Of a DNA stretch of 64,000 nt, positions 1 through 64,000 are shown one piece after another. A program made the translations under genes and the position numbers. Below the pieces are notes generated by a model. It made no database searches. It was given only the letters and a program-made list of their open reading frames with translations, and had not been told where the DNA came from. The stretch's first letter is position 1, and each line of letters starts with the position of its first letter. The stretch is from a virus: positions 32,001 to 96,000 of the IMG/VR virus record IMGVR_UViG_3300037993_001242; one strand, written 5' to 3'.

Positions 1-862
1 GCGTCAAGATGTCATCAGCCACCGGCGGGATTTGCAGACCAAAAACTTCTTTCAATTGGGAGAGGATGGCGCTGTGCCGGGAATTTTGTTCGTGTTGTTC
101 TTCGCTCATACTGCGGTAATTGTTGATTTTTACTCGTATGGATAGAACAGCTTCTTCAAAAAGTTCGGGCGCTAAACCGATGCCCTTGGCCATGTGCTCG
201 TGCTTGATCTTGACCGAAGTTTTTCCGGGTTTCTTGTGGAAGTAGGCATCCAGCAGCGCGTAACCGTAGGCCAGATCGTTGGCCTGAATCAATTGCTTAA
301 AAACCAATTTCTCTACTTCGGTCAGCAAGACGGCATATTCATCGGCAACCTCATGCAGCGTTTCGTGAGGGCGGCTGCCTTCGTCAGGCACCTGCAAATT
401 CAAATCGGGATCGTCGAGGCTCAGTTCGACGCTCTTGTGGTATTCCGGCACCGGCGGGGCGTCATCGTCGGGATCGACCACCTTGGGCAGAAAGCGCTGT
501 CCCCGTGGCGGTGGTTTGACTCCAGTGCGCTTTTCGGTGAACCGATATTTTTGCACCCGGCTACGGGCCTGATTGTTGATGGACGCTTTGAAAAATTTGA
601 AGAAGTCGGCGCGACTGTGCTGGCGATCCAGTTCGCCGCGATGCAAAAGTTCGGCCAACTTTAACCGGCCCTCGCCCACCATTTCGTCAAATTGCAGGTG
701 GGGTGACGTGTGGTCGGAAAAGCGCTGGGCGACCGAGGCGATCAGTCGCGAAATGTCCGGCATCATTTCATCCAGCACCGGCGGTCGCAGCGTGGATTCT
801 TTAAAAATCAACGAATATCGGCGGATACTGGGCCGCATCTGCTCGAAAAGTTCAGATGTCAT
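1..862 (-). CDS. Sigma-factor-like protein, partial (runs off left edge)
   Basis: Not in the ORF track; translated by hand from ATG at 862: MTSELFEQMRPS...ISRLIASVAQRF...EGRLKLAELL...DFFKFFKASINNQARSRVQKYR. Resembles sigma70 region 2; open to base 1. Confidence 0.55.
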   Translation of the reverse strand, partial: MTSELFEQMRPSIRRYSLIFKESTLRPPVLDEMMPDISRLIASVAQRFSDHTSPHLQFDEMVGEGRLKLAELLHRGELDRQHSRADFFKFFKASINNQARSRVQKYRFTEKRTGVKPPPRGQRFLPKVVDPDDDAPPVPEYHKSVELSLDDPDLNLQVPDEGSRPHETLHEVADEYAVLLTEVEKLVFKQLIQANDLAYGYALLDAYFHKKPGKTSVKIKHEHMAKGIGLAPELFEEAVLSIRVKINNYRSMSEEQHEQNSRHSAILSQLKEVFGLQIPPVADDILT

Positions 863-1859
863 TATTCTCGTCATAGATCGAGTACTCTCCATAACGCCGG
901 GGATCGAGCGTGTCCACCATTTCTTCAAAAATTTGCTGCGCCGACCGGGGCGTCTTTTTGAATTTTTTGGCGATCTCCGCCACGGCATCCGGGTCTTGGT
1001 CGCTCTTGTCTACAGCGTGATACAGCGCGTAATTTTCCTTGAGCTTGGCCAGATGGTTGATCGTGGGAATCTTCAAGCGCTTGCCGCCCCAGATGGCGAT
1101 CAACTGCTTGATCTGCTCCCACGTGAGGATTTCCCGCAGGTCAACAATGTGATCGTAACTCTCCGCCGCCACAAACAAATCCTGTTCCGTAAATGGCATG
1201 TGGATGCGGTCGTACATGGCGTGCCGCAACGCCGACAGCGCCCATGAATAAAAGAATTTGGACAATTCGTGGCTAATGCCATAGGCGTAGGCCGCTGAAC
1301 GAATGGCCGCGTGCTTGTCGTGCTCGTCGTCGTCAATTACGCACTCGATCAGGTAGCGAATGGCTCCGATCTCCTGTGGATCACCCCAGCGGCAGGTCAT
1401 GTTTTCAATCTTGTCCCGGACTTCCTTGGCCAAATCATGCTTGTCGACCTCGTGATCCTCGACGCCATAAAACTTTTCCAGATGCTCACTGGTGACGTGG
1501 AAACGTTTCCGATACTGGTTGACCTTGACCAGTTCGGAGCGGAAGGCATTTTTGGCACACTTGCTAAACCACGAAAAAAGCCGTCCTTTTTTGGGCTGCC
1601 ACTTGATCAGCCACTTGACGACTTTTTCCTGCGCGGCTCCCACCAAGATCGGCAAATCAACGGTGTAATGAAAATCCTCGTACTGGGCCAACCGCTCGAA
1701 CATGGCCGTGGAACCCTCCACAATCTGCTCCAAGACCAGCATGGCCTCCTTGTGCCGCCCGGCGGCGGATAGTTCCTTCCACTTTACCGCCAGTGGCGTT
1801 AATTGCGAGGCAGGAAAAATGTGCTCGTTTACGTCTGCTTCTTTTTTAACCCTCGGCAT
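852..1859 (-). CDS. Phage sigma-factor-like protein with C-terminal Mor-like segment
   Basis: WQPKKGRLFSWFSKCAKNAFRSEL is region-2-like; C-terminal LTWEQIKQLIAIWGGKRLKIP resembles Mor/C activators. Confidence 0.6.
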   Translation of the reverse strand: MPRVKKEADVNEHIFPASQLTPLAVKWKELSAAGRHKEAMLVLEQIVEGSTAMFERLAQYEDFHYTVDLPILVGAAQEKVVKWLIKWQPKKGRLFSWFSKCAKNAFRSELVKVNQYRKRFHVTSEHLEKFYGVEDHEVDKHDLAKEVRDKIENMTCRWGDPQEIGAIRYLIECVIDDDEHDKHAAIRSAAYAYGISHELSKFFYSWALSALRHAMYDRIHMPFTEQDLFVAAESYDHIVDLREILTWEQIKQLIAIWGGKRLKIPTINHLAKLKENYALYHAVDKSDQDPDAVAEIAKKFKKTPRSAQQIFEEMVDTLDPRRYGEYSIYDENNDI

Positions 1860-1884
1860 ATCGATTTCATCCGCTACAGATGCG

Positions 1885-2661
1885 TTAACCTCGGCTGGCG
1901 CTGGGAATCACCGTCCGACGATTGATTTCATCGATAATTTTGTCCAGCCGTTCTTTGATCTCCTTACCTTCGAGTGTCCGGTCATGAATTTCAAGCAACT
2001 GGGACGCGCAGATCAAATTGCTGTTGACCGCGCAACCAACGGCAAAGGGCACCACGCTATTTTGCGCCTGCGTGGGCGGTGAAGCAACCGTCACCATGAT
2101 CGGCTCCGCCTGATGTGGCTTGGGGCGCTTGGGGCGTTCCGCTGGCGCTTTTTTCTCGGCGGGCGCTGGCGGCGCAGGCTCAACTTTCGGTTTTTCCGCC
2201 TCCACCGGTGCCGTTTTGGGAACCTCGACTTTGGACACGGACTGCCGTTTCCTTCCCGGCTTTTTTGGTTTTGCAGCGGTGGTTTCTGGAACGGCAGCCT
2301 TTTGAACCGCAGGCTTTTGAACTGCAACTTTGCGCCGTTTTTTTCTTGTCTTGGATGCGGCGGGTTCAATTTTCGGCTCAGCCTTGGGAAGTGCCGCCAT
2401 ACTGCCGTTGCCGCCGTGAAGAATCATATCAATTGCCAGTTGGACGATCTTGTCCTTGCCATAGAAACTGGCATCGTGGCCGTTGGCGTGAATACGCTCC
2501 GTCACGTCCACCACTTCCTTCGGAAACTCGACTTTATCCCCATTGGGTTTCAGGACTACCTCGGTTTTGCCGCCCATTCGTGCTTTGAGTGCAGGTTCGG
2601 TTGCGATCACGTCAGCCACCCGCTGGTATCGCATGAAGTTGGGTTTGGTCTCGTCGCTCAT
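1885..2661 (-). CDS. Hypothetical protein, Lys/Pro/Ala-rich linker
   Basis: 258-aa ORF in a co-oriented gene run. Confidence 0.7.
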   Translation of the reverse strand: MSDETKPNFMRYQRVADVIATEPALKARMGGKTEVVLKPNGDKVEFPKEVVDVTERIHANGHDASFYGKDKIVQLAIDMILHGGNGSMAALPKAEPKIEPAASKTRKKRRKVAVQKPAVQKAAVPETTAAKPKKPGRKRQSVSKVEVPKTAPVEAEKPKVEPAPPAPAEKKAPAERPKRPKPHQAEPIMVTVASPPTQAQNSVVPFAVGCAVNSNLICASQLLEIHDRTLEGKEIKERLDKIIDEINRRTVIPSASRG

Positions 2662-2764
2662 AAAAAATTTATTGCAACAGTGTTACTGTCGTTTGTAACT
2701 GGGTTAAAAATTTTCTCAAGAAATTTCGTGACGTATACATGACAAATTTATCCACACCTATTTA

Positions 2765-3298
2765 CTAATTGTCCACCGAGTTATCCACGGCCTCTTCCGC
2801 AACCTCTTCCACGGCCTCCACCGTCGGCAGAATGCGGTTGACTGAATTGCGAAAAGCTTCACGCAAATTAAGCAATTGCTCCGTATAGGCACCGAAGCGC
2901 TCCACCGTGCGAATAAATTCGACGATTTCCGGCGTGCGCGTACTCAGATGAATGCCGTCGTCATCTTTTTCAGCCACGAGTCGCATCAATCCCCGGTGCA
3001 ACATGATCTTGCGCCGCTGTTCGTCGGCGGCGCTCCATGCGCCATAATCAACGACCAGTATAAAATGTGGTTTCTTGGACATGAACAAACGCTCCACCGG
3101 CCCAATGCGCTTGACCGAAACCGCTTCACCTGTACACGGTTGGCTTTCGCCATCCTTGTCCATGCGTATGCGCATACACGGCAGCACAATGATGCTCAGT
3201 TCCCGCAAAGCCTCAAATTCGCTGAGGGCCGCGTCTTCGATCATGCTGGCCACGTCGTGTTCCAGTTCCTTGTCCATGTCGTATTCGATGTTTGCCAT
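2765..3298 (-). CDS. Phage metallopeptidase-like protein, degenerate HExxH
   Basis: FILVVDYGAWSAADEQRRKIMLHRGLMRL aligns by eye to the phage metallopeptidase pattern ending HELxH. Confidence 0.5.
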   Translation of the reverse strand: MANIEYDMDKELEHDVASMIEDAALSEFEALRELSIIVLPCMRIRMDKDGESQPCTGEAVSVKRIGPVERLFMSKKPHFILVVDYGAWSAADEQRRKIMLHRGLMRLVAEKDDDGIHLSTRTPEIVEFIRTVERFGAYTEQLLNLREAFRNSVNRILPTVEAVEEVAEEAVDNSVDN

Positions 3299-3301
3299 AA
3301 A

Positions 3302-4669
3302 TCAGGTCTCCTCTATGTCTTCCACCAGATCATCATCCGCGAGGACGGCCCCATCCAGTCCGGGCGTGTTAAACGTATAGACGACAGCCGCTTGCCAGAG
3401 TTTTTCAATGTCGTCCTTGTGCTCCGCGTAAAACTTGGGCCACTCGGAACGGTACTTGAAACCGGGGTCTTTGCGGCTGGCCCGCCGGGGCTTGACCGCG
3501 TCGTCGTCTTCGTCGAGCGTGGTTTTAACCTGCGCCTCGCCAAAGGTCGTGGGCACGATGCCATTCTTGGCAAATTTACACGTGAAATCCGTGCCCTTTT
3601 CCTTGCTCACTTCGATGAAGCCCGTGAAGATCAGGTTTTCCAGCAAGCTGAATTCGTTGTTCAACCCGCCGTGATCTTTGTCGTAAAGCAGAACCATGCG
3701 GCCATCCCTGTCCTGCGGACGCAGCCGGTTTTTGACCGAATGAAAGGCAATGAGCAGCCCTGCCGGAAACTTGGCGTCGGGCAGCAGCTTGTATTTAGAC
3801 GCCAGCGCTTGCACAAAAATCCGGTGCGTGCTGTAAAACTTCAAAGCATAACCGCCCGGACTCGAAAATTGCCAGCTTTGGGGCGCGCCACTGCCGCTGC
3901 GTCCGCCCGTGACCGGCGCGCCTTGTTGAAATTTGGTGCGCACCTGATTGGTGCAGATCATGCAGGCGTTCATCACGTTCAAGCGCCGGACGATCTTGCT
4001 GAAGCCCTTGCTGATTTCTCCGGGTACACGCGGGAAGTCGCGTTTGCCCCACGCTGCCGCCAGTTCTTCGCGGGAACTGGTGCTGGCAATCGTGTCAACA
4101 ATGATGACGAGAAATTGCAGTTTGGGTTCCTTGCCTGATTTTTCGGCGGCGTCGGCATTGGCGTCGGCCCTTGCTTCGGCACCATCCAGAAAATCGTTGG
4201 TCATCTTGAAAACCCCTTCGATGGTGTCGCAGCGGCCCGTGATGACATCCAGTTTTTTGCCGTCGACAATGAGCTTGTTGTCCTCGTCCAAGGAACCTTC
4301 GTTGTCGATGTAAAGCACCGCCACGTCGTAATCGTCCGGGTTCAGCGGGTGGTAGCTCAAAGTGCCGTTTTCATCCCGGACGACCTGACTGATGCAACCT
4401 TCACGAGCACGGATCGCCGTGCGGATCGCCATCGCGGTTTTGCCGCTGTTTTCCAGTCCGATGTATTCGACAATCCGGCCAAAGGGAAAACCGCCCGATA
4501 CTTCGTCGAATGACGCAATGCCCGTGGTCAGGACATACTTGATCTTCGACAAAATGAGTTTGTTACTGGCCGACACTTCGTACGTGCCCCATTCAGCACT
4601 GCTGGGGGCGTGTCGATTCATGCTGGCCAGCACGAAGTCCTGCAAATCTGCTGGTACTTTTTTGCTCAT
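3302..4669 (-). CDS. recA: RecA/UvsX-like recombinase
   Basis: Walker A GLENSGKT, Walker B IIVDT, ICTNQVR, GGYALKFY. Confidence 0.92.
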   Translation of the reverse strand: MSKKVPADLQDFVLASMNRHAPSSAEWGTYEVSASNKLILSKIKYVLTTGIASFDEVSGGFPFGRIVEYIGLENSGKTAMAIRTAIRAREGCISQVVRDENGTLSYHPLNPDDYDVAVLYIDNEGSLDEDNKLIVDGKKLDVITGRCDTIEGVFKMTNDFLDGAEARADANADAAEKSGKEPKLQFLVIIVDTIASTSSREELAAAWGKRDFPRVPGEISKGFSKIVRRLNVMNACMICTNQVRTKFQQGAPVTGGRSGSGAPQSWQFSSPGGYALKFYSTHRIFVQALASKYKLLPDAKFPAGLLIAFHSVKNRLRPQDRDGRMVLLYDKDHGGLNNEFSLLENLIFTGFIEVSKEKGTDFTCKFAKNGIVPTTFGEAQVKTTLDEDDDAVKPRRASRKDPGFKYRSEWPKFYAEHKDDIEKLWQAAVVYTFNTPGLDGAVLADDDLVEDIEET

Positions 4670-5967
4670 GCGCCACGCTTGGTTAAGCTGTCAATTTTGC
4701 CTTTGATTTGCGTGCCCATACCGCCTCGCCGGGTAACAGCGGGTGGTTCTGGCGCGCCCGCATCAGCTTGCTCCACCGGCGCGTCGGCGGGCGGAGCTTG
4801 ATCGGTCGCCTCTTCCGGCAAATCTTCCTCTTCGCCCACTTCTTCGGGCGGCGCAGCCGTTGCTTCGGAAGCGACGGCCCGTGTCCGATTGGGTGAAGGA
4901 GCCAACTTGGTTGCCGGGGCCGGAACCGAACGACGAACTGGCGGAGCCGGAGCTTCAACCACTTCTGCCGGGGCCGCCGCAGCCGCTGGACGGCGCGGAG
5001 CAGGCTTTTCCGGGTTTAATTCGGGATTGGAATCGTCTTCCGGCGGAGCTTCCGTGGATTCATCAACTGCCGCCGGTGCCGACGTGGGCCGCCGGGCGGG
5101 ACTGGCTGTTGTCCCCCGTGGACGAGTAACCGGCGCAGCCGGTTCGTCGTCGTGCTCCTGATAACCACCTTCACCACCCTCTTCGGCTTCTTCCGGTGCG
5201 GCGGATGTGCGGCGGCGGCGTGCGCCGCCTTCAGGAGCTTCACCGCCTTGCAGTTTGTCAGCCCATTCCTGAATTTTCTGCGAAAAGATGTAAAGTTGGT
5301 CGTTTGTCGGAATCGTAACTTTGGGCAGCTTGATCCCGGCCTCGATCTTCTCGATGTAAGACTTGAAATTGGGTTCTTTCAAATCAAAGATGGGGCCGCT
5401 GTCCTGCTTGTCGAGCTTCATGCCCTTACCCGTCCGTGTTACAACAAAGTCGTTGCCCATGCGGTAATCGAAGACGCTGTCGGGGCTGCGCCGCAGTCCG
5501 GCTTTGTAAAAAGCCATCAATTCCTCGAAACTGCTTTTGTAGTGGGCAAATTCGTACGGCAGCAAGACTTCCCGCATCATTTGAGCCACGCCGTCCTTTT
5601 CAAAAACCACGCAATAGGTCAACCACTGCGGCTGGCCGAACGATTTGAAACCAAACTTGGAAACATCCGGGTCAGGACTCTCGTTGAGCGCCGCTGCCAC
5701 GTCGCAGCACGGGCAATCTGCATCCGGGTCGCCGCCAAAATCCGGCGATGTATTGCGCGGACAGATGATGGGTTTCATGGACAGCCAGTGCTGGGCAACG
5801 CGGGCGAACCACGTACCTTTCGGCCCCAGCTTGGCGGGTAAAAAGCGGATTAACCACATTTTACCACGCTCCATTTTAATGCGACGGCGTGCGTTGGATT
5901 GCGCCTGCAAAAATTGTCCCTCGTAGTCACAGGCTGCGAGGATGTCGGGATTAACATTTGTGCTCAT
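4666..5967 (-). CDS. Single-stranded DNA-binding protein, T4 gp32-like
   Basis: IRFLPAK, CP...CPCCD Zn-like site, long acidic/Pro-Ala tail; lies between UvsY-like gene and recA. Start refined to MSTNVNPD. Confidence 0.7.
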   Translation of the reverse strand: MSTNVNPDILAACDYEGQFLQAQSNARRRIKMERGKMWLIRFLPAKLGPKGTWFARVAQHWLSMKPIICPRNTSPDFGGDPDADCPCCDVAAALNESPDPDVSKFGFKSFGQPQWLTYCVVFEKDGVAQMMREVLLPYEFAHYKSSFEELMAFYKAGLRRSPDSVFDYRMGNDFVVTRTGKGMKLDKQDSGPIFDLKEPNFKSYIEKIEAGIKLPKVTIPTNDQLYIFSQKIQEWADKLQGGEAPEGGARRRRTSAAPEEAEEGGEGGYQEHDDEPAAPVTRPRGTTASPARRPTSAPAAVDESTEAPPEDDSNPELNPEKPAPRRPAAAAAPAEVVEAPAPPVRRSVPAPATKLAPSPNRTRAVASEATAAPPEEVGEEEDLPEEATDQAPPADAPVEQADAGAPEPPAVTRRGGMGTQIKGKIDSLTKRGA

Positions 5968-5968
5968 T

Positions 5969-6466
5969 TTATGTATGTCTGGTTGATGGTGGTGTTGCTG
6001 ATTTTTCGAGGACATCCGGCGGCACTTCAATCAAGCGTCGTCGTGTGGCCTCGGACGTACGTACCAAATCCAATTTGGCGATTATCGCCTCGATCACGCT
6101 GTTGTATACTTCGAGCCAGCGCTTGGCCGAGGCATACTCCGCCGCTGCCTGCGAAACCGACTGATCCAGAAGAACGGCTTTCTTCAGCGCCTCTTCGGTC
6201 ATCTTGTCGCCGTAACCTTTTTCAATGAAACCGCCGTTACGCAACTCGAAATAGACGCGGGCCTCGGTCTCGTTCCATTCCTGTTCGGTAATGGTCAGCC
6301 GTTCGTAGGCATAACCCCGATGAAAACCCAGCCACGCAATGGCGGCGGGAAGCTGTTCGGAAGCCTCTCGAACATCCTCGAATTCGGAATTAAGCAAGTA
6401 ATCAATGTCCAACGTCTCGTTGCCGACCTTGATATTTTTGAGTTTGGGTACGACGATTTTTTTCAT
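5969..6466 (-). CDS. UvsY-like recombination mediator
   Basis: Helical protein with KMTEEALKKAVLLD...AIIAKLDLV; position next to SSB and RecA; ATGA overlap with upstream gene. Confidence 0.55.
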   Translation of the reverse strand: MKKIVVPKLKNIKVGNETLDIDYLLNSEFEDVREASEQLPAAIAWLGFHRGYAYERLTITEQEWNETEARVYFELRNGGFIEKGYGDKMTEEALKKAVLLDQSVSQAAAEYASAKRWLEVYNSVIEAIIAKLDLVRTSEATRRRLIEVPPDVLEKSATPPSTRHT

Positions 6467-7701
6467 TTGGCTTTGAACTGGCCGAGGGTGGCGTTTGCGC
6501 TTTCGACCATGTCCACCTTTTGTAGAACGTGCTTTGGTTCGACCGTGGCCAGAACTTCGCAAACTATTTGACCGCCTGCGCGGGGACATTTGTGGTGCGG
6601 AAATTCAGCGTAGGCAAAACAGGGCGCGTGATTGCAATCGTTCTCATTCCACACCGCCAAATCCATGTAAGTTTTGTCATAACCGATGCGCACCCCCGGA
6701 TCAAGGTTGCCCCACACCGAAACCGCCGGAGTATTGAGCGCCTGTGCGATATACAGCGGCGCGGAATCCAAGCACAACACGCAGGTTGCCTGTTTGATCA
6801 GGGCCATCAACACGCGCAAGGGCGTGGCGTCAATGGCGTTGATCACGCCGCCCCCCAGATTGGCCAGATGATTTTGAAACGAGCCGAAACTCATGTCCGT
6901 GTCCGGGACACGCAGTTTTGAATTGCCCACCACCAACGTCGGCCTGCGCTGGCCAAGTTGCTTGATGATCTCCAGCCATGTCTTGTAATTCATGCAGCGC
7001 AAGGACGAATTGGCCACGGGAGCCACCACGTAGTAACCCATGCGCCGCAGGTCAATTTTGCGCTGGTCAAAGATGGTTTTGAACACCGCGTCCAGATTCA
7101 AAAAATCATCACTGATAACCGTGGCCGAGGGCCGTTTCCAGCGCGGATCAATCTGCTCGTAATCAAAACCCAGTTGTTTGAAAAGCGCGTCGTATACATT
7201 AAGTTGATCCTGCTCCTCGTCGCACTCCGTTACCGATCCCACCAGCCAGTGGTAGTTGTAAAATTTAAGATGGTCGTACTCCAGCGGGCCGCACAACACC
7301 GTGCGGTGGTACAACAGGGGAGAATGCGACAGGACTGCGCCCCGGTCGCTGTAGGCATAGAGATCAACCTTGACATTGCCGCCGGTAACGTGATTCAAAT
7401 AGCCCAGCGGGCCGGTGAGAAAGAGCAGATCGCCGATGCCCCGTTCGCGAAACCGTTCGACCAGTATCTTGGCCCCGGTGATGTTCCGGCCCGCGTGCAA
7501 TTGATTGTGCAGCGGGGCTGAGTCAAATTCGGAAACCGATTCAATATATTGGTGGATGGAAGGAATGCGCGCTGCGTTGATGATGTACCGGCGGTTGGGG
7601 TTCAACAGCCACGTTTCCTCTTCGGTCTGGTGCCAAAGCATCGGTTGATTTACCGTGACAATGACATAATGCGAATTAGACGGCAGTTTGGATGCTTGCA
7701 T
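6463..7701 (-). CDS. Glycosyltransferase family 9-like
   Basis: RGIGDLLF, LIKQATCVLCLDSAPLYIAQALNTPAVSVWG. Confidence 0.8.
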   Translation of the reverse strand: MQASKLPSNSHYVIVTVNQPMLWHQTEEETWLLNPNRRYIINAARIPSIHQYIESVSEFDSAPLHNQLHAGRNITGAKILVERFRERGIGDLLFLTGPLGYLNHVTGGNVKVDLYAYSDRGAVLSHSPLLYHRTVLCGPLEYDHLKFYNYHWLVGSVTECDEEQDQLNVYDALFKQLGFDYEQIDPRWKRPSATVISDDFLNLDAVFKTIFDQRKIDLRRMGYYVVAPVANSSLRCMNYKTWLEIIKQLGQRRPTLVVGNSKLRVPDTDMSFGSFQNHLANLGGGVINAIDATPLRVLMALIKQATCVLCLDSAPLYIAQALNTPAVSVWGNLDPGVRIGYDKTYMDLAVWNENDCNHAPCFAYAEFPHHKCPRAGGQIVCEVLATVEPKHVLQKVDMVESANATLGQFKAK

Positions 7702-7719
7702 CGTCGTGAAAGAACGGAA

Positions 7720-9294
7720 TTACTTTGTGATGTTGTCCGGCAAACCAAGATAAGGATGCAAAGACACGGGAAGCTGTTGAATTTCATCGGAGCGCCAGTC
7801 GCGCACGGTTGGCCAAATCTGGTACTTCTTGTACATGTGGGCGTTCTTAAGGCCCGGCTTGACGTTGGGCAGGATGTTTTTCAGCCAACCCTCGAAATCG
7901 TAATCAGGATCGTCGTAATGACCGGAACGCCGATGTTTCCTGATGGTTTCCTCCATGGTGCGGCGCGTACCGGTGAAGTGATAAATGCGAGGAAAAGGAA
8001 TGACCGTCTGCCGGACGGTAGGCGTGCGGCAGGACTTGAAAATAATGGTACCACCGATGTATACGACAGCCAAGTCCTGCGCCATTTCAATGGGATAACC
8101 GGGCAGACCAATGACCGGAATCATGTAGGTACTGATCGCGGTGTGCCCCTGTTCAATGTAGGGTTGAAGCATTTCCAACGTCCCCCGCATCCAAAGTTCA
8201 TCGCCGTCGACTATCAAAATGTTGTGATAACCAAGGCTGCGCACCCAAGCCAAACTGTCATTGCGCACGCGGGTTTCGACCGTCAGCCGATCATCGCCGG
8301 TAAACCGGTATTTTTTAACGTCAAAAGTCTTTTGATGCACGGTCAGGCCCAGCGCCCGAACCTGCTCGGCCACCTTGTCGACTTCACCCGTGTATACAGT
8401 GTCTATGGCCTCCCCCGACCAGTACTCGTTGGGCTGGGCAAAAAAGAAAATTTTAACCCCTTCCTCGGCCAGTCGCTTGCAAACTTCCAGCAGGCACAGG
8501 TCATCCTGCGTCACTTGCATGTAGGCCACGAATTCATCATTCTTTTTAGCTTCGGGCTTGACCTCCGTTTCCGCTGTATACACCGGCGCTTTGGGGCCGT
8601 CATCCAGCGGAAAACCTCTGGCTTTGCGAAATTTGAAAAGCATTTCCCCGGCATTCCAGCGCTCTTGGGAGGCGTGAGCGCGATCCACGTCATCCCGCTC
8701 GCGTTTGCCACAATCCGGGTGGATGTGCTCAAACAACAGGTGCATGGCTTCAATCACCACACCGTCGCGGTAAGCGACTTCGGTAAACTCGGTGTCGTTG
8801 AACATCGACTGATACTTCGGATACCAGAGATAGCCAAATTTGTCGTAGCGGGTGCGGGTGAAAATGGCCAAGGTGCAAAGATCGCGCACATAACCGTCAT
8901 TGATGTGGATGACCCGGTCTTCGTCCAGCCACGTCTTGGGTTCGAGCGCCAGCAGGACTTCGTCCCAATTGGGTGGTGGCATGAAATCGTCGGCCACGGC
9001 AATGATAATCTTTCCGGTGGAAATCTCCGCTGCCGCATTCCACCCGGCATTGCAGTTTTTCGGCCCTTTATTGACTGTGGTTTTGGCCGAACGACAAGCT
9101 CCTGACAGGACGGCGGCATTGGTGGCTGAACTGGCAGCGGCCAACGAAGCGATGTCGCCATCGTCCACCGCCACGCACCATTCGATGTCATGAAGTTTGG
9201 AGCGCGAATTCCATAACTCCATTACTTGGGGGATCACCTTCGGTCTGACCGAAGTGTATACGAGAGAAAATAATGGGACGCTTGTCTCAGCCAT
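7720..9294 (-). CDS. Glycosyltransferase family 2-like, two domains
   Basis: AVDDGD, CNAGWNAAAEISTGKIIIAVADD, second IVDGDE motif. Confidence 0.75.
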   Translation of the reverse strand: MAETSVPLFSLVYTSVRPKVIPQVMELWNSRSKLHDIEWCVAVDDGDIASLAAASSATNAAVLSGACRSAKTTVNKGPKNCNAGWNAAAEISTGKIIIAVADDFMPPPNWDEVLLALEPKTWLDEDRVIHINDGYVRDLCTLAIFTRTRYDKFGYLWYPKYQSMFNDTEFTEVAYRDGVVIEAMHLLFEHIHPDCGKRERDDVDRAHASQERWNAGEMLFKFRKARGFPLDDGPKAPVYTAETEVKPEAKKNDEFVAYMQVTQDDLCLLEVCKRLAEEGVKIFFFAQPNEYWSGEAIDTVYTGEVDKVAEQVRALGLTVHQKTFDVKKYRFTGDDRLTVETRVRNDSLAWVRSLGYHNILIVDGDELWMRGTLEMLQPYIEQGHTAISTYMIPVIGLPGYPIEMAQDLAVVYIGGTIIFKSCRTPTVRQTVIPFPRIYHFTGTRRTMEETIRKHRRSGHYDDPDYDFEGWLKNILPNVKPGLKNAHMYKKYQIWPTVRDWRSDEIQQLPVSLHPYLGLPDNITK

Positions 9295-9318
9295 AAGTTC
9301 GTTCTTAAAAGAACAGCA

Positions 9319-9777
9319 ATGCGCGAAATTGACCTGACAAATACCGATAAAAAAGCTCTGATTGACGACTCCGACTTTGAGCGCGTCAACCAGTTTCGTT
9401 GGCTTTTGCTTAAAAACGGATATGTCATGTCGAATTCAGCAGAACATCTTTATCTACACCGATTCATTTTTGGCGTGAAGATAAAAGCAAGAGTTGATCA
9501 CAAGGATAGAAATCCTTTGAATAATCGGCGGCACAATCTTCGGTCGGCAACCAACAGCCAAAATCAAGCCAATGCAGCGAAACAACAATCCTACAACAAC
9601 CACGCTGTTACATCTAAGTTTAAAGGTGTTTCTTGGTATCCACGTCATGCCAAATGGCGAACAACCGTCGCAGGTAAACACGTCGGCTATTTTAACGAAG
9701 AATTAGAAGCTGCTGCGGCTTACAACGAAATAGCACTAGAAAAATTTGGAGAATTTGCACTTCTAAATGTATTTTAA
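9319..9777 (+). mobile_element. HNH homing endonuclease with AP2 domain
   Basis: YLHRFI, VDHKDRNPLNNRRHNLR, SKFKGVSW...GYFNEELEAAAAYN; AT-richer than flanks. Confidence 0.9.
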
Positions 9778-9778
9778 T

Positions 9779-10006
9779 ATGCGCACTGACTTTGAAAAAG
9801 AGCAGTTGGCCCTGAAGTTTCAGGCCAATGTCATCAGCAACCGGGGCATGGCCCTGCTGCTGGCCGCCGAACTGATTCAGGAATATCGGGCATTGGTGCA
9901 ACAACTGCTGGCTCACAACGAAAAATTACTGATGGCTTTGAATGAAAAAGAAAATCCTAAGCGAGATGGTGGAGCAGTACCAACAGCGCCAGCACAGGCT
10001 GCCTGA
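9779..10006 (+). CDS. Hypothetical coiled-coil protein
   Basis: 75-aa ORF directly after the HNH gene. Confidence 0.5.
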   Translation: MRTDFEKEQLALKFQANVISNRGMALLLAAELIQEYRALVQQLLAHNEKLLMALNEKENPKRDGGAVPTAPAQAA

Positions 10007-10196
10007 AAGGATTGTGATTCATCCGTTGGCGCTGGTGGCCCTTGGGATCAGGCGGTCGGTAGCTCCGGTATGGAATGGCATCCCGGTGGAATGCCGAGAA
10101 GTGTCACCGGCGGAAGGTAAAAAGGGAGGAAGTCGGCTGGGAGTATATTTGGAAGCAAAGAGGAAGGAAGCCGCGCTAGTTAGCTTTGACTGTTAA
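9966..10196 (+). CDS. Hypothetical protein
   Basis: Short ORF in the plus-strand run. Confidence 0.5.
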   Translation: MVEQYQQRQHRLPERIVIHPLALVALGIRRSVAPVWNGIPVECREVSPAEGKKGGSRLGVYLEAKRKEAALVSFDC

Positions 10197-10197
10197 T

Positions 10198-10551
10198 ATG
10201 CGCGCAAAACAACTCGTAGACATCCTGCTGGAGGACAAAAAAGTCATCGCCGTTGATCTGGACGGCACATTAGCCCGCCGCCTGCCCGGCAAGTTTGACC
10301 GGGAAAAGATCGGCAAACCGGTTCCAGAAATGGTGCGGAAAATCCGGCGGGCATTGGAAAGCGGCCACGAAGTCATCATCTTTACCGCTCGCGCAGCGGA
10401 GCCGATCAACATTCGTCCTATCAAGGCGTGGCTGAAGGAGCACGATCTTCCCGATCTGAAGATAACCCACGAAAAGACGCCCGACATCGACGAATTCTGG
10501 GACGACAAGGCCAAGGGCGTGGAGCAAAACAAAGGAACGTTCAAACACTGA
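10198..10551 (+). CDS. HAD-superfamily phosphatase with N-terminal LLE motif
   Basis: DLDGT motif I, IFTAR motif II, WDDK; starts MRAKQLVDILLED. Confidence 0.8.
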   Translation: MRAKQLVDILLEDKKVIAVDLDGTLARRLPGKFDREKIGKPVPEMVRKIRRALESGHEVIIFTARAAEPINIRPIKAWLKEHDLPDLKITHEKTPDIDEFWDDKAKGVEQNKGTFKH

Positions 10552-10668
10552 TGGTCGAGTCACGCATACCGCAAAAAAGCTATCCGTTGTCCTACCTGTG
10601 GAACCATATCCACATGAAGCCCCTTGCGGTCTCCAAAGCCAAAAAGCGGAAGACCGTCCTCCTCAAAA

Positions 10669-10974
10669 CTAATTGCGCCGATCCCGGATGAAATTCTGCG
10701 CAAACTTTTCGTTTTCCTGCTGTTCGTGCTCCGCTTCCTGTTCGGCGGTTTGGCCGATCCAGTAGGGTACGGCATAAGCCAGAAAATCGGGATCAAAACC
10801 TTTGGCCTCAAGCTGCTGGCGAAATTGCCCGTAATAGTCCTTGAGCATCTTGGTCTTTTCAATATCGGAAACAGGTCGCTGCATAATCTGGAGCGTCTGG
10901 GTGATCTGATCCTGATCAAGGATGCTTCCCAACGGCACCGTCTTCCAGCCTTTTGGCAATTTAGGTTTGGCCAT
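10669..10974 (-). CDS. Hypothetical protein
   Basis: 101-aa ORF immediately downstream of the neck gene. Confidence 0.6.
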   Translation of the reverse strand: MAKPKLPKGWKTVPLGSILDQDQITQTLQIMQRPVSDIEKTKMLKDYYGQFRQQLEAKGFDPDFLAYAVPYWIGQTAEQEAEHEQQENEKFAQNFIRDRRN

Positions 10975-10975
10975 A

Positions 10976-11740
10976 TTATTCGTCCAGCATGGCAGGAGCC
11001 ATCCGGCCCATACCTTTGAGCAGTTCCATCAATTTGTCCAGTTCCTGTTGTGCCGAATCCCGCCGCCCGGTGTCAAGCTGTAAATTTTGAAGGGGGCCGG
11101 GAATGGCTCCGCTGAACTTCATCCAGATGTCGGCCAGCTTGAACCGCGACAGCGCCAACGAGTAGCGTTTTACCCAATCCGCCCCGGTCGCGGTAAGCTG
11201 TTCTGTCCGGGTATGCGGCCAATAGGCAAATATACCGGCTTGATAACGCTCGATGGGATTGTGGATGTACAGTGCCTGCTCCATTTCATCATAAAACCAG
11301 TCGGGCCGAATACTGGTCACTCGCTGCCACGTCTTGCGCCAGCGTAGGAAGATGTCGTATTCATCGAGACCCAGCCGGAACAGCGGAGCCGGGTTGATCA
11401 GGTTGCCATAAAAGATTTCCGTCGGCACCGGGTTGGGTTCAACAAACTGGACGTTGGCAACACCCAGTCCTACATCAACGCCTTGGAGATATTTGAACTG
11501 ACCCCGGACGAGGATGATGTTGCCAACTTTGATCTTGGGAACCCACTGAGAATACAACGACATCGAATCCTGAATGGCATCCAGAATCTGCTGGTTGGTA
11601 AGCTCAACATTCCACACCGGCCCGCCCAAACTGCGGATGATGTAATTTTTTAACTGGTCAACCGTATAGCCACGAAGGGGCAGCGTATCCGGGCTGTCCT
11701 GACTGGTTTTGACTGGTTCACTGGCATTGCTTGTGGCCAT
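10976..11740 (-). CDS. Neck/head-completion protein, T4 gp13-like
   Basis: LKNYIIRSLGGPVWNVELTNQQILDAIQDSMSLY and WVKRYSLAL...KFSG..PG match the gp13 pattern. Confidence 0.8.
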   Translation of the reverse strand: MATSNASEPVKTSQDSPDTLPLRGYTVDQLKNYIIRSLGGPVWNVELTNQQILDAIQDSMSLYSQWVPKIKVGNIILVRGQFKYLQGVDVGLGVANVQFVEPNPVPTEIFYGNLINPAPLFRLGLDEYDIFLRWRKTWQRVTSIRPDWFYDEMEQALYIHNPIERYQAGIFAYWPHTRTEQLTATGADWVKRYSLALSRFKLADIWMKFSGAIPGPLQNLQLDTGRRDSAQQELDKLMELLKGMGRMAPAMLDE

Positions 11741-11752
11741 GCCCTAACTACT

Positions 11753-12784
11753 TCAGGTTGTCAGCGGGTATGGAGCCATGATGGCGTCGACCTGATCAGG
11801 ATGCTTTGATTCCGCGTGCTGTTTAAGCTGTGACCGGAATTTGCGTTCAATGTGGCAGATCGAGCACACAAATGGCTGATCAGTCTCTGGCGCGGGAGCC
11901 GCTTCATCCGGCGGAACCGGCGGCGTTTCATCCGTGGGCACCGGGGGCAGACTTCCACCTTCTGGCACTTCGTCCAGTTCCGGTTCCGGCAGGGGCACCA
12001 CTTCCGCAACAACCGCAACTTCAGGTAGCGGGGCGGATTCGGTTATGGCCGCCGGTTTGCCCGCCACCACCGGCGCGTTGGGGGGAGCCGTGCGCACGAT
12101 GGTATTCATAAAGCCTGTCTCGCTGTCGAGTTGAGCGTTGGTGGTCTCGGCCTTTTTGAGTTGCGCCAGCAATGGTTGTCGCTGGGTCGCAATCTCCGAC
12201 GGCATCTGGAGTAATTCTTTGGGCAAGTCGGCGGGACGCTTGGTCATCGAGGAATCGATGGCATACTTGATCATTGGCACGTCCGACAAGCGCGGCGGTG
12301 TTCCATCTGTATCCGTCACGCCGTAATTCTCCGGCACTTCCCTCGGCTTCTTGATCAAACCGGCGCGCCGCGCCTCGTCCATGGACATAGCAACGACCGA
12401 GGGCTTATTGATCGCCTGTTCCGGTATGTCTCTCGGCTTGGGCATCACCGGCTGACGGACACCGTGTTTGTCCTGCGTAAATTCCGTCACGGCGTGTACG
12501 GACAAGCCATCGCTTCGAGGAGCCACGTTCATGGTGGCCACGGGCACCCGGATCACGGGTACTGGTTTATCGGACATTTCCCGATGCAGTTGCTTGTTGT
12601 TGGCGTAAAGCTCGAAGAACGGGTCATTGATTTTTCGTCCTTGCCGGTCGAGGACATATTCGCCGGGCTGCAAAAAAAGCGTGATGCTCAATTTGGAAAT
12701 CACCAATTGCATGGGCCATTTATTGCCGTTGTAATATCCGACGACGTTGGTCGTGGGCACGGTTGCGGGCACAGTTTTGCTCAT
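11753..12784 (-). CDS. Hypothetical protein with C-terminal C2H2 zinc finger
   Basis: CSICHIERKFRSQLKQHAESKH; Pro-rich linker; start refined to MSKTVP. Confidence 0.7.
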   Translation of the reverse strand: MSKTVPATVPTTNVVGYYNGNKWPMQLVISKLSITLFLQPGEYVLDRQGRKINDPFFELYANNKQLHREMSDKPVPVIRVPVATMNVAPRSDGLSVHAVTEFTQDKHGVRQPVMPKPRDIPEQAINKPSVVAMSMDEARRAGLIKKPREVPENYGVTDTDGTPPRLSDVPMIKYAIDSSMTKRPADLPKELLQMPSEIATQRQPLLAQLKKAETTNAQLDSETGFMNTIVRTAPPNAPVVAGKPAAITESAPLPEVAVVAEVVPLPEPELDEVPEGGSLPPVPTDETPPVPPDEAAPAPETDQPFVCSICHIERKFRSQLKQHAESKHPDQVDAIMAPYPLTT

Positions 12785-12922
12785 GCTTTTTAAGAACGTA
12801 TTTTCGCAGGAGCAAATTGAAAAAATAAAACGGCGGTCGTTCCAACTACGACCGCCGTTAATCAGACTAACCACCAAACCCTCTATGAAACACTTAAACG
12901 GTAAGCCTGCCCTACCAAATCG

Positions 12923-13504
12923 TCAAGACCATTTCCGCGTGAACCACGCCAGCGTTGTCCGTTTCCGCGTTCCGCCCATGGGATAATAATGCGTCGGATA
13001 ACGGTTGTCTTTCAAAACAATGCCTTCATACATCGGGAGATTTCTGGCCCCGCGCAGCAGCCACGCTCTGGTCGGTTTGGGGAACATCCAGCGATGCTGG
13101 ATGAACCTGACCATCTGGAACGCCATGACCTCCCGCTCGTCCACCGACCGATACAACATAGATTTTCCGTCAAGGGCCAACAGGTCAAAAGGGTGAAATT
13201 CTTCTTCGTACACCACGCCGTCAAAAACCGTCCGGTTGGGCAATTTCAGAAAATCGTGCGTATGCTGGAGCGGCTTTTTGTACCACTTGCCAAAGCCATC
13301 CTGAACGTAGAGCCTCTTGTCGACGACCGCCAGACAGGCCCGTTCCCCGGCCAGCAGAGGCTGGGCGCACCACAAGCCCGGTTTGCTGATTTCTTGGTAT
13401 AAGTCCTCGATCAGACGCACAGCCCGCAGCGTGCGGCCCGTAGCGGGGCGCACCGGCTGAAAAGGAAACACCACGCCCGAAACGATGACAATCTTTTCCT
13501 GCAT
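12923..13504 (-). CDS. ATP-dependent ligase-like nucleotidyltransferase lacking the catalytic Lys
   Basis: FDGVV, FDLLALDG, EGIVLK motifs present; motif I reads QPLLAGER rather than xxKxDGxR. Confidence 0.7.
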   Translation of the reverse strand: MQEKIVIVSGVVFPFQPVRPATGRTLRAVRLIEDLYQEISKPGLWCAQPLLAGERACLAVVDKRLYVQDGFGKWYKKPLQHTHDFLKLPNRTVFDGVVYEEEFHPFDLLALDGKSMLYRSVDEREVMAFQMVRFIQHRWMFPKPTRAWLLRGARNLPMYEGIVLKDNRYPTHYYPMGGTRKRTTLAWFTRKWS

Positions 13505-13549
13505 ACACCCAAAATGTATACCGAAAACACCACTTGTCAATAGCAAAAT

Positions 13550-13771
13550 TTAATAGCGCTTGGGGGGCGGTTCCGGGAGCATCGCCACAGGAATTGGTTC
13601 AAAACGAACCACCACTTTGTTGGTCTTCGGATCGACCGCCTTCAAATCCTTCCCCTCCCGGCGCAGGGCCAGCCCGCGACGGCGGCAAAGCCATTTCAAT
13701 TCGTGATCCGAGTAGCGTTTGCTCCGCCGCCACACTCTGGAAAATTCACGATTGGTTAGCCGGTAATCCAT
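13550..13771 (-). CDS. Small basic hypothetical protein
   Basis: MDYRLTNREFSRVW... 73 aa. Confidence 0.45.
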   Translation of the reverse strand: MDYRLTNREFSRVWRRSKRYSDHELKWLCRRRGLALRREGKDLKAVDPKTNKVVVRFEPIPVAMLPEPPPKRY

Positions 13772-13802
13772 GATTTGTAGAACTGTTCCCCGTGGAACAT
13801 TT

Positions 13803-14225
13803 TTAAATGCCGCCTCCAATGTTTTGCTCGCGCTGTTTGAGCGCCCGGTCGGCGTGCTTGTAGTACAGACGCCTGCTCGGCGTGGGCCAGTCACGTTCCC
13901 GCGTGCTGTAGACATCGGTCGCGCCAAAAGACCGGCGGCGCAAATTCCGGTTGGTCGCCAGCGTGTGTGATTTACGGGGATAACCGGGCGGCTCCTCCGC
14001 TGCCGGTTGAAACACGTATTTGCGCCCGCCCTGAACAAACCAGTTAACGCCCAACCGGTGAGCCTCCGCTTTGGTCGTGGGCGGGTTGTTACGCAGTTGG
14101 TATCGTTGATACTGCGGGCTGCCGGGCTTGAAAACTTGGGAATAATCCCAAGGTTCGGCCCCTTCCAACGAATCCAATGAGTCGTCTTCCAGCAACGCGT
14201 CTACGATGTGCTCGGCTCTGGTCAC
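13803..14225 (-). CDS. LLE-motif hypothetical protein
   Basis: Starts MTRAEHIVDALLEDD; GTAATTA 4 nt upstream. Confidence 0.65.
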   Translation of the reverse strand: MTRAEHIVDALLEDDSLDSLEGAEPWDYSQVFKPGSPQYQRYQLRNNPPTTKAEAHRLGVNWFVQGGRKYVFQPAAEEPPGYPRKSHTLATNRNLRRRSFGATDVYSTRERDWPTPSRRLYYKHADRALKQREQNIGGGI

Positions 14226-14367
14226 AATTTAATTACGAAAATTTTCTTGTAAAAATAAAAAATCCAGTTCTGTAGTTACGTCGCGCACAAAGCGCACACC
14301 AGCGGGTGGCCGCCGTCGAGCCGCCCGGCTGAGAAAAACATCGACGAGAATGAAAGACTGAAAGAGC

Positions 14368-15255
14368 ATGAATGAAACAAACTGGAACGACCGCATGGCC
14401 GCTGCCGCTGCGGTATTGGGCCTCACCCCGGCTGTATTCGAGGAGGAATTCAAAAGGTTGACACGCATAACCACCGTCGAAGACATCGACGACGATGACG
14501 TGTTCAAATTTGGAGACTTCCGGGAAATCTACAAGTCACTGCCGGTGCCGGTGCTCCGCAAAGTGTTCAAAGCCCTGCGCGGCGGCAAATCCACCGACAA
14601 ACAAACTCCGGGCGGCGAAGGCACTGATCCCCGGATTCAGGAACTCAAAGCACTGGGCTTCAAAACCCGGCTCGAAGACGCTGATCCGGCGATCCTGCTC
14701 AAGTATTACCTGCCGGACAAACCGGCTGACCCAATCAGCACCGCGCTTAAAAAGCGCTTCGGCGACAAACCGTTGATCGCCTTCAAAGACGACGGCACCG
14801 TGGCGCTGACCGAAACGCTGCAATACCTCGCTGATCTGGAGCAGCATTACCCGGAGCAGGAAACCATCACCGTGGACGGCAAGCTGGCCAAATTGTGGCC
14901 TATCGGAGCCAAACCCGACACAATGGTCGAAGAAGACCCGCTCTTCCCCGGCCAACCGTTGCGGAACGGTTACAGCCTTGTCAACCACCGGAATTGGACA
15001 AAAGTCTCAATGGAAAACCGGCAGATGTGCCGCATCATCCTTGAGCGCGGCGAAATCGATCCCGACAACAAAGAAGCCGTCCTGCGGTTTCTGGAACGGG
15101 CCGAAACCAAAGACGGCCTCAACGCCGCCTACCCGGAAGCGGAACTCGAATTCCGCGAGAAAAAGAAAAAAGACGAACTGCCCAAACTGAAAGTCCAACT
15201 GGGTGCCGCTGGCACCAAGCCGAACAATCCGTTTGGCGTCCGCCGCCAGTACTAA
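14368..15255 (+). CDS. Hypothetical protein
   Basis: 295-aa ORF with natural composition. Confidence 0.75.
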   Translation: MNETNWNDRMAAAAAVLGLTPAVFEEEFKRLTRITTVEDIDDDDVFKFGDFREIYKSLPVPVLRKVFKALRGGKSTDKQTPGGEGTDPRIQELKALGFKTRLEDADPAILLKYYLPDKPADPISTALKKRFGDKPLIAFKDDGTVALTETLQYLADLEQHYPEQETITVDGKLAKLWPIGAKPDTMVEEDPLFPGQPLRNGYSLVNHRNWTKVSMENRQMCRIILERGEIDPDNKEAVLRFLERAETKDGLNAAYPEAELEFREKKKKDELPKLKVQLGAAGTKPNNPFGVRRQY

Positions 15256-15298
15256 CCAATCAACCGGAGGAGCGCGGCAACGCGCTCCCCTTTTGCCC

Positions 15299-16552
15299 AT
15301 GAATTATTTCGATACAACCGTAAATTCAACGGATTATCTGATGACCATCAACGGGTTGTCCGTTGGCCTGAATCTGCCCGAAGCCCTGCATTCCAAGGGC
15401 GAAGGCGAAGAGGAATTGACCCATGGTCTGCCGCCCTACCGACCACGCCGGGCGTATCTGGTCGACGAGTATCCGGCCTGCCCGGACAGTTGGCTGCGCA
15501 GCAGCGGGCGCATCAAAAGCTACTTCGTGCCCATCATGGCCGATACGGGCCTGTGGCTGGATTTTAACGCCTGCTCGCGCCACGCCAACCACACGGCCAT
15601 TGTCATCTCGGTGCAGGGCATCAATGCCGTAACTGGATTGCCTTGCAAAGATGCCCAACTGGAGCAGTACAAGGATCAATGCCCCAAGCACAAGGAACCG
15701 TTTGGCCCTGACCGTCTGTGCAAGAAGTGCAACTTCAAGTGGCCCAAACAAAATTACCTGTCCAGCACCGGCACTCCGTACGGCGCGCTGTGGTTGGATG
15801 GCTTCCGGGCGGAAGACGGCAAGGTGCGCCAGTACGTGTTTACGGAACAAAAACTACGCAGCGTGGCCAAGGCCATCATTGGCGAGGATCGCGTCTTTGC
15901 GCTGGGGATCAGCTACTTCCTGTCAAAGGAACCACGCCCGGTCACTGCTCCCAGCGTCACACGCGGCTACCACGGCATAAAAATGAACTACCTCGCAGGG
16001 GGTGATGAAATTGGGGCAATTGAAGGTGATACTAGCATTGAGGCTGATACTTGCAGTTTTGGCGATATGCCACTCAACTCCGATACCTCGGTCAACACGG
16101 CAGACATGTCGTCCGTCCATGTATACAACATGTCAATGGGCACACCAACCGCCTCGCTGGGGTCGAGTGGTTCCAAGGGAATGAGCGCCGGTAAACTGTA
16201 CTCTGGAAGTTTGAATGCAAACACGAGGAAGTATTCCGGCGGCACACTTGCCAAAAAGCATTTCTTGTCCGCAATGCCCAAAAGCTCATCGCTCGATGCG
16301 CCAGTAACCACAGCGGCTTTTCACAAACTCGCAGCGGTAAAACAAATGGAAATCGCCGCCGGGGCGCGCATTGACCAGCAAGTGCATGACGATCCAAACG
16401 ATCTGGAATTCTGGCAGAAGGAACCGGAGGGATTAATCGTGATCAACTACTGCACCCAGTCCGAGGCAATGAAGATCATCCGGGCGGGCAAGGTCGACGT
16501 GTCCGGCAGCAAGGAAGGCTTCTTGCAAAACGTACCCAAGGGCAACCCCTAA
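15299..16552 (+). CDS. Hypothetical protein with Cys-rich segment
   Basis: GLWLDF...IVISVQGINAVTG, CPKH...CKKC; start refined to MNYFDT. Confidence 0.75.
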   Translation: MNYFDTTVNSTDYLMTINGLSVGLNLPEALHSKGEGEEELTHGLPPYRPRRAYLVDEYPACPDSWLRSSGRIKSYFVPIMADTGLWLDFNACSRHANHTAIVISVQGINAVTGLPCKDAQLEQYKDQCPKHKEPFGPDRLCKKCNFKWPKQNYLSSTGTPYGALWLDGFRAEDGKVRQYVFTEQKLRSVAKAIIGEDRVFALGISYFLSKEPRPVTAPSVTRGYHGIKMNYLAGGDEIGAIEGDTSIEADTCSFGDMPLNSDTSVNTADMSSVHVYNMSMGTPTASLGSSGSKGMSAGKLYSGSLNANTRKYSGGTLAKKHFLSAMPKSSSLDAPVTTAAFHKLAAVKQMEIAAGARIDQQVHDDPNDLEFWQKEPEGLIVINYCTQSEAMKIIRAGKVDVSGSKEGFLQNVPKGNP

Positions 16553-16558
16553 GCGGTC

Positions 16559-17095
16559 GTGAATGTCCGCTTCGTCTCAGCCGACAGCCGCAAGGAAATC
16601 CAAGCGGCTGTCGGTTTTTTGGCCAAACAATCCTTGGGTTATCCCCGATACAATGACTGGGTGGGCCGGGCGGAAGCGGAACTTCATACCGGGTACAAGC
16701 GCGCCATACTGGCGTTCAGCGAAGACTGTCTGGTGGGTAATCTGGTCTGGCAGCCGCACAAAGCCATTCAAGGTGCGGTGGAGTGGAAGAACCTGCGGGT
16801 GCATCCCGCCGTCAAACGGCGGCTCTTTGGGAGATTCATTATCCGGCAGGCTGAAGAAATTTGTGGTTTTCCGGCGGCCATCTGTGACGTGCGCTCGGAT
16901 CAAAAAGATACCATCCAGTTCCTGCTGGTTTGTGGCTACACCATCGCCGCGACATTGCCGCTTTATGATTCGGAAAAACCGGACACGGTCATGGTGAAGT
17001 GGCTACGGCCATCAACTCAGGATTTGAAAACCGCTTTTACCTCCGCCGCTTCAAAGTCGTTATTTGACGCCAAGTACTCGATCCGTCGAGATTGA
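16559..17095 (+). CDS. GNAT-family acetyltransferase
   Basis: WKNLRVHPAVKRRLFGRFII (motif A), TIQFLLVCGY (motif B). Confidence 0.75.
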   Translation: MNVRFVSADSRKEIQAAVGFLAKQSLGYPRYNDWVGRAEAELHTGYKRAILAFSEDCLVGNLVWQPHKAIQGAVEWKNLRVHPAVKRRLFGRFIIRQAEEICGFPAAICDVRSDQKDTIQFLLVCGYTIAATLPLYDSEKPDTVMVKWLRPSTQDLKTAFTSAASKSLFDAKYSIRRD

Positions 17096-17340
17096 CGACG
17101 TTCCGCCCGGTGCGTCCATACCTTAGTAAAGCGTCCCGGTGAGGAGCCACATATATTGCCGGGCCGCCGCGTCCAGTATTCGTAGCCCGCTGCTTTCGTC
17201 TTTTTGATCGTTTTGGACATCGGGACGTGGTGCTTCAGCAACATCACCCTCTAAACCCAAATAGTGATTCGGGTGGCAAAACTCACAACTGCATGGATGT
17301 TGTTCGATAACGGCTTCCATGCCGCAAACCTAAACCATGT

Positions 17341-17377
17341 TGTAGACGCCTACAAGTAAAATTTGTAGGCGTCTACA
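17341..17377. terminator. Perfect 15-bp inverted repeat, probable terminator
   Basis: TGTAGACGCCTACAA-gtaaaat-TTGTAGGCGTCTACA just downstream of the HNH gene. Confidence 0.7.
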
Positions 17378-17382
17378 CGTAA

Positions 17383-17946
17383 TCAGCCCCGGCCAAAAAG
17401 GAACGGCTTCCAGTCCTCGTGCAGCGGACGAATCCGCGTGCAGGCCGGAACCGACTTCGGGCGAAACGGCTGCCGCCGGAGCTTCAGGCCCGCCTCCTGC
17501 GGCGTCTTGTTGCCCTTCCGGTGGTTCAAGTCCTTCCGACTCCAAGAAACGTTGTCCCACGCGTTCCGGCCACCCCGGCTGCGGGGAATGACGTGATCGA
17601 TGGTACCGTCGGGCGCGTATTCGCCCGTGTACTGGCAAATGAAACCGTCCCGTTCGCCGACGCCCCGCCGGTTGAACTTGGGCACCCGCTTGGGCATCTG
17701 GGCGTAGCTGGACTTGCAAATGACCGTGGGCACCCGGATGGGGCCATGGATCGTCCGCAGGAACCGGTCGCCATCGCGAATGGGCAGCACGGCCCACTCC
17801 GACCACGGCACGGCGCGCATCTCGCCCATCTCAATGCCCGTGGCGACGCCGCGCACCATGTCGCACATGGCCGTCTGGACGTTCGTCTCGTCAATGGCCT
17901 GCCACAGCCGGTTGACCACAAGCACTTTTTGTTTCAGCAGTTTCAT
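17383..17946 (-). CDS. HNH endonuclease, McrA/HNH_5-like
   Basis: VLVVN..WQAI, RDGFICQYTG, TIDHVIPRSRGGRNAWDNV...NHRKGNKTP. Confidence 0.9.
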   Translation of the reverse strand: MKLLKQKVLVVNRLWQAIDETNVQTAMCDMVRGVATGIEMGEMRAVPWSEWAVLPIRDGDRFLRTIHGPIRVPTVICKSSYAQMPKRVPKFNRRGVGERDGFICQYTGEYAPDGTIDHVIPRSRGGRNAWDNVSWSRKDLNHRKGNKTPQEAGLKLRRQPFRPKSVPACTRIRPLHEDWKPFLFGRG

Positions 17947-17961
17947 AAAGTAATTAGGTGT

Positions 17962-18354
17962 TTATTCACATTGCTTCTTAAATAACGGTAAATGCTGCCA
18001 TTGGGTTACACCTTCTGGAGTTTCAGCATCATAAAATCGATCCATAAACCGGATAAAGACATGGCCTGATAAAGAATCATTTGGATCACCCGTCAGATTG
18101 CCGGGATCAAGGACTTCAACATCGTCTTGACCTGTTACTGCCTTGTAGCGTCGCCTGACATCTTCGGCCCATTCTTCGCACAAACCACAGTTAACATCGT
18201 AAGCATCAACTGCTCGTCGTGAATCTGGCCGCCCACCGCCAAATAACTTCACGGCGGGGTCGTTTAAAATAGCCGCCGTAGCATCTCGCATGGCTTCCTG
18301 AAAAGCATTTTCATTCATCTCAAGAAGACTGTATACAACTTGTTTAGCGTTCAC
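17962..18354 (-). CDS. LLE-motif hypothetical protein
   Basis: Starts MNAKQVVYSLLEM; GTAATTA upstream. Confidence 0.7.
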   Translation of the reverse strand: MNAKQVVYSLLEMNENAFQEAMRDATAAILNDPAVKLFGGGRPDSRRAVDAYDVNCGLCEEWAEDVRRRYKAVTGQDDVEVLDPGNLTGDPNDSLSGHVFIRFMDRFYDAETPEGVTQWQHLPLFKKQCE

Positions 18355-18369
18355 AAACTAATTACAAAA

Positions 18370-18443
18370 TGGCACCGGTGGCCCGAATCGGACGGGAACT
18401 AAGCAGTCCAAAGCTGCCTGTGCTGCCATTACACCACACCGGT
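18370..18443 (-). tRNA. tRNA-Gln(TTG)
   Basis: Cloverleaf, loop CTTTGGA, CCA encoded; T-loop TCCGATT. Confidence 0.85.
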
Positions 18444-18449
18444 ATAAAT

Positions 18450-18525
18450 TGGTACCTCCGGTGGGGCATGATCCCACAACTCCCGCATTAAAAGTGCGGT
18501 ACTCTACCAATTGAGTTACGGAGGT
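18450..18525 (-). tRNA. tRNA-Lys(TTT)
   Basis: Loop CTTTTAA; T-loop ATCATGC; CCA. Confidence 0.9.
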
Positions 18526-18531
18526 ATGAAA

Positions 18532-18615
18532 TGGTCGGCGCGGGGAGAATTGGACTCCCAAGGCTCACTCCCTCTCAAGGAGGCCGGTCTGCCATTCCCG
18601 GTAAACCACGCGCCG
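18532..18615 (-). tRNA. tRNA-Leu(GAG), atypical D and variable arms
   Basis: Loop TTGAGAG; T-loop TCCAATT; CCA. Confidence 0.8.
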
Positions 18616-18616
18616 T

Positions 18617-18692
18617 TGGTTGGCCCGGTGGGGTACAATCCCACGACCTGACGATTATGAGTCGACTGCTCTATCAACTGAGCTACGGGCCA
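18617..18692 (-). tRNA. tRNA-CAT, probably Ile2
   Basis: Loop CTCATAA; C4/C5 in acceptor stem (TilS determinants); T-loop ATTGTAC. Confidence 0.8.
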
Positions 18693-18858
18693 CTCTTGAA
18701 ATTTTCCAGCCTTTGCGTTTGGCGTACAGGTATACATCGTCGTAGGACTTGCCCACCATCCAATGAATGATCGGGGCCGCTCGCGTGCAAATCAGCAGGC
18801 TGCCTTCAAATTCGGCTCCAGCGCAAAAATAACCGCTGTCGAATTGCAGCATGAACAT
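18655..18858 (-). CDS. Small hypothetical protein
   Basis: FCAGAEF...AAPIIHWMVGK; 3' end overlaps the tRNA. Confidence 0.5.
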   Translation of the reverse strand: MFMLQFDSGYFCAGAEFEGSLLICTRAAPIIHWMVGKSYDDVYLYAKRKGWKISRVARSSVDRAVDS

Positions 18859-18862
18859 AAAA

Positions 18863-18952
18863 TGGCGGAGGGTGCAGGCTTCGATCCTGCGCAGGTGTTA
18901 CCCCGACTTCTGGTTAGCAACCAGATACTTTACCAGACTCAGTCAACCCTCC
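18863..18952 (-). tRNA. tRNA-Ser(GCT)
   Basis: Loop TTGCTAA, long variable arm; T-loop ATCGAAG. Confidence 0.9.
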
Positions 18953-19263
18953 AAATACACTTCAAAACCACGACGCTCACCGTCCTCAACCCAGATGCCG
19001 TTGATGATGATTTCCTTGCCGATATTTTTTTGCGTCACTTTTTCCAGTTCGCCGTCTTCGCTCCCGACGTATTCCCATTTGCCGTGTCCGGCACCGGGCC
19101 ACAACTGCGCTTTATAGCGTCGGGGGCCACGGGTGCGTTCGTCCAGCTTGTCGTTGAAAGTGATGGTGACGCCGCTCGGCAAGTTTTCCGCCGTCTGCAA
19201 AAAGATAATCTCGTCGGGCCGCTTGTTGTTCAGGTCTTTGAATGTGATGGTGTTCATGCTCAT
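18943..19263 (-). CDS. Hypothetical protein
   Basis: MSMNTITF... 106 aa. Confidence 0.5.
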   Translation of the reverse strand: MSMNTITFKDLNNKRPDEIIFLQTAENLPSGVTITFNDKLDERTRGPRRYKAQLWPGAGHGKWEYVGSEDGELEKVTQKNIGKEIIINGIWVEDGERRGFEVYLEG

Positions 19264-19282
19264 GTTCCCAAGAACACGATTT

Positions 19283-19546
19283 TCAAATTTTGAACGGATG
19301 CAGCGGCGCGCCTTGTGCCATGCAATCATGCGCCCAATTTTGCGTATAGTCACAAACCGGACACACCCAACCTTTTTCTGTGGCGATTAAAATCCCGTGA
19401 TCGCCTTCATGATGTTCTTCAGCGTATTTGTGGTGGGCGTCATCGTTGCGGTTGCTACAGGTGAAGGGATGCACCCAGTCACACTGCTGCCACGCATTCA
19501 AACCCTTTACTTGCTGTTTATCCCATGGCGCGTAAATTTTGCCCAT
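19283..19546 (-). CDS. Hypothetical Cys/His-containing protein
   Basis: WQQCDWVHPFTC...GWVCPVCDYTQNWAH. Confidence 0.65.
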   Translation of the reverse strand: MGKIYAPWDKQQVKGLNAWQQCDWVHPFTCSNRNDDAHHKYAEEHHEGDHGILIATEKGWVCPVCDYTQNWAHDCMAQGAPLHPFKI

Positions 19547-19550
19547 AAGA

Positions 19551-19847
19551 TCATCGGGTTACCCAAAGCCCCATTCGCTCACAATGACGTTCGTTCAACG
19601 GAAACGGCCCCGTCCAGCCAACCTGTTTCAAATCCGAAAGAATATGCTGCCGTGCAGCTTCAGCGGCCTTCGGCCCCCACAGGTGCGCTACTTCGGCGAT
19701 CCCGGCTTCATGATGGCGTTTACGCCGGTGAGCAACGCCGCCACAGCCGGGCAGATCGTGGCAGGCATCCAACCACACGTGGACTTCGCGAAAACCTTGA
19801 CCATACGTGCTGATCGATTCAGCGCAATGTTCTTCCAAAGTTGGCAT
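19551..19847 (-). CDS. Hypothetical His-rich protein
   Basis: EEHC...EVHVWLD...HRRKRHH...AARQHILSD. Confidence 0.65.
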   Translation of the reverse strand: MPTLEEHCAESISTYGQGFREVHVWLDACHDLPGCGGVAHRRKRHHEAGIAEVAHLWGPKAAEAARQHILSDLKQVGWTGPFPLNERHCERMGLWVTR

Positions 19848-19850
19848 AAA

Positions 19851-20078
19851 TTAAGAATACCGGTCGGGCAGACGGGCGCGCCAGTTGTCCTCCCAGTTTG
19901 CTGCTGCTTCAAATTGAGCGCGCACTTCTTCCAAAGTGGGCGGTGGTAAATTGCGCAGGTTTTCCATGCGTTGTTTCAGCCATAACGGAGCACCGAGACC
20001 GTCATCATAGTCACCGGTGCTGAGCGCTGTCAGCGCACAATGCTTAAAATCTTCATGTGTGCCTTCTTCAATTATCAT
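19851..20078 (-). CDS. Hypothetical protein
   Basis: 75-aa ORF in a co-oriented run. Confidence 0.5.
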   Translation of the reverse strand: MIIEEGTHEDFKHCALTALSTGDYDDGLGAPLWLKQRMENLRNLPPPTLEEVRAQFEAAANWEDNWRARLPDRYS

Positions 20079-20088
20079 CGAAATAAAA

Positions 20089-20118
20089 GCGGCTGGACGG
20101 AAATATCCATCCAGCCGC
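20089..20118 (-). terminator. Intrinsic terminator after the Ro60 gene
   Basis: GCGGCTGGA/TCCAGCCGC stem followed by a T-run on the minus strand. Confidence 0.7.
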
Positions 20119-20132
20119 CGTGATTGTCTACG

Positions 20133-21848
20133 CTAATCTTCGGCTTCGTCGGCAGCAACCTTGCGGTCGCCCCGGATGAAGTCGGCGATTACCGGCGGAG
20201 CCGACGCGTCGAAACCGACCACGTCCATGCCCCACTTGTCCTCCGGGTCGTTGACCGTGAAGTCGTTGGCGCAGGTACCCACGAACACTGACCGGGTATC
20301 CGGCACGAACTTTTCACGGTACTCCCGCAGGCGCAGAGTTGGATGCGGGCCTTGGTTGACCTCGCCGTCGGTCATAACGATCAGACCGCCGATCTTCAGA
20401 CGGTTTTGCAGTGCGTACTCGATTGCCAAGCTGATGTTGGTCGAACCGAAGTTGTTCACCTGTGCCCGACGGCACGCCGTTTCCAGCGTCATGCCCTTGC
20501 GGATGCCAAGCTCGCGGAAGGTATCCGCGAATCCGAAGATATGGCATTCCGGCTCGACGCTGGCGTGAACCAGCGACAGGGCGGCGACGGCCTCACACGA
20601 AGACAGGGGAGTTCCTGCCATCGCCGAGGACATCGAACCGGACACGTCCAGCGCGATCAACAGCGGCTTGCCGCACGGTTCAACGTTCGGGAACGCCGCG
20701 TAAAAGGCTTCGTCCAGCGCCGTCATGATTGACGGAACCGGCGTCCAGCTTAGCTTACCCTTGTCACCATGGCCTTGACCGTAAATCTTGGTCGCGATCA
20801 AGACCTGCATCGGGTGAACGCGTGACTTCTTCAGGAACGCGCCGTCCTGCAACCGCTTCTGGACGAGCTTGGTGGCTTCGCCCAGCGGCTTCAGGAGACC
20901 GAGGCTGGTCATCTTGCCAAGATTACGGATCGTCGCCGTCAACGGCATCTTCTGCAACAGGGCTTCCCAGACCGCGAGGCTGTTGAGCTTCTCGGTCGGT
21001 ACGGCCTCACGCGGCAGGTTGTGCTCGGTGATCAGCTTGACCAGCGCCTTTTCGTCGGCAGTCTTGGCTTCCTCGAACGCGCCGATGATGTCCGGCAGAT
21101 ACTTTTTGACGGAAGGATACTTCCGAATACGCGGGATGTCCGGTGCCATTGACTTCGGCAGGTTGGGAAACTTTCGGGTGACCTCGCGGGCACCCAGCGC
21201 GTCCTTGCCGCCGATGATCCAGCGGAAGACGGCCTGCTGTGCCTTGACCTCGGTGACCGGGTGGGCCACGCGAAGCACGTCACGAGCCGACCAGCCGTCG
21301 CGCTGCTGATACTTGACGACCTGCGCCGCCAAACGGTCAGCGGGCATGTCCGTGAACCAGCGGGCGATAGCGCGCCGGAAACCAGAGCCGCCGCCCCGCA
21401 TCGCCGAACAGTACTGCATGAAGTGGTACAGGTGCGTACCAATCCGGCAGACCTTCGGCAGCGCGGCATAAGCTGCCTGCCGGGCTTCCGCGTCACCGTG
21501 GGTGGCGACCAGCGCCAGTGCAAAAATGGCCGGGTCGTTCTTGTAGGCGCGTCCCTTGACGGACACATCTACAATCTCCTTGACCGTCCGCACACCGCTG
21601 GCCTTGATACACTGCAACACCGCGTCGTGGCCCTGCTTGAGCAAGTCCTTTTCGTCGATGTAATAGGTGCCGCCTTCGGTACCGAGAATCAAAAACCGCG
21701 CCAGCTTGTCCCAGATGCTGACCTTCCAGACGTACGCGCCGTCCGAGTCCTGAACCTGATTCTTGCCCGGCAACGGAGTGTATACAGAGGTCGTGCGCGA
21801 ACGCTTGGCTGACCGGGTGTCGAACTGCTTGGTGCTGATGAGTGCCAT
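20133..21848 (-). CDS. rsr: Ro60/TROVE-domain RNA-binding protein with C-terminal vWA
   Basis: LARFLILGTEGGTYY, KYQQRDGWSARDVLRVAHP, MPLTATIRNLGKMT, RVHPM, LIALDVSGSM (MIDAS), IVMTDGE, DVVGFDASAP; start MALISTK with AAGGA upstream. Confidence 0.95.
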   Translation of the reverse strand: MALISTKQFDTRSAKRSRTTSVYTPLPGKNQVQDSDGAYVWKVSIWDKLARFLILGTEGGTYYIDEKDLLKQGHDAVLQCIKASGVRTVKEIVDVSVKGRAYKNDPAIFALALVATHGDAEARQAAYAALPKVCRIGTHLYHFMQYCSAMRGGGSGFRRAIARWFTDMPADRLAAQVVKYQQRDGWSARDVLRVAHPVTEVKAQQAVFRWIIGGKDALGAREVTRKFPNLPKSMAPDIPRIRKYPSVKKYLPDIIGAFEEAKTADEKALVKLITEHNLPREAVPTEKLNSLAVWEALLQKMPLTATIRNLGKMTSLGLLKPLGEATKLVQKRLQDGAFLKKSRVHPMQVLIATKIYGQGHGDKGKLSWTPVPSIMTALDEAFYAAFPNVEPCGKPLLIALDVSGSMSSAMAGTPLSSCEAVAALSLVHASVEPECHIFGFADTFRELGIRKGMTLETACRRAQVNNFGSTNISLAIEYALQNRLKIGGLIVMTDGEVNQGPHPTLRLREYREKFVPDTRSVFVGTCANDFTVNDPEDKWGMDVVGFDASAPPVIADFIRGDRKVAADEAED

Positions 21849-21940
21849 ATCCTTGGAATGACAATCACACTCCAACTACGATGTGTTTTCGGGTTTTCAC
21901 CGTTGGCCCATGCCATGGGCCTGATTCTGTTTTTGTTGGA

Positions 21941-21963
21941 CGCAGGCAAGTTGGCGGCCTGCG
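21941..21963 (-). promoter_or_regulatory. Miniature Y-RNA-like bulged-C stem in the Ro60 leader
   Basis: Minus strand CGCAGGC-C-GCCAAC-TTGCCTGCG mirrors the GGGC-C-GA/TTGCCC stems of the Y RNAs. Confidence 0.45.
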
Positions 21964-21992
21964 AATGTCTACATTGCTGAGAACTGCATTTT

Positions 21993-22367
21993 TTAAGATT
22001 TGTTTACGAAAAAATTACAGGTTGACGTTGGCTCAACCCTGAACCGGTGTAAAAGGCATCTTGGCGGAAACCGATGCCAACCTTGTGCTTTTTTATAATA
22101 CACACAACAAATACATCCTAGTACGTCGCCCGGTGCCCGTTTTCTACTGGAACTAAGATAACCAACTTCTTCCTGTTGCCCGCGTTTGAACAATCTTTTG
22201 ACTGTGCCGACTGACCGCTGTTGAATTTTGGCTATCTTTACCCACGAAACTCCGGTTCTGCGAAGCTCGATAATGTAGGCCCAGCGCCGCCGCATCATTT
22301 TTCGGCCATTTTCAGGGGAAAGAATGCGCAGAACTTCTCGTTTGCTGACAACGTCTGGATCAAACAT
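21993..22367 (-). CDS. Helix-turn-helix protein
   Basis: LRRTGVSWVKIAKIQQRSVGTVKRLF. Confidence 0.6.
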   Translation of the reverse strand: MFDPDVVSKREVLRILSPENGRKMMRRRWAYIIELRRTGVSWVKIAKIQQRSVGTVKRLFKRGQQEEVGYLSSSRKRAPGDVLGCICCVYYKKAQGWHRFPPRCLLHRFRVEPTSTCNFFVNKS

Positions 22368-22380
22368 GCAGTAAATAAAA

Positions 22381-22517
22381 GCGGGCAAGGGTTTGGGTCG
22401 GAGATGGCTTTCGCCAAACCACTGCTCTGCCAATTGAGCTACCCCGGCATTTGCGCCGGAGGCTGGAATCGAACCAGCAACCAACGGTTTTATGATAACC
22501 AACCACAGTCGGCCCGC
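22381..22517 (-). ncRNA. Y RNA 1, YrlA-like with permuted tRNA module
   Basis: GCGGGCCGA...GGTTATC...T-arm GCTGGTTCGATTCCAGC, acceptor CTCCGGC/GCCGGGG closed by a loop, D-arm TAGCTCAATTGGCAGAGC...CCTTGCCCGC; ~530 nt upstream of Ro60, same strand. Confidence 0.85.
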
Positions 22518-22523
22518 TAAAGT

Positions 22524-22835
22524 TTATGGCCCGCGCAGGCGGTTTAACCGCCAATCAGTTGGTGTCGAATCCGCAATCTCTTCACCGCTGACTGTGCTGA
22601 TCGTGCCGTCTTCGTTATGCACGGTTAAAATTCTATTTTCGTAATCCCACTCCCAGCTTTCATCCCAATTACCGGTAGCACTACTGCTATCCCTGACCCA
22701 ACGCGCAATGCCGTCCAATTCAACCGCATGACTTGGCATCTGATTGTCCAGATGCTGAAGATAATCCTTCGGTCGAATCACATCAGGATCATCTTCCAGC
22801 AAAAAATCAACAAGCTGTTTTGGTGCCAAACCCAC
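22524..22835 (-). CDS. LLE-motif hypothetical protein
   Basis: LAPKQLVDFLLEDDPDVIRPKDYL; GTAGTTA upstream. Confidence 0.7.
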   Translation of the reverse strand: MGLAPKQLVDFLLEDDPDVIRPKDYLQHLDNQMPSHAVELDGIARWVRDSSSATGNWDESWEWDYENRILTVHNEDGTISTVSGEEIADSTPTDWRLNRLRGP

Positions 22836-22940
22836 GCCGTAACTACTAAAGGCACAGGCGGGGCGTTCTCATGGGGGTGGGAGCCACCACGCCCGAATCT
22901 CAGTTCCACCCTGAACTGCTTTCAATACCTGTGCCAAAAA

Positions 22941-23017
22941 TGGTGCCAAGGGCTGGTTTCGATCCAGCGACACCGACCTCTTCAGGGTCGTGCTCTACCA
23001 ATCTGAGCTACCTTGGC
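22941..23017 (-). tRNA. tRNA-Phe(GAA) copy 1
   Basis: Loop CTGAAGA; T-loop ATCGAAA. Confidence 0.9.
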
Positions 23018-23019
23018 AA

Positions 23020-23265
23020 TGGTGCTGTCTTGGAACCTTCAGCAGTGGGTCGCAGTTCCGCCGTTGCTTAAATAAGCCGCAGTACTAACGCTAATGAGCG
23101 TCTGGAACACACTGCGACCCCCAGTCACGCTATTGACGACAACTTGTACTTGTCTCCCACAACCGGGTCAGCGCATTCCGCTCAAGATGGTATTGGTATC
23201 AAGCCGTGGTAGTTTACGTGATTTTCCCACACTTACGGGCAGATTTTACGATCTGCAACAGCACC
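23020..23265 (-). ncRNA. Candidate structured ncRNA, ~245 nt, unknown class
   Basis: Ends pair (GGTGCTGTT/GACAGCACC); internal GGGTCGCAGT/ACTGCGACCC helix and several hairpins; no ORF. Confidence 0.5.
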
Positions 23266-23345
23266 AAAAATAACGTCCGGGAAGCCCTCAGAAAGGTCGG
23301 TGCGAACGACGCACCGTGATGTTAAAAACGAGCCACCCGGACACA

Positions 23346-23771
23346 TGGTGGAGGCGGCGAGAGTTGAACTCGCGTCTTTGACTCCGTTGCATGTTGCCAC
23401 TACACGCTTATCCCGTTTTGTACAAGCTCAGCCAGTTGGGCATCTATGTGAAAAAATCTGAGCAGGTTCGGTTGATCCAACCGTAGAAGCGCCGACATTG
23501 CTCGGCACTCACACGATCCTGCTGCATCGCTCGACCCGCCGTAGCAGGCATCCAGCGGCGAACGGTGTGGCGCTTTAGGCCACAGCAAGTTCGGCATTCA
23601 GGACGGCATCAGGGTTGGCGAAAATCGCTTCCGCCTGAGCCAGCAAGCCTGCCGGACAATCATTTGCTTCGTCAGCATTTGAGTTTTGATCCGAGTTTTT
23701 AGCGAGGCCAACGAATCATCCTCGGCGTGCAACAGCATACTTCAGTTTCAAATCGAAACCAGTACGCCCCC
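23346..23771 (-). ncRNA. ssrA: tmRNA
   Basis: 5' GGGGGCGTACTGGTTTCGA; 3' GCGAGTTCAACTCTCGCCGCCTCCACCA with G3-U70; tag frame 23575-23676 ADEANDCPAGLLAQAEAIFANPDAVLNAELAVA*. Confidence 0.93.
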
Positions 23772-23790
23772 ATTTCAAAGATCAAAAAAC

Positions 23791-23852
23791 GATGGGCAAG
23801 GTGGTGCAGGAAGGGTTGTCCAAGGATGATAACCTTCCAACTTCGGCCCATC
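23791..23852 (-). ncRNA. Y RNA 2, short (62 nt)
   Basis: GATGGGCCGA-AGTTGGAA-GGTTATC...CCTTGCCCATC. Confidence 0.75.
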
Positions 23853-23954
23853 AATTCGACCCGGCCCCGTCGTCAGTTCGTGCCGGAACGCACAAGAATG
23901 TCCATGCCCGGCTGATCAATTCCGGGCGCTGACCCAGTTGTACCTGTGCCAAAT

Positions 23955-24031
23955 TGGTTGCGGGGGAAGGATTCCAACCTCCGACCTCTTGGTTATGAGC
24001 CAAGCGCGCTTGCGGACTGCGCCACCCCGCG
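23955..24031 (-). tRNA. tRNA-fMet(CAT)
   Basis: C1:A72 mismatch, CGCGGGG acceptor; only two G-C pairs at the anticodon stem base; T-loop TTGGAAT. Confidence 0.85.
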
Positions 24032-24097
24032 ATCAAAAAGAACACGATATTTGTAATCCTGCTGATTAAAAACGTCAACAAAATTTTCACAGGAAAT

Positions 24098-24181
24098 TGG
24101 TCGGCGCGAAGGGACTTGAACCCCCAAGGATCACTCATTTTGAATGAGGTCAGTCTGCCATTCCTGATGAACCACGCGCCG
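24098..24181 (-). tRNA. tRNA-Leu(CAA)
   Basis: Loop TTCAAAA; expanded D region, short variable arm. Confidence 0.85.
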
Positions 24182-24185
24182 AAAA

Positions 24186-24494
24186 TCAATCTTCGCCGGT
24201 GACCTGCCGCAAAAGTTTTTTGGCGTAGTCCGCCGCGATCCACACTTCCGCTTCGTCGTCGTCGATGTAAACTTCAAAACCAACGTCGTTTTTATTGCAG
24301 TAGTCGTAGACCGCTTTAACCTCTGGATTGGTTTGGGCAATGTATTCGGCTACATAATCGGCAGCATAATTCCCGGCAAATCCGATTTTGCGCAAATCGA
24401 TTAGTTGGTCATACGTGGCCTGTTGAAACCACGGTTCAGCATCGAAGCTAACCTCCATGGCATTGTCATCGGATATGATTGTCGCCGGGATCAT
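24186..24494 (-). CDS. Hypothetical protein
   Basis: MIPATIISD...; GTATTTA 5 nt upstream. Confidence 0.65.
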   Translation of the reverse strand: MIPATIISDDNAMEVSFDAEPWFQQATYDQLIDLRKIGFAGNYAADYVAEYIAQTNPEVKAVYDYCNKNDVGFEVYIDDDEAEVWIAADYAKKLLRQVTGED

Positions 24495-24506
24495 CGTCTT
24501 AAATAC

Positions 24507-24591
24507 TGGTCGCCGGAGCGGGACTCGAACCCGCAAGGCTGCTGGATTTTAAGTCCAGTGGGTCTGCCAATTCCACCTTAACCACCCGGCG
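24507..24591 (-). tRNA. tRNA-Leu(TAA)
   Basis: Loop CTTAAAA; expanded D region, short variable arm. Confidence 0.85.
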
Positions 24592-24632
24592 AATACTCCA
24601 AAAAGTTTCTGATGAACGGAAGTAGTTAAGCC

Positions 24633-25646
24633 GTGAGAACAAAACACAAGATTCTGTTCATCCTGAAACGGCATCACTATGGGCCGTCCTACGGATTGCT
24701 GAATTCCTGCCAGTTCGTCGCCGAAGCTCTCCGCAGGGAAGGCGTCGAGACCAAAATCATCGAAGTTGTAGACAACAACAGCATTGACCGTGAAGTCACG
24801 CGCTATTTGCCGACGCACGTAATCATCGAAGCTTTGTGGGTTGTTCCCCAAAAATTTCCCGTCTTGCTCCAACTTCATCCCGCCATCCAGTGGGCCGTTC
24901 GCATTCACAGTAACGCACCGTTTCTTTCCGGCGAAGGCATGGCGCTGGAATGGCTGTACGGCTACGGCAAGGTGGCCAAAACTTTCAGTAATTTCCATGT
25001 CGGAGCCAACAGCCGCAAAATGTCCACGGAACTTGATCTGGCGTTGGGTATGGACTCCCTTTATCTGCCAAACATTTACACCGACAGCCTGACCCAGAAA
25101 CGACTGCCTCCGCCATTTGAAAAATCACATCAGGCGCACGTGAACATCGGCTGCTTTGGCGCGATCCGACCGCTCAAAAATCACTTGGAGCAGGCGCTGG
25201 CCGCGATTATTTTTGCCCGTTCAATTGGGCGGCCATTACGATTCCACATCAACGCCACCCGTGTTGAACAAAATTCCGATCCGATTTTGCGCAACTTGAT
25301 CAGCCTGTTCGCCCACGGGCCAAATCATTTGGTACAGCATCCGTGGATGCCGCACGATCAATTCATCGAAGTGCTGCGCCGCATGGATTATGGAATGCAG
25401 GTCAGTTTCTCGGAAACCTTCAACATCGTGGCCGCCGACTTCGTATACAACGAAATCCCGTTCGTTGGATCAAAGGAAATTGAATGGCTGGCATCCCACA
25501 GTATTGCCGATCCAACCAACTGGGAAAGCATTGTTGACCGGCTAAACCAAAGCTACTCGCACCACATCATTCACGAAAACAAACACGCCCTGCATTCTTT
25601 CAGTATTCAATCACTGAAAGAATGGCTGGAATACATCGACGATTAA
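24633..25646 (+). CDS. Glycosyltransferase, GT-B/GT4-like
   Basis: IGCFGAIRPLKN, MQVSFSETFNIVAAD. Confidence 0.75.
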   Translation: MRTKHKILFILKRHHYGPSYGLLNSCQFVAEALRREGVETKIIEVVDNNSIDREVTRYLPTHVIIEALWVVPQKFPVLLQLHPAIQWAVRIHSNAPFLSGEGMALEWLYGYGKVAKTFSNFHVGANSRKMSTELDLALGMDSLYLPNIYTDSLTQKRLPPPFEKSHQAHVNIGCFGAIRPLKNHLEQALAAIIFARSIGRPLRFHINATRVEQNSDPILRNLISLFAHGPNHLVQHPWMPHDQFIEVLRRMDYGMQVSFSETFNIVAADFVYNEIPFVGSKEIEWLASHSIADPTNWESIVDRLNQSYSHHIIHENKHALHSFSIQSLKEWLEYIDD

Positions 25647-25650
25647 AATT

Positions 25651-26445
25651 ATGGCCTTTAGACACAACACCAAATACGGCTGGCGGCGCGACCGCCCGGA
25701 CATCCGCGACTTCAAATTCGAGCGCATGGTCACGCTCAAAACCCTGCGCACCACGGCGCTTCCGGCGCACGTTTATCTGCGCCGTTTTTGCTCACAAATT
25801 ACAGATCAGGGCCAACTTGGGTCTTGCACTGCCAACGCATTGACCAATCTGCTGGAATACAACGAATGTGCCAACGGACGCGGCGGTAAACAGTTCAAGG
25901 ATTTGAGCCGTCTTTTTGTTTATTACAACGAACGGACACTGGAAGGTACTGCTGGTCAGGACGCCGGAGCCGAACTGCGTGATGGCATCAAATCATTGGC
26001 CACCTACGGGGTCTGCCCGGAAACCGAATGGCCTTACGTCGAAAATAAATTTGCCATGCCTCCCACGACACAATGCTACGGCGACGCCATTCCTTACAAA
26101 ATCCACAGCTACTACACCCTGAACACCCTTACTGACATGCGCGTTAGCTTGGCTAACGGCAATCCCTTCGTCTTCGGATTCACTGTATACGAATCGTTTG
26201 AATCTGACGAAGTCGCCAGCACCGGAATCGTCCAGATGCCCAAAGCGGGCGAACAAGTTTTAGGTGGTCATGCGGTCATGGCCATGGGCTACAACGACGC
26301 CCAGCAGCGGTTCCTCGTCAAAAACTCGTGGGGCAAAGACTGGGGTCTCAAAGGCGAATTGGGCGGCTATTTCACCTTGCCCTACGGCTATTTTACCGAC
26401 CCAAACCTGTCGTCCGACTTTTGGACGGTGGTCAAGGACATCTGA
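25651..26445 (+). CDS. Papain-like C1A cysteine peptidase
   Basis: DQGQLGSCTANA, GGHAV, KNSWGKDWG. Confidence 0.92.
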   Translation: MAFRHNTKYGWRRDRPDIRDFKFERMVTLKTLRTTALPAHVYLRRFCSQITDQGQLGSCTANALTNLLEYNECANGRGGKQFKDLSRLFVYYNERTLEGTAGQDAGAELRDGIKSLATYGVCPETEWPYVENKFAMPPTTQCYGDAIPYKIHSYYTLNTLTDMRVSLANGNPFVFGFTVYESFESDEVASTGIVQMPKAGEQVLGGHAVMAMGYNDAQQRFLVKNSWGKDWGLKGELGGYFTLPYGYFTDPNLSSDFWTVVKDI

Positions 26446-26448
26446 AAT

Positions 26449-26533
26449 TGGTGCCGGTGAAGGGACTCGAACCCCCAAGGCTGCGGCGTCCTAAGCGCCG
26501 TGGGTCTGCCAATTCCCCGTTAACCACACCGGC
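26449..26533 (-). tRNA. tRNA-Leu(TAG)
   Basis: Loop CTTAGGA. Confidence 0.85.
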
Positions 26534-26539
26534 ATAAAT

Positions 26540-26623
26540 TGGTCGCGCTGAGTGGACTTGAACCACCAAGGATCACCGCCTCTGAAGCGGGCCGGTCTGC
26601 CATTCCCGGTAAACCACAGCGCG
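26540..26623 (-). tRNA. tRNA-Leu(CAG)
   Basis: Loop TTCAGAG. Confidence 0.85.
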
Positions 26624-26635
26624 TAATTAAATCAG

Positions 26636-27244
26636 ATGAAACGAAATCCAAAGCCGCTGCCAGATCGTGGCGATCCGGCGCATGATCCGCATCTCCCGCA
26701 CACGACGCGGTATCAAAAACGCGACATTGAGCACCTGATCCCACCAGAAGCCAATGCCGTTATCGAGCAGCAGTGGCCGGAGGTTATTCGTACGTTCCAG
26801 CAATACGATGAAGGCGCTGGAATGCTGATGCTTTTTGGCCTCGTCCGCGACGCGTGCAAAGCAGCAAAGTGGCCTGACACCATGGCCTATCAGATGCGCG
26901 ATTATCTGCTCACCAAGCTCAATGCCGAAAAAGTCAAAACATACACCGGGAGCGATGACCGCCCCGGTGACTGGAAGGTTTTCAACATGAAAGAGTCCGC
27001 CGAACAAATTGTCGACCGTCTGCTGGAATACGGCCTACCCAATACTCCCACAAGCGCCGATCTTAAAATCGAAAATCACGGCAGCATCGTTTTGGTTCGG
27101 CCCTTAACCGACGCCGGTAAAGAAGGGCTGCGAAGAACCGCCCCTGAAGATGCACAATTCATGGGCGACGCCATGGCGGTCGAACCCCGCTACGTCGAAG
27201 GCGTCACTGACGCCGCGCAAGAGGATGGTCTGACCGTTTCGTAG
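26636..27244 (+). CDS. Hypothetical protein with internal LLE motif
   Basis: Internal ESAEQIVDRLLEYG; GTAATTA upstream. Confidence 0.7.
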   Translation: MKRNPKPLPDRGDPAHDPHLPHTTRYQKRDIEHLIPPEANAVIEQQWPEVIRTFQQYDEGAGMLMLFGLVRDACKAAKWPDTMAYQMRDYLLTKLNAEKVKTYTGSDDRPGDWKVFNMKESAEQIVDRLLEYGLPNTPTSADLKIENHGSIVLVRPLTDAGKEGLRRTAPEDAQFMGDAMAVEPRYVEGVTDAAQEDGLTVS

Positions 27245-27255
27245 TTAACATCGGT

Positions 27256-27789
27256 ATGAACATCGACGAACGAGAAGCCAAACTGAGCACCGGCAAACGC
27301 TTTGCCAAACTGGAGCGGCCATCGACCCGCAAAAAAAGCACCCAAGACACAGGTGCAAGCTGGATGCCACACGGCGGCCAAAAAACATCCAGCAAAGAAC
27401 GCCTTCAAAAAAGTGGCGCAAGCTGGCTACCACATCACGAATCTGCCGCCCAGATCGTGGCCCGCCTGCTGGAATATGAAAATGTTGCCAGCACGGGAGG
27501 GCCGGGCAACACCGGTACTGGTTACAACCCGGAAACTCTGCACCAAACCATTCGCTATTTGATGCAGACGCTCGGTATCGACTATCCAGAAGCGCGTGAT
27601 ATTGCCATGCAGCATCACGATCCCAAAGCGGGCGGTACACGTGAACCAATGCAGGCGGCTGAACCTGAAGCGGCGGAACCACCGCCTGAACGACCGTTGA
27701 TGACGCAACGGCCTGAAACTCATTGCGGTCGCTGTGGATCGAGACATCACCACACCGCCAATTGCCACTTGAGCGGCATACCGCTGTAA
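27256..27789 (+). CDS. Hypothetical protein with internal LLE motif and C-terminal Zn knuckle
   Basis: ESAAQIVARLLEYE; CGRCGSRHHHTANC. Confidence 0.7.
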   Translation: MNIDEREAKLSTGKRFAKLERPSTRKKSTQDTGASWMPHGGQKTSSKERLQKSGASWLPHHESAAQIVARLLEYENVASTGGPGNTGTGYNPETLHQTIRYLMQTLGIDYPEARDIAMQHHDPKAGGTREPMQAAEPEAAEPPPERPLMTQRPETHCGRCGSRHHHTANCHLSGIPL

Positions 27790-27791
27790 AA

Positions 27792-27866
27792 TGGTACGCC
27801 CGACTGGACTTTAACCAGTAACCTGTGGTTCCGAAGACCACTGCTCTATCATTGAGCTACGAGCGC
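27792..27866 (-). tRNA. tRNA-Arg(TCG)
   Basis: Loop CTTCGGA; T-loop TTAAAGT. Confidence 0.85.
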
Positions 27867-28088
27867 ATGAAAGCCGAACAAATCGTTAACATCCTTCTGG
27901 AAGCCGGGCCAGATGAAGTCCCGCCCAAGGACTATCTTAAAAAAGTCCCTCCGCCTCCACGTTGTCCGATGTGTGACAGCTTTAACGTCAAGGTCGTGCG
28001 CCGCCCGGAAGACAATTCCATCGATTACGCGGAATGTTTGGACTGCGGCGAAATCGGGCTGTCTTTCTTTAGCGACGAGAATAGTTAA
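27867..28088 (+). CDS. LLE-motif Zn-ribbon protein
   Basis: MKAEQIVNILLEAGPDEVPPKDYL; CPMC...CLDC. Confidence 0.7.
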   Translation: MKAEQIVNILLEAGPDEVPPKDYLKKVPPPPRCPMCDSFNVKVVRRPEDNSIDYAECLDCGEIGLSFFSDENS

Positions 28089-28092
28089 AGTG

Positions 28093-28362
28093 ATGAATGC
28101 AAAACAGATTGTAACTGTGCTTCTTGAACTGGAGCACCCCATTGCCCGTTGCCCCGTTTGCAGCGGAAACAGTATGCACGAAATCATGGGTCTTGAACAC
28201 GGCTGGCGTTGTAATATCTGCGGACACGAATTCCAGTGGCCACCACCAGAGCATCCTCCTTTGGCTGGAGAAAAAACCAAATCAAAAATCCCACCCAAAG
28301 CCATGATGATGGCCGTCACTGGCGGTTCGGACTTCCCGATTGCAGGCGGCGGTCAGGGCTGA
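28093..28362 (+). CDS. LLE-motif Zn-ribbon protein
   Basis: MNAKQIVTVLLELE; CPVC...CNIC. Confidence 0.7.
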   Translation: MNAKQIVTVLLELEHPIARCPVCSGNSMHEIMGLEHGWRCNICGHEFQWPPPEHPPLAGEKTKSKIPPKAMMMAVTGGSDFPIAGGGQG

Positions 28363-28376
28363 CGTAGTTAAGATAT

Positions 28377-28790
28377 ATGGCAGACAGCACAACAACCAAC
28401 GGTGTGGTTCTTCAAACGCCTTACGCGTACCTGAAGAATTTCGTAAGAGTGCGCCCGTTTACGGTATCAGTGATCGGCGTCAATCCGCTGCTCAATCAAA
28501 ACAGCGACAATTTGCGAGTCTTCCCCACCAACTACCAGAGCCAACTATACGGTGTCGCCAATGGCATCATTGTATACGTCGGTGACAAAATTCATTTCGA
28601 CCTTCAAGCCCCTTGCAACGATGCCACGGCCCCTGCCTTTGACCTCATTCAAGTCAACCCATCGACTGGTGTCGAGACGACGCAGGAAACGGCGCGGTTT
28701 ACCGCCAAATGGCAGCGCAGCATGGTCATCACCGTCACGGCCATCAACGCCTCAACGGGAGCCATTACGTACACTGTCGCTTATCGGTAA
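28377..28790 (+). CDS. Hypothetical beta-rich protein, possibly virion-associated
   Basis: 137 aa, Thr/Val-rich; GTAGTTA upstream. Confidence 0.7.
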   Translation: MADSTTTNGVVLQTPYAYLKNFVRVRPFTVSVIGVNPLLNQNSDNLRVFPTNYQSQLYGVANGIIVYVGDKIHFDLQAPCNDATAPAFDLIQVNPSTGVETTQETARFTAKWQRSMVITVTAINASTGAITYTVAYR

Positions 28791-28791
28791 A

Positions 28792-28868
28792 TGGTGCGGC
28801 GAGCAGGCTTCGATCCTGCGACTTCCACGATGTCAACGTGGCGATCTACCGGGCTGATCTACCGCCGC
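28792..28868 (-). tRNA. tRNA-Val(GAC)
   Basis: Loop TTGACAT; T-loop ATCGAAG. Confidence 0.9.
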
Positions 28869-28872
28869 AAAA

Positions 28873-28948
28873 TGGAGCCAGCAGAGGGCTTCGATCCCCC
28901 GACATTCAGTTTACAGAACTGACGCTCTACCAACTGAGCTATGCTGGC
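28873..28948 (-). tRNA. tRNA-Thr(TGT), C33
   Basis: Stem TCAGT/ACTGA, loop TCTGTAA; acceptor GCC.../...GGC-T like the other two Thr tRNAs. Confidence 0.75.
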
Positions 28949-28954
28949 CTAAAT

Positions 28955-29030
28955 TGGTGCGTTGGGTGGGCAACGATCCCACAATCTTCCGGGTAAGGGC
29001 CGGGTGCTCTGCCAATTGAGCTACCAACGC
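28955..29030 (-). tRNA. tRNA-Lys(CTT), C33
   Basis: Loop CCCTTAC; T-loop ATCGTTG. Confidence 0.8.
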
Positions 29031-29035
29031 AAAAA

Positions 29036-29111
29036 TGGTCGCTGTGGGCGGGTACGATCCGCCGACCTTTTCCTTATGAGGGAACTGCGCTACCAACTGC
29101 GCCACACAGCG
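29036..29111 (-). tRNA. tRNA-Met(CAT), elongator
   Basis: Loop CTCATAA; C1-G72 paired; T-loop ATCGTAC. Confidence 0.8.
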
Positions 29112-29118
29112 TGAAAAA

Positions 29119-29685
29119 TCAATTTATAGCGCTAAAAGCTTCGCTTAACTGCTCTCCAAGTTCCGGCGTGATTCTGTTCGCCGGAACAAACGCCTGTACG
29201 GCATAGCGCCCATTAAAAACATGCGGGCCAACCGTTATAGAAAATTCAGCTTGCGGAAACCGAGTTTCCAGCGCGCTCATTCTGTGCCAAAGGTCTCGTT
29301 CAATTTCCTCCGTCGTCACGGGGCCTTCCCACGCGTCGCGGATGGCCTGTTCATCGTCGCTTCCCTCTGGATTAAGAAATTTTTCTTCAAAAAGAACACC
29401 ATACTGCCCGTCCATTATCCGCTGTACGATGAAATTGTTTTCCCAGCCACCAATACACCGCTGTAGACGCTGAATGATATTTTTTACTTTTCGGGATGCA
29501 CCGGGAATTTTCGGCACACCTTCGCCGGATTCCAAATCTTGACCCCAACGATCACTGAGATACTTAAATTCCTCGGCGCGCTTAATCTTGTCCCGCCAAC
29601 CGGGCAGCCGCATCACTTCCGCTTTGGCGGGCAGTTCATCCGGCCCAACCTCAAGCAGTCGATTCACTAACGCCTTTGCATTCAT
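29119..29685 (-). CDS. LLE-motif hypothetical protein
   Basis: MNAKALVNRLLEVGPDELP. Confidence 0.75.
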   Translation of the reverse strand: MNAKALVNRLLEVGPDELPAKAEVMRLPGWRDKIKRAEEFKYLSDRWGQDLESGEGVPKIPGASRKVKNIIQRLQRCIGGWENNFIVQRIMDGQYGVLFEEKFLNPEGSDDEQAIRDAWEGPVTTEEIERDLWHRMSALETRFPQAEFSITVGPHVFNGRYAVQAFVPANRITPELGEQLSEAFSAIN

Positions 29686-29689
29686 AACA

Positions 29690-29765
<76 letters not shown>

Positions 29766-29769
29766 AAAA

Positions 29770-29845
29770 TGGAGCGAACGACGGGAAACGATCCCGCAAC
29801 ATCCGCGTTGGAAGCGCGGTGCTCTGCCAATTGAGCTACGTTCGC
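29770..29845 (-). tRNA. tRNA-Gly(TCC)
   Basis: Loop CTTCCAA; T-loop ATCGTTT. Confidence 0.9.
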
Positions 29846-29857
29846 AAAAATTCAAGA

Positions 29858-30214
29858 TCATGGATGGCCTTCGTTGGCCTTTTTGGCGGCAGCTTCACGC
29901 TGCTGTTGTTCCACCCATTGCTCCCATTCTATAAAACTTGGGATATGACCAATGATTTGATCACCATTTCTCAGCATACCGTGACTAAAATCTTTGGTCA
30001 CCGTTTTATAACCAACGGACGGCGTGGGCTGGCCAGTGAGGCTCATATCCGCCGGATAATAACCTGTAAAGACACCGTCAGTGACTGAACCATCGGGATG
30101 CTGAATTTTGATCGGAATTTCAAGATGCTTAATGCGTCCATATTCCAACAGCAAATCCACGATGTTGCGCGCATTTTCTTGGATGCGGGCGTTTTTTTCA
30201 GCACTGTCACTCAT
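29858..30214 (-). CDS. LLE-motif hypothetical protein
   Basis: MSDSAEKNARIQENARNIVDLLLEYGRI; GTAATTA upstream. Confidence 0.7.
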   Translation of the reverse strand: MSDSAEKNARIQENARNIVDLLLEYGRIKHLEIPIKIQHPDGSVTDGVFTGYYPADMSLTGQPTPSVGYKTVTKDFSHGMLRNGDQIIGHIPSFIEWEQWVEQQQREAAAKKANEGHP

Positions 30215-30236
30215 TACTTTAATTACCAAAGCAAAT

Positions 30237-30312
30237 TGGAGACCAACCAGAGACTCGAACTCTGCTAAATCGGTTTTGCAGACCGTTCCGTTCACCCGCT
30301 CGGTCGTTGGCC
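30237..30312 (-). tRNA. tRNA-Cys(GCA)
   Basis: Loop CTGCAAA; canonical T-loop TTCGAGT. Confidence 0.9.
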
Positions 30313-30341
30313 GTTATTGGAGAAATTATGTTCTCCAATGT

Positions 30342-30738
30342 ATGAAATTGAAAGTAAAAATCTTAAAATTAAAAACGCAAAGGAATTTGCAACAAAGAGA
30401 TAGCGGAAAAACTCGGATGCAGTCCAACAACCATAACGTATCATTGCAACGAAGCTTATCGTAAACGGCACACTTTTAACAGGCAACGACGACGTTCTGA
30501 AATAAAAACCCAGATTGTAAATCAATTTGGTGGCAAGTGCAAAATTTGTGGTTACGACCGTTGCGTCGATGCCTTGGAGTTTCACCATACCAAAGATAAA
30601 GACTCGGTTATTTTACTAAAAGGAAGCGCGGGTTTATCAAGATTACCATTCAAAATCTTAATGGCTGAACTCAAAAAGTGTATACTTTTGTGCTGTCGCT
30701 GCCATCGTGAAGTCCATGCCGGTGTTGTTTCTATTTAA
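30342..30738 (+). pseudogene. HTH-HNH endonuclease with +1 frameshift
   Basis: MKLKVKILKLK, then a shift in the A5 run 30371-30375 to RKGICNKEIAEKLGCS...GGKCKICGYDRCVDALEFHH...CILLCCRCHREVH*; absent from the ORF track. Confidence 0.75.
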
Positions 30739-30740
30739 AT

Positions 30741-30815
30741 TGGGGTGACGTACGAGATTCGGACTCGTGCTTTTTGTTCCACAAACAAAGGTGCTACCAC
30801 TACACCAACGCCACC
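30741..30815 (-). tRNA. tRNA-His(GTG)
   Basis: Loop TTGTGGA; G-1:C73 encoded; T-loop TCCGAAT. Confidence 0.9.
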
Positions 30816-30825
30816 ATTAAAGAAC

Positions 30826-30901
30826 TGGAGCCTGTGGCCGGTGACGATCCGACAACCTGCGCATTACGAATGCGCCGCTCTGCCAATTGAGCTACACAGG
30901 C
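30826..30901 (-). tRNA. tRNA-Thr(CGT)
   Basis: Loop TTCGTAA; T-loop ATCGTCA. Confidence 0.9.
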
Positions 30902-30905
30902 AAAA

Positions 30906-30982
30906 TGGTAGGGGATGCAGCGTGACGTGCTGCGACCTCCTCGGTGTAGGCGAGGCGCTCTTGGCATCTGAGCTAATCCCCC
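30906..30982 (-). tRNA. tRNA-Val(TAC), highly atypical
   Basis: Loop CCTACAC (C33); T-loop ACGTCAC; D-loop lacks GG. Confidence 0.7.
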
Positions 30983-30989
30983 GTTAAAA

Positions 30990-31066
30990 TGGCGTTCCCG
31001 ACTGGACTTTAACCAGTGGCCTCCGCCTTCGCAGAGCGGCGCTCTATACAACTGAGCTACGGGAAC
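30990..31066 (-). tRNA. tRNA-Arg(GCG)
   Basis: Loop CTGCGAA; T-loop TTAAAGT. Confidence 0.85.
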
Positions 31067-31150
31067 AAAGTGGGCAAAAATCGTCGGAGGACATTGACAG
31101 AAACGCTTAATAGGCATTTGTTGATAACCCTCAGACAGCGGCCCACAAAA

Positions 31151-31227
31151 TGGTACTTCCGGCTGGAGTTTAACCAGTAACCTCTTCCTTCGGAGGGAAG
31201 CGCTCTATACAATTGAGCTACGGAAGC
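31151..31227 (-). tRNA. tRNA-Arg(CCG)
   Basis: Loop CTCCGAA; T-loop TTAAACT. Confidence 0.85.
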
Positions 31228-31234
31228 GTCAAAA

Positions 31235-31630
31235 TTAAAGTTCAAAATCCTTGGCAAATCGGATGCGCTTTGATTGATTATTTACAGTGGGATCAACGCG
31301 TAAATATGCAATACTGCTGCCGGGAACAGAATCAACAGGAACCAAATAACAGCAACCTGTGTCAGGACAGTAAACTCCAAAAAGTTCAGCTTGACCTTTG
31401 TAATCACGCCGACCTGTTTTCCAACTGAAACCGCTGGCAGTATTAAAAACTATTGAACCGTTCCTAAGCCGACCTGTTTTACACTGTATACGCTTAAAAA
31501 TACCACCTTCATCCAAGAGCAAATCGTAACGGCTACCTTCTCCAAACGGACGCAACACATTCTTCCCAAGCTCTGTTAGCCTAACAGCAATTTTTAGCTC
31601 GGACAAATTTCCTTTTTGGGCCGTATTCAC
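31235..31630 (-). mobile_element. PD-(D/E)XK endonuclease, group I intron-associated type
   Basis: KGNLSE, PFGEGSRYDLL, RIQCKTG; AT-richer; inserted between tRNAs. Confidence 0.85.
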
Positions 31631-31646
31631 GCAACAAAGAACAAAG

Positions 31647-31725
31647 TGGCAGCCCATACCGGTGTCGATCCGGTTTCTGCTGCTTGAGAAGCAGCCATCC
31701 TAAGCCAAACGTAGACGAATGGGCC
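31647..31725 (-). tRNA. tRNA-Glu(CTC)
   Basis: Loop TTCTCAA; T-loop ATCGACA. Confidence 0.85.
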
Positions 31726-31733
31726 AAATTAAA

Positions 31734-31797
31734 TACGGGCAAGGTGTCAGACTGGGATGGTTCATTTCAAGTGATAACCCAATCAATTCGGCCCGTA
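31734..31797 (-). ncRNA. Y RNA 3, short (64 nt)
   Basis: TACGGGCCGA-ATTGATTG-GGTTATC...CCTTGCCCGTA. Confidence 0.75.
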
Positions 31798-31800
31798 AAA

Positions 31801-32043
31801 TCATCGGCTGGTACCGAATATGACCGGCTGGCCGGTACCAAAGGGCGCACGTTCTTCGCTCGGCTGCGAAGCTTGTCCGGTCGGGCCAACCAGCACCGGC
31901 TGGCCCCATGGCTGGAACGTGCCGCGTAAAAACGGACTGCCAAAGCGTATACCAAGCTGCCGCCACGCATCGACCCAATCCGTGGCCGTGACCGACTGCG
32001 TGGCCTTGGTCTGGTAATTGTAAAACGTGAAGCTGTACAGCAC
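31801..32043 (-). CDS. Small hypothetical protein
   Basis: GTG start with GTAGTTA upstream; GQPV repeat. Confidence 0.5.
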   Translation of the reverse strand: MLYSFTFYNYQTKATQSVTATDWVDAWRQLGIRFGSPFLRGTFQPWGQPVLVGPTGQASQPSEERAPFGTGQPVIFGTSR

Positions 32044-32058
32044 GCCTTAACTACGAAA

Positions 32059-32137
32059 TGGCGGCCTGACGCTGGTTTTACTCCAGCGTGTTAGCCCGTC
32101 GCTCGTGCCCGTAAGCAGTTGCGTTGGGTTTCAGACC
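32059..32137 (-). other. tRNA-like element with intact acceptor/T-arm but scrambled D/anticodon region
   Basis: GGTCTGA/TCAGGCC-G-CCA, T-arm GCTGG-AGTAAAA-CCAGC; no anticodon hairpin found. Confidence 0.55.
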
Positions 32138-32141
32138 ATAA

Positions 32142-32218
32142 TGGTAGCCCGGATGGGTTTCGATCCCATGATCTCTGCCTTGAAGGGGCAGCGTGTTAGC
32201 CAGCTACACTACCGGGCC
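32142..32218 (-). tRNA. tRNA-Glu(TTC), C33, Asp-like body
   Basis: Loop CCTTCAA; T-loop ATCGAAA. Confidence 0.8.
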
Positions 32219-32224
32219 GTAAAA

Positions 32225-32301
32225 TGGTGCCAAGGGGTGGCTTCGATCCACCGACACAAAGATTTTCAGTCTTCTGCTCTACCGGGCTGAGCTACCTTGA
32301 C
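32225..32301 (-). tRNA. tRNA-Phe(GAA) copy 2
   Basis: Loop CTGAAAA; T-loop ATCGAAG. Confidence 0.9.
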
Positions 32302-32305
32302 AAAG

Positions 32306-32382
32306 TGGTCGTCACGGTTGGCTTCGATCCAACGGCCTGTCGGTTATCGACCGACTGCTCTACCGGGCTGAGCTACGTGACG
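32306..32382 (-). tRNA. tRNA-Ile(GAT), C33
   Basis: Loop TCGATAA; T-loop ATCGAAG. Confidence 0.85.
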
Positions 32383-32387
32383 AAATA

Positions 32388-32520
32388 TAACGGGCAAGGA
32401 TCGGCGTGGATGTTTTTAGCGCTCTACCGTTGAGCTATCCCGGCATTGGAGCCGGGAACAGGACTCGAACCTGTATCTCCTCATTAGCATTGAGATAACC
32501 CACAACACTTCGGCCCGTTA
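32388..32520 (-). ncRNA. Y RNA 4, YrlA-like with permuted tRNA module
   Basis: TAACGGGCCGAAGTGTTGTGGGTTATCTCAAT...T-arm ACAGGTTCGAGTCCTGT, TCCCGGC-TCCAAT-GCCGGGA, D-arm TAGCTCAACGGTAGAGC...CCTTGCCCGTTA. Confidence 0.85.
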
Positions 32521-32523
32521 AAA

Positions 32524-32611
32524 TGGCGGCGGGTAAAGGAATCCAACCTCTGCTGCTGTTACGCAGGCCACAGTTTTCGGAACTGGCACCTTAGCGCTCG
32601 GTCAACCCGCC
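32524..32611 (-). tRNA. tRNA-Ser(CGA), C33
   Basis: Loop TCCGAAA; long variable arm; T-loop TTGGATT. Confidence 0.85.
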
Positions 32612-32626
32612 AAAAATCAATTACGG

Positions 32627-32716
32627 TGGCGGAGGGGCAAGGATTTGAACCTTGGCACGTATTACCGTGGCCTCAACTTTCCAAGCTGGCACCTTACCGG
32701 ACTCGGTCAACCCTCC
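32627..32716 (-). tRNA. tRNA-Ser(GGA)
   Basis: Loop TTGGAAA; canonical T-loop TTCAAAT. Confidence 0.9.
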
Positions 32717-32718
32717 AC

Positions 32719-33072
32719 TCAGGCGATGATCGCGTACTGAAGCTCGTATCCGCGCTCTTTAACAAAATCATCAACTGCTTCCCGTTGCATGGGATTTAGT
32801 GCTTCCGTGTTAGCGTACATAACGCGCCGCTCCACCGTGGCACGCACCCAACCAAGCTGTTTCATGTGCGAATACACATTCATGACTTTAGGATTTTTGA
32901 TGACGTTCTCCTGTGCCCATTTTTGGTGGCCACCCACCTTGGTTATTTTGCCCTCTGGGCTGATCCAGTAATTGTCGGGCATAGGCTGCCACATGGTGCG
33001 CCCGTATACATCTTTACCGTAATCGATGCGCCCATATTCGAGCAGTGCGTCCACGACTTGTTTTGCGTCCAC
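32719..33072 (-). CDS. LLE-motif hypothetical protein
   Basis: GTG start VDAKQVVDALLEYGRI; GTAGTTA 4 nt upstream. Confidence 0.7.
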   Translation of the reverse strand: MDAKQVVDALLEYGRIDYGKDVYGRTMWQPMPDNYWISPEGKITKVGGHQKWAQENVIKNPKVMNVYSHMKQLGWVRATVERRVMYANTEALNPMQREAVDDFVKERGYELQYAIIA

Positions 33073-33087
33073 GTCGTAACTACAAAA

Positions 33088-33175
33088 TGGCGGAGGGTAC
33101 AGGGATTCAACCTGTGCCGGTTTTACCCGGTCGACGGTTTTCAAGACCGTAGCATTCGCGCTCTGCCAACCCTCC
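33088..33175 (-). tRNA. tRNA-Ser(TGA)
   Basis: Loop CTTGAAA; T-loop TTGAATC. Confidence 0.9.
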
Positions 33176-33176
33176 G

Positions 33177-33253
33177 TGGCGTCCCCGGCAGGAGTCCAAC
33201 CTGCGACACAGTCGTTTAGGAAACGACGGCTCTTGCAACTGAGCTACGGGGAC
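33177..33253 (-). tRNA. tRNA-Arg(CCT)
   Basis: Loop TTCCTAA; T-loop TTGGACT. Confidence 0.9.
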
Positions 33254-33257
33254 AAAA

Positions 33258-33875
33258 TCAAGTGACCAGATAACCACCACGCAGGAAACCGTGCCAGCCG
33301 CCACACACGATTGATCCGGCACCGGCGGCGCAGGTGTTCCCGTTCTTGTCTACGGTCAAATCTGGCGCAATGCCATGGCGCACCCAACATTCGTGCGGTT
33401 CCTTGGGCCGGGTGCAGTTGGAAGCCTGACTGTCAATCGACCACTCGCCGCCCGGCGTCCGGCAGACATAGTAATGCCCGTCCGAGCGTTTATAGCTGTC
33501 CGGCATCCACGCGGCGTCCCAGATAGCCCCCACGGGCGGCTGGCGCAGCGATGCAAGCTCCTGCGTGTCCGAACGCTGGTACAGCCGGTCGTAATTGACC
33601 TGCCATTCGTCACTTTCCAGAAACACATAGCCGCAGGCACATTGGCGGGGCCAGCGGAGATCATCGTGCGGAAACTGTTTCTCGTCATCGCCGCACGTCG
33701 GATGCTCGGCGTATTCAATCTTGGGATTGATTTCGGTGCTCACGTCGTGGTAGCCCTGTGGCAACGGGCATGGATTTTTGGGCGTATCCTCGCGCCAGTC
33801 CGACCGATACCGGCGCAGGGACAGGTTGTAAAAATTTGTGGGCGTCAGCAGAAAGCAACGGATCGGTTTACACAT
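33258..33875 (-). CDS. Cys/His/Trp-rich hypothetical protein
   Basis: CACG, CRTPGGEWSIDSQASNC...HECWVRHG...CGGWHGFL. Confidence 0.7.
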   Translation of the reverse strand: MCKPIRCFLLTPTNFYNLSLRRYRSDWREDTPKNPCPLPQGYHDVSTEINPKIEYAEHPTCGDDEKQFPHDDLRWPRQCACGYVFLESDEWQVNYDRLYQRSDTQELASLRQPPVGAIWDAAWMPDSYKRSDGHYYVCRTPGGEWSIDSQASNCTRPKEPHECWVRHGIAPDLTVDKNGNTCAAGAGSIVCGGWHGFLRGGYLVT

Positions 33876-33914
33876 GCCTTAAATACCGGCGATTATGACT
33901 GTATTTAGGTAGCT

Positions 33915-34373
33915 ATGATGCCTGAAAGTCGTTCGATTGCGCTTCAGCTTGCGCAGCGGTTCGTCGAATACAAGGACAGGATCGAGGAGGTTGCCGCGCA
34001 GGTGCGCCGCCACAAACGAATCCTCGATCTTTGCCCGGTGCCGATGTTTTTGACGGATGAACACGGGAAATGCGTCTACGTCAATCCCGCCAAACTCAAA
34101 CTCGTCGGGGGCACCCTTGGCGAAATGCAGTACGACGGTTGGCAGCACTTTGTTTACCCGGAAGACCTGCCCCACTTGCTGAACGCGTGGACTCAATTCG
34201 TTTTAGACCACAACCAGCACACTTTTTCGTATACGTACCGGTATCAGCGCGCTGATGGCTCGGTGCTGGAAGTTGTGACCGAAGCCAGAATGCTGGACGA
34301 CCACAGCATTGTCGGTTTTGTGCTGCCCGTGAAATGCAGCGGCTGTTTCGATTTTTTCACTGTACACGGATAA
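33915..34373 (+). CDS. Stand-alone PAS-domain protein
   Basis: MFLTDEHGKCVYVNPA...GWQHFVYPEDL...YRYQRADGS. Confidence 0.85.
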   Translation: MMPESRSIALQLAQRFVEYKDRIEEVAAQVRRHKRILDLCPVPMFLTDEHGKCVYVNPAKLKLVGGTLGEMQYDGWQHFVYPEDLPHLLNAWTQFVLDHNQHTFSYTYRYQRADGSVLEVVTEARMLDDHSIVGFVLPVKCSGCFDFFTVHG

Positions 34374-34447
34374 TGCCTTTTTCATTTGGTGTATTTACTC
34401 CACAAGGTGTTTTTCCTTGAAGTTAAAATACGCAAAATCCATATAAA

Positions 34448-34903
34448 ATGAACAACATAATCAAAGCAACAACTGTCGGTTTGATCTGCACTGCGTCGCT
34501 GCTGGTCTGTCCGCTGTCCACGAAGGCGCAGTTCGTAACCAATCTCGTCACCTTCAGCAATGTGGTCATTCGGTCATCATCAGATGTCACCGGCCCTTAC
34601 ACTAATTTGTTTACGTTGCCGGATGTTACCCTTGAGTACCGGTATCACGTGGGATCGCTTCAACCGTTTTTTTATCATTTTAAGCTGAGCACGCCGGTCA
34701 TTGATGCTGATCTGTTTGAAACCAGCTTGACGCTCCAATATGCCTTCAATGCGGGCGGCCCTTACGATGACATTTATACTTATCCAACCATTGCTGTTAC
34801 CAATCCGGCAGGAAACGCCTTTTTCCGTTCTGCTTTCGATTTGACCGACACTAATTTTGTGTTCGTTGACCCTTACACCGTTCAGTTTGTACCGCCGCCA
34901 TAA
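34448..34903 (+). CDS. Secreted protein
   Basis: Signal peptide ending AKA/Q-like; SSSDVTGPYTNL and NAFFRS motifs. Confidence 0.7.
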   Translation: MNNIIKATTVGLICTASLLVCPLSTKAQFVTNLVTFSNVVIRSSSDVTGPYTNLFTLPDVTLEYRYHVGSLQPFFYHFKLSTPVIDADLFETSLTLQYAFNAGGPYDDIYTYPTIAVTNPAGNAFFRSAFDLTDTNFVFVDPYTVQFVPPP

Positions 34904-34906
34904 AAT

Positions 34907-34983
34907 TGGCACTCCCGGCAGGATTCCAACCTGCGACCTTGAATTTAGAAAATTCCTGCTCTATGCAACTGAGCTACGGGAGC
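34907..34983 (-). tRNA. tRNA-Arg(TCT)
   Basis: Loop TTTCTAA; T-loop TTGGAAT. Confidence 0.9.
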
Positions 34984-34987
34984 AAAA

Positions 34988-35015
34988 ACGCGCAGCCGAA
35001 TCAACGGCTGCGCGT
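34988..35015. terminator. Bidirectional terminator
   Basis: ACGCGCAGCCG-aatcaa-CGGCTGCGCGT flanked by A runs. Confidence 0.65.
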
Positions 35016-35035
35016 AAAATAGGCACAGCAACGAG

Positions 35036-35923
35036 TCAAGGTGAAGCTAACCTGTAAAATTTATGTGGTACTGACGGGGAAGCAGGAATAATGACTCCTG
35101 ATGCCGAAGTCATCGTCGTCGCGTAACCATCACTATTAGTCACTGTATATCCACATGAGCCATTGGTCACGATTGGAATCCCTTGTGAATCATACACGAC
35201 GTAAACGATATTAGCCAATTTAGACGCACTATAGCCAAAATACGTACCCCAATCAGAAACTGGTTGGGATACCCAGTTGGGAATAGACGTATAGCTTACC
35301 CAACCGGTGGCCGAATAAATTTCCTGACTCCATTGTACCAAATCAGTGGTGGACTCAAGATGTGCCGTGGTCATGGGATTGCCCTGTGTATCAAGGATTC
35401 CGGCCCGTGGAACAAAATTGGTAAAAGTGGTGCTGAATGACCAAATGTAAATGTTCGTCTGCCAGTCAGTCCATCCATTGTCAATGGCGCTCCAATAGTA
35501 AACAGTAGAATTGTTGGTCGCTATCAGGGCTTGACTGCTGTTGGTCTGGCCACTATTCTCCGCTGCCGGTTGCATTATAGCCTGCTGTTTAAGCAGGGGA
35601 GGGAAAAACGGCGGCATTGGAGGGAAAAACGGCGGTGGTGGAGGCGCTGGAGTCGGGGGCGGCTGCGCCGGAGTCGGTGCCGGAGTCGCTGGCGCAGACG
35701 GAAGACAACTGTTCAACCACATTACAAGGACTACGCCGCCTGCCGTTACAATCACTATCATAATTGCACCACATATTTGCACCGTTTGGTTGGGCTGTAC
35801 GGGGTTAGCCGCAAGCTGTTTGTTGGTATTCTCAGCATACACAGGCAGTATAAGCAGGATGACCATGAGGCTGACTGCGATCAAACGACACATTATTGAT
35901 TGAGTGAATTTTGATGTTTTCAT
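35036..35923 (-). CDS. Membrane/secreted protein with Pro-rich linker
   Basis: Two hydrophobic segments, PPPPPP linker, LESTTDLVQWS, C-terminal KFYRLASP. Confidence 0.7.
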   Translation of the reverse strand: MKTSKFTQSIMCRLIAVSLMVILLILPVYAENTNKQLAANPVQPNQTVQICGAIMIVIVTAGGVVLVMWLNSCLPSAPATPAPTPAQPPPTPAPPPPPFFPPMPPFFPPLLKQQAIMQPAAENSGQTNSSQALIATNNSTVYYWSAIDNGWTDWQTNIYIWSFSTTFTNFVPRAGILDTQGNPMTTAHLESTTDLVQWSQEIYSATGWVSYTSIPNWVSQPVSDWGTYFGYSASKLANIVYVVYDSQGIPIVTNGSCGYTVTNSDGYATTMTSASGVIIPASPSVPHKFYRLASP

Positions 35924-35927
35924 AGAC

Positions 35928-36173
35928 TTACTTTTTGAGCAATGCTGCGAGCGCCATCAAGAAACAGCCTGCATTCACACAGTGAAGACCAATCTGACCG
36001 ACTTTGGGTGAAACCCACGGGGAGACAAAAAACCCCACTATTAGAATGTAAGCAATCCAGCAGGCAGTAAATATGACAAGCCGATTTTGGTGCTCCTTAC
36101 ACCAATTTCCGTAAGCTTGCCATCCGCGTTGGAGCGGCGCACGCACCGACCTGATTAGTTTTTCAGGTTTCAT
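35928..36173 (-). CDS. Small membrane protein
   Basis: Two hydrophobic helices; sigma70-like promoter upstream. Confidence 0.55.
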   Translation of the reverse strand: MKPEKLIRSVRAPLQRGWQAYGNWCKEHQNRLVIFTACWIAYILIVGFFVSPWVSPKVGQIGLHCVNAGCFLMALAALLKK

Positions 36174-36266
36174 ACCCAAACTGTATGCGTCCAACAGGCG
36201 ATTGTCAACAGGAAATTACAAGACTGTAAGCATACGGTGTAAACGATTTGTATACAATAAGTTAAA

Positions 36267-36342
36267 TGGCTCCAGAGGCTGGGCACGATCCAGCAACATC
36301 CCGGTTAACAGCCGGGTACTCTACCAATTGAGCTACTCTGGA
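36267..36342 (-). tRNA. tRNA-Asn(GTT)
   Basis: Loop CTGTTAA; T-loop ATCGTGC. Confidence 0.9.
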
Positions 36343-36445
36343 ATAAAAAGCTTTTCAGCGACGGCAGTGCCTATGCCTGCGGCCCTGTAGGGGCGGCTTT
36401 GCACACAGTAGGCTTGCCGTGTGCAATCTTTACGCCGCTGAAAAA

Positions 36446-36518
36446 TGGTCGCGCCGGACGGAGTTGAACACGTCATCTCGCACTTCCGGGTGCCGCTCTA
36501 ACATTAAGCTACGGCGCG
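36446..36518 (-). tRNA. Degenerate Pro-like tRNA with 6-nt anticodon loop
   Basis: CGCGCCG/CGGCGCG-A-CCA acceptor; GCAC-CCGGAA-GTGC; bulged T-stem. Confidence 0.55.
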
Positions 36519-36526
36519 TTTTAAAA

Positions 36527-36602
36527 TGGTCGGGACAACCGGGCACGATCCGGCAACCTCTCGGCCCCAAACCGAGCGCTCTACCAATTGAGCTATGCCC
36601 CG
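36527..36602 (-). tRNA. tRNA-Pro(TGG)
   Basis: Loop TTTGGGG; T-loop ATCGTGC. Confidence 0.9.
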
Positions 36603-36796
36603 TCAGCAATGTAAAAATTGTTTTCTTCTCGCGGACATTCCTCATTCAAAAGAACCAAGCATCGCCGTATGCTTACATCGGACGTTCCATAACTTTCCGT
36701 GCAATGATCGCAGCGAGAACACGTCACAATAACGCTTGGTACCGGCCCGTGATCACCGTCCAATTCTGTTTCTTCAACAGTACATTCAACACGCAT
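36593..36796 (-). CDS. Small Cys-rich hypothetical protein
   Basis: VTCSRCDH...IRRCL...ECPREENNFY. Confidence 0.55.
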   Translation of the reverse strand: MRVECTVEETELDGDHGPVPSVIVTCSRCDHCTESYGTSDVSIRRCLVLLNEECPREENNFYIADGA

Positions 36797-36814
36797 ACAG
36801 CGTAGAACTGAAAA

Positions 36815-36891
36815 TGGTCTGGGTGACAGGCTTCGATCCTGCAACCTCGTGTACCCGAAACACGCGCTCTACCAGATTGAGCTACACCCAG
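36815..36891 (-). tRNA. tRNA-Pro(CGG)
   Basis: Loop TTCGGGT; T-loop ATCGAAG. Confidence 0.9.
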
Positions 36892-36900
36892 TTGAAATGG

Positions 36901-37200
36901 TCAGTCAATGATGACCGGAGAATCTGAATTAAGCCATGCAAAAAGAGTTGATCCTTTGTGCTGCTGAATAAGCAAACGCGACTGATGCCCGCAGCACGAG
37001 CAGTCAAAATTGATTATTATTGCGTTTCTACGCCCCTGCATTTTTGTTTCTGGAACTGCCTCACTTTTTGGAGGATACGTACCTTGGATGGTCATCTTAA
37101 TTCCGTCGCCATCTTCAAAATGGGGTCTCTCATATATTTCGATCATGCTGTGGTGCATGTCGGCTGTTTCCCGACAGTTTGGACAAGCTAGTGCGTTCAT
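36901..37200 (-). CDS. Zn-ribbon hypothetical protein
   Basis: CPNC...CSCC, QHKGST; CGTTCTT upstream. Confidence 0.65.
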   Translation of the reverse strand: MNALACPNCRETADMHHSMIEIYERPHFEDGDGIKMTIQGTYPPKSEAVPETKMQGRRNAIIINFDCSCCGHQSRLLIQQHKGSTLFAWLNSDSPVIID

Positions 37201-37220
37201 ACGCCCACAAGAACGTAAAA

Positions 37221-37297
37221 TGGTCGGGATGACGGGCTTCGATCCCGTGACCTCCAGTCCCCCAGACTGGCGCGCTACCTGACTGCGCTACATCCCG
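37221..37297 (-). tRNA. tRNA-Pro(GGG)
   Basis: Loop CTGGGGG; T-loop ATCGAAG. Confidence 0.9.
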
Positions 37298-37298
37298 G

Positions 37299-37586
37299 TT
37301 AAGATTTGGTTGGTATGGCATCAGCCAGCCGCGCCAAAACATCACCATGACAGGGCATCGGCCAGCACCAGCAACCCAACGTTTTGTCCTTCAATTCGTG
37401 CAGGCTGGCCAACAACTCTGGCTGAGTTTTAATCCAGTCTTCATACATGGCGATGACTTCGTCGCGGGTGCCGTCGGCTCCGATCCGGTAGGGGTTGCCC
37501 CACTTTGAACCTTCTGGAAAATCACGCGTACCTCGTCCGATGTATACATCGAATTTACTGTGCTTGCAATGGACAACTTTAGTCAT
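37299..37586 (-). CDS. DUF4326-like protein
   Basis: DVYIGRG, SKWGNPY, LKDKTLGCWCWPMPCHGDVL. Confidence 0.85.
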   Translation of the reverse strand: MTKVVHCKHSKFDVYIGRGTRDFPEGSKWGNPYRIGADGTRDEVIAMYEDWIKTQPELLASLHELKDKTLGCWCWPMPCHGDVLARLADAIPTKS

Positions 37587-37761
37587 ACTCCACAAGAACC
37601 AAAAGTTCCCCAAGCGGCAGGAGCACCGCCCGCCCGCGTTACTTCGTCACTGCCTGACTAACAGACCGTTGCGATGCTCAGCTTGGGTAAATTGGCGGCC
37701 CTCGATATTACGGCGGCTGCGCCGCCACAAGAAGTGGCCACTTCTTGTATCTCAGGCCAAA

Positions 37762-37839
37762 TGGCGGGACGTACGGGCTTCGATCCCGTGACCTTCCGGT
37801 AGACAGCCGGTTGCTCTAGCCAGACTGAGCTAACGTCCC
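37762..37839 (-). tRNA. tRNA-Asp(GTC)
   Basis: Loop CTGTCTA; T-loop ATCGAAG. Confidence 0.9.
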
Positions 37840-37844
37840 AAAAA

Positions 37845-38150
37845 TTATGATCCGACGAGTTCGTCAGTGCCTTCCCACGTAAACTCCGAAACCGGCAGGT
37901 GCATTCCACACTGACAACAGTAGGTCGCACCGTAAAATTTTGGGTCGCGAGCGTAAGTTTCAGCGATGGCCAAGGCCATGGTCGTTTTCGCCCGGCAGGT
38001 ATTGTGGATGTACGACTGACGTACCGGTCGAATGAATCCTTTGGCGCGCTCCTCTTCGGACAGCACGAGGTATTTTTTCATCTGCGGTGTCGGCACTTTG
38101 TCCGCACCGTATCCTAAATCGGGGTCTTTTGGATCAGTTGTCAAACTCAT
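37845..38150 (-). CDS. Hypothetical Cys-containing phage protein
   Basis: True start MSLTTDPKDP (GTAGTTA upstream); GFIRPVRQSYIH..C...TYCCQCG. Confidence 0.7.
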   Translation of the reverse strand: MSLTTDPKDPDLGYGADKVPTPQMKKYLVLSEEERAKGFIRPVRQSYIHNTCRAKTTMALAIAETYARDPKFYGATYCCQCGMHLPVSEFTWEGTDELVGS

Positions 38151-38231
38151 ACCTTTAACTACGTTGGCGGGCTTGGCTGTTAATTCAGCCCGTAGCGCGC
38201 CACGCGGCGGATCAGGCCGCAAGCCCATAAA

Positions 38232-38322
38232 TGGTGGCAACGGCTGGAGTCGAACCAGCGGTGTTTTCCTCTTGGGTAGCGCTTTTACAGAGCGTTGTCT
38301 TCGCCACTTGACGCACGTTGCC
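38232..38322 (-). tRNA. tRNA-Tyr(GTA)
   Basis: Loop CTGTAAA, long variable arm; canonical T-loop TTCGACT. Confidence 0.9.
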
Positions 38323-38333
38323 GTATTTAAAAC

Positions 38334-38846
38334 ATGAAAATCATTTACGCTATGGTTGTGGCTCTTGTCCTGACTGGCTGTGCAACTCAGCGGGGATTCC
38401 CGCCGAATAACGGCATCGGCAACTTTGACCGCTTGGACGACAAAGTCTATCGCGGCGCACAACCCTCGCACGAAGCCATTGCCAAACTGGCAAAAGCTGG
38501 CGTGACCAGAGTAATCAATCTCCGCCTGCCCGGCGATACGGCACCGTACGAAAAATCGGCGTGTCGGGCCGAAGGCATCGAATACTTCAACGTACCCATT
38601 GGTGGTTTTTCCGCTCCCACTGATGCCCAAGTACACCGGGTATTTTCTTTGATTGAGACCGCCCATGGGCCGGTCTACATCCATTGCCAGTGGGGCTGTG
38701 ACCGCACCGGAACCATGTGCGCCTGCTGGCGAATCCATCACGATGGCTGGAGCAATGCACAGGCACTACAGGAAGCCGTCATTTACGGCCTGTCACCTTG
38801 GGAACAGAGCATGAGGTACTACATCCTGCATTACCACGAAAAATAA
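38334..38846 (+). CDS. Dual-specificity/tyrosine phosphatase with lipoprotein signal
   Basis: Lipobox LVLTGC; YRGAQP; P-loop HCQWGCDRTG. Confidence 0.85.
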   Translation: MKIIYAMVVALVLTGCATQRGFPPNNGIGNFDRLDDKVYRGAQPSHEAIAKLAKAGVTRVINLRLPGDTAPYEKSACRAEGIEYFNVPIGGFSAPTDAQVHRVFSLIETAHGPVYIHCQWGCDRTGTMCACWRIHHDGWSNAQALQEAVIYGLSPWEQSMRYYILHYHEK

Positions 38847-38931
38847 CGGGCAAGGTTTTGGCATCGGGTATGCTGGGTTTCCCCGGCGGTTTGTATCAAT
38901 AACAAGATAACCGACAGTCCATTCGGCCCGT
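38846..38931 (-). ncRNA. Y RNA 5 (86 nt)
   Basis: ACGGGCCGA-ATGGACTGTC-GGTTATC...CCTTGCCCGT. Confidence 0.75.
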
Positions 38932-38935
38932 AAAA

Positions 38936-39011
<76 letters not shown>

Positions 39012-39016
39012 AAAAG

Positions 39017-39457
39017 TTATTCTTCATCTGCTGATTCCCAGTTGTTGCAGCAACCGCCCCAAAAAATCGGGCCGGTTACTTCTTTGCAGGAGCCTTCGTC
39101 CTTGCCGCCGGAATAATACTCGCAGTTGCCACAATGTGTCGGCCCATCCTCGATGTATCCGACGGCTTCTTTGGGCAGCAACTCCAGTGGCGTCGCACCT
39201 TCTTTCAGGAAAGTTTTGCCCCCGATGAAGGCTGCGCACACGCCATGTTCACCATCACAAGCTGGCGGCGTTGTGACGAAGCACTCACTCTTGGGCGTGT
39301 TAAAGAATATGCACTTGCCACAACGCGCACCGGGATCGGTTTGACCGGATTTGTTGAGCATGTCCGGGGTCATGTATACAACCTGTGCTTGGAGCATTTT
39401 GCCATCTTCGGCTTCATGCTCTTGCAGTCCCATCACCCGGCGCAAAATCGGATTCAT
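39017..39457 (-). CDS. Tandem HiPIP-like Fe-S protein
   Basis: Two CxxC...C...G.C repeats: RCGKCIFF...ECF...HGVCAAF and HCGNCEYY...SCK...GGCCNNW. Confidence 0.55.
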   Translation of the reverse strand: MNPILRRVMGLQEHEAEDGKMLQAQVVYMTPDMLNKSGQTDPGARCGKCIFFNTPKSECFVTTPPACDGEHGVCAAFIGGKTFLKEGATPLELLPKEAVGYIEDGPTHCGNCEYYSGGKDEGSCKEVTGPIFWGGCCNNWESADEE

Positions 39458-39483
39458 GCCCTAAATACCGGTCTGAAAATAGA

Positions 39484-39513
39484 AGGCCGGGGGGCTTCCA
39501 CGCTCCCCGGCCT
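39484..39513 (-). terminator. Terminator after the long ncRNA
   Basis: AGGCCGGGG/CCCCGGCCT stem followed by a T-rich run on the minus strand. Confidence 0.65.
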
Positions 39514-39524
39514 AAGTTTTATAC

Positions 39525-39767
39525 CAAGGCGTTTTTGAACTTTGATCGCCAACAGCCTGCTGTCCTTAGCTTAATCCCGGCGCTTTACCGCTGAGCTACA
39601 CCGCCATAGTTTTATGGGGGCGGTGACTGGATTTGAACCAGCGACTCCGGTTTGTTAGACAACACCTGTCAGGTCACGTCTTGCTATTGTGTAACGCACT
39701 AGGTGCGCTACGGTTGAGCCTTCGGGTGATAGCCTGACATTGAACTTTAATTTTAACCATCACCTTG
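39525..39767 (-). ncRNA. ~245-nt structured RNA with circularly permuted tRNA module
   Basis: Terminal CAAGGTG/CGCCTTG; TGTCAGG/CCTGACA and TGTTGTC/GACAGCA helices; T-arm, acceptor with CCCA, and D-arm at 39577-39650; AAAGTTCAA repeated on both sides. Confidence 0.7.
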
Positions 39768-39818
39768 AGCTTGGGCGAGCGGCCCGTAAAATCAATTTAC
39801 AGGCCGCCGCACCCGAAA

Positions 39819-40013
39819 TTATGGTTTGCCCTCCAGTTGTTTCAGCCGTTCTTTATAGATTTTTTCAATCTCGCTTTCCCTTATACCCCGAAGATTGCGG
39901 CCACCGGCATTCATACACGTCGCGTGCTCTTGCGTATTCGTGGTCAGCCTCTGCGCTTTTTCCATTTCAGCACGCCGCCACACGTCCAGTCTGCGTTTTG
40001 CGCTTTCGTCCAT
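39819..40013 (-). CDS. Small hypothetical protein
   Basis: MDESAKRRLDVW...; co-transcribed with the 254-aa gene. Confidence 0.5.
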   Translation of the reverse strand: MDESAKRRLDVWRRAEMEKAQRLTTNTQEHATCMNAGGRNLRGIRESEIEKIYKERLKQLEGKP

Positions 40014-40017
40014 AAGA

Positions 40018-40782
40018 CTATTTGTTGCCACTGAACACGAAGCTCAGCAACTGCTTGCCGATCTTCTTGGTCAGGTCGACTTCTTCGTCGTTGGCCCGTG
40101 AGCGCGCCCGGCGGACGGCTCGCGTCAGGATTTCGATCCGGTCGAGCAGTTCGGCTTTTTCCGCCGGGGTGATCAACGAAGACCACTCCTTTTCCTCAAC
40201 CTTGCCTACCGGCACATCGATGGCCAGCAACTGAGTCTGAGCCGGATGTTCCTTGGTGGCGTCGTACAGCACAATCGGCTTGGACTGTTTCTGCGTGCGA
40301 ATCTTGATCACTTCGCGTGCTTTGTAAACACCAGCGCCGCGCTGCGCATCCGCCACGAAACCCTTGGCCGGATCGAGCGTCGGGATGACCGCGATCAACT
40401 GCTGGATTTCCGTGCAGCGCTTTTCAAGCTCCAGCAGCGCCGTCGCCGGGACATCCTTAATTAGCACGGTACCCGCGTCGTCATCAAGCACGATGTCGGC
40501 CTTCGCCCGTGTATTGGCGTCAGCCACCTGATACGAGGCGTCGAGTGCCTTGGTCAGATGACCCTGAATCCATGTCAGTTCCTTGCCGACCGAGGTCTGC
40601 AAGAAGGACTGGGCTTCGGTCTGCGGCTCGGCTTTTTCCGCGTCGGGTTTGAAGACGACGTGCTTTTCCTCGAAAAGATGCCGCTTCTTTTCAAAGGTGT
40701 TGGCCTGATCGGTGCGGCACTTTTCGGCCTGCTGTTTCAGGCTGGTTTCAACTGCCAAAAGTTCATGTAGTTTGGTTGACAT
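40018..40782 (-). CDS. Helical/coiled-coil hypothetical protein
   Basis: 254 aa, MSTKLHELLAVE...ANTRAKADIV...PATALLELEK...AVRRARSRAND; strong sigma70-like promoter upstream. Confidence 0.8.
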   Translation of the reverse strand: MSTKLHELLAVETSLKQQAEKCRTDQANTFEKKRHLFEEKHVVFKPDAEKAEPQTEAQSFLQTSVGKELTWIQGHLTKALDASYQVADANTRAKADIVLDDDAGTVLIKDVPATALLELEKRCTEIQQLIAVIPTLDPAKGFVADAQRGAGVYKAREVIKIRTQKQSKPIVLYDATKEHPAQTQLLAIDVPVGKVEEKEWSSLITPAEKAELLDRIEILTRAVRRARSRANDEEVDLTKKIGKQLLSFVFSGNK

Positions 40783-40791
40783 AGTGGTTGG

Positions 40792-40819
40792 AGTGTATAC
40801 GCGTTAGATTTCTTGTCAA
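40792..40819 (-). promoter_or_regulatory. sigma70-like promoter TTGACA-N16-TACACT
   Basis: Upstream of the 254-aa gene; the same architecture occurs near 13520, 36185, 54565 and 57705. Confidence 0.7.
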
Positions 40820-40829
40820 CTTAAAATTT

Positions 40830-40905
40830 TGGTGGAGCCGAGGGGGTACGATCCCCTGACCTCCTGAATGCCATTCAGGCGCTCTGCCAACTGAGCTACG
40901 ACCCC
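40830..40905 (-). tRNA. tRNA-Ala(GGC)
   Basis: G3-U70; loop ATGGCAT; T-loop ATCGTAC. Confidence 0.9.
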
Positions 40906-41184
40906 AAAAGGGTGCTGCTGCCCGTTTTTCGCAGGCGTCGCCTTCCCGTTCACGGCTGGTTAGGTCTCAATTCTCCAGACGCTTATGGACTTGGCGCAAT
41001 AGTTGGCATCACGCACACGCCGCCCAAGACCGGGGCGTGCTCCGCGCTTAGTACACCAACCCGCAGCATAAATTAAAGAGCCGGGCCGAGTTTGCGACAG
41101 CGATTGCAACCGCCGCGCCTGATCGTGTGGCCTCTGCGTCCACCTTCCGGTGCGCAACCGGAATACTCCCCGGATACCGTCGTC

Positions 41185-41259
41185 TGGTGGAGCCGATGGG
41201 GATTCAACCCACGACCTCCCGCGTGCGAGGCGGGCGCTCTGGCGCTGAGCTACGACCCC
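41185..41259 (-). tRNA. tRNA-Ala(CGC)
   Basis: G3-U70; loop CTCGCAC; T-loop TTGAATC; D-loop lacks GG. Confidence 0.85.
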
Positions 41260-41280
41260 AAATGAATTCCCCAGATGTCA

Positions 41281-41499
41281 GGAATCACCCAACATAGTCG
41301 CAAACGTGAGTCTTTATGAGTATTCGGCCATTTGGCTCCATCGGTAGCACTCCGACTTCGATACCAAAGCAGGGCTTTACCTGCAATACGGGTTGGTTTG
41401 ATTGGCACTTCCCGTAAACGACGTTAGCTGACCGAGCTACCTAATCAGCCTTAGCCACATTACGTTTGCCATGCTCTTCCCACGCTACGAGACGATTCC
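41281..41499 (-). ncRNA. Candidate structured ncRNA, ~220 nt, unknown class
   Basis: GGAATC/GATTCC ends, GCAAACGT/ACGTTTGC helix, hairpins TAGCT/AGCTA, GCAGG/CCTGC, TCGG/CCGA; no ORF. Confidence 0.5.
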
Positions 41500-41555
41500 A
41501 AGCTTACGGAACCTGCCTTTGCCCCCACCAAAGAGGCTTCAGCCACTGGAGAAAT

Positions 41556-41631
41556 TGGTGGAATCGACCGGGAACGATCCGGCAACTTTCGGCTTGCAAA
41601 ACCGACGCTCTACCGATTGAGCTACGACCCC
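41556..41631 (-). tRNA. tRNA-Ala(TGC)
   Basis: G3-U70; loop TTTGCAA; T-loop ATCGTTC. Confidence 0.9.
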
Positions 41632-42071
41632 TTTGAAATTGATGCGCGATACGCTTTGAGTTTGACCCGCCGGTCATCGTCAAACGGAATTTCACCGCCC
41701 AAATGGACGCCTTCGTAAATGGCCTCCCGGAGCAGCAGTTCAACGTTCAGCGATTCCATGGCTTCGAGCAGCAGGTTGTCGCTTTGGTCTCTGGTCAACG
41801 TCGCCAACGTCCACGTACCGTCGCTGTTCAAAACTTGCAGGACGTTGCGGTAAGCGCCGTCGTGCAGGACGGTTCCCATCCAATAGGTGCCGAAAGGCGG
41901 AATGAGATTCCAGATCGCTTTGGGCGTGCTGGCCCCATCCGACGGGGAACCGGTCGGCATCATGTATTGGACGCCGTTTTTGGCCACGTACACGAGGTCT
42001 TCCAGCAGAACGATATGCCTGCCGTCACTGGTTTCGTTGGCAATCGTCGGCTTTTTGAATCCATATTCCAT
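41622..42071 (-). CDS. DUF1353-like protein
   Basis: LLEDLVY, SDGASTP, GTVLHDGAY, SDNLLLEAM; GTAGTTA upstream. Confidence 0.8.
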   Translation of the reverse strand: MEYGFKKPTIANETSDGRHIVLLEDLVYVAKNGVQYMMPTGSPSDGASTPKAIWNLIPPFGTYWMGTVLHDGAYRNVLQVLNSDGTWTLATLTRDQSDNLLLEAMESLNVELLLREAIYEGVHLGGEIPFDDDRRVKLKAYRASISKGS

Positions 42072-42091
42072 GCCCTAACTACGCAACAAAA

Positions 42092-42165
42092 TGGAGCGAG
42101 TGAACGGTGTCGATCCGTCGTATCAGCCTTGGCAAGGCCGCGCTCTACCGTTGAGCTACACCCGC
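42092..42165 (-). tRNA. tRNA-Gly(GCC)
   Basis: Loop TTGCCAA; T-loop ATCGACA. Confidence 0.9.
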
Positions 42166-42231
42166 GTCACGCCGCGACATAACCGCGCTAAATCACGTTT
42201 CTAACACGTGCCAATCATGCAGCGGCAAAAA

Positions 42232-42307
42232 TGGCTGCCCGAAGTGGGGACGATCCACTACTCTTCTGATCCAGAGTCAGACGTGTTACCAGTTACACCA
42301 TCGGGCA
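42232..42307 (-). tRNA. tRNA-Gln(CTG)
   Basis: Loop CTCTGGA; T-loop ATCGTCC. Confidence 0.9.
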
Positions 42308-42308
42308 T

Positions 42309-42623
42309 TTAAACAAAATCGTTTTCGGTACGAAAGACTGCGTAATTCTCGATGACGCTGGATTCGAGTTTGGGCTGGTTCGTACCGTAAAAAGCCATGT
42401 TGCGTTTGGGATCGGCGAATTCGTCGTAAACTTGTCGATTGGCAACGGCAATCTTAAAAGCTTCCTCGCGGTCGACAAATCGGCCCGTGTCCGTCACGTA
42501 ACCGTCCTCGGTTTTGGCTTCCGCCATACCGGGTAAATCAATGAATTTCCTCGACGCTTCAAAATGGGTTGATCCGATGTAAATGGTGCGCCCTATGCGC
42601 ACCGCCGCTGCCGCGATCTTCAT
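42309..42623 (-). CDS. Hypothetical phage protein
   Basis: STH...DGYVTDTGRFVDREEAFKIA. Confidence 0.7.
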   Translation of the reverse strand: MKIAAAAVRIGRTIYIGSTHFEASRKFIDLPGMAEAKTEDGYVTDTGRFVDREEAFKIAVANRQVYDEFADPKRNMAFYGTNQPKLESSVIENYAVFRTENDFV

Positions 42624-42828
42624 ATAGCACTAAGTACCCTGACCCCCCAGCCAAAGATCGCCGGACGGGGTCAGGGTCTTTTAGTGAATAAACACCCTAT
42701 CGCATCTTTCGATGCACCCACAGGTTTTCCGCCGGAATGAGCTTCCCTCGCTCGTCCCGACCTTCACGGTGGTCTTTACCGGATTATCGGCCCGGCTCTC
42801 GGCTCCTCGCGGAGCATAAACTGTAAAA

Positions 42829-42870
42829 TGAAAAACCCCTGCTTACTTTTTGGTAAGCAGGGGTTTTTCA
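42829..42870. terminator. Perfect 18-bp inverted repeat, bidirectional terminator
   Basis: TGAAAAACCCCTGCTTAC-tttttg-GTAAGCAGGGGTTTTTCA at the upstream boundary of the RNA island. Confidence 0.75.
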
Positions 42871-43154
42871 CCAAGTATACGTCCGTTACCTGCTTACCTC
42901 CAGACCGGGTTCCTGTGTACGGACGGACAACGATATGACACAGGCTTTCGCCCAATCATGGTTGAGGGCAAAATTATACCCTCTACCCGTAATTGGGGTT
43001 TGCACTGACGGCATGTTTGCTAACCTGTTCAAAATGTTTATTCGTTGCCTCCGACGCACCATGCGCCGAAGTGTGATTAGAGATAGCACACCCTGCGGCA
43101 TGTATGCAAGAACTTTCTTAAAAAATCTTTTGGCGGCTGAAACGCCCGCCGCCA

Positions 43155-43490
43155 TTACTGATTCAAGCGGGCCGACGCAAACGGCGCAAATTTCGGCGCG
43201 ATATTTTCCCTCACCACCACCGCCGCCATCCTTGTGATGACCGGCAATGCGCGCTGGGCAAAATCGCTGGTGCCATTCCGAAACTCCGCCCGTTTCACGC
43301 GGGCTTTGTGCAGCCGGTAAATGACCTGACTCTCCGTCAGTCCGGTCTGCTCCATGATGGCTCGCGTGCTTTGCCCGCACAGGGCAAGCCGGGCGGCAAT
43401 ATCCTCGTCGCTCCCGTTTTTGAAAACCACGATGTGGGTGTGCAGCTTACCGGCAGCCTGTTTAAACCTGCTGAGCTTGGTTGCTTTCAT
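43155..43490 (-). CDS. Helix-turn-helix protein
   Basis: STRAIMEQTGLTESQVIYRL. Confidence 0.6.
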   Translation of the reverse strand: MKATKLSRFKQAAGKLHTHIVVFKNGSDEDIAARLALCGQSTRAIMEQTGLTESQVIYRLHKARVKRAEFRNGTSDFAQRALPVITRMAAVVVRENIAPKFAPFASARLNQ

Positions 43491-43522
43491 AGTGTTTTAG
43501 AGTGGACTTTTGAACCGATGGA

Positions 43523-43921
43523 TTAAACGTACTTGGTCAAAAGCTTTTCAACCTTGGCGCGCAGTTTGGGATTGCTGCGCATCAATCCGGCGAGCACATG
43601 ACCTTCAGCCTGTGCTTCAATCGAAGCACCGCATTTGTTACAGAAGTTAATTCTTACTTCCACACCGTTGGTCGCAGCCACCGCCGCCGGTGTAGCCGTT
43701 GGATGCTGACGGCGCGTATACGGGCGTCTGGCCGACTTGACGGGCGCGGGAACCGGCGATTCAGCGACGGCAGGAACTGTGTGCCGGTGCTTGGGCGTGC
43801 GGATGGTGTGGCTGTGTACGCGCCCGGTGTGCATACGTACGGCTTGTTCGGCCAGTACTTTGGTTTGTTTGGGTGTGCCTATCCAATTACAGCCTGCGTG
43901 ATTACATCTTGGTGTGAACAT
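43523..43921 (-). CDS. Hypothetical Zn-binding protein
   Basis: CNHAGC...MHTGRVH, FCNKCG. Confidence 0.6.
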   Translation of the reverse strand: MFTPRCNHAGCNWIGTPKQTKVLAEQAVRMHTGRVHSHTIRTPKHRHTVPAVAESPVPAPVKSARRPYTRRQHPTATPAAVAATNGVEVRINFCNKCGASIEAQAEGHVLAGLMRSNPKLRAKVEKLLTKYV

Positions 43922-43939
43922 ATAGTTGATTTTTGATGG

Positions 43940-46102
<2,163 letters not shown>

Positions 46103-46173
46103 TCATAAAGCCGTTCTTTTACTATGTCGGTCTAATTGTATGCAATCACTTTGAAATGTAAACAACAAAATTT

Positions 46174-46548
46174 ATGCAATACATTGAACCCATTTTGGCT
46201 GTTTTGGCGGCTTTGGCTCTCGTAGAACTAATCGCCTTTGTTGGCCTGCTGATTATTGTCATTGTCCTCTTCATAAAGCGGTACCTGCCGCCCGACGCGC
46301 CCATGGTTTACTGCACGCCCACCGTCACCACCGGAACAACTCCAGTCGAGTTCAAGATGACTCCTTTGCCGGACATCAAAGCGGCAGTCGCCGCCCGGAA
46401 AGAACCGCTGGGACGAAGCTGCGGCCACTGCGGTACGCGCATCAAAACCGATCCCGTAAGAGGCGTCGTGGTGGGAGAAAACTCTTACCATGTATACGCC
46501 TGTCCGGCCTGCAAGCGAGAGACGTTGCTGCCTGCCAAACTTGTTTAG
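46174..46548 (+). CDS. Membrane-anchored Zn-ribbon protein
   Basis: N-terminal TM helix; CGHC...CPAC. Confidence 0.6.
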   Translation: MQYIEPILAVLAALALVELIAFVGLLIIVIVLFIKRYLPPDAPMVYCTPTVTTGTTPVEFKMTPLPDIKAAVAARKEPLGRSCGHCGTRIKTDPVRGVVVGENSYHVYACPACKRETLLPAKLV

Positions 46549-47654
46549 CCCTGTTTGGAACGCAGCTTTTGAACAAGATCGCGGATGTAGCGTTGGCCTT
46601 CCGGGTCGCCGCGTATAACTTGGGTGACGATGCGCTTGAATTCCCGTGGGGGCTGATGGATTAAATAGTCGTAAACGTGGGGCAACATGGCCTGATCTTC
46701 CTCCGTGTCGCCGAAAGCGCGCATGAAGCGCCGCCAAGCGCCGGGGCCGAGCATCACATCCCATTGTTCGTCGGTCAGCGTGTCAGCCTTGCCCCGGACA
46801 TACTTTCGTGTTTCCGGGTCGGCATCGTCTTCGTAGGACAGGTACTCCATCAGACCTTTCACGATTTCCTGCACCAAGACCGGAAAGACCACCGCTTGCG
46901 CCCGGATCAAAGGCACGCCATCGTGGTCTTTGGTCAAGCTCACGCTGCCGCCCGCCGGAGCTTCGCTCATAAACGCTTTCCAGTGTTCTTCGGGAATGGC
47001 CCAATAGGCGAACTCGCCGACGGAAACCATCGTGCCGTACATGTTAAGTAAACGCGGATCAATCTGATTAAGCCGGTCGGCGGCGAGATGGAATGCGTAA
47101 TTTTTGTTTATCGCGTTGCCCTGAATCATCATGTTAACAAACCGCCGCTTGGCAACTTCGTCACCCAACTGCTGCGCGATTTCAGGTATCTGAAGATCGG
47201 TGCGTTCCGGGTCGTCCGGCTCCGGCTCCAGATGCTTGCGGCTCAAGGTGACGTTCTCCGTCAGTTCGGCTTGAATCTTCAAATCGCCGCTTTCAATGGC
47301 CTTTCTGGCTCCCCGGAATTCCGGCAGGTCGAGCACTAAATTGACGGCAAGCTGTTGCAGTTCATCCCGGTGTTCCTCTTCGATGCGCATGGCCGTCATC
47401 ACCGACTGCATCATCTGGCCCATCACCTGCTGAACATCAGCCCGGCTGCGGGGATGCACGCCGGTATAATGCTCGATCTTGCGGATCAGGGCCGGATAAG
47501 ACTCCGAAGCCGCCACGTCGCCGGGGAAGTCCGGGCCGTAAGGGTGCTCCCCGTGCTCGATCCGGCGCTTTTTCTCCGGGTCGATGTAATCGGGTTGGCC
47601 ACCAAAGTCAATGGGAGCCTCGGTGAGAATCCGTCTGGCCAGTGGCTTGGGCAT
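46545..47654 (-). CDS. Hypothetical protein
   Basis: True start MPKPLARRILTEAP; 369 aa helical. Confidence 0.75.
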   Translation of the reverse strand: MPKPLARRILTEAPIDFGGQPDYIDPEKKRRIEHGEHPYGPDFPGDVAASESYPALIRKIEHYTGVHPRSRADVQQVMGQMMQSVMTAMRIEEEHRDELQQLAVNLVLDLPEFRGARKAIESGDLKIQAELTENVTLSRKHLEPEPDDPERTDLQIPEIAQQLGDEVAKRRFVNMMIQGNAINKNYAFHLAADRLNQIDPRLLNMYGTMVSVGEFAYWAIPEEHWKAFMSEAPAGGSVSLTKDHDGVPLIRAQAVVFPVLVQEIVKGLMEYLSYEDDADPETRKYVRGKADTLTDEQWDVMLGPGAWRRFMRAFGDTEEDQAMLPHVYDYLIHQPPREFKRIVTQVIRGDPEGQRYIRDLVQKLRSKQG

Positions 47655-47920
47655 TAACAGCCTTTGTCGTCTTCCAACAGGTTGGCGATTACCTGCCGGG
47701 CATTGGAATCCGTGTAGGTTTGATCCATGCCGTAGGCCGCCTTGGGGGCTGGTTCTTGGCCCGGCTCCACGTCGCGCCGCCGCCATGGGGTTTCCGGCTC
47801 GTCAGGGCTTTTATCCGGTCGGGCTGGCTCAACACCGGGTTTAGTTGTGGGCGGAGCTTCCGTTGGAGCTTCAGTCCCACCAGCGGTCAACGGGCGTTTA
47901 AAAAATTGTCGTGCATTCAT
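47654..47920 (-). CDS. Small Pro-rich protein with C-terminal LLE motif
   Basis: MNARQFF...NARQVIANLLEDD; GTAGTTA upstream. Confidence 0.6.
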   Translation of the reverse strand: MNARQFFKRPLTAGGTEAPTEAPPTTKPGVEPARPDKSPDEPETPWRRRDVEPGQEPAPKAAYGMDQTYTDSNARQVIANLLEDDKGC

Positions 47921-47924
47921 TGAC

Positions 47925-50900
47925 TTAACTACCTTTCTCTTCGGTGGCCAGCAATTTGTCCCAATCAACGTTCTCCGGCGGTATCTTTTTGGTGTTCAGA
48001 TAATCCAGCCCAACTTCCGCATCCCCGCTGAAGGGCACCAACATCCAACTGGTATCGTAATTTTCACCAAAAACCACCGGCAAAACAATGTCAAAATGGT
48101 TCAACACCGACATTACAATATCGTGAACTTTTGGCAACTCTGATTGTATACAGTCAATCAGCAGCGAATCATGGACGGTGGACACCAGCAAGGACTCCAA
48201 ATCTTCCTCCCGCATCATCTGCTCAATCACGTGGAGGGCCATGAGCATCATGTCGGAGGCCGTGGATTGAATCAGGTGGTTACATCCGGCGCGTAGCGCC
48301 TTGGCCTTGGCTTCTTCATCCCCGCCAAAAACTTCCTCGAAAATACGTACCCGCCCGAAAATGGAAACCGCCACGCCGGTATCCAAAATGAACCGTTTGT
48401 AGTACTGCAACAGGCGGCGCAACGCCGGATACGAATCGAAAAAGGAATCAATGATGGATTCGCATTCTTCCAGCGGCAGGTAAATGGATTGATTGGCCAG
48501 CACATTTTGCAACCCGAACGCGCCACCGCCATAGCCCGTCAGGAAGTTGGTCGTTTTTGCGAGCACGCGCTTGAGTTCGAGGTCTTTGGCTTCCTTGTCC
48601 CGTTTGTTGGACTGGAGCCATTTCATGTGCTCCTTCGTGAACTGCTCGTACGGGATTTTGTAAATGCGGCTGGCCGTCAGGGAATGCAGGTCGATACCGT
48701 CGAAATATGCTTTGACCATCGTCGGATCGCCACACGCCGCCGCCATCAACCGCAATTCGATCTGGCTCAGGTCGGCGGCGTACAGGCAGCCGCGCTCCCC
48801 AAACCGGGACGTGTACAGAGATTTGACCTCGCCGTCACGGGGAAGCTGCTGCAAATTCGGATCGCGACAGGAAAGGCGTCCACCCCGCGTACCCGTGAGC
48901 ATGAAACTAGCATGGATGCACTGGTCAAAACACAGGTGCGGGTCTTTGCCTCTGGCCTTTTTGTCGATGCCCGCCGCTTGAATGTTGCGCAGCGGGCGCA
49001 CGTAGGTCGAATACAATTTGTATGCCTTCCGGTACTCCTGTAACGGGCGGATGTTCGCGTGGTCGACCGCCAGCCGGTTGAGCGTCCACTTGTCCATCGC
49101 GGCATATTTAAGCTGGTCTTCCCGCGACATCCTTTTGAATGCTTCCTCCGTGTCGCCGAAAAGTTTTTTACCGCCCTTGGTCAGCCGCTGCACCGGAAGA
49201 TTCAGCATGGCCTCGTCGAACAGGATGCGCTTCAAGTCCGCTTTGTTTTCCAAATCCAGATGCCATTCCTCGCCTTTGGCGGTCGCTTCCCTCTCCTTGG
49301 CGATGCACCAATCGACGATGTTCGGATTCACGTCCCGCAGCTTGTCGCGCAATTTGCCGACCTCCAGCGGCAGGCGCACTTCCATCTCGTTCAACTCCTT
49401 TTCGTTTACGAACATGCCCCGGCCCATCATTTTCATCAGCACCTTGGCTGCTGGAGACATGATGTTTTGGTAAACCCACATGCGGGGCGGCGGGGCAAAT
49501 TCACGAAAACGGCCCGCCTCGCCGGGCTTGGCCAGCGGCATCTTGTAGAGAGGCGTTTTTTCCAGCTTGGACTTGATCTGCTCAAAAGCCCGGTAGCAAA
49601 CCTCCACGTCACCCATGACGTAGGGAACAAGGTGCGATGCCCATTTGTCCCTCGGACAGTTCAGGTAATGACCGCCTTTGTTGTTGCCGGGGTGCATCAA
49701 ATCAGCGTGCAGATCAATCAGCAGGGTCATCTCCTCTTCGTACCCGGCCAGATCAGGCACAAAATCGTAGGCGATGGCTTCCAAGCCGAGCGAGCCGCGC
49801 TGCTGCCGGTTGGTGTAGGCCATGTGCCATGTATCGTAATCAGCCGCATCCGCCAATTGGCACAGCAACCCGTCACGCTGCCGGTTGTGCGCCGAATCGC
49901 TCCAGTCGATGAATTTCCCGTCCTTGACGTACTGGTCTTTCCAGAGGCACGCGTAGGTGAACAAAACGTCGAAGGTCAGGTTGTGCCCGATCAAACCGGA
50001 CTGGGTTAAAACTTTCCAGATCAAGGGCCGGAGCCGGGCCATGTGCGGGCGCACGGCGCTGCCTTCAAAATCCCACGGAAAACCAACGGACTGCGGCCCC
50101 GTCGCCGGATCAAGCCAGCGAAACATCATGCTGACGATGGCCGCACCTTGGCCCCACGGGCGCAGCCCCGTCGTTTCCGTGTCGTAGCAGAGCTTTATTT
50201 TCGGATGCCGAAGAATATCTTTCAGCGCCGCTTCGATCTCCTCGATATTTTCCGTAAATCGGTACCAATCTCGTGTATACACGTTCGGTTTGACGCCGTG
50301 CTTGGCCATCCACAACCCGTCGAGCAGGTTTTGTTTCCAGCGCCCAAAGACGTAGGGGTTGTTAATGGCGTGAATGATCCGGGGTGCCTGAATGGGCAGC
50401 ATGGGAATGCGCACGTCCGGCTTGGCCCCCATGACTGGATGGCCCAGCACCGTCTTGGTCGGATCAGCCGGATGGGGCTGGGGCAGATTGAAATCCGGCT
50501 TGGTAATCCAGTCGTCCGGCCAACCGCGCCACGTCAGCAGGCGTCCACCCCAATCCTGCGCGTTTGATTTATGGCTCAGCAATCCCAGTACCTGCGTGCC
50601 CACCGGCATGATCAAGTTGGGTGGGTGCAGCAACAAATCCTGAATGACGTGATACCGGCACCAGTTGCCCTTGATCTTGTAATTGACGAGTTTGTCCGCC
50701 CAATTGGCGCACCGGGTGATCGGCACCCACCGAACATCCTTGGGGGTCACTCCCGTTACGTCCGAAGTTTCATGGATGATGCGCTTCAAAACCGAAGCCG
50801 ATCCACCTGACGCCAGCGTGCCGTAGGTATCCTCATGACGGCTCACGCTGTCGTAAATAATCGTCACCAGCGGGTTGGTCGGCCCGGCATAGTCAATGAA

Positions 50901-51215
50901 CGGATGTTGCGCCCCATTATCCTTCAATCCGCATTTGGCGCACACTGGAGACATTTCGCCGGGCTTGAGCAACTTGCCCTGCAATGGATTTTTTGGGTCG
51001 TATACAATCTTGTGGTAAAGCTTTTTTGCGGTCACCGCCCCCTTTTTATTTTTTTTCTCCTCCTCCACGACTTCATAACCCGTGGCATAAACCACCATGC
51101 TCCGAAAAAATGAATCGACGTTCTCGCTCTTGAAAACCGTGCCGTCAGGCAGGGTAAAAACCTTCTTGATCGTATGGCGTTTGGGCTTTGATTCGATTTG
51201 TGCGGCGGCGTCCAT
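47925..51215 (-). CDS. polA: DNA polymerase family A with N-terminal uracil-DNA-glycosylase-like and 3'-5' exonuclease domains
   Basis: YDTETTGL, HNLTFD, ADLSQIELR, AKTTNFLTGYG (Phe at the 762-equivalent), NHLIQSTASD, VHDS; N-terminal CAKC...ITRC...WCRYHV...IMPVG. Confidence 0.93.
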   Translation of the reverse strand: MDAAAQIESKPKRHTIKKVFTLPDGTVFKSENVDSFFRSMVVYATGYEVVEEEKKNKKGAVTAKKLYHKIVYDPKNPLQGKLLKPGEMSPVCAKCGLKDNGAQHPFIDYAGPTNPLVTIIYDSVSRHEDTYGTLASGGSASVLKRIIHETSDVTGVTPKDVRWVPITRCANWADKLVNYKIKGNWCRYHVIQDLLLHPPNLIMPVGTQVLGLLSHKSNAQDWGGRLLTWRGWPDDWITKPDFNLPQPHPADPTKTVLGHPVMGAKPDVRIPMLPIQAPRIIHAINNPYVFGRWKQNLLDGLWMAKHGVKPNVYTRDWYRFTENIEEIEAALKDILRHPKIKLCYDTETTGLRPWGQGAAIVSMMFRWLDPATGPQSVGFPWDFEGSAVRPHMARLRPLIWKVLTQSGLIGHNLTFDVLFTYACLWKDQYVKDGKFIDWSDSAHNRQRDGLLCQLADAADYDTWHMAYTNRQQRGSLGLEAIAYDFVPDLAGYEEEMTLLIDLHADLMHPGNNKGGHYLNCPRDKWASHLVPYVMGDVEVCYRAFEQIKSKLEKTPLYKMPLAKPGEAGRFREFAPPPRMWVYQNIMSPAAKVLMKMMGRGMFVNEKELNEMEVRLPLEVGKLRDKLRDVNPNIVDWCIAKEREATAKGEEWHLDLENKADLKRILFDEAMLNLPVQRLTKGGKKLFGDTEEAFKRMSREDQLKYAAMDKWTLNRLAVDHANIRPLQEYRKAYKLYSTYVRPLRNIQAAGIDKKARGKDPHLCFDQCIHASFMLTGTRGGRLSCRDPNLQQLPRDGEVKSLYTSRFGERGCLYAADLSQIELRLMAAACGDPTMVKAYFDGIDLHSLTASRIYKIPYEQFTKEHMKWLQSNKRDKEAKDLELKRVLAKTTNFLTGYGGGAFGLQNVLANQSIYLPLEECESIIDSFFDSYPALRRLLQYYKRFILDTGVAVSIFGRVRIFEEVFGGDEEAKAKALRAGCNHLIQSTASDMMLMALHVIEQMMREEDLESLLVSTVHDSLLIDCIQSELPKVHDIVMSVLNHFDIVLPVVFGENYDTSWMLVPFSGDAEVGLDYLNTKKIPPENVDWDKLLATEEKGS

Positions 51216-51248
51216 CACCCGGAATAGAACGCAGTTCTTAAAAAGCGT

Positions 51249-52289
51249 ATGACCGAATTGGTGCCGGTGCAAAAACCGCTTCCCTGCTACAGCCTTGAAT
51301 ACAACAAGGCTGATCCGCGCTGCCAAGCGTGCCCGCATCAATCCGGGTGCATCCAGCATTCAGGCCGCCGGGCCACCCAAGTTCCGCTGTCCAAGGCCAA
51401 GTTCAAACTGATCCCGGACGGCTACGAGAAAGCTTACGATTTCGATCTTGAAGACCCGGAACTGCCGCACGTCCAGCGCACCTATTTCGATTGCTACGAG
51501 ACCATCTTCAACCGGGCGACCCCCGATGACGTGACCCGCTTCGCCAAAGAGCTTTTGGCCGCCGCCCGCCAGACGCAGTGTTCCTTGCGGCTTTACCTTC
51601 TGGCTAACATGGTCGGCCACCGGGAATCGCAAAAAACCCGGATCGTCAAAACCGAGCAGGCGTTGCCCCGGCCTTTCCGGGCCAAAATGCTGCTGGGAAC
51701 AACCGCCCTCAAACGCGCCCGCATGTACGCCGAAATGTGCAACCGGGAATTCGGGACTTTCGCCCTGTCATCCCTGTCCTGTCTGGTGGAGGAAAACTTT
51801 ACCGACAAATCGCTCGAAAAGCACATGCTCCACAGCGAGACGGTCGTGGGAAAATATGTCGTCGGCTATAAAATTCTCCACGGCGGCCCGGCGTGGGATT
51901 CGCTCTTTGACGCCCACGAACTGACGCTTGATCCGTACTGGCTGGCAATTGACGAAACCTACCTGTTCACAAAACTGCAACCTTATTTAGAGAAGAAATG
52001 CGGCACGGAGCAAATTCAGCAGCATCGTTTTTCCGTTACCCAAGTACTGGGATACCTGAAGAAGCACAGCACCGCCGCCATCAACACTTTTCATGTCCGC
52101 GAAGCCATTATGCCTCAAGCTGTAGCCGAAGTACTTCACCACTATGGACACCATCCTGATGATTTCAACATTGACCCGGAACCCATCGTCAAACCACTGG
52201 AATTTTGGGTCTATCTGGGCCGGGCACTCCAGCAGTTTCAGTGTCTACTTTACCTCGAAGGAAAGCCCTCGCTCCTCACGCGCCGGTAA
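51249..52289 (+). CDS. Hypothetical protein with N-terminal Cys cluster
   Basis: PCY...RCQACPHQSGC; divergent from the polymerase, upstream of the helicase. Confidence 0.7.
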   Translation: MTELVPVQKPLPCYSLEYNKADPRCQACPHQSGCIQHSGRRATQVPLSKAKFKLIPDGYEKAYDFDLEDPELPHVQRTYFDCYETIFNRATPDDVTRFAKELLAAARQTQCSLRLYLLANMVGHRESQKTRIVKTEQALPRPFRAKMLLGTTALKRARMYAEMCNREFGTFALSSLSCLVEENFTDKSLEKHMLHSETVVGKYVVGYKILHGGPAWDSLFDAHELTLDPYWLAIDETYLFTKLQPYLEKKCGTEQIQQHRFSVTQVLGYLKKHSTAAINTFHVREAIMPQAVAEVLHHYGHHPDDFNIDPEPIVKPLEFWVYLGRALQQFQCLLYLEGKPSLLTRR

Positions 52290-52317
52290 ACTTTTTAACT
52301 CACGTTCTTAATGCTGC

Positions 52318-53742
52318 ATGACGTGGGAAACGTACAATTTCTCGGATGATTTTCAGGACGCGATTCTCGCCTGCCTGATCCGATTTCCAGAGAAGTTCTG
52401 GCGCTTCGGGGAGATCGTAAAACCGGAGTACTTCAACGGCCCCAGCGCGGTTGAAGTCGTCTTCCGGCTCAAAGATCACGTGGCCAAATACGGCGCGTAT
52501 CCCAACTTCACCACACTGGGCAATTACGTCTTTGTCAGGACGGAGCGCAAAAACCCGGAACGGGCCAAGGAACTGATCGAGTACGTGGTCAAGCTGTCAC
52601 AGGTTGACTGCGCCGACGTGGATACCATCCTTGATCTATCGCTCAAATTTGCCAAGGAGCGCGCCATCTTCGACGCCCTGCGCAAAATCCATCTGGCCCA
52701 GCAGGAAGGCAAGGAAGAGACCGTCGATGCCGTCAAAGTCATGGAAGAGGCGATGAACGTCGGCTTCGATTACGAGGATTTGGGCATCGAATTGCGCCGT
52801 GACCTTGAAAAGATCATCGATAAGATGACCAACGTTAATCATGGCATCCACACGGGCTATCGTGAGTTTGACAAGCTTTGGAAGACCGGCTGGGCCGCCG
52901 GGCACCTGATCGTGCTCCTTGCCCCGCCCAAGGGCTATAAAACGACCTTTGCCGTCAATCTGGCGCTGAACATGGCCTCCAGCCACGCTATTGACGCCGA
53001 CGTGCTGTACTACGCCTGTGAAATCAAACAGGAAGAGGCGGCAATGCGCGCCATCTACAACCTGACGGGTACGACCGAAGCTATCCTGTGGGAAGGCGTT
53101 GAGAAGTTCAAACTTAACGCCCGAAAAGTTGTAGACGAGAAAATGTGGGGACACTTCTTTTTCAAAAGCTTCCCGGCCAAAACTACCACTATCGGCCAGA
53201 TCAAGGCCCACGCCAAACAGGCCATCCGCACGTTTGGCTTGAAACCCAAAGCTATTTTCATTGATTACGCCGACACAGTAAAGCCGGGCAACACCGGCAA
53301 GAACGTCCCGGATTACCGCCAGCAAGCGGACATCTACACCGAGGCCCGCGCCATGGGCGATGATCTGGGCTGCTGCATCGTTATGCCCGACCGCTGCAAC
53401 AAGGAAACTGTCGGTCGCACAGTTCCCAGCGTCGCTTCTTTTCAAGGTTCATTTGAAAAGGGCGGCGTCGTGGACGCGGCCATCGGCCTGTGTGCTACGG
53501 ATGCCGAGTACAAGCAGAATAAAATGCGGTTTTTTGTTTTCTTAAACCGCTCCGGCCCGCAAAACAAACATTACATCGGCACGGTCGACCGCGAAAAATA
53601 TCAAATCACCGTGGACGGCGAAATTGACTACAACCCGGAAGAAGACGAAGAACAAACCCGGTTTGTTAAAGGGCACGGCAAAAACCGAACCAAGGTGCAA
53701 AAAGAATTGACGCCCAACGCAGGCGCGACCCAGTGGGATTAA
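52318..53742 (+). CDS. DnaB-like replicative helicase
   Basis: Walker A APPKGYKT, YYACE, FIDYAD, SFEKGGVVD. Confidence 0.85.
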   Translation: MTWETYNFSDDFQDAILACLIRFPEKFWRFGEIVKPEYFNGPSAVEVVFRLKDHVAKYGAYPNFTTLGNYVFVRTERKNPERAKELIEYVVKLSQVDCADVDTILDLSLKFAKERAIFDALRKIHLAQQEGKEETVDAVKVMEEAMNVGFDYEDLGIELRRDLEKIIDKMTNVNHGIHTGYREFDKLWKTGWAAGHLIVLLAPPKGYKTTFAVNLALNMASSHAIDADVLYYACEIKQEEAAMRAIYNLTGTTEAILWEGVEKFKLNARKVVDEKMWGHFFFKSFPAKTTTIGQIKAHAKQAIRTFGLKPKAIFIDYADTVKPGNTGKNVPDYRQQADIYTEARAMGDDLGCCIVMPDRCNKETVGRTVPSVASFQGSFEKGGVVDAAIGLCATDAEYKQNKMRFFVFLNRSGPQNKHYIGTVDREKYQITVDGEIDYNPEEDEEQTRFVKGHGKNRTKVQKELTPNAGATQWD

Positions 53743-54557
53743 GGTACTGGAAAAGTCAAACCGGTGACGGCCACCAGCGGCTTGGATTCATCCAGCTTTT
53801 TGTCATGGACGTAATCGTAACGTACCGCTCCCAAAGCCGCAATCAACTCCGTGGCCATTTCCAGTGAATTGGCCGTGTCGCTGACTTTGACACATTCGTT
53901 ATGGCTATGCCAGTTGTAGTAACCGCTCGGCAGGTTCATACAGGAAAAGCTGAACCGCTGGCGCAACGCCATCACGTCCGTAAACGGATGATGCTGCCAC
54001 TTGTTCACGCCCCATTTGTTGAGAACGGGCAGACCGGCCCGGATGAAATCGCCCGCATTATCAAACAGACGCATCCCGCTCGACGTGTAGGAAAACATGT
54101 CGCGGGCCGGGCAATCAAATTCCAACACGTAACCGATGCCATCGAACATCTTGGCCTCCGCGCTGAACGCGCCCCGGCAGCCGATTTCCTCGGCGGCAAA
54201 GAAAGCTGCCGCGATATTGGGAAAGCGGTCAAGCAGTTCAAGGCAGATGTAAACACCAGCCTTATCGTCGCCGCCAAAGCCCACCTGCTTGCATTTGCGG
54301 TCGTAACCGATCAAGGTGCCGTTCTTCTGGACGATCCGAAAATACCGTTCCACCGGTTGCACCGAATCAATGTGCGCCGCCACGCACGGGAAAAATTGAG
54401 CGGTACCTTTCCTCAAAAAGACATTGTTGTAGCTGTCGACCGTGCAGGTAACGCCGGGGCGGCTGGCCACTTGCGCCTTCAGGAATTCGACCATCTGGTC
54501 TTCCCGCATAGATTGAGTGGGGACAGCCAGCACCTGTTTGAGTCGATCAACGTTCAT
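53739..54557 (-). CDS. M20/M28-family metallopeptidase
   Basis: AAHIDSV, GGDDKAG, AEEIG, FTDV, GYYNWH. Confidence 0.85.
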   Translation of the reverse strand: MNVDRLKQVLAVPTQSMREDQMVEFLKAQVASRPGVTCTVDSYNNVFLRKGTAQFFPCVAAHIDSVQPVERYFRIVQKNGTLIGYDRKCKQVGFGGDDKAGVYICLELLDRFPNIAAAFFAAEEIGCRGAFSAEAKMFDGIGYVLEFDCPARDMFSYTSSGMRLFDNAGDFIRAGLPVLNKWGVNKWQHHPFTDVMALRQRFSFSCMNLPSGYYNWHSHNECVKVSDTANSLEMATELIAALGAVRYDYVHDKKLDESKPLVAVTGLTFPVP

Positions 54558-54657
54558 GCTTCCAATGTACTGGCTTCTGCCGCGCTGTCAACAGAAAAAT
54601 TTAATACGGCCAATGACGCCGAAACGCCATTGGCCGTACACCAAAAGCAGCAACTGT

Positions 54658-55209
54658 TTACCACGTCAGACCGATACCAAGCTTCCAGAGGAATCCGCTA
54701 TCGCCTCGGCTGGGCAGATCGAAGTTACCCCCGGCAAAGAGGAAGGAACTGTCACCGATGTAGTATTCAAAACTGGCTTCCGGGCCGGTGTGCCAGATAA
54801 CCGACGAGGTTGTGTCATAGGAAACTCCAGCGCTCCACCCGGTGTTCAACCACAGTTGCTTGTAAAGATGCCACGAATAATCGGAAAAAATGTCCGTTTC
54901 ACCAGCGAAGGCAGGTTCCCACGACAAGCTTTGTGCCGCGCCCACCCAGACGTTGGGAGCCTTCTTGAACGGGTCAACCGAGAGGGAAACATCAATGCCA
55001 AACTGCGTGTCGCCAGTTTTGGGCGAGGTAACTCCGGTACCACCGAGCGTCAGTTCGTAAGAACCGTACTCCTTTCCCGCATCGCTGCTCGCAGTGTTGG
55101 TGCTGAGGGTTGGAGCCGCTGGGGTATTGGTGGTTATGTCATTTGTCTGGGCATTCAGGCCGACCTGTGCCCCGGCCAACAGGGCGAATGCAATAAAAAT
55201 TCGTTTCAT
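54658..55209 (-). CDS. Outer-membrane beta-barrel-like protein
   Basis: Signal peptide, amphipathic beta strands, C-terminal LGIGLTW. Confidence 0.75.
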   Translation of the reverse strand: MKRIFIAFALLAGAQVGLNAQTNDITTNTPAAPTLSTNTASSDAGKEYGSYELTLGGTGVTSPKTGDTQFGIDVSLSVDPFKKAPNVWVGAAQSLSWEPAFAGETDIFSDYSWHLYKQLWLNTGWSAGVSYDTTSSVIWHTGPEASFEYYIGDSSFLFAGGNFDLPSRGDSGFLWKLGIGLTW

Positions 55210-55243
55210 AATTTTACGGTGTTAATAATTGGTTGCTGCTGAT

Positions 55244-56359
55244 TTAGTCGGAATTCACGGGAACCACGGAGACGAATATAAGCATCTTGCCAAGAATCAT
55301 CGTCTCCTGTTTTGTGATGCCGTTGCCGCTGAGATCAATGGTAACCGCAGAAGTTAAAGTTGTAGCGTTCTTGCCGGTTGGATCGTTGACGGCGTCGACC
55401 GTACCTTGCTTAAAGCTGTCCTTATAGCTCATACTGCCAGTCAGCGCTGGAACCGAAGTGTCAACTTCAGTAAATGCTGCTTCATCCGACACCGCAGCGG
55501 AACTAGCCGACATTTCATTTGGGATTGGCTCATTAACGCGGACATCAAACACGTATTGTCCAAGGCCGCTGGTTGCACGATGGGCATCGGGCATCCAACG
55601 AATGGTGCCAGTCAAGCGATCAACCTTCGGCACATAACCACTACCGTCGGGTGCCGGAATTGAATAATTAACATTTACCTCTTTGATGAACCACTCTTCT
55701 TTTTTGTAGTCGTAGTACAGTTCACCGTTGGCAGTAGCGGTTTGATACATCGGAATTGGCCCGGCAGCCAACGTAAGCTGCTGGAATTCCATCTTATCAT
55801 ACTTTGTAACAACAACCTGCTGCTTTTTACCGTTGATCTGGCGAGTAATGTAAACAGGTGCAAGCTTGACCTTGGTGAACCAGTCTTCCGGCCTGTTCAA
55901 CGGTTTGCCTGCGGCAAGCCCGCTAAATTTGCTGTCGGAACCGGCACGCTTGTCCAGCACGCTGAACTGCAAATCGCCGGAATTGTAGTTGTAAACGCCA
56001 TCCAACCCGATGGGCACTCTTCCGCATAAGTGGCTGATATTTTTACCGATGACCTGACCGGTCTTGGGATTCATAACATCACAGGAAAGGTCATAATAGA
56101 GGCTGCGGGGGCGAGTGACCGCTTTGGTGATGTAGCCGCCCATGATCAGCGGAGTATCAGTGATGGTGCCGTGAAAGCCGCCGCTATTGCAGACATTGAT
56201 GTTCAAGGTGTAAACATCCTTTGCCGTCGGGCCGGGGTTGACCTTCGAGTTAAAATTAATCTGCATGTCCCCCCGGATGAAAGTGGGCGGATTGGTATTT
56301 TGGGCTGGCACGGCACAGGCGACGACCAGCATGATTGCGATGGTGAGTAGTGATTTCAT
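55244..56359 (-). CDS. Secreted beta-rich protein
   Basis: Signal peptide MKSLLTIAIMLVVACAVPA. Confidence 0.75.
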   Translation of the reverse strand: MKSLLTIAIMLVVACAVPAQNTNPPTFIRGDMQINFNSKVNPGPTAKDVYTLNINVCNSGGFHGTITDTPLIMGGYITKAVTRPRSLYYDLSCDVMNPKTGQVIGKNISHLCGRVPIGLDGVYNYNSGDLQFSVLDKRAGSDSKFSGLAAGKPLNRPEDWFTKVKLAPVYITRQINGKKQQVVVTKYDKMEFQQLTLAAGPIPMYQTATANGELYYDYKKEEWFIKEVNVNYSIPAPDGSGYVPKVDRLTGTIRWMPDAHRATSGLGQYVFDVRVNEPIPNEMSASSAAVSDEAAFTEVDTSVPALTGSMSYKDSFKQGTVDAVNDPTGKNATTLTSAVTIDLSGNGITKQETMILGKMLIFVSVVPVNSD

Positions 56360-56389
56360 GTGTTTTAACTGTTTATGGTTTGATGATTG

Positions 56390-56563
56390 TTAAGTGTTCT
56401 TCGCGGCAGGTTTGCGTTTCGCGATGTTTATCCTGATGCTGATGCGCCCATTCCACAGTTCACCAAGATTTTTGTTGATGCGATTCCGCAGCCGGTTTAA
56501 GCTTTCCTTGGTAGCTTCAAACTTTTTGCTCGGCTCGATTACAATTCTTATGTCGCGTTTCAT
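56390..56563 (-). CDS. Small basic protein
   Basis: Hand-translated 57-aa ORF in an operon gap. Confidence 0.35.
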   Translation of the reverse strand: MKRDIRIVIEPSKKFEATKESLNRLRNRINKNLGELWNGRISIRINIAKRKPAAKNT

Positions 56564-56612
56564 ATTTTGACTTCGGTTTACTGAAGTTGAGAAGTCGTTT
56601 GGTTATTTGAGA

Positions 56613-56744
56613 TTATTGCTGTTGTTGACCGTCCGGTTGTGCGTCGTCGGTGTCGATTGCCCCGCCTCCAAATACGAAGGTTAGGATAATAAAGAATACG
56701 ACCAGAACGATGCCCGCGATGATTGCGAATTTTCTTTTGTTCAT
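56613..56744 (-). CDS. Small membrane peptide
   Basis: MNKRKFAIIAGIVLVVFFIILTFVFG..., 43 aa. Confidence 0.5.
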   Translation of the reverse strand: MNKRKFAIIAGIVLVVFFIILTFVFGGGAIDTDDAQPDGQQQQ

Positions 56745-56774
56745 GTACCTGTGGTGTTGATTTGGTGTTGTCGG

Positions 56775-57596
56775 TTATTTCCTGCCACGACGTTCCGGGA
56801 TCACTTCGGCGTCAACTGTGTTGTCGCTGCCCAAATCCAGATTAAGGTCGGGCGGAGCGTTCAGTTCCTTGGTGGACTGTGCTTTGGCAATGGGTGTCGC
56901 AGTGGGTGTGGTGGAAATGGTGGGCTGATTGCCCTGCGCTTCCATCAGACTGGAGTCAATTTGAGCAAAGGCCGTGTTGATGCCAGTTCTTACGGCGTCC
57001 AGTGCCGCATCGTGCATCAGCTTGGTCTGGAAAGTCTCCGTGGCTTTGGCCTGCTTCATTGCCTTGGCTACGCTTTGGGCAATCTTCCATTCCGACCGCT
57101 GTTCATCGAGCCAATCGGCATAGTCGGCGAGGTTTTTCTTCGCCACGACATACTGGTCGTTTTGGAAAACCAGAAGCTGGCGCAACTTCTGGTAATTTTC
57201 CATTTGCTGACTTGGTGTATTTGGATGAAGCCGGTCGTGTTCCTGAATTTGCCGCCAAATATCCCTCAAAGAAACGTTGATTTGCATGATGCTGTCCGCC
57301 TTGCCTCGTAACGCAACCATGCTGGCCTCATATTCCTTCTCGAACTGCTCAATCGGGTTCTGCGCTGCCACGGCTTTCAATGCCTTCAACCGCCAAGTGG
57401 CGACTAACTCGGCAAAGGCCGGAATGAATTTGCTGGTAACGAAAAGCGCCGCGACGGTGAATCCCAAAGCCGCCAATGCACCGATCCCGTGTAAAATTGT
57501 AATAAACAACGGGCCAAGGATGACCAAGGCCACCAATAGCGCGCCGGAGCCGACGATGATTTCCCAGCGTTTCTGTTTTTGTTCCAAGTCAGTCAT
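56775..57596 (-). CDS. Membrane-anchored coiled-coil protein, PspA-like architecture
   Basis: Two TM helices then a long coiled coil. Confidence 0.65.
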   Translation of the reverse strand: MTDLEQKQKRWEIIVGSGALLVALVILGPLFITILHGIGALAALGFTVAALFVTSKFIPAFAELVATWRLKALKAVAAQNPIEQFEKEYEASMVALRGKADSIMQINVSLRDIWRQIQEHDRLHPNTPSQQMENYQKLRQLLVFQNDQYVVAKKNLADYADWLDEQRSEWKIAQSVAKAMKQAKATETFQTKLMHDAALDAVRTGINTAFAQIDSSLMEAQGNQPTISTTPTATPIAKAQSTKELNAPPDLNLDLGSDNTVDAEVIPERRGRK

Positions 57597-57758
57597 AAGT
57601 TTAATTCGGGACAATTCCCGGTTTGTTTTTCAGTTCTTCAGGTGTAGCGCATTTGCGCCCGTATGTCAGTTACAGTCCAGAACAACATTTGTAATCATAG
57701 ATTTGTATACAATGACCGGCCAAGTGTCAACAACAAATTTTAGCAACGTAAGGCACGC

Positions 57759-58454
57759 ATGAGCAACGAACAAAAGATGCTTGAGGATTTGCCGGAAATT
57801 CTGCCCACTTTTGGCGATCCGGTGCGCATCGTTGAACTGGGCGTCAATGACGGATACCACACCCGCGCCATCATCGACTGGCTCGACGGCCTGCACCGTC
57901 GTTTCATTTACGTTGGCCTTGAACCCGATCCTCGCATCCACCCGATCCTGCCCACCACCGTCAATTTCGTACGCGCCGCCATCGCGAGCGAAGACAAAAT
58001 GATGGCGCTCCACCTGTCTGAAGGCGTCAGCGATGACGGCGCGATTTACAGTGGCTCGTCCTCGTTGCATCCGCCGGGAGAACTGATCCATCAGTACTGG
58101 CCCAAGATGAAGTTCCTGAAGACCACGCAGGTCATGGGCGTCACCTACGACACACTTTGCGCGCATCACGGGCTGGATGAAGTTGACTTCGTGTGGTGTG
58201 ACACCCAAGGCTGCGAAGTGGACGCCATCAAGGGCGGTTCGCAGTTTTTTCCCAAAACAAAATGGTTCTTCACCGAGTATGCCGACGCCCGTATTTACAG
58301 CGGGCAAGCAACTTTTAAGGAACTGTGCGCGATGCTCCCGGACTGGGAGGTCTACACGGATTACGGCGGTGACGCCTTGCTCAGAAATAAACACTATGAT
58401 CATCCTCTGCGAGTACTGGAAAGACAAAAATGCGGAGCGCCAAAAGGAACTTGA
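57759..58454 (+). CDS. FkbM-family methyltransferase
   Basis: IVELGVNDG, GLEPDP, VDFVWCDTQGCEVDAIKG. Confidence 0.85.
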   Translation: MSNEQKMLEDLPEILPTFGDPVRIVELGVNDGYHTRAIIDWLDGLHRRFIYVGLEPDPRIHPILPTTVNFVRAAIASEDKMMALHLSEGVSDDGAIYSGSSSLHPPGELIHQYWPKMKFLKTTQVMGVTYDTLCAHHGLDEVDFVWCDTQGCEVDAIKGGSQFFPKTKWFFTEYADARIYSGQATFKELCAMLPDWEVYTDYGGDALLRNKHYDHPLRVLERQKCGAPKGT

Positions 58455-58998
58455 TTTCGCGCTGTCCATCAATCAAAGCCTGCCGTTCGTCAGCAAAATT
58501 ATTTTGTTCACGGAAAACGGCGCAACTTTTGACGGCCCAAAAATCGAGCACATCCCCTGCCCGAAGCGACCGACCTATTTTGAAATTTTTCAAGTAGCCA
58601 ACCGGTATTCAGACACTTGCGCGGTCATCAACACCGACATCCACTTTTTGCCTGAAACGGAGGAATGTCTGAAACGTTTCGACCTGAATATCCACGTCCT
58701 TTGCCTTTCGCGGTGGGATGCGCAGCGCGACGGCTCGCTCGTGCCGTTTACCACCGGCGGCTCGTACGACACCTACATTTTCAAAAGCCCGCTGCCCATC
58801 AGAGAGCAGTTCAGCAACCACACCGCCGGTATTCCGGGATGCGACGCCAAGCTCTGCTTCGCCATGAATCAAATTCGTTCCGCGCTCAATCCTGCCATGA
58901 CGGTGGTCACTGTCCATGTTCACATGAGCGGCATCCGCAATCTCGACTGCAACACCCGTCTCTTTGGAAACTATCACGTTGTCCCGGTTTCCAAATGA
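58396..58998 (+). CDS. Glycosyltransferase-like hypothetical protein
   Basis: RQKELDFAL, INTDIHF, LSRWD, GIPGCD. Confidence 0.6.
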   Translation: MIILCEYWKDKNAERQKELDFALSINQSLPFVSKIILFTENGATFDGPKIEHIPCPKRPTYFEIFQVANRYSDTCAVINTDIHFLPETEECLKRFDLNIHVLCLSRWDAQRDGSLVPFTTGGSYDTYIFKSPLPIREQFSNHTAGIPGCDAKLCFAMNQIRSALNPAMTVVTVHVHMSGIRNLDCNTRLFGNYHVVPVSK

Positions 58999-59774
58999 AC
59001 TACGACTATTTTAACAACTGGCATCTTGGCGACTGCCTGTGGCAATGCGTGTTCCTGCGCAAAGCCGCGACGGCGCATCCCGATCACAGTTTTACTTTTT
59101 ACTGCCGGGCCGATTACCTCAATCAGCTACAGGAAGTCATCGCCGATCTACCCAACGTCACACTTAAACCACTGGAGCAAAAGACACCGGGCGCTATTGA
59201 CTGCTGGATGGGCACTGGAGCCTACAACGGCAAGCAGTACTGGCACAATCATCCGCAGCGGAACGATGTCGTTTTCTTTTTCATCGACTGGTTCAACCGC
59301 CTGTGCGAGCAATCCAAAATAGAGCCGCTCTTTCGTGACCGAACGGACTGTCTTTTCGAGTATCCGGCGCTCCACAGCATCAATGCCCCGACCCCGGACT
59401 TTGATTATCTGGTCATCAATTCCGCACCCCTGAGCGGCCAATTTAACTGGAACCCGACCGCCATGAACCATCTGATCCAGCGGCTGTCGCAAAAACAACG
59501 CGTCATCACAACCAACGCCTCCGCTGTAACCCATTTATTCTGCACGGAAAAACAAGGCATGACGGTGACACAGATTGGCAACATTTCTTTGCGCGCCAAA
59601 GGCATTGTGATGGTGGCCAACGGCCCTTGCTGGCCCACTTACAATGTCCAGAATTTATCCAAACCACGCGTCGTTTTGCTAAATCAGGTAAAAATTGATT
59701 ATGGCGCTCCCAATCCACACTTCAACAGTACGGAAGCGGCTGAAGCATATCTTCAACAACAAGGACTGCTATGA
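58995..59774 (+). CDS. Glycosyltransferase-like hypothetical protein
   Basis: WHLGDCLW, INSAPLSGQF, IGNISL...GP. Confidence 0.55.
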   Translation: MNYDYFNNWHLGDCLWQCVFLRKAATAHPDHSFTFYCRADYLNQLQEVIADLPNVTLKPLEQKTPGAIDCWMGTGAYNGKQYWHNHPQRNDVVFFFIDWFNRLCEQSKIEPLFRDRTDCLFEYPALHSINAPTPDFDYLVINSAPLSGQFNWNPTAMNHLIQRLSQKQRVITTNASAVTHLFCTEKQGMTVTQIGNISLRAKGIVMVANGPCWPTYNVQNLSKPRVVLLNQVKIDYGAPNPHFNSTEAAEAYLQQQGLL

Positions 59775-60307
59775 CCTATAAAGACGAACTTTGCCGAGCG
59801 ATGAAACACCTTTCAGCCCAACCTAAGATGCGTTTCATCGGCTACAATGTACGTTACAGCCACCGGGCGGAAGGAACCTTGGTTGATATTCCAGAGCAGC
59901 AATTGATCGAAACGCCGGTGGCCGAGAATTTGATCATTGGACTGGCAACCGGCTACGCCCTGCAAAATTTTACCGTCATGGCTTACATCGAGCGCTTCGA
60001 TTTTGTCCTTAACGCGCTTGATGCCCTGATCAATCACCTGTCCAAAATCAAAAGCATGTCGGGCGGCCAATTCAATCCGAACATCCTCATTCGCACCCTC
60101 GTTGGAAATAGAAAATATCCGCTTTTTAGCGGCATGACGCACACACAGGATTTTTCAGAACCTCTTAGCCAGATGTTAAGATTTCCTGTTGTTCAGCTTC
60201 ATACGCCCGATGCGGTATTTAGGGAATATGCCCGCGCTATCGATGAATTGCAGGAGCATTCAACGCTATTGGTCGAATATCGCGACAATTATACACTCGA
60301 ATGTTAA
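59771..60307 (+). CDS. TPP-dependent enzyme E1 beta/transketolase pyrimidine-binding subunit
   Basis: ETPVAENLIIGLATGYAL, RFDFVLNALD, HTQDF. Confidence 0.85.
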   Translation: MTYKDELCRAMKHLSAQPKMRFIGYNVRYSHRAEGTLVDIPEQQLIETPVAENLIIGLATGYALQNFTVMAYIERFDFVLNALDALINHLSKIKSMSGGQFNPNILIRTLVGNRKYPLFSGMTHTQDFSEPLSQMLRFPVVQLHTPDAVFREYARAIDELQEHSTLLVEYRDNYTLEC

Positions 60308-62424
60308 CCAACAAGTACAGCGACCTGAAGATCGTCGGGTTTCCCGACAAACTTCAATCTTTTCGTGATGGGACGATCACGGCTCCCATCTACGTGCGCT
60401 TAAAGCCGATAAATCGTTGCAATCACGATTGTTTTTTCTGCCTCGTTGCGGGCACTCGTGTAGTTACAGAAAATGGTGAAAGTGCAATCGAAAACATTAA
60501 AACTGGCGACCGCGTATTCGCGCCTGATGGAAGCCTGAACACAGTAACCGCCGTAAGCAAACGCCTTGTACATGAAACAGTTATCCTCAAATGCGGCAGT
60601 TATTCCATCGAAGCTTCTCCTGAACACCCGCTACTCACGCTGGAAAGCTGGAAGGCTGCTGGTGAATTTCACAAAGGGGATACCGCCTTTGTGCGCGTGC
60701 GGATGCGGACAAATAGTGAAAGCACACCGCCAAACGTGGAATCTTTACGTGGTAAAACACCAACCAAGAATGGCAGCTTCCGAGGAACATTACCGGCGCA
60801 TATCAAAATTGATGACAGCCAACAACCCAATGAAACGCCCAGAAGTAGCCCAAAAAATGGCGTTATCACGCAGAGGCGTAAAAACAAAATTCAGCCCAGC
60901 ACACCGCGAATTTTTATCAAAAACAGCCCGCCAACGAATGTTGTCCGACAAAAATCCAATGAAAAATCCAAAAATAGCTCAAAAAGCTTTTCGGAATCGA
61001 GTGCAGCGACCAACATCGTTGCACGAATCCGCCTTCAAAGACTGGCTGGAAGCAAACAACTTTCCAATTCAGCACACGGGCAACAATTTCATGTGGATCA
61101 ATCGAAGGAACCCGGATTTCAGAGTAACTGGACAGAAAAAAGCAATCGAATTAACACAAGGCCAGTGCTTCAACAATCATCGTATATTGCGAACAATGGA
61201 GAATTATGCCAGACCAACAATTCAACATTACCAAGCCAGCAAATGGCAATGTCTTGTGATATTCTTAAAAAAGAACACCGAACCTTGTCTACAACTGAAA
61301 AACGCGCTGATAAATTTTATGCTGCCGGAATGCAACTGGAGCGGGGTCTGGAACTACGACAAATTGATTCTGTTCGGAAAATTGCAAAAACTAAATTAGT
61401 CTATAACTTTTCTTGCAGCCCTATTGAAGCTTACGAAGCCAACGGATTTGTGGTTCATAACTGTGTATACGCACAAAGCAACCGCAAAGAAATTCCCGCC
61501 ACCGAAGACGGTCTGGATCACATTATATCCAAAATGCACGAGGACATGAATGAAGCCGACGTGATCCCAACCGACAAAATGCTGGAAGTGCTCGATGACT
61601 TCAAAGAAATCGGCGTGCGCGCCGTGACCTACTCCGGCGGCGGCGAACCGCTGATGCACCGTGACATCGTTCTTTTTATGGAGCGCACCCTGCAATACGG
61701 CATCGATCTTTCGATCATCACCAACGGTCAGTTGTTGCGCGGACGGCGGGCCGAGGTTCTGGCAGCGGCAAAATGGGTTCGCGTCAGCGTCGATTACACC
61801 ACCGCCGGACAGATGGCCTTGTCCCGCCGCGTACCCGAACGCCTTTTTGACGAAGTGCTTGATAATATCCGGCAGTTTGCAAAAATCAAACAACCGGCCT
61901 GCGACCTTGGCGTCAATTACATCATCCACCGCCAAAATTATCACGGGTTGGTGCCTTTCACCAAAGCGCTCAAAGACTGCGGCGTCACCAACGTCCGTTT
62001 CAGCCCCATGTGGATGCCTGATTTCATCAACTACCATGCACCCATTAAAGACGAGGTTGGTGCCCAGTTGCGTGAAGCCCAAAAGCTTGTGGATCATGCG
62101 TTCACGGTCAATTCAACCTTCGATCTCGGCAGCAGCGCGCATCTGCCAAATCGAAGCTATACCCGCTGTTTTTTCATGCAGATGGTGCCCGTGATCGGTG
62201 CAGACCAGAAAGTATACGCCTGCCACAACAAAGCCTACGACCATACTGGATGCCTCGGCTCCATCGCAGACAAACGTTTCAAAGACCTTTGGTTCAGCAA
62301 TGAAACCAAGCGCTTTTTTGAAACACTGAATCCGATGGAGACTTGTCGCCATCAGTGCGCCAACGACTCCAAAAACCGCAACATCCTTAACCTGATAGAC
62401 GCGCACATTGATAATTTCGTATGA
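60301..62424 (+). CDS. Radical SAM/SPASM enzyme containing an intein
   Basis: After splicing CNHDCFF|CVY restores CxxxCxxC; SGGGEPL, ITNG, C-terminal YACH...C. Confidence 0.9.
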   Translation: MLTNKYSDLKIVGFPDKLQSFRDGTITAPIYVRLKPINRCNHDCFFCLVAGTRVVTENGESAIENIKTGDRVFAPDGSLNTVTAVSKRLVHETVILKCGSYSIEASPEHPLLTLESWKAAGEFHKGDTAFVRVRMRTNSESTPPNVESLRGKTPTKNGSFRGTLPAHIKIDDSQQPNETPRSSPKNGVITQRRKNKIQPSTPRIFIKNSPPTNVVRQKSNEKSKNSSKSFSESSAATNIVARIRLQRLAGSKQLSNSAHGQQFHVDQSKEPGFQSNWTEKSNRINTRPVLQQSSYIANNGELCQTNNSTLPSQQMAMSCDILKKEHRTLSTTEKRADKFYAAGMQLERGLELRQIDSVRKIAKTKLVYNFSCSPIEAYEANGFVVHNCVYAQSNRKEIPATEDGLDHIISKMHEDMNEADVIPTDKMLEVLDDFKEIGVRAVTYSGGGEPLMHRDIVLFMERTLQYGIDLSIITNGQLLRGRRAEVLAAAKWVRVSVDYTTAGQMALSRRVPERLFDEVLDNIRQFAKIKQPACDLGVNYIIHRQNYHGLVPFTKALKDCGVTNVRFSPMWMPDFINYHAPIKDEVGAQLREAQKLVDHAFTVNSTFDLGSSAHLPNRSYTRCFFMQMVPVIGADQKVYACHNKAYDHTGCLGSIADKRFKDLWFSNETKRFFETLNPMETCRHQCANDSKNRNILNLIDAHIDNFV
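60439..61461 (+). mobile_element. Intein (341 aa)
   Basis: Block A CLVAGTRV, block B ASPEHPLL, block F VYNF, block G VVHN followed by Cys+1. Confidence 0.92.
60662..61399 (+). CDS. Vsr/DUF559-like endonuclease nested in the +1 frame of the intein
   Basis: LCACGCG, NUMOD3-like NPMK repeats, PTSLHE...NPDF...KAIE...WQCLVIF; GGAAGG 6 nt before the GTG. Confidence 0.75.
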   Translation: MNFTKGIPPLCACGCGQIVKAHRQTWNLYVVKHQPRMAASEEHYRRISKLMTANNPMKRPEVAQKMALSRRGVKTKFSPAHREFLSKTARQRMLSDKNPMKNPKIAQKAFRNRVQRPTSLHESAFKDWLEANNFPIQHTGNNFMWINRRNPDFRVTGQKKAIELTQGQCFNNHRILRTMENYARPTIQHYQASKWQCLVIFLKKNTEPCLQLKNALINFMLPECNWSGVWNYDKLILFGKLQKLN

Positions 62425-63161
62425 GCAACGCACATCCCAGCACCCATATTCCCAATATCCGTCGTCTTGAAATCCACATCACGTATCGGTGCAACCTGCG
62501 CTGTACCCACTGTTCAAACAACATCTCGCAAGCTCCCAGTCAGGAGATCATGCCCGCCGAACGAATCGAAAACCTGCTCAATGAGTCGGCGCGGCTAAAC
62601 TGGCTGTGGGACTGGCTGGTCTTGCACGGCGGCGAACCCACACTGCATCCAGAGTTTGAGCGCATCTGTGCCCTGCTGGCCGATTACAAAAAGCGCTCAA
62701 ATCCCGCCGTGAATCTGTTTGTATGCACCAACGGTCACGGCGAGTTCGTGCGCAAGCAGCTTGCCGTAACGCAACAATACGGCATTACAAACTGCAACAG
62801 CGACAAAAACGGCAGTCCACTCATAGTGTACCACGTTCCGCTTAGCGTCAGTCCTGAAGACTGCGGCGAGGACTACTACCTCGGATGCTTTCAAACCAGC
62901 CGCTGCGGCATATCCTATACCAACAGCGGATTTTACGAATGCTCCCCCGCCGGAGCTTCGGAACGTCTTTTCGGTTATCCACCGCTGGTCGCGGAACTCA
63001 AAGACTTAACCGCAGAAAAATTAGCCGAAGGTTTTAAAGTTCATTGCAAGCACTGCGGATATTCCAGACTGCAATTGATACCCCATCCCGACGCACCCAT
63101 GAGCAAAACTTGGCTCGAAGCCATCGAACGATACAAAAACCGACATGAAACAGCGCACTAA
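62421..63161 (+). CDS. Radical SAM protein
   Basis: CNLRCTHC, HGGEPTLHP, TNG. Confidence 0.88.
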   Translation: MSNAHPSTHIPNIRRLEIHITYRCNLRCTHCSNNISQAPSQEIMPAERIENLLNESARLNWLWDWLVLHGGEPTLHPEFERICALLADYKKRSNPAVNLFVCTNGHGEFVRKQLAVTQQYGITNCNSDKNGSPLIVYHVPLSVSPEDCGEDYYLGCFQTSRCGISYTNSGFYECSPAGASERLFGYPPLVAELKDLTAEKLAEGFKVHCKHCGYSRLQLIPHPDAPMSKTWLEAIERYKNRHETAH

Positions 63162-63795
63162 AGAGCAACTCATTGCGTTTGAAAAGCATATCCAAGACCT
63201 CTTTGAGAACGGCCAGCTACCTTTTAAAATTCATCTGGCTGGGGGCAACGAGGAACAGTTGATCGAGCTTTTCGGGCACATTCAAAGCGATGACTGGATT
63301 TTTTCCAATCACCGATCCCATTACCACTACTTGCTGGCGGGTGGAACCGAAGAAAAACTCGAAAAGATGATTCGAGCAGGCGACAGCATGTTTGTCTTCG
63401 ACCGAAGCGTAAACTTCCTGACCTCCTCGGTTCTGGCAGGCTCTTCTTGCATCGCGGCGGGCGTGGCTGCCGCGATCAAGGAACAAAACGGCAAGAACCA
63501 CGTCTGGTGCTTTATCGGCGACGGCGGAGAAGATGAAGGCCATTTTTACGAAGCCGTGCGCTACGTTGATGGCCATGATCTTCCGTGTACTTTCGTAATC
63601 GAGGACAACGACCGCAGTTGCGACGCCACCAAATTACAACGGCGAGGGCACTCGGAAATCACATGGCCACGATGCGTCTGGCGTTACCACTACGTAGCCA
63701 CCTTTCCACACGGCGGCACCGGCTGCAAACAATGGATAAAATTTGATCCCGAAATTTTAAAAGCGCAAGAAACCGCGAACAAGCATCAACTATGA
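63145..63795 (+). CDS. TPP-dependent enzyme E1 alpha subunit
   Basis: HRSHYH, TPP motif GDGGEDEG...FVIEDN. Confidence 0.88.
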   Translation: MKQRTKEQLIAFEKHIQDLFENGQLPFKIHLAGGNEEQLIELFGHIQSDDWIFSNHRSHYHYLLAGGTEEKLEKMIRAGDSMFVFDRSVNFLTSSVLAGSSCIAAGVAAAIKEQNGKNHVWCFIGDGGEDEGHFYEAVRYVDGHDLPCTFVIEDNDRSCDATKLQRRGHSEITWPRCVWRYHYVATFPHGGTGCKQWIKFDPEILKAQETANKHQL

Positions 63796-64000
63796 ATACC
63801 GCAGAAATTCAGATAGAAATCGGCAAATATAAATGGTACCACTGTATCGAGGTTGGCGGTTGTATGACGCCGGGCATCGAAGGATTCATGCCTGTGTGTC
63901 ACTGGGCGCTCAATCTGCTCAAGAAGTATGACCTGAATGGCAAAAACGTGCTCGACGTTGGAGCGCGGGACTGCTTTTTCAGCCTGAATATCGAGCGCAT
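63792..64000 (+). CDS. SAM-dependent methyltransferase, partial
   Basis: WYHCIEV...TPG, VLDVGARDCFFS; runs off the right edge. Confidence 0.75.
   Translation, partial: MNTAEIQIEIGKYKWYHCIEVGGCMTPGIEGFMPVCHWALNLLKKYDLNGKNVLDVGARDCFFSLNIER

Follow-up and report, generated by a model that had tools for sequence, protein, structure and literature searches.

A tRNA array with exchanged elbow bases in an uncultured T4-like phage

Why does a phage carry a near-complete set of tRNAs, most of which depart from the T54-Psi55-C56 signature of the T loop? The question is raised by a 64,000-nucleotide stretch of viral DNA (the window), belonging to an uncultured, T4-like phage whose roughly 45 tRNA genes apparently encode working tRNAs, to judge from their sequences. 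Between 18370 and 42307, ARAGORN, Rfam/Infernal covariance models and hand inspection identify 44 clear tRNA genes, 44/44 on the minus strand and 44/44 with an encoded CCA. Two odd tRNA-like elements lie among them, and the 45 tRNAs originally counted come close to this total. The set covers all 20 amino acids, and an amber suppressor tRNA is encoded elsewhere in the phage genome. A 'Ser gct' called by ARAGORN at 32447–32514 was rejected as a tRNA, being part of a YrlA-like RNA. The array comprises the following genes, given with their T loops and called by ARAGORN unless another source is stated:

18370–18443, minus: tRNA-Gln(ttg), TCCGATT (C55)
18450–18525, minus: tRNA-Lys(ttt), ATCATGC (A54:T58)
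18532–18615, minus: tRNA-Leu(gag), TCCAATT (C55); by eye, missed by ARAGORN
18617–18692, minus: tRNA-Met/Ile2(cat), ATTGTAC (A54:T58; T56 with A19)
18863–18952, minus: tRNA-Ser(gct), ATCGAAG (A54:A58)
22941–23017, minus: tRNA-Phe(gaa), first copy, ATCGAAA (A54:A58)
23955–24031, minus: initiator-like tRNA-Met (C1xA72), TTGGAAT (G56 with C19)
24098–24181, minus: tRNA-Leu(caa), canonical TTCAAGT; hand inspection
24507–24591, minus: tRNA-Leu(taa), canonical TTCGAGT; ARAGORN, Infernal and hand inspection
26449–26533, minus: tRNA-Leu(tag), canonical TTCGAGT; Infernal and hand inspection, mislabelled Arg by ARAGORN
26540–26623, minus: tRNA-Leu(cag), canonical TTCAAGT; Infernal and hand inspection
27792–27866, minus: tRNA-Arg(tcg), TTAAAGT (A56; base 19 ambiguous)
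28792–28868, minus: tRNA-Val(gac), ATCGAAG
28873–28948, minus: tRNA-Thr(tgt), ATCGAAG
28955–29030, minus: tRNA-Lys(ctt), ATCGTTG
29036–29111, minus: tRNA-Met(cat), ATCGTAC
29690–29765, minus: tRNA-Thr(ggt), ATCATTC
29770–29845, minus: tRNA-Gly(tcc), ATCGTTT
30237–30312, minus: tRNA-Cys(gca), canonical TTCGAGT
30741–30814, minus: tRNA-His(gtg) with G-1, TCCGAAT (C55)
30826–30901, minus: tRNA-Thr(cgt), ATCGTCA
30990–31066, minus: tRNA-Arg(gcg), TTAAAGT (A56 with T19)
31151–31227, minus: tRNA-Arg(ccg), TTAAACT (A56 with T19)
31647–31725, minus: tRNA-Glu(ctc), ATCGACA (A54:A58), odd D arm; 36.6 bits, Infernal and hand inspection
32059–32137, minus: odd tRNA-like element with CCA, AGTAAAA; by eye only
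32142–32218, minus: tRNA-Glu(ttc), ATCGAAA
32225–32301, minus: tRNA-Phe(gaa), second copy, ATCGAAG
32306–32382, minus: tRNA-Ile(gat), ATCGAAG
32524–32611, minus: tRNA-Ser(cga), TTGGATT (G56 with C19); ARAGORN and Infernal
32627–32716, minus: tRNA-Ser(gga), canonical TTCAAAT
33088–33175, minus: tRNA-Ser(tga), TTGAATC (G56 with C19)
33177–33253, minus: tRNA-Arg(cct), TTGGACT (G56 with C19)
34907–34983, minus: tRNA-Arg(tct), TTGGAAT (G56 with C19)
36267–36342, minus: tRNA-Asn(gtt), ATCGTGC
36446–36518, minus: degenerate tRNA-like element with CCA, TTCAACT, no U33; Infernal (36 bits) and hand inspection
36527–36602, minus: tRNA-Pro(tgg), ATCGTGC
36815–36891, minus: tRNA-Pro(cgg), ATCGAAG
37221–37297, minus: tRNA-Pro(ggg), ATCGAAG
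37762–37839, minus: tRNA-Asp(gtc), ATCGAAG
38232–38322, minus: tRNA-Tyr(gta), canonical TTCGACT, canonical in relative L015 too
38936–39011, minus: tRNA-Trp(cca), ATCGTGG
40830–40905, minus: tRNA-Ala(ggc) with G3:U70, ATCGTAC
41185–41259, minus: tRNA-Ala(cgc), TTGAATC (G56 with C19)
41556–41631, minus: tRNA-Ala(tgc), ATCGTTC
42092–42165, minus: tRNA-Gly(gcc), ATCGACA
42232–42307, minus: tRNA-Gln(ctg), ATCGTCC

A54 occupies 25 of the 44 clear tRNAs, 13 with T58 and 12 with A58. Another 12 keep T54 and are altered at position 55 or 56: C55 in three (Gln ttg, His, Leu gag), G56 in six (initiator-like Met, Ser cga, Ser tga, Arg cct, Arg tct, Ala cgc) and A56 in three (Arg tcg, gcg and ccg). The canonical TTCRA is confined to seven (Leu CAA, TAA, TAG and CAG, Cys, Ser GGA, Tyr). 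The recount reproduces the original prediction of 26 A54 tRNAs (25 clear ones plus the AGTAAAA element), 13 of them with T58, 12 changes at 55 or 56, and exactly these seven canonical members. The control set consists of 121 tRNA loops located near Ro60, DUF7873 or LigA genes on unrelated viral and metagenome contigs, together with those of the Streptomyces phage StarPlatinum. Canonical loops account for 7/44 here versus 115/121 in the controls (Fisher p = 1.6e-23), and A54 for 25/44 versus 0/121 (p = 5e-18). The exchange of elbow bases in most tRNAs of an array is very unusual, and a set rewired in this way suggests that the elbow is being read by some factor, or is a site where something is avoided.

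Inside and beside the array lie a Ro60 homologue, tRNA mimics and endonuclease genes:

17383–17946, minus: HNH endonuclease flanking the array
20133–21875, minus: Ro60 homologue (TROVE and Ro60 vWA domains)
22392–22505, minus: YrlA-like Y RNA, permuted tRNA module, canonical TTCGATT; 39.9 bits (cut-off 69)
23346–23771, minus: tmRNA, canonical TTCAACT; ARAGORN and Infernal
23789–23855, minus: short Y-RNA-like stem-loop without tRNA module; Infernal and hand inspection
31235–31657, minus: PD-(D/E)XK endonuclease (PF11645), inside the array
31732–31800, minus: short Y-RNA-like stem-loop without tRNA module; Infernal and hand inspection
32388–32517, minus: YrlA-like Y RNA, permuted module, canonical TTCGAGT; 35.9 bits
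39546–39672, minus: YrlA-like Y RNA, permuted module, canonical TTCAAAT; 27.4 bits

As originally described, the loops of the three permuted modules and the tmRNA are all canonical, the DNA constraints on them being those that act on the tRNAs; for YrlA modules this is the family norm. That norm, and the canonical tRNAs of StarPlatinum in an array of like layout, weaken the original idea that the mimics may act as decoys. Homologues of the HNH endonuclease adjoin tRNA arrays in other contigs. The phage also encodes a PTH2 peptidyl-tRNA hydrolase and an HD-domain protein (PF13328, HD_4), and many genes of the array are orphans that match no family.

The altered tRNAs look functional and their remodelling systematic, as far as sequence can tell. 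Most score 47–66 bits against the covariance models, and identity elements are intact: G3:U70 in 3/3 Ala tRNAs, G-1 in His, with C1xA72 present in the initiator-like Met. Every elbow change arrives with a partner change. U54-A58 is replaced by A54-U58 or A54-A58, G19:C56 by C19:G56, U19:A56 or A19:U56, and, in relatives, G18-U55 by A18-G55. Across 72 tRNAs of the phage clade, T55/C56 is paired with a D-loop GG in 47/48; a non-C56 is accompanied by the complementary base 19 in 12/13 and never by GG, and G55 by A18 in 7/8. The 54/58 combinations are T/A in 32, A/T in 23, A/A in 17 and T/T in none. A54/A58 loops invariably carry a purine at position 60 (10/10 here, 73/73 elsewhere), a position that is 96% pyrimidine in canonical loops. 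The 5' two-thirds of the tRNAs are closer to an outside tRNA than to an array sibling in 28/33 cases, so the array did not radiate within the phage. In 19/33 the best match outside is a tRNA for the same amino acid, and half of the outside matches are canonical-looped; the first 42 bases of tRNA-Trp are identical to those of a canonical-looped tRNA-Trp in a Microbacterium phage.

The trait is common to four metagenome relatives (L336, L015, L016 and L018), which make up with this phage a small T4-like clade, all uncultured, and in which orthologous tRNAs differ in their non-canonical solution. LigA identity to this phage is 91% in L336, 82% in L015 and 66–67% in L016, and orthologues in these three retain A54 where it is present here, the exception being TGCGATC in L016 Ala cgc. 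Position 58 toggles between A and T (ATCGACA, ATCGTAC, ATCGTTA and ATCGATA in Gly gcc), and the Ala cgc orthologues show three different loops. The more distant L018 has G55/A18 and 19:56 swaps, with 3/13 loops canonical. None of 19 class I orthologue loops in the relatives is canonical, and no reversion was seen in the four, though one mutation would suffice. Switching among non-canonical forms, never to the canonical one, fits selection away from T54-Psi55-C56. T-loop divergence between orthologues (22%) does not exceed that of the stems, so an arms race is not clearly indicated.

Decaying pseudogenes or prediction artefacts are scarcely credible as an explanation: a few elements are degenerate (32059–32137, 36446–36518), but it is largely refuted by the high scores, the preserved identity elements, the compensation at tertiary contacts and the conservation seen in relatives. 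A possible, though doubtful, account is that the elbow isoforms are interchangeable and have no special reader, having drifted and spread under relaxed constraint in a fast-evolving lineage, perhaps with gene conversion between neighbouring T arms, while a purge of TTCGAA, GRGCYC, RGATCY and other words drove loops off the commonest canonical forms. Identical T arms do occur in different tRNAs of the array. In the genome, 38 short words, mostly of restriction type, have zero copies where 15 to 448 of each are expected; TTCGAA (97 expected) is among them, as are CCWGG, GGWCC, CYCGRG, GRGCYC and RGATCY. TTCGAA, missing from the relatives too, makes up 25% of canonical phage loops elsewhere. Restoring the canonical loop would create a purged word in 18/35 changed loops (16 TTCGAA, 2 GRGCYC). 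This DNA-level cause, which the original prediction had not seen, weakens its reading. The purge covers at most about half of the changes, however, leaving 17/35 unexplained, and a single change at 57 or 59 abolishes TTCGAA yet leaves the loop canonical, as in Leu, Cys, Tyr, the Y RNAs and tmRNA. Such loops, Ser gga included, indicate that the DNA constraints permit canonical forms. In other viruses, ATCGAA loops show no link with avoidance of TTCGAA: the word is not depleted at such loci, 19/41 of which have TTCGAA loops as well. In phages L147 and L028 and in the StarPlatinum region, many palindromic words are missing from each and the loops are still canonical; the absence of reversion among orthologues likewise speaks against drift and purge.

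Drift gains from the wide occurrence of these forms. A54 is found at low frequency in more than 117 other viral contigs, and the unrelated phage L044 has C55 in 11/32 loops. The original statement that T54-Psi55-C56 is near-invariant in bacteria proves too strong: A54:U58 loops occur singly (His, Met, Lys, Phe and others) on the chromosomes of many bacterial phyla, and A54:A58 loops likewise in many bacterial and phage genomes, so both may be near-neutral alternatives. The same chromosomal tRNAs would agree with a host that shares the unusual elbows, or is without TrmA/TruB-type enzymes, and whose tRNAs the phage mirrors. This is quite improbable: A54 is limited to 3/44 and 1/35 tRNAs in two fully sampled bacterial carriers, neighbouring tRNAs are nearly all canonical in 120 bacterial loci, and relatives solve the same tRNA differently. 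The phage Y RNA modules, moreover, are canonical, and the permuted tRNA modules of known YrlA RNAs are acted on by host tRNA enzymes. It is also unlikely, if somewhat less so, that a phage weapon disables host tRNAs through the canonical T loop while its own near-complete set is immune. The 20-amino-acid set, tmRNA, PTH2 and HD_4 protein suggest a partly self-sufficient translation kit, and a new nuclease could be hidden among the orphan array genes. However, a scan of about 220 ORFs turned up no candidate RNase; the sole PD-(D/E)XK protein, at 31235–31657, is likely a free-standing homing endonuclease, PF11645 being presumably a family of such enzymes. Such a weapon would also strike the phage's tmRNA, Y RNAs and suppressor tRNA, along with its canonical tRNAs for Leu, Cys, Tyr and Ser.

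The favoured reading, plausible but held at a little under an even chance, is that working tRNAs, their elbows rewired base by base with the fold kept, escape an elbow-reading factor. Selection at the RNA level would act against T54-Psi55-C56 in most phage tRNAs, so that a protein recognising T-loop bases would act on them poorly. That protein would most likely be a tRNA-inactivating nuclease or a modifying toxin, from the host or competitors, TrmA, TruB or TrmI being less likely; the TTCGAA purge adds a second, DNA-level push on loops with A59. The escape originally proposed gains from the compensated, conserved and never-canonical turnover. Against it, an elbow-reading nuclease or T-loop enzyme was looked for in the phage and not found, and the seven canonical tRNAs, tmRNA, Y RNAs and amber suppressor tRNA would stay exposed. 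We know of no anti-phage system directed at the elbow or T loop, nor of a nuclease that matches the T- and D-loop changes.

Among known systems, T-even tRNA clusters hold homing endonucleases (SegB of T4), and here too free-standing HNH and PD-(D/E)XK genes lie in or beside a T4-like tRNA array. By analogy, they would exert DNA-level pressure on tRNA gene sequence; homing endonucleases usually read one long site, not every T loop. StarPlatinum (NC_048721, Streptomyces cluster BE), a cultured phage, similarly has dozens of tRNAs scattered among HNH endonuclease genes and small ORFs, together with a tmRNA and, within the array, a Ro-like protein. In contrast to this phage, 35/36 of its tRNAs have a canonical T loop and 1/36 of the genes encodes CCA; its proteins show low similarity. 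YrlA (Rfam RF02553) shares the permuted T arm, acceptor and D arm, the adjoining Ro60 gene, and canonical TTCRA and GG loops, whereas the phage Y RNAs score 27–40 bits, under the family cut-off of 69, and their Ro60 binding is putative.

Point changes let phage tRNAs escape host anticodon nucleases (van den Berg et al. 2023, PMC10264068), with PARIS and retron cases cited in PMC13056530. In that literature, large phage tRNA sets are interpreted as insurance against tRNA-targeting immunity. As here, a conserved loop consensus is left and function is kept; unlike there, it is the T and D loops that are changed rather than the anticodon loop, and PMC10264068 nowhere mentions the T loop. Eukaryotic initiator tRNA-Met and tRNA-Ala(AGC) share A54/A58 and a purine at 60 with the phage class, a rule already described for them, and usually have one extra D-loop residue (PMC7566577). 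Correspondingly, the D loop has 9–10 bases in 8/10 phage A54:A58 tRNAs versus 8 in 13/13 A54:T58 tRNAs, and the phage ATCGAAA loop equals the eukaryotic initiator loop letter for letter. The unusual tRNA-Ala pairs are reported absent from bacterial and archaeal tRNAs (PMC7566577). Unlike the eukaryotic case, the A54/A58 tRNAs here are elongators, 12 in number, and belong to a bacterial virus, and base 48 is a pyrimidine, precluding an R15/A48 pair. CdiA-CT E479, a PD-(D/E)XK tRNase toxin that cuts inside the T loop (PMC9086364), serves contact-dependent inhibition in Burkholderia, not phage defence. The T-Psi dinucleotide of the T loop is thus open to attack by a bacterial toxin, and A54, C55 or G55 would abolish the target of a toxin of this type.

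Few positions in biology are as strongly conserved as T54-Psi55-C56 and G18-G19. In the tRNA array at 18370-42307, which lies on the minus strand throughout, the T54-U55-C56-R57-A58 loop (TTCRA, the canonical loop) is kept in only 7/44 tRNAs. The array consists of a tmRNA and about 40 tRNA genes called by ARAGORN and Infernal, to which hand inspection added five tRNA-Leu, Ser(cga) and Glu(ctc), and from which one false call inside a Y RNA was removed. The final set holds 44 clear tRNAs serving 20/20 amino acids, all of which encode CCA; two further tRNA-like elements are degenerate. Interspersed with them are three YrlA-like RNAs, whose T arm, acceptor and D arm form a permuted module, and two shorter Y-like stem-loops. 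The five tRNA-Leu (18532-18615, 24098-24181, 24507-24591, 26449-26533 and 26540-26623) have in common a D region that is both extended and unusual (GTGGTT...GGAATGGCAGAC...); they defeat ARAGORN and score poorly with Infernal. Outside the window and far from the array, an amber suppressor tRNA (anticodon CUA; G000:C1:111560-111633 of the whole record, minus strand; 61.5 bits, CCA encoded) has the canonical T loop TTCGATC.

T-loop classes of the array tRNAs.
A54 with T58: 13 tRNAs; ATCGTNN, ATCATNN, ATTGTAC
A54 with A58: 12 tRNAs; ATCGAAG, ATCGAAA, ATCGACA
C55: 3 tRNAs; Gln ttg, His, Leu gag
G56: 6 tRNAs; initiator-like Met, Ser cga, Ser tga, Arg cct, Arg tct, Ala cgc
A56: 3 tRNAs; Arg tcg, Arg gcg, Arg ccg
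Canonical TTCRA: 7 tRNAs; Leu caa/taa/tag/cag, Cys, Ser gga, Tyr

The counts of the original prediction (26 A54, 13 T58, 12 changes at 55 or 56, and 7/45 canonical) were reproduced almost exactly, its 26th A54 being an odd element at 32059-32137. The tRNA mimics are canonical as it had stated, the Y RNA modules reading TTCGATT, TTCGAGT and TTCAAAT and the tmRNA TTCAACT. The control set comprises tRNAs adjoining Ro60, DUF7873 or LigA (NAD-dependent ligase) genes in unrelated viral and metagenome contigs, together with those of Streptomyces phage StarPlatinum (NC_048721). Canonical loops make up 115/121 of the controls versus 7/44 here (Fisher p = 1.6e-23), and A54 occurs in 0/121 (Fisher p = 5e-18 against this array). 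The sharpest control is StarPlatinum, which has a tRNA array, a Ro-like protein, a tmRNA and HNH genes in the same layout, but in which 35/36 T loops are canonical; a general tie between the trait and Ro60/Y RNA arrays was rejected.

The evidence says that the array elements are real tRNAs, as judged from their scores, identity elements and tertiary partners. Under the Rfam tRNA model RF00005 (cut-off 29 bits), 36/44 tRNAs score 35-66 bits in a whole-window scan at the gathering threshold, most of them 47-66. With laxer filters Arg cct (52.4 bits) and Ser tga (47) also pass. Glu ctc reaches 36.6 bits, and Leu taa (28.5), Leu caa (28.2) and Leu cag (26.1) fall under the cut-off; tRNA-Cys matched only the tRNA-Sec model (32 bits), and Leu gag was identified by eye. 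Read from the sequence, G3:U70 is present in 3/3 Ala tRNAs, G-1 in His, a C1xA72 mismatch in one Met, and U33 is kept. The tertiary partners co-vary across the 72 tRNAs of the clade formed by this phage and four relatives: loops with U55-C56 face a D-loop GG in 47/48 cases, a G, A or T at 56 faces GC, GT or GA in 12/13 and GG in none, and G55 loops face AG or AT in 7/8. Positions 54/58 are T/A, A/T or A/A, never T/T. Among the non-C56 tRNAs of this array GG is missing in 10/10 and base 19 is complementary in 9/10, so the 19:56 pair appears to be kept with other letters. Position 60 is a purine in 10/10 script-scored A54/A58 loops here and in 73/73 from other genomes, as it is in the other two, Ser gct (ATCGAAG) and Glu ctc (ATCGACA); in canonical loops it is a pyrimidine in 96%. 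The D loop has 9-10 bases, mostly 9, in 8/10 A54/A58 tRNAs and 8 bases in all 13 A54/T58 tRNAs. Scores, identity elements and co-varying partners together indicate that the fold is kept while the letters are changed.

The record is 199,098 bp long (82% complete by CheckV; the window covers bases 32001-96000), and its genes include a T4-type major capsid protein, a prohead protease, a family A DNA polymerase, an NAD-dependent ligase and a Ro60 homologue. No close cultured relative was found, megablast matches being tRNA fragments only. Identity of the DNA polymerase to those of SPO1-like Bacillus phages does not exceed 27%, IMG/VR scans with the DNA polymerase and LigA gave no close relative, and no prophage-like relative came to light in the bacterial loci examined. 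Four related metagenome contigs with a common gene order (L336, L015, L016 and the more distant L018) were reached through the DUF7873 gene and the ligase. DUF7873 itself (40018-40782, minus strand) has more than 1600 homologues at 60-90% identity in very different phages, temperate and large lytic; from this distribution it is evidently a highly mobile phage gene, and was rejected as a clade marker.

In the relatives, the orthologues of Gln ctg, Gly gcc, three Ala, Trp and Asp mostly carry A54, with the exception of Ala cgc of L016 (TGCGATC), and the tRNA-Tyr orthologue is again canonical. Position 58 alternates between A and T, Gly gcc reading ATCGACA, ATCGTAC, ATCGTTA and ATCGATA across four genomes, and Ala cgc has three solutions (TTGAATC, ATCGTTG, TGCGATC). 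Canonical loops number 0/19 among the class I orthologues, with A54/A58 just one mutation away from canonical. In L018 (IMGVR_UViG_3300044712_002165, 1-12000) the 18-55 contact is rewired instead, together with 19:56 swaps: seven loops carry G55 (five TGCA, AGCG, TGAG), six of them with A18 in the D loop, and only 3/13 loops are canonical. A recent radiation of the A54 tRNAs from one ancestor was rejected, since the first 48 bases lie nearer to an outside tRNA than to any in the array in 28/33, a comparison biased to outside matches by an outside pool far larger than the in-array pool. The closest outside match over these bases carries the same amino acid in 19/33, and the first 42 bases of tRNA-Trp are identical to those of a Microbacterium phage tRNA-Trp whose loop is canonical.

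Variant T loops are not confined to this clade. A pattern of a standard D arm plus GGATCR found A54 in more than 117 viral contigs among the matches listed, usually as one to a few A54 tRNAs amid canonical ones, and the T58 pattern occurs in more than 120 bacterial contigs, mostly in single chromosomal tRNAs. Bacterial A54:T58 is found in tRNA-His of Kiritimatiellia, Verrucomicrobia and Chloroflexota, in Met of Spirochaetes and Bacteroidota, in Lys of Gemmatimonadota and Patescibacteria, and in Phe of Bacilli. At the bacterial loci L216-L335, A54:U58 is lineage-typical in single tRNAs of many phyla, with ATCGTGC in tRNA-His of Kiritimatiellia, Verrucomicrobia, Lentisphaerae and Chloroflexota and ATCGTGG in tRNA-Met of Spirochaetes and Segatella; T60 almost never accompanies it. 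The unrelated phage L044 (IMGVR_UViG_3300047444_000783) has C55 (TCCGATT or TCCAATT) in 11/32 loops and A54:T58 in 4, with no palindrome purge, and T-loop remodelling seems on this basis to recur in other lineages. The scatter of A54 through bacteria and viruses and the C55 of L044 show that nature tolerates such variants. This array stands out by the density and variety of its variant loops, not by their existence. The near-invariance of T54-Psi55-C56 in bacteria, taken as established by the original prediction, therefore needs qualifying, A54 loops occurring in many phyla.

A separate pressure acts on the DNA. On both strands, the whole record lacks 38 short words, each expected 15-448 times and nearly all of restriction type (6-bp palindromes and degenerate sites), including TTCGAA, CCWGG, GGWCC, CYCGRG, GRGCYC, RGATCY, GCCGGC, CGATCG and CTGCAG; the purged sets of the relatives overlap this one but differ from it. 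The purge points to a host or host range that may be rich in restriction systems. One in four canonical T loops of other phages reads TTCGAA, and restoring the canonical letters here would produce a purged word in 18/35 changed loops, TTCGAA in 16. The purge is thus a real DNA-level pressure, which the original prediction missed, but it cannot account for everything: a substitution at 57 or 59 destroys the site and keeps the loop canonical, as in Leu, Cys, Tyr, Y RNA and tmRNA; 17 changes are left unexplained by purged words; ATCGAA loops are unlinked to TTCGAA avoidance in other viruses; and other palindrome-purging phages keep canonical loops. A54 as a general consequence of TTCGAA avoidance was rejected for its lack of association in other viruses.

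Genes that might read or cut the T loop were sought in about 220 ORFs with Pfam, in 10 array ORFs with PHROGs and through a single Atlas look-up; no TrmA, TruB or TrmI was found. The same Pfam and PHROGs searches revealed neither an RNA ligase/kinase repair pair nor a recognisable RNase, and no candidate tRNA-targeting nuclease matching the altered sites was found in the phage. Two endonuclease genes are present:

31235-31657, minus strand: PD-(D/E)XK endonuclease (PF11645, E 6e-32), inside the tRNA array
17383-17946, minus strand: HNH endonuclease, at the array edge

PF11645 is built around a homing endonuclease, and HNH homologues adjoin tRNA arrays in several unrelated contigs; both genes probably encode homing endonucleases whose target is the DNA of tRNA genes. 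Also inside the array, on the opposite strand, lies a dual-specificity phosphatase-like gene (PTP-NADK/DSPc, 73 bits; 38334-38846, plus strand), which overlaps a 298-aa minus-strand ORF that is for this reason probably spurious; in the unrelated phage L147, too, a DSPc gene adjoins the tRNA array. Further along, a radical SAM/SPASM enzyme (60301-62424, plus strand) is split by a Hint/intein domain.

Tentatively, we favour a reading in which selection acts on the RNA and disfavours the T54-Psi55-C56 signature in most tRNAs of the phage. As a result they would serve poorly as substrates of a protein reading T-loop bases, with the TTCGAA purge as a secondary push. The many different solutions, the compensation of each, and the lack of reversion to canonical in the relatives argue for avoidance rather than one new function. 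A combination of word avoidance with drift between isoforms that are interchangeable draws on the 18 loops that would hit purged words and on the tolerance of variant loops, scattered singly in nature; set against the 17 unexplained changes and the palindrome-purging phages with canonical loops, it is a possible account, somewhat less likely than the favoured one. That the changes confer immunity to a host shut-off activity encoded by the phage itself is unlikely. Mirroring of the host's own tRNAs is more improbable still; A54 is found in 3/44 and 1/35 tRNAs of two widely sampled bacterial carriers. An artefact is hardly credible given the model scores, identity elements and co-varying partners. 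For the decoy role proposed for the Y RNAs, support extends no further than their canonical loops, which are themselves the YrlA norm.

More speculatively, this soil and wetland T4-like clade might possess an 'orthogonal elbow', with all three T-Psi-C/GG-corner tertiary pairs re-lettered in most of about 45 tRNAs. It would insulate the translation kit from an undiscovered class of T-loop-reading, tRNA-inactivating systems (immunity of the host, or a shut-off of the host by the phage itself), leaving the canonical Y RNAs and tmRNA visible to host tRNA enzymes. About 37 natural tRNAs, covering most amino acids, lack the T54-Psi55-C56/G18-G19 letters but apparently keep the pairs. They provide an alternative T-loop rule book (A54-U58 with non-U60, A54-A58 with R60, 19:56 and 18-55 swaps) of use, whatever the cause, for tRNA structure work and orthogonal tRNA design, and the scatter of A54:U58 through bacterial phyla and phages qualifies the textbook view. 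Should the canonical elbow prove to be selected against, elbow-directed tRNA targeting would form a new phage-host front beside that at the anticodon loop.

Literature searches returned no paper on remodelled T loops or A54-U58 in the tRNAs of phages; already known are tRNA sets in phages and, from eukaryotic initiators, alternative T-loop pairs. Precedents exist for phage tRNAs that escape through the anticodon loop (PMC10264068) and for toxin cleavage within the T loop (PMC9086364). The YrlA-like RNAs share with the YrlA family (RF02553) the permuted module and a nearby Ro60 gene, but score 39.9, 35.9 and 27.4 bits, under the family cut-off of 69. [quoted passage not shown] The phage A54/A58 tRNAs resemble this type in both features and differ from it in having no R15/A48, the last variable-loop base being C or T.

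What the first reader, a model, noticed from the sequence alone, without database searches (positions are those of the whole stretch)
20133..38931. Phage Ro60 with a family of five dispersed Y-RNA genes inside the tRNA array
Seen in sequence: five minus-strand elements (22381-22517, 23791-23852, 31734-31797, 32388-32520, 38846-38931) share 5' GGGCCGA, then GGTTATC 8-10 nt later, and 3' CCTTGCCC. The ends pair as GGGC[C bulged]GA/UUGCCC, while the interiors differ completely (62-137 nt). A complete Ro60/TROVE gene lies ~530 nt downstream of the first copy. Established: Ro60 binds a bulged-C helix formed by Y RNA ends, and bacteria usually have one or two Y RNAs next to rsr. As I recall, the 5' end of human Y5 is GUCCGAGUGUUGUGGGUUAU; Y RNA 4 here reads GGCCGAAGUGUUGUGGGUUAUC, i.e. 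metazoan-like (recalled, needs checking). Inference: one phage Ro60 is loaded with five interchangeable RNA adaptors carrying different effector domains, co-transcribed with the tRNAs. This could be a programmable RNP system for tRNA protection, repair or decoy.
Basis: partly seen in the sequence, partly recalled or inferred. Interest (0 to 1): 0.93.

Follow-up and report, generated by a model that had tools for sequence, protein, structure and literature searches.

The report
Six Y RNAs among phage tRNAs
A 199-kb peat-soil phage encodes the ring protein Ro60 and six small partner "Y RNA" genes scattered through its tRNA gene array; the system is a known kind, and only its dispersed layout, also seen in other large phages, is not in the papers I could search.

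Summary
The motif GGGCCGA-N8-10-GGTTATC occurs exactly five times, all on the minus strand, against 0 expected, and each copy ends in CCTTGCCC. A covariance model found a sixth, diverged copy at 31068-31148, flush between two tRNA-Arg genes. A complete Ro60 gene (TROVE + vWA) lies 506 nt downstream of copy 1.

The elements are very probably Ro60-binding Y RNAs. Both stems covary in 38 related sequences. The bulged C is invariant and the G-U next to it is kept in 34 of 38. In bacterial genomes the same three-part signature lies within 19-1808 nt of a Ro60 gene in 60 of 112 loci. My model also re-finds the validated Deinococcus Y RNA family.

The six fall into three classes of two: YrlA-type tRNA mimics, 56-58-nt mini hairpins, and 81-86-nt forms.

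The kind is known. Chen et al. 2014 reported Y RNAs beside Ro60 in 22 phages, and a 2025 paper showed a Thermus phage Ro60 binding two. New here are the dispersal in tRNA-sized slots up to 17 kb from Ro60, which recurs in three other large phages including cultured Sinorhizobium phage Phosso, and a short Y class with the animal-type UUAUC motif that Rfam lacks.

Expression and binding are untested. This scan has already noted the same class on other DNA, in at least 23 genomes.

The parts
20133..21875 (-). Ro60 gene (580-aa ORF, TTG start as listed; the true start may lie further in). It is the only TROVE gene in the 199-kb record.
   Evidence: Pfam TROVE 1e-39 plus vWA_Ro60 2e-38. Best solved relatives are Xenopus Ro60 1YVP at 1e-106, human RO60 9NEN, and Deinococcus Rsr 2NVO at 6e-101; the MIDAS motif DVSGSMS is kept. 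Single copy in the record.
20088..20119 (-). Terminator-like hairpin (14 pairs, 9 G-C, then a T run), starting 14 nt after the Ro60 stop codon.
   Evidence: This is a consensus match only.
22381..22517 (-). Y RNA 1, YrlA type. It has the Ro-docking stem, UUAUC, then a T arm, a 7-bp acceptor-like stem closed by a loop, a D arm and an extra GAAA hairpin. It lies 506 nt upstream of Ro60.
   Evidence: Rfam YrlA 39.9 bits, E 8e-6. Model R1 37.8 bits, E 1e-6.
23791..23852 (-). Y RNA 2, mini type (56-nt core). Its upper stem is GGAAGG/CCUUCC. It ends 19 nt before the tmRNA gene.
   Evidence: R1 62.1 bits. RF01656 34 bits. Flank distances.
31068..31148 (-). Y RNA 6, a new and diverged copy (GUGGGCCGC...GGGUUAUCA...UUGCCCAC), medium type. 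It fills the slot between tRNA-Arg(ccg) and tRNA-Arg(gcg), with gaps of 2 and 1 nt.
   Evidence: R1 20.6 bits, E 0.002-0.03. Sequence and fold, z -2.94, 0 of 200 shuffles as stable. Flanks.
31734..31797 (-). Y RNA 3, mini type (58-nt core). Its upper stem is GAUUGGG/CCCAGUC.
   Evidence: R1 65.2 bits. RF01656 28.7 bits, with alignment shown.
32388..32520 (-). Y RNA 4, YrlA type. It has a T arm, a 7-bp acceptor stem whose closing loop encodes U-CCA, and a D arm. It is flanked by a tRNA (32527-32611, Rfam) at 6 nt and tRNA-Ile at 5 nt.
   Evidence: YrlA 35.9 bits, with alignment shown. R1 30.4 bits. ARAGORN miscalls its module as 'tRNA-Ser gct 32447-32514'.
38846..38931 (-). Y RNA 5, medium type (82-nt core) with an extra internal hairpin. 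It starts 4 nt after tRNA-Trp.
   Evidence: R1 39.5 bits. Flanks.
18370..42307 (-). Context: a minus-strand array of about 40 tRNA genes plus a tmRNA (23346-23771) in which the Y RNAs are embedded.
   Evidence: ARAGORN and Rfam.

Best explanation
The window holds a phage Ro60/Y RNA system: one Ro60 protein gene and six Y RNA genes. Shown: each RNA's 5' and 3' ends form the Ro60-docking module known from animals and Deinococcus. This is a helix GGGC/GCCC, a bulged C, then G-U and A-U, followed by an asymmetric internal loop and a variable upper stem that ends in G-C pairs directly before UUAUC. This module covaries and is specifically linked to Ro60 genes across bacteria and phages. Inferred: the RNAs are transcribed with the tRNAs and cut out by the tRNA-processing enzymes RNase P and RNase Z/E. 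Four of the six sit within 1-19 nt of a tRNA or tmRNA gene. Each then docks by its stem on the outer face of the phage Ro60 ring. The variable part decides what the particle does. The two YrlA-type RNAs present a tRNA-shaped domain with a 7-bp acceptor stem, one with an encoded CCA, so they are likely RNase P substrates and ligands of tRNA-binding factors. The mini and medium hairpins gate the Ro60 cavity or tether it to a host exoribonuclease such as PNPase, as in the Deinococcus RYPER complex and Thermus phage phiLo. The likely job is surveillance or turnover of structured RNA during infection, above all of the phage's own large tRNA output. I put about 0.85 on 'these are Ro60-binding Y RNAs', about 0.5 on tethering to host nucleases, and about 0.3 on a tRNA-specific role.
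For: Motif count of 5 against 0 expected. A sixth copy found by covariance model. The Ro60 gene is complete and single. Each element's upper-stem 5' strand pairs best with its own 3' strand: 6.52 bp against 4.30 +/- 0.24 when partners are permuted, 0 of 20,000 permutations. The terminal extension is 2.4 against 0.81 bp. On 38 sequences, 90.1% of cells are paired against 72.2% shuffled, 106 against 33 cells have compensatory changes, and the covariation score is 0.518 against 0.194 (0 of 500 shuffles); slid controls score at most 0.105. Core pairs switch GC to AU and CG to UA, the G-U is kept in 34 of 38, and the bulged C is invariant. Specificity: 60 of 112 bacterial loci with the three-part signature encode a Ro60 homolog in the same locus of at most 8 kb, and all 66 elements in those loci lie 19-1808 nt from it; the remaining loci mostly lack any stem extension. 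Positive control: model R1 hits the Deinococcus Y RNA family RF01053, which scores above its gathering threshold at that place. Rfam YrlA scores of 39.9 and 35.9 bits equal those of YrlA-type RNAs beside Ro60 in the cultured phages Essence (36.1) and Cashline (42.2). The same layout occurs in relatives: L001 has tRNA-Met, Y, Y, YrlA, Ro60; G001, L131 and Phosso have Y RNAs in tRNA slots. Published precedent: Rsr binds this helix, Yrn2, tRNA-Asp and Yrn1 form one precursor, and M. smegmatis YrlA with a 7-bp acceptor stem is cut by RNase P and gains CCA (PMC4201824). Phage phiLo Ro60 binds two phage Y-like RNAs and host PNPase (PMC12135203).
Against: There are no RNA data, so discrete transcripts, their ends and Ro60 binding are all unshown. 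All Rfam hits are below the gathering scores, and the vertebrate Y_RNA model gives nothing. Copy 6 is weak (20.6 bits) and lacks the A-U pair. Covariation counts on A3 lean towards the model that made the alignment, and related sequences inflate shuffle tests. No partner enzyme is encoded in the record, which is 82% complete, so the effector step rests on analogy. Two of the six copies (1 and 3) are not next to a tRNA, and the promoter and terminator scans are not above chance.
Confidence: 0.8

Rival explanations
1. The tRNA-shaped Y RNAs (copies 1 and 4) are mainly decoys or sensors for host defences that cut or modify tRNAs. Ro60 serves only to stabilise them, and the short copies are accessory.
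For: The tRNA-like modules have intact T and D loops and 7-bp acceptor stems, one with an encoded CCA. They are embedded among about 40 phage tRNAs. YrlA is a close structural tRNA mimic with an unknown partner (10.1101/312249). Jumbo-phage Ro/TROVE proteins have been placed among RNA-repair systems (PMC7824862).
Against: The modules have no anticodon arm, which is the usual target of anticodon nucleases. The record encodes no RNA ligase, RtcB or polynucleotide-kinase-type partner that I searched for. Four of the six copies have no tRNA module. The same RNA types sit beside Ro60 in free-living bacteria.
Confidence: 0.2
2. The RNAs act on the host's Ro60 (Rsr), or independently of any Ro60, for example as sponges. 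Their presence in the same genome as the phage Ro60 gene is incidental.
For: In G001 and Phosso the Y RNAs lie 120-130 kb from the Ro60 gene. In the 277-kb record G002 no TROVE gene was found, though it is only 60% complete.
Against: Copy 1 lies directly upstream of the phage Ro60. In the smaller relatives the Y RNAs are in tandem right beside it. 60 bacterial loci show tight linkage. The host is unknown, so a host Rsr cannot be assumed.
Confidence: 0.1
3. The elements are structural punctuation of the tRNA transcripts, such as processing or exonuclease-blocking hairpins, or a dispersed repeat with no Ro60 function.
For: Four copies abut tRNA or tmRNA genes, and all are followed by A/T-rich spacers like those after the tRNAs.
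Against: A plain hairpin needs no invariant bulged C, conserved G-U or UUAUC. The interiors are unrelated while the stems covary. The signature tracks Ro60 genes in distant bacterial phyla. Two copies carry YrlA-type modules recognised by Rfam.
Confidence: 0.04

Closest known systems
YrlA/YrlB Y RNAs with Rsr (Ro60) in bacteria and mycobacteriophages (Chen et al. 2014, PMC4201824; Rfam RF02553; YrlA structure 10.1101/312249)
   Same: A Ro60 gene with several Y RNAs nearby, one class carrying a T arm, acceptor stem and D arm in YrlA order. The GNCGAA motif is present. The 7-bp acceptor stem matches M. smegmatis YrlA. Phage YrlAs give similar Rfam scores.
   Different: There are six copies, against 355 YrlAs reported for 254 bacteria and 22 phages. 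That study only reported YrlAs within 4 kb of Ro60, whereas five of the six here lie 1.9-17 kb away among tRNAs. Both strands of the animal-type helix and UUAUC are kept, whereas the Rfam YrlA consensus has CUA at that spot. All scores are below the gathering score of 69.
Deinococcus radiodurans Yrn1/Yrn2 (Rfam RF01053) and the RYPER complex with PNPase
   Same: Both strands of the metazoan-type helix are retained. Y RNAs are interleaved with tRNAs, and one precursor carries Yrn2, tRNA-Asp and Yrn1 (PMC4201824). My model hits this family, and a Deinococcus locus shows the order Y, tRNA, Y, tRNA, Yrn1, tRNA.
   Different: This is a phage, not a cell. The array is about 24 kb long with about 40 tRNAs. 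The record encodes no PNPase. RF01053 itself does not hit the window.
Thermus phage phiLo Ro60 with Yrl1/Yrl2 (PMC12135203; PDB 9KOP, 9L5Y)
   Same: A phage-encoded Ro60 with phage-encoded Y-like RNAs. It is the only phage case with binding shown, and it forms a complex with host PNPase.
   Different: phiLo has two RNAs directly upstream of the gene. Its protein is distant: it did not appear among the PDB matches of the window's Ro60 at E<=0.001. No tRNA-array embedding is described.
Vertebrate Y RNAs and nematode stem-bulge RNAs (Rfam RF00019, RF01656)
   Same: Lower stem with a bulged C and an adjacent G-U, extra unpaired bases on the 3' strand, an upper stem ending in G-C pairs, and UUAUC at the start of the loop (PMC4450293, PMC4726728). 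The protein's best solved match is Xenopus Ro60.
   Different: Scores are below the RF01656 gathering score in the window (34 and 28.7 against 38), and RF00019 gives no hit. There is no Pol III context. Two copies carry tRNA modules that animal Y RNAs lack. This is a resemblance, not membership.

Membership tests
Y RNA in the functional sense (Ro60-binding non-coding RNA) | The 5' and 3' ends form a helix with a single bulged C and the conserved flanking pairs that Ro60 recognises. | tested here: met
   GGGC[C]GA/UUGCCC is present in five copies, and GGGC[C]G/UGCCC in the sixth. The bulged C is invariant in 38 aligned sequences and the G-U is kept in 34 of 38.
Y RNA in the functional sense (Ro60-binding non-coding RNA) | The helices are supported by compensatory changes. 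| tested here: met
   9 of 14 pairs show changes on both sides, 0 of 500 shuffles reach the observed score, and the slid controls collapse. Caveat: the alignment was fitted to the model.
Y RNA in the functional sense (Ro60-binding non-coding RNA) | Encoded in a genome that has a Ro60 ortholog, typically near it. | tested here: met
   There is one Ro60 gene in the record. Copy 1 is 506 nt upstream and the others up to 17 kb away. The signature lies 19-1808 nt from Ro60 in 60 bacterial loci.
Y RNA in the functional sense (Ro60-binding non-coding RNA) | A discrete stable transcript that Ro60 binds and that depends on Ro60 for accumulation. | not testable with these tools
   No RNA run holds this phage.
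YrlA (Rfam RF02553) | Score at or above the curated gathering threshold of 69 bits. | tested here: not met
   The scores are 39.9 and 35.9 bits. YrlA-type RNAs beside Ro60 in the phages Essence and Cashline also score only 36.1 and 42.2, so the threshold is too strict for phage members.
YrlA (Rfam RF02553) | A tRNA-like module in the order T arm, acceptor-like stem, D arm, inserted in the Ro-binding stem. | tested here: met
   Copies 1 and 4 have it, by sequence, fold and cmscan alignment. Copies 2, 3, 5 and 6 lack it.
YrlA (Rfam RF02553) | Within 4 kb of the Ro60 gene (the operational criterion of Chen et al. 2014). | tested here: inconclusive
   Copy 1 meets it at 0.5 kb. Copy 4 is 10.5 kb away.
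Nematode stem-bulge RNA (Rfam RF01656) | Score at or above the gathering threshold of 38 bits. | tested here: not met
   The scores are 34 and 28.7 bits for copies 2 and 3. Some bacterial Ro60-linked short Y RNAs do exceed it, at 39.3-41.9 bits. I treat this as resemblance only.
Vertebrate Y RNA (Rfam RF00019) | A match to the family model. | tested here: not met
   No hit at E<=10, even on an 841-nt stretch with lax filters.
Ro60/TROVE protein | A TROVE (HEAT-repeat ring) domain plus a C-terminal vWA domain with a MIDAS motif. | tested here: met
   Pfam TROVE 1e-39 and vWA_Ro60 2e-38. It aligns end to end with Xenopus Ro60 at 1e-106, and DVSGSMS is present.

The most novel reading that the evidence does not exclude
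Large tRNA-rich phages use Ro60 with a panel of six to eight Y RNAs, issued from the tRNA array itself, as a dedicated quality-control or protection machine for their own tRNA pool. Because UUAUC and the G-U/bulged-C handle are conserved from phages and bacteria to animals, UUAUC would be an ancient element of the Ro60 particle rather than a eukaryote-specific DNA-replication motif. That would call for a re-reading of its role in animal Y RNAs.
Probability: 0.15. Interest if true: 0.8.

Novelty: new variant of a known kind. Interest (0 to 1): 0.55.

Why it matters
Ro60 and Y RNAs are studied mainly because of lupus and Sjogren autoimmunity, and their basic function is still debated. Chen et al. 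2014 wrote that the short Y RNAs 'eluded bioinformatic discovery'. The handle signature and the small covariance model built here find them in many bacterial phyla and phages, and no Rfam family covers them except, by cross-hit, the nematode one.

Y RNAs in tRNA-sized slots of phage tRNA arrays, far from Ro60, mean that searches limited to the Ro60 neighbourhood undercount them. The layout also ties Ro60 function to tRNA production. Sinorhizobium phage Phosso shows the same layout and is cultured on a tractable host, so binding, processing and phenotype become directly testable.

Tried and rejected
- **Rfam at gathering thresholds:** only tRNAs and the tmRNA were found, and no Y family. The vertebrate Y_RNA RF00019 gave no hit at E<=10.
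I could not check it with any tool, so I replaced it with the RF01656 alignment and the UUAUC literature.
- **MAFFT alignments A1 and A2:** these misplace the 3' strand of the variable upper stem. I used motif-anchored pairing with a cross-pairing control, and a model-based realignment, instead.
- **Viral pattern scan:** most of the 119 loci are chance hits. L022, L040, L048, L053, L068 and L121 were rejected for lack of the two stems.
- **Candidate at 39546-39672:** its YrlA score is 27.4 bits. It has a tRNA-like module but no handle motifs and no R1 hit with filters off, so it is not a member of this family.
- **Weak R1 hit at G000:114701-114755:** E 0.27 and outside the window; not pursued.
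- **Expression:** no RNA holder is listed.
- **Natural variation:** the laid contigs shown are identical over the Y loci they cover, so they say nothing about selection.
- **Promoter and terminator scans:** not above chance.
- **Partner enzymes:** RtcB, PolyA_pol/CCA-adding, RNA_ligase and RNase_PH/PNPase were not found in the 82%-complete record.
- **Annu Rev Microbiol 2020 review (PMC10870794):** not held.

Full report

Yes. GGGCCGA-N6-12-GGTTATC occurs exactly five times in the window, all on the minus strand at the stated places. None of 100 shuffles gave any match. The same five are the only matches in the whole 199,098-bp viral record that holds the window, an IMG/VR record estimated 82% complete. 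Each element ends in CCTTGCCC.

The ends pair as GGGC[C]GA/UUGCCC. The helix continues outward for 2-4 more pairs that differ between copies: AGC/GCU, UGAU/AUCG, UAC/GUA, UAAC/GUUA and AC/GU.

The ORF at 20133-21875(-) is a complete Ro60. It has TROVE at 1e-39 and the Ro60 vWA domain at 2e-38. It aligns end to end with Xenopus Ro60 (1YVP) at 1e-106, human RO60, and Deinococcus Rsr at 6e-101, and the MIDAS motif is intact. It is the only TROVE gene in the record.

Contigs from independent peat and wetland metagenomes match several of the Y loci with 0 differences.

**2. A sixth copy, and three classes**

I built a covariance model (R1) from ten compact elements. It recovers all five copies and adds 31068-31148(-), which reads GUGGGCCGC...GAGGGUUAUCA...CCUCCGAC...UUGCCCAC. 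That copy scores 20.6 bits (E 0.002-0.03) and folds with z -2.94. It fills the gap between tRNA-Arg(ccg) and tRNA-Arg(gcg) with 2 and 1 nt to spare.

The six are not six unrelated interiors:

- **YrlA type (copies 1 and 4):** a T arm, a 7-bp acceptor-like stem closed by a loop, and a D arm. Copy 4's loop encodes U-CCA.
- **Mini hairpins (copies 2 and 3):** 56-58-nt cores.
- **Medium forms (copies 5 and 6):** 81-86 nt with an extra hairpin.

ARAGORN's 'tRNA-Ser gct' at 32447-32514 is copy 4's module. A further tRNA-like RNA at 39546-39672 lacks the handle and gets no R1 hit, so it is not a member of this family.

**3. Are they Y RNAs?**

Four lines of evidence say so.

- **Family scans.** Copies 1 and 4 score 39.9 and 35.9 bits on Rfam YrlA. 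This is below the gathering score of 69, but it equals the scores of YrlA-type RNAs beside Ro60 in the cultured phages Essence (36.1) and Cashline (42.2). Copies 2 and 3 score 34 and 28.7 bits on the nematode stem-bulge family RF01656. Its consensus aligns with copy 3 through CGG.CCG, UGGGUUAUCA, UCCCA and CUUG.CCGU.
- **Covariation, motif-anchored test.** In 25 elements from 10 viral contigs, each upper-stem 5' strand pairs best with its own 3' strand. The mean is 6.52 bp against 4.30 +/- 0.24 for permuted partners, with 0 of 20,000 permutations reaching it. The terminal extension shows the same, at 2.4 against 0.81 bp.
- **Covariation, model-based alignment.** On 38 sequences, 90.1% of cells pair against 72.2% when shuffled, and 106 cells against 33 carry changes on both sides. 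The score is 0.518 against 0.194 (0 of 500 shuffles), and slid partners score at most 0.105. Even core pairs switch, GC to AU in 5 sequences and CG to UA in 4. The G-U stays in 34 of 38 and the bulged C never changes. The caveat is that this alignment was fitted to the model.
- **Specificity.** A 21-base three-part pattern (handle 5' strand, GGTTATC, handle 3' strand) hit 112 loci in one-genome-per-species bacterial contigs. Of these, 60 encode a Ro60 homolog inside the locus of at most 8 kb, with all 66 elements in those loci 19-1808 nt from it. The other 52 mostly have no stem extension, as chance hits would.
- **Positive control.** R1 hits the Deinococcus Y RNA family RF01053 where Rfam scores it above threshold. 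Binding of that RNA to Rsr is experimentally established (PMC4201824).

**4. Context and relatives**

The Y RNAs lie in a minus-strand array of about 40 tRNA genes plus a tmRNA.

| Copy | Neighbours and gaps |
|---|---|
| 4 | tRNAs on both sides, at 6 and 5 nt |
| 6 | tRNAs on both sides, at 2 and 1 nt |
| 5 | starts 4 nt after tRNA-Trp |
| 2 | ends 19 nt before the tmRNA |
| 1 and 3 | stand apart from tRNAs |

The closest relative by Ro60 (62% identity, L001) has tRNA-Met, two mini Y RNAs and a YrlA type in tandem directly before Ro60. Small phages (G003, G004, G006) also keep 2-4 copies beside Ro60.

Large tRNA-rich phages scatter them:

- **G001** is complete at 465 kb. It has at least 7 copies in its tRNA array, and Ro60 lies more than 120 kb away.
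- **L131** has copies 2-3 nt from tRNA-Met and tRNA-Lys.
- **Phosso**, a cultured Sinorhizobium phage of 469 kb, has two unannotated copies: one between tRNA-Gly and tRNA-Asp and one between tRNA-Arg and tRNA-Leu. Both are about 130 kb from its Ro-like gene.

Bacteria show the ancestral form. A Deinococcus locus reads Y, tRNA, Y, tRNA, Yrn1, tRNA. Anaerolineae and Armatimonadota loci give 5 and 4 R1 hits.

**5. How it most likely works**

Shown: the docking module, its conservation, and its linkage to Ro60.

Inferred from published work:

- Rsr protects G7, G8, C9, G11 and A12 of the analogous helix.
- Yrn2, tRNA-Asp and Yrn1 are made as one precursor.
- M. smegmatis YrlA, with a 7-bp acceptor stem, is cut by RNase P and gains CCA (all PMC4201824).
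- YrlA's domain is a true tRNA mimic with an unknown partner (10.1101/312249).
- phiLo Ro60 binds two phage Y-like RNAs and forms a complex with host PNPase (PMC12135203).

I therefore propose that the six RNAs are released from tRNA precursors by the tRNA-processing enzymes and dock on the one phage Ro60. They would form alternative particles: the tRNA-shaped ones aimed at tRNA-handling factors, and the hairpin ones gating the ring or tethering it to a host exoribonuclease.

The record encodes no RtcB, RNA ligase, CCA-adding enzyme or PNPase, so effectors would be host proteins. A tRNA-directed role is plausible but untested.

**6. What is known and what is new**

Phage Ro60 with Y RNAs is known: 22 phages in PMC4201824, phiLo in PMC12135203, and jumbo phages in PMC7824862. 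Multiple Y RNAs per genome, and co-transcription with a tRNA, are also known.

I found three things in none of the papers I could search:

- Y RNAs in tRNA-sized slots of phage tRNA arrays, unlinked from Ro60. Chen et al. only reported YrlAs within 4 kb of it.
- Six copies in three classes in one phage.
- A widespread short Y class in phages and bacteria that keeps both strands of the animal-type helix and UUAUC. UUAUC is published as a hallmark of sbRNAs and vertebrate Y RNAs and was tied to DNA replication activity in vitro (PMC4450293, PMC4726728). Rfam has no family for this class.

This scan has already noted the same class on other DNA: 27 notes in at least 23 genomes. The window is therefore one more example of a recurring pattern.

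**7. Verdict**

The feature is real and was read essentially correctly as Ro60 plus Y RNAs. There are six copies, not five. It is a new variant of a known kind. The 'programmable RNP' function is still conjecture, and Phosso offers a way to test it.

Noticed in passing
window 39546-39672 (-), downstream of 40018-40782 (-): This is a tRNA-like RNA (T arm, acceptor stem closed by a loop, D arm; YrlA 27.4 bits). It lacks the Ro handle and UUAUC, and model R1 does not hit it. It follows a DUF7873 gene (Pfam 4.6e-64). Earlier notes of this scan treat it as a separate RNA-protein module.
   Followed up: partly
window 32447-32514, 32527-32611, 36449-36518, 26452-26533 (-): The two tRNA callers disagree. 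ARAGORN's 'tRNA-Ser gct' at 32447-32514 is the tRNA module of Y RNA 4. Rfam calls three tRNAs (38.7, 36 and 35.1 bits) that ARAGORN misses.
   Followed up: partly
window 24123-24544: In three independent metagenome runs a contig skips these 420 bases and carries 20 other letters instead. The two ends fall in weak tRNA-like hits (24101-24181 and 24517-24579). This looks like a population indel inside the tRNA array.
   Followed up: no
window 23020-23265 and 23853-23954 (-): These are non-coding stretches between tRNA-Phe, the tmRNA, Y RNA 2 and tRNA-Met. Another reader of this scan flagged the first as a structured orphan RNA. I did not examine either.
   Followed up: no
window 20133-21875 (-): The phage Ro60's best solved-structure match is Xenopus Ro60 (360.8 bits), slightly ahead of Deinococcus Rsr (341.8 bits). 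The Thermus phage Ro60 structure was not among the matches at E<=0.001.
   Followed up: no
L257 6437-6501 and 6665-6736 (PV764938.1 420436-420500, 420664-420735): Cultured Sinorhizobium phage Phosso has two unannotated Y RNAs in tRNA slots (69.2 and 31.6 bits with R1), about 130 kb from its annotated Ro-like gene.
   Followed up: partly
L196 2070-2139, L198 5455-5520, L215 7143-7208 and 7229-7302: Bacterial Ro60-linked short Y RNAs score above the gathering threshold of the nematode sbRNA family RF01656 (39.3-41.9 bits against 38). Automatic Rfam annotation could therefore label them as nematode RNAs.
   Followed up: partly
window 25651-26445 (+): A papain-family cysteine protease ORF (Peptidase_C1, 9e-14) lies on the opposite strand inside the tRNA region.
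   Followed up: no
window 23346-23771 (-): The phage tmRNA (113.5 bits) has an unusually long predicted tag peptide of 33 residues.
   Followed up: no

What the first reader, a model, noticed from the sequence alone, without database searches (positions are those of the whole stretch)
39525..39787. Long RNA with a circularly permuted, CCA-bearing tRNA module downstream of a coiled-coil gene
Seen in sequence (minus strand): T-arm GCTGGTTCAAATCCAGT, acceptor 3' strand CACCGCC followed by C-CCA, a 9-nt linker, acceptor 5' strand GGCGGTG, and D-arm TAGCTCAGCGGTAAAGC. The anticodon arm is replaced by a CCGG/CCGG helix that continues into a multi-helix scaffold. An identical 9-mer AAAGTTCAA (39740-39748 and 39535-39543) sits on both sides of the terminal internal loop. 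It lacks the CCTTGCCC Y end, although ACGGGCCGC lies just upstream. It sits after the 254-aa helical gene under a strong sigma70-like promoter and ends at a terminator. Inference: a distinct ncRNA class, possibly processed by RNase P into a two-piece RNA with a chargeable 3' CCA, with the 254-aa protein as partner binding the duplicated 9-mer.
Basis: partly seen in the sequence, partly recalled or inferred. Interest (0 to 1): 0.8.

Follow-up and report, generated by a model that had tools for sequence, protein, structure and literature searches.

The report
Phage tRNA-mimic RNA paired with DUF7873
A peat-soil phage encodes a folded RNA of about 340 bases whose core is a tRNA with its two halves in swapped order, no anticodon loop and a built-in CCA; the same RNA follows the same unknown-function gene (DUF7873) in many unrelated phages, which points to an undescribed RNA-protein module.

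Summary
Window 39817-39476 (minus strand) is a structured RNA. Its core (39650-39577) is a permuted tRNA cloverleaf: T-arm, 7-bp acceptor stem, C-CCA, 9-nt linker, D-arm and a 4-bp anticodon-stem remnant.

- **Conservation:** The same RNA lies downstream of all 30 DUF7873 homologues fetched from metagenomes. It also follows 9 of 10 cultured-phage homologues tested (Rhizobium, Klebsiella, Vibrio, Ralstonia, Rhodococcus, Gordonia, Arthrobacter and Pseudanabaena phages).
- **Covariation:** All 20 pairs of the cloverleaf show compensatory changes, and 99% of cells are paired. CCA is invariant in 24 of 24 aligned relatives.
- **Family:** The module has YrlA (Y RNA-like) topology but scores only 27.4 bits against Rfam's threshold of 69. 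It lacks the Ro60-binding helix and occurs mostly in phages without Ro60.
- **New features:** A covarying 5' helix encloses an array of six-base repeats (A-R-G-N-U-Y). DUF7873 is predicted to form a homodimer.
- **Not shown:** RNase P cleavage at the linker has a precedent in M. smegmatis YrlA but is untested here. Aminoacylation has no support, and protein-RNA binding is not shown.
- **Prior record:** No Rfam family or searchable paper covers this RNA. This scan has noted the same DUF7873-RNA pair before on other DNA (66 notes in at least 51 genomes).

The parts
40792..40819 (-). sigma-70-like promoter ahead of the DUF7873 gene (TTGACA, 16 nt, TACACT)
   Evidence: Consensus scan, 10 of 12 matches. 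Function is not tested.
40018..40782 (-). 254-aa DUF7873 gene, the conserved protein partner
   Evidence: Pfam PF25283, E 4.6e-64, 216.9 bits against a cut-off of 27. Single copy in the 199-kb virus record. It is the only ORF family shared by 27 loci. AF2 model has pLDDT 88.6. Homodimer model scores 0.76 against a best control of 0.01.
39819..40031 (-). 70-aa ORF inserted between the gene and the RNA, specific to this window
   Evidence: No homologue in any fetched locus. In L003 the DUF7873 stop codon is followed directly by TTTCGGGTG.
39810..39817 (-). P1 helix, 5' strand UUCGGGUG
   Evidence: Pairs with 39728-39721. Compensatory variants include UUGGGUG/CACCCAA, UUUGGGUA/UACCCAAA, UUCGGGA/UCCCGAA, UUCGGGG/CCCCGAA, UCUAGU/ACUAGA and CGCUGG/CCAGCG.
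39776..39809 (-).
   Evidence: A hairpin is present at this place in most relatives, but its sequence and length vary.
39731..39772 (-). array of seven six-base repeats (AAGCUC AAGGUG AUGGUU AAAAUU AAAGUU CAAUGU CAGGCU), consensus A-R-G-N-U-Y
   Evidence: Motif RYUYAR occurs 85 times against 13.7 expected in 24 RNAs, with spacings in multiples of 6. Autocorrelation peaks at lag 6 (0.352) and lag 12 (0.328), against 0.19-0.29 at the other lags from 2 to 15 (lag 1: 0.319).
39721..39728 (-). P1 helix, 3' strand CACCCGAA
   Evidence: See the P1 5' strand.
39714..39720 (-). conserved GGCUCAA directly after P1
   Evidence: AGGCUCAA or a near variant follows P1 in nearly all relatives.
39691..39711 (-). 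extra hairpin, lineage-specific
   Evidence: Present in the window and L003 only.
39656..39688 (-). 5' strand of the long rod (three helices) that extends the anticodon stem
   Evidence: Pairs with 39566-39520. An equivalent two- to three-helix rod forms in all 24 relatives (duplex energies -17 to -39 kcal/mol, z -1.1 to -4.6). Covariation is not scored because the flanks align poorly.
39577..39650 (-). permuted tRNA-like module: anticodon-stem 3' strand, variable loop, T-arm, acceptor 3' strand, C-CCA, linker, acceptor 5' strand, U8, D-arm, anticodon-stem 5' strand
   Evidence: RNAalifold consensus. All 20 pairs show compensatory changes and 99% of cells pair. U8, A14, G19, U54, C56 and A58 are invariant, and G18 and U55 are each kept in 23 of 24. 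Model R1 scores 99.4 bits here. Rfam YrlA scores 27.4 bits.
39615..39618 (-). discriminator C plus encoded CCA
   Evidence: CCA is invariant in 24 of 24. Discriminator is C 16, U 4, G 4, A 0.
39606..39614 (-). linker UAAAACUAU, the proposed RNase P leader (inferred cut between 39606 and 39605)
   Evidence: Linker length is 3-27 nt in the alignment and about 115 nt in L019. Linkers are 76% A+U, with U at -1 in 19 of 24 and A at -2 in 20 of 24.
39567..39576 (-). conserved junction GAUUAAGCUA (consensus G-A-U-Y-A-R-R), facing AAA on the 5' side (39651-39653)
   Evidence: Column counts. It reads as one or two more copies of the six-base motif.
39520..39566 (-). 3' strand of the rod, with an unpaired conserved loop AAAGUUCAAAA (39543-39533; ARAGCUAAAAAG in relatives)
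39476..39512 (-). terminator hairpin (39512-39485) with a conserved six-base loop GUGGAA (G-Y/A-G-R-W-A in relatives), then UUCUAUUUU
   Evidence: The stem covaries. The scan flags the hairpin on the + strand. In several relatives a true tRNA gene lies between the RNA and this hairpin.

Best explanation
This is the RNA half of a conserved phage gene-RNA module, DUF7873 plus a tRNA-mimic RNA. It is built on the plan of YrlA Y RNAs but is independent of Ro60.

**Shown**
- An RNA of about 340 nt follows the DUF7873 gene.
- It has a covarying outer helix (P1) that encloses an array of six-base repeats.
- It has a long base-paired rod.
- At the tip of the rod is an L-shaped tRNA look-alike. It has an intact elbow, a 7-bp acceptor stem and an encoded N-CCA, but no anticodon loop.

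**Inferred**
- The RNA is co-transcribed with DUF7873 from the upstream promoter and ends at the terminator hairpin.
- RNase P cuts after the A/U-rich linker, and 3' exonucleases trim back to CCA.
- This gives a two-piece RNA held together by the acceptor stem and the rod, with a free tRNA-like acceptor end.
- A DUF7873 dimer (or several) binds the single-stranded six-base repeats.
- The particle then presents a non-decoding, probably uncharged tRNA mimic. It would act either as a tether for tRNA-handling enzymes or as a decoy for host factors that attack tRNA ends, serving the phage's own tRNA set.
For: **Linkage**
- All 30 fetched DUF7873 loci carry the module downstream.
- Each of 22 viral records has exactly one hit of 70 bits or more, next to DUF7873. 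The exception is L019, whose linker is about 115 nt.
- Nine of 10 cultured phages not used for the model have hits of 33-57 bits in the unannotated gap after DUF7873.
- No other flanking gene is conserved.

**Structure**
- All 20 pairs are compensatory, including the D-arm and anticodon stem, which played no part in picking the loci.
- P1 covaries.
- Tertiary-contact bases are invariant.

**Processing**
- M. smegmatis YrlA, with a 7-bp acceptor stem, is cut by RNase P and carries CCA in vivo (PMC4201824).
- Here there is a 7-bp stem, U at -1 in 19 of 24, and a linker free to vary from 3 to about 115 nt.
- The locus sits in tRNA gene clusters.

**Protein**
- The six-base periodicity is documented.
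- The DUF7873 homodimer model scores ipSAE 0.76, with a best control of 0.01.
  - Calibration: that mark was reached by 20 of 30 proteins solved as pairs of one chain and 1 of 23 solved as single chains.
  - Caveat: these counts hold only roughly because my own alignment was used.
  - Agreement: the runs agree in at least 99% of contacts, and partner pLDDT is at least 90.

**Ro60 independence**
- TROVE is found in 3 of 21 relatives' records, in 1 of the 9 that are at least 90% complete, and in 1 of 4 cultured genomes.
Against: - No transcript, end-mapping or binding datum exists.
- The T-arm and acceptor stem were part of the pattern I used to pick loci, so their pairing is partly selected.
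- The RNA starts 2-25 nt after the stop codon in most relatives. The linkage could therefore reflect a cis-acting 3' UTR rather than a trans partnership.
- CCA is not universal in distant members: CCU in L029 and phiRSL1, and CUA or none in the second modules of actinophages.
- DUF7873 has no recognisable RNA-binding fold.
- What binds the six-base repeats is unknown.
- An earlier check in this scan (e1-2703945) reports that a word-pattern test found the pairing in only 17.8% of DUF7873 genes. I did not repeat that test.
Confidence: 0.6

Rival explanations
1. It is simply a third YrlA-type Y RNA of this phage that works with the phage's own Ro60 (Rsr), like the Y RNAs at 22392-22505 and 32388-32517.
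For: Rfam YrlA is the best hit (27.4 bits, E 0.001 locally). A TROVE gene lies at 20133-21875. The module topology is the same, and my model also scores the two YrlA-like RNAs. In the relatives that have TROVE, it lies within about 0-6 kb of DUF7873.
Against: The score is far below the gathering score of 69. The 5' and 3' ends do not form the bulged-C helix GGGC(C)GA/UUGCCC that both other copies show. The RNA is conserved in complete phage genomes without TROVE: 8 of the 9 records at least 90% complete, plus 3 cultured genomes.
Confidence: 0.1
2. It is a cis-acting 3' UTR of the DUF7873 mRNA. A tRNA-like end would stabilise or autoregulate the message without forming a separate particle, in the manner of plant-virus 3' tRNA-like structures.
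For: The RNA begins 2-25 nt after the stop codon, with no room for its own promoter. It ends at a terminator.
Against: An ORF (this window, L019) or a tRNA gene (L029) can sit between the gene and the RNA without loss of the RNA. The size and the many conserved single-stranded motifs exceed what a stability element needs.
Confidence: 0.15
3. It is a permuted gene for a working translation RNA. Either it matures into a decoding tRNA after end-joining, as in red-alga permuted tRNA genes, or it is a two-piece tmRNA that tags proteins.
For: The order is permuted with an encoded CCA. The six-base array could be read as codons.
Against: - No anticodon stem-loop can form, because the anticodon stem runs into a 30-bp rod.
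- There is no G3:U70 for alanine charging.
- There is no conserved reading frame or stop codon.
- Conservation has period 6, not 3.
- ARAGORN and Rfam tmRNA do not call it, and the phage already has a standard tmRNA at 23346-23771.
Confidence: 0.04
4. It is a chance juxtaposition or decayed remnant of two neighbouring tRNA genes. This is the known 'dimeric tRNA' false positive of YrlA searches.
For: It lies in a 39-tRNA array, and adjacent tRNA pairs do give model hits of 28.5 bits or less.
Against: The two acceptor strands are perfectly complementary to each other in 28 of the 30 loci (L019 pairs 6 of 7; L029 pairs fully but has CCU in place of CCA) and covary. The score gap is wide: 70-99 bits against 28.5 or less. 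The RNA is conserved across phages of Proteobacteria, Actinobacteria and Cyanobacteria.
Confidence: 0.01

Closest known systems
YrlA (Y RNA-like A, Rfam RF02553), especially the Mycobacterium smegmatis form (Chen et al. 2014, PMC4201824)
   Same: The module order is T-arm, closed acceptor stem, D-arm, with the anticodon stem continuing into a stem made by distant parts of the RNA. The tRNA elbow is intact. Both occur in phages near tRNA genes. The M. smegmatis form has a 7-bp acceptor stem, is cut by RNase P and ends in CCA in vivo.
   Different: There is no Ro60-binding helix or GNCGAA motif. It occurs mostly in phages without Ro60. It is partnered with DUF7873. CCA is encoded rather than added. 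The RNA is about three times longer, with a P1 domain and a six-base repeat array. It scores 27.4 bits against a threshold of 69.
Two-piece (permuted) tmRNA of alpha-proteobacteria and cyanobacteria
   Same: The gene is permuted, with T-arm, acceptor 3' strand and CCA upstream of the acceptor 5' strand. An intervening segment is presumably excised. The two pieces are held together by pairing.
   Different: There is no G3:U70, no tag reading frame, no pseudoknot set and a true D-arm. ARAGORN and Rfam tmRNA do not detect it.
Circularly permuted tRNA genes (Cyanidioschyzon merolae; from my own knowledge)
   Same: The 3' half of the cloverleaf is encoded upstream of the 5' half.
   Different: Those mature into normal decoding tRNAs. 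Here no anticodon loop exists.
3' tRNA-like structures of plant RNA viruses (from my own knowledge)
   Same: A viral RNA presents a tRNA-shaped CCA end downstream of a coding region.
   Different: Those are continuous 3' ends of RNA genomes and are aminoacylated. Here the host is a DNA phage, the order is permuted and no identity elements are conserved.

Membership tests
YrlA / bacterial Y RNA (RF02553) | Reaches the Rfam gathering score (69 bits) | tested here: not met
   27.4 bits.
YrlA / bacterial Y RNA (RF02553) | tRNA-like domain in the order T-arm, closed acceptor stem, D-arm | tested here: met
YrlA / bacterial Y RNA (RF02553) | Terminal helix of the 5' and 3' ends carrying the Ro60 site (bulged-C helix, GNCGAA-type 5' strand) | tested here: not met
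   The phage's other copies have GGGCCGA...CCUUGCCC. This RNA's ends form P1 (UUCGGGUG/CACCCGAA) and a rod without that motif.
YrlA / bacterial Y RNA (RF02553) | Co-occurs with a Ro60/TROVE gene | tested here: not met
   TROVE is in 3 of 21 relatives' records, in 1 of the 9 at least 90% complete, and in 1 of 4 cultured genomes. It is present in this phage.
YrlA / bacterial Y RNA (RF02553) | Bound by Ro60/Rsr | not testable with these tools
   Needs immunoprecipitation.
RNase P substrate of the M. smegmatis YrlA type | 7-bp acceptor stem stacked on a 5-bp T stem, with a single-stranded leader ending in U at -1 | tested here: met
   7-bp stem in all 24, and U at -1 in 19 of 24.
RNase P substrate of the M. 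smegmatis YrlA type | Actual cleavage and a mature CCA 3' end | not testable with these tools
   No RNA data.
Canonical tRNA (RF00005) | Acceptor 5' strand first, plus an anticodon stem-loop | tested here: not met
   No ARAGORN call. Rfam tRNA scores 16 bits against 29.
Two-piece tmRNA | G3:U70, a tag reading frame with a stop codon, detection by ARAGORN or RF00023 | tested here: not met
   The 3:70 pair is CG 15, GC 6, AU 2, UA 1. No tmRNA call is made here.
DUF7873 (PF25283), for the 254-aa protein | Full-length match above the curated cut-off | tested here: met
   216.9 bits against 27, covering positions 2-242 of 244.

The most novel reading that the evidence does not exclude
This is a Ro60-independent phage ribonucleoprotein. 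Dimers of DUF7873 line up on a track of six-base repeats. They present an RNase P-processed, CCA-ended but non-chargeable tRNA acceptor mimic. The particle would act as a decoy or sponge for host defences that attack tRNA acceptor ends, or as a tether for tRNA-processing enzymes, and so protect the phage's own tRNA set.
Probability: 0.25. Interest if true: 0.85.

Novelty: new variant of a known kind. Interest (0 to 1): 0.7.

Why it matters
- Y RNA-like tRNA mimics are so far defined by Ro60. This RNA shows the same mimic reused with a different, wholly uncharacterised partner.
- It occurs in phages of Proteobacteria, Actinobacteria and Cyanobacteria, always in or beside their tRNA gene clusters.
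- It would give DUF7873 (1,632 homologues at E 0.001 or better in one search) its first functional handle.
- It would add a large structured RNA to the short list of conserved phage non-coding RNAs.
- The long-open question of what the tRNA-like domain of Y-like RNAs is for becomes testable in cultured phages of Klebsiella, Vibrio, Rhizobium and Gordonia.

Tried and rejected
**Searches that gave nothing useful**
- The search for related loci with the single protein found no relative. An alignment was needed.
- Fold searches of the DUF7873 model gave nothing informative.
  - Foldseek against PDB gave no match at E 0.001 or better.
  - VIA-align wide gave only helical-bundle rows at Z 9 or less.
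  - The atlas returned only DUF7873 itself.
- The feature search of the protein atlas gave only unnamed clusters at 0.82.
- PHROGs and PADLOC gave no hit.
- There is no paper on DUF7873.
I could not read it.
- Sequencing runs: no RNA holder is listed.
- RtcB and a CCA-adding enzyme were not found in this virus record.
- DUF7873 was found in 1 of 301 genomes of the phylum of the one MAG that carries it.

**Ideas considered and dropped**
- The junction A-U-Y-A-R-R as a leucine anticodon remnant. It reads better as further copies of the six-base motif.
- A k-turn at the junction. There are no tandem G-A pairs.
- GGUGAU/AUCACC as an alternative to P1. It is absent in the UUGGG subgroup.
- ACGGGCCGC as half of a Ro site. 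It lies in a variable hairpin.
- The 146-aa downstream gene as a third partner. It is present only in L003 and L004.
- The full-length RNAalifold run did not recover the rod helices, because the flanks align poorly.

Full report
**Setting.** The window is bases 32001-96000 of a 199-kb IMG/VR virus record. DNA runs that hold it come from peat and wetland metagenomes. The window holds 39 tRNA genes and a tmRNA, all on the minus strand. It also holds a Ro60/TROVE gene at 20133-21875. The finding lies in this array, after a 254-aa gene (40018-40782) that is a full-length member of Pfam DUF7873.

Read on the minus strand, the parts are:
- T-arm, 39642-39626
- acceptor 3' strand CACCGCC
- discriminator C and CCA, 39618-39615
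- a 9-nt linker
- acceptor 5' strand GGCGGUG
- U8 and the D-arm
- a CCGG that pairs with the CCGG just upstream of the T-arm

ARAGORN calls no tRNA here. The only notable Rfam match is YrlA at 27.4 bits, against a gathering score of 69. The same search finds two better sub-threshold YrlA matches, at 22392-22505 and 32388-32517. Both have the Ro60-type ends GGGCCGA...CCUUGCCC, which the finding lacks.

**Comparative test.**
- DUF7873 has 1,632 homologues at E 0.001 or better.
- I fetched 30 loci: four via exact-protein look-up, 24 viral contigs and one MAG contig via an alignment, plus one duplicate.
- A pattern scan found the permuted module within 650 nt downstream in 28 of them.
- The other two also have it. 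L029 has CCU in place of CCA. L019 has a linker of about 115 nt.

On 24 distinct sequences, RNAalifold returns the permuted cloverleaf. Counting pairs gives:
- 99% of cells paired
- 20 of 20 pairs with compensatory changes
- covariation 0.865, against 0.217 in shuffles and 0.17 or less when partners are slid

A caveat applies. The T-arm and acceptor stem were part of my selection pattern. The D-arm and anticodon stem were not, and both pair in 97.9% of cells with changes on both sides.

Further column counts:
- CCA is invariant in 24 of 24.
- U8, A14, G19, U54, C56 and A58 are invariant; G18 and U55 are each kept in 23 of 24.
- The discriminator is C 16, U 4, G 4 and never A.
- The base before the acceptor 5' strand is U in 19 of 24.
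- The linker is 76% A+U.

**The RNA is larger than the reported span.**
- It starts at UUCGGGUG (39817-39810), which pairs with CACCCGAA (39728-39721). This helix covaries in at least six ways.
- Inside it lie a variable hairpin and a run of six-base repeats (39772-39731).
- Across relatives the motif RYUYAR occurs 85 times against 13.7 expected, with spacings in multiples of six. Autocorrelation peaks at lags 6 and 12.
Their exact identity is not conserved.
- The flanks of the tRNA module pair as a rod of two to three helices in all 24 sequences. A conserved unpaired 3' motif, ARAGCUAAAAAG, interrupts the rod.
- The unit ends at a covarying hairpin with a conserved six-base loop and a U tract.

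**Linkage to DUF7873.**
- DUF7873 is the only ORF family shared by the loci.
- A covariance model of the module (R1) gives exactly one hit of 70 bits or more per viral record, next to DUF7873. It scores the phage's two YrlA-like RNAs at 54.8 and 42.4 bits, and adjacent tRNA pairs at 28.5 bits or less.
- Seventy-five cultured-phage records encode DUF7873 at about 28-37% identity.
- I tested ten of these, none used for the model. Nine have hits of 33-57 bits in the unannotated gap after the gene.
  - These are Rhizobium RHph_Y65, Klebsiella FBKp24, Rhodococcus NiceHouse, Vibrio D505, Gordonia Keelan and Phendrix, Arthrobacter Racecar, Ralstonia phiRSL1 and Pseudanabaena PA-SR01.
  - Several carry two modules in tandem.
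- The tenth, a Microcoleus phage, has a HEARO RNA there instead.
- No Rfam family reaches threshold on this RNA in any of 14 loci.

**Relation to Ro60.** TROVE is present in this phage. Among relatives it is in only 3 of 21 records, in 1 of the 9 that are at least 90% complete, and in 1 of 4 cultured genomes. Where present it lies close to DUF7873. The RNA therefore does not depend on Ro60, though both belong to the same tRNA-centred neighbourhood.

**Mechanism.**
- Chen et al. (PMC4201824) showed that M. smegmatis YrlA is cut by RNase P and carries CCA in vivo. That RNA was the only one they tested with a 7-bp acceptor stem.
- The present RNA has the same stem, a preferred U at -1, and a linker free to vary from 3 to about 115 nt. 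I therefore think a two-piece RNA with a CCA end is likely, but it is not shown.
- Charging is unlikely. There is no G3:U70, and no conserved identity set exists.
- DUF7873 folds confidently (pLDDT 88.6) into helices plus long beta hairpins.
- A homodimer model scores 0.76 against a best control of 0.01.
  - That mark was reached by 20 of 30 proteins solved as pairs of one chain and 1 of 23 solved as single chains.
  - The counts are only rough because my own alignment was used.
  - The runs agree in at least 99% of contacts, and partner pLDDT is at least 90.
- The idea that the dimer reads the repeat array is inference.

**Prior knowledge.**
- I found no paper describing this RNA or DUF7873.
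- A 2023 catalogue of about 10,000 candidate viral RNAs (PMC10690425) may contain it unnamed.
- This scan has noted the same pair before on other DNA: 66 notes in at least 51 genomes. My results agree with those reports, including the six-base track, which I found before reading them.

Noticed in passing
window 20133-21875 (-), 22392-22505 (-), 32388-32517 (-): A phage Ro60/TROVE gene with two YrlA-like RNAs below the Rfam threshold (39.9 and 35.9 bits). Both have Ro-type ends GGGCCGA...CCUUGCCC. The second closes its 7-bp acceptor stem with U-CCA-AU, so it too keeps an encoded CCA.
   Followed up: partly
window 23789-23855 (-) and 31732-31800 (-): Sub-threshold Rfam matches (34 and 28.7 bits) to the nematode sRNA family ceN72-3_ceN74-2. 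These nematode RNAs are, from my own knowledge, stem-bulge RNAs related to Y RNAs.
   Followed up: no
window 23346-23771 (-): A standard one-piece tmRNA (113.5 bits) with an unusually long 33-residue tag predicted by ARAGORN.
   Followed up: no
window 32527-32611, 36449-36518, 26452-26533 (-): tRNA matches above the Rfam threshold that ARAGORN did not call. ARAGORN's 68-nt 'tRNA-Ser' at 32447-32514 overlaps the second YrlA-like RNA and is probably a miscall.
   Followed up: no
L033 3512-3591 (Klebsiella phage vB_KpM_FBKp24, MW394391.1): The record annotates a 'tRNA-Sup-TTA' that overlaps the T-arm, acceptor strand and CCA of the second permuted module. This is probably a misannotation of the tRNA mimic.
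   Followed up: partly
L033, L034, L036, L037, L041: Klebsiella and actinobacterial phages carry two permuted modules in tandem after DUF7873. In NiceHouse and Racecar the first has A-CCA and the second lacks CCA.
   Followed up: partly
L040 2327-2536 (Microcoleus phage My-WqHQDG): A HEARO RNA (129 bits), followed by a large ORF, sits directly after DUF7873 where the tRNA mimic would be expected. It may be a mobile-element insertion.
   Followed up: no
G004:C1:42174-42606 (viral record behind L010): Two further YrlA-like hits (54.4 and 42.8 bits with R1) in a complete 209-kb phage record where no TROVE gene was found.
   Followed up: no
L013, L015, L017, L018, L021, L024, L028: A true tRNA gene lies between the tRNA-mimic RNA and the conserved terminator hairpin. 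The hairpin therefore closes a shared transcription unit. Its six-base loop (GUGGAA, GUGAUA, GAGGUA, GCGGUA) is conserved beyond what termination needs.
   Followed up: no
window 43940-46084 (-), 42309-42623 (-), 41622-42071 (-): An NAD-dependent DNA ligase, a 104-aa ORF whose counterparts in L003 and L004 are annotated T4_Y16D, and a DUF1353 gene lie upstream. They are syntenic only with the nearest relatives.
   Followed up: partly
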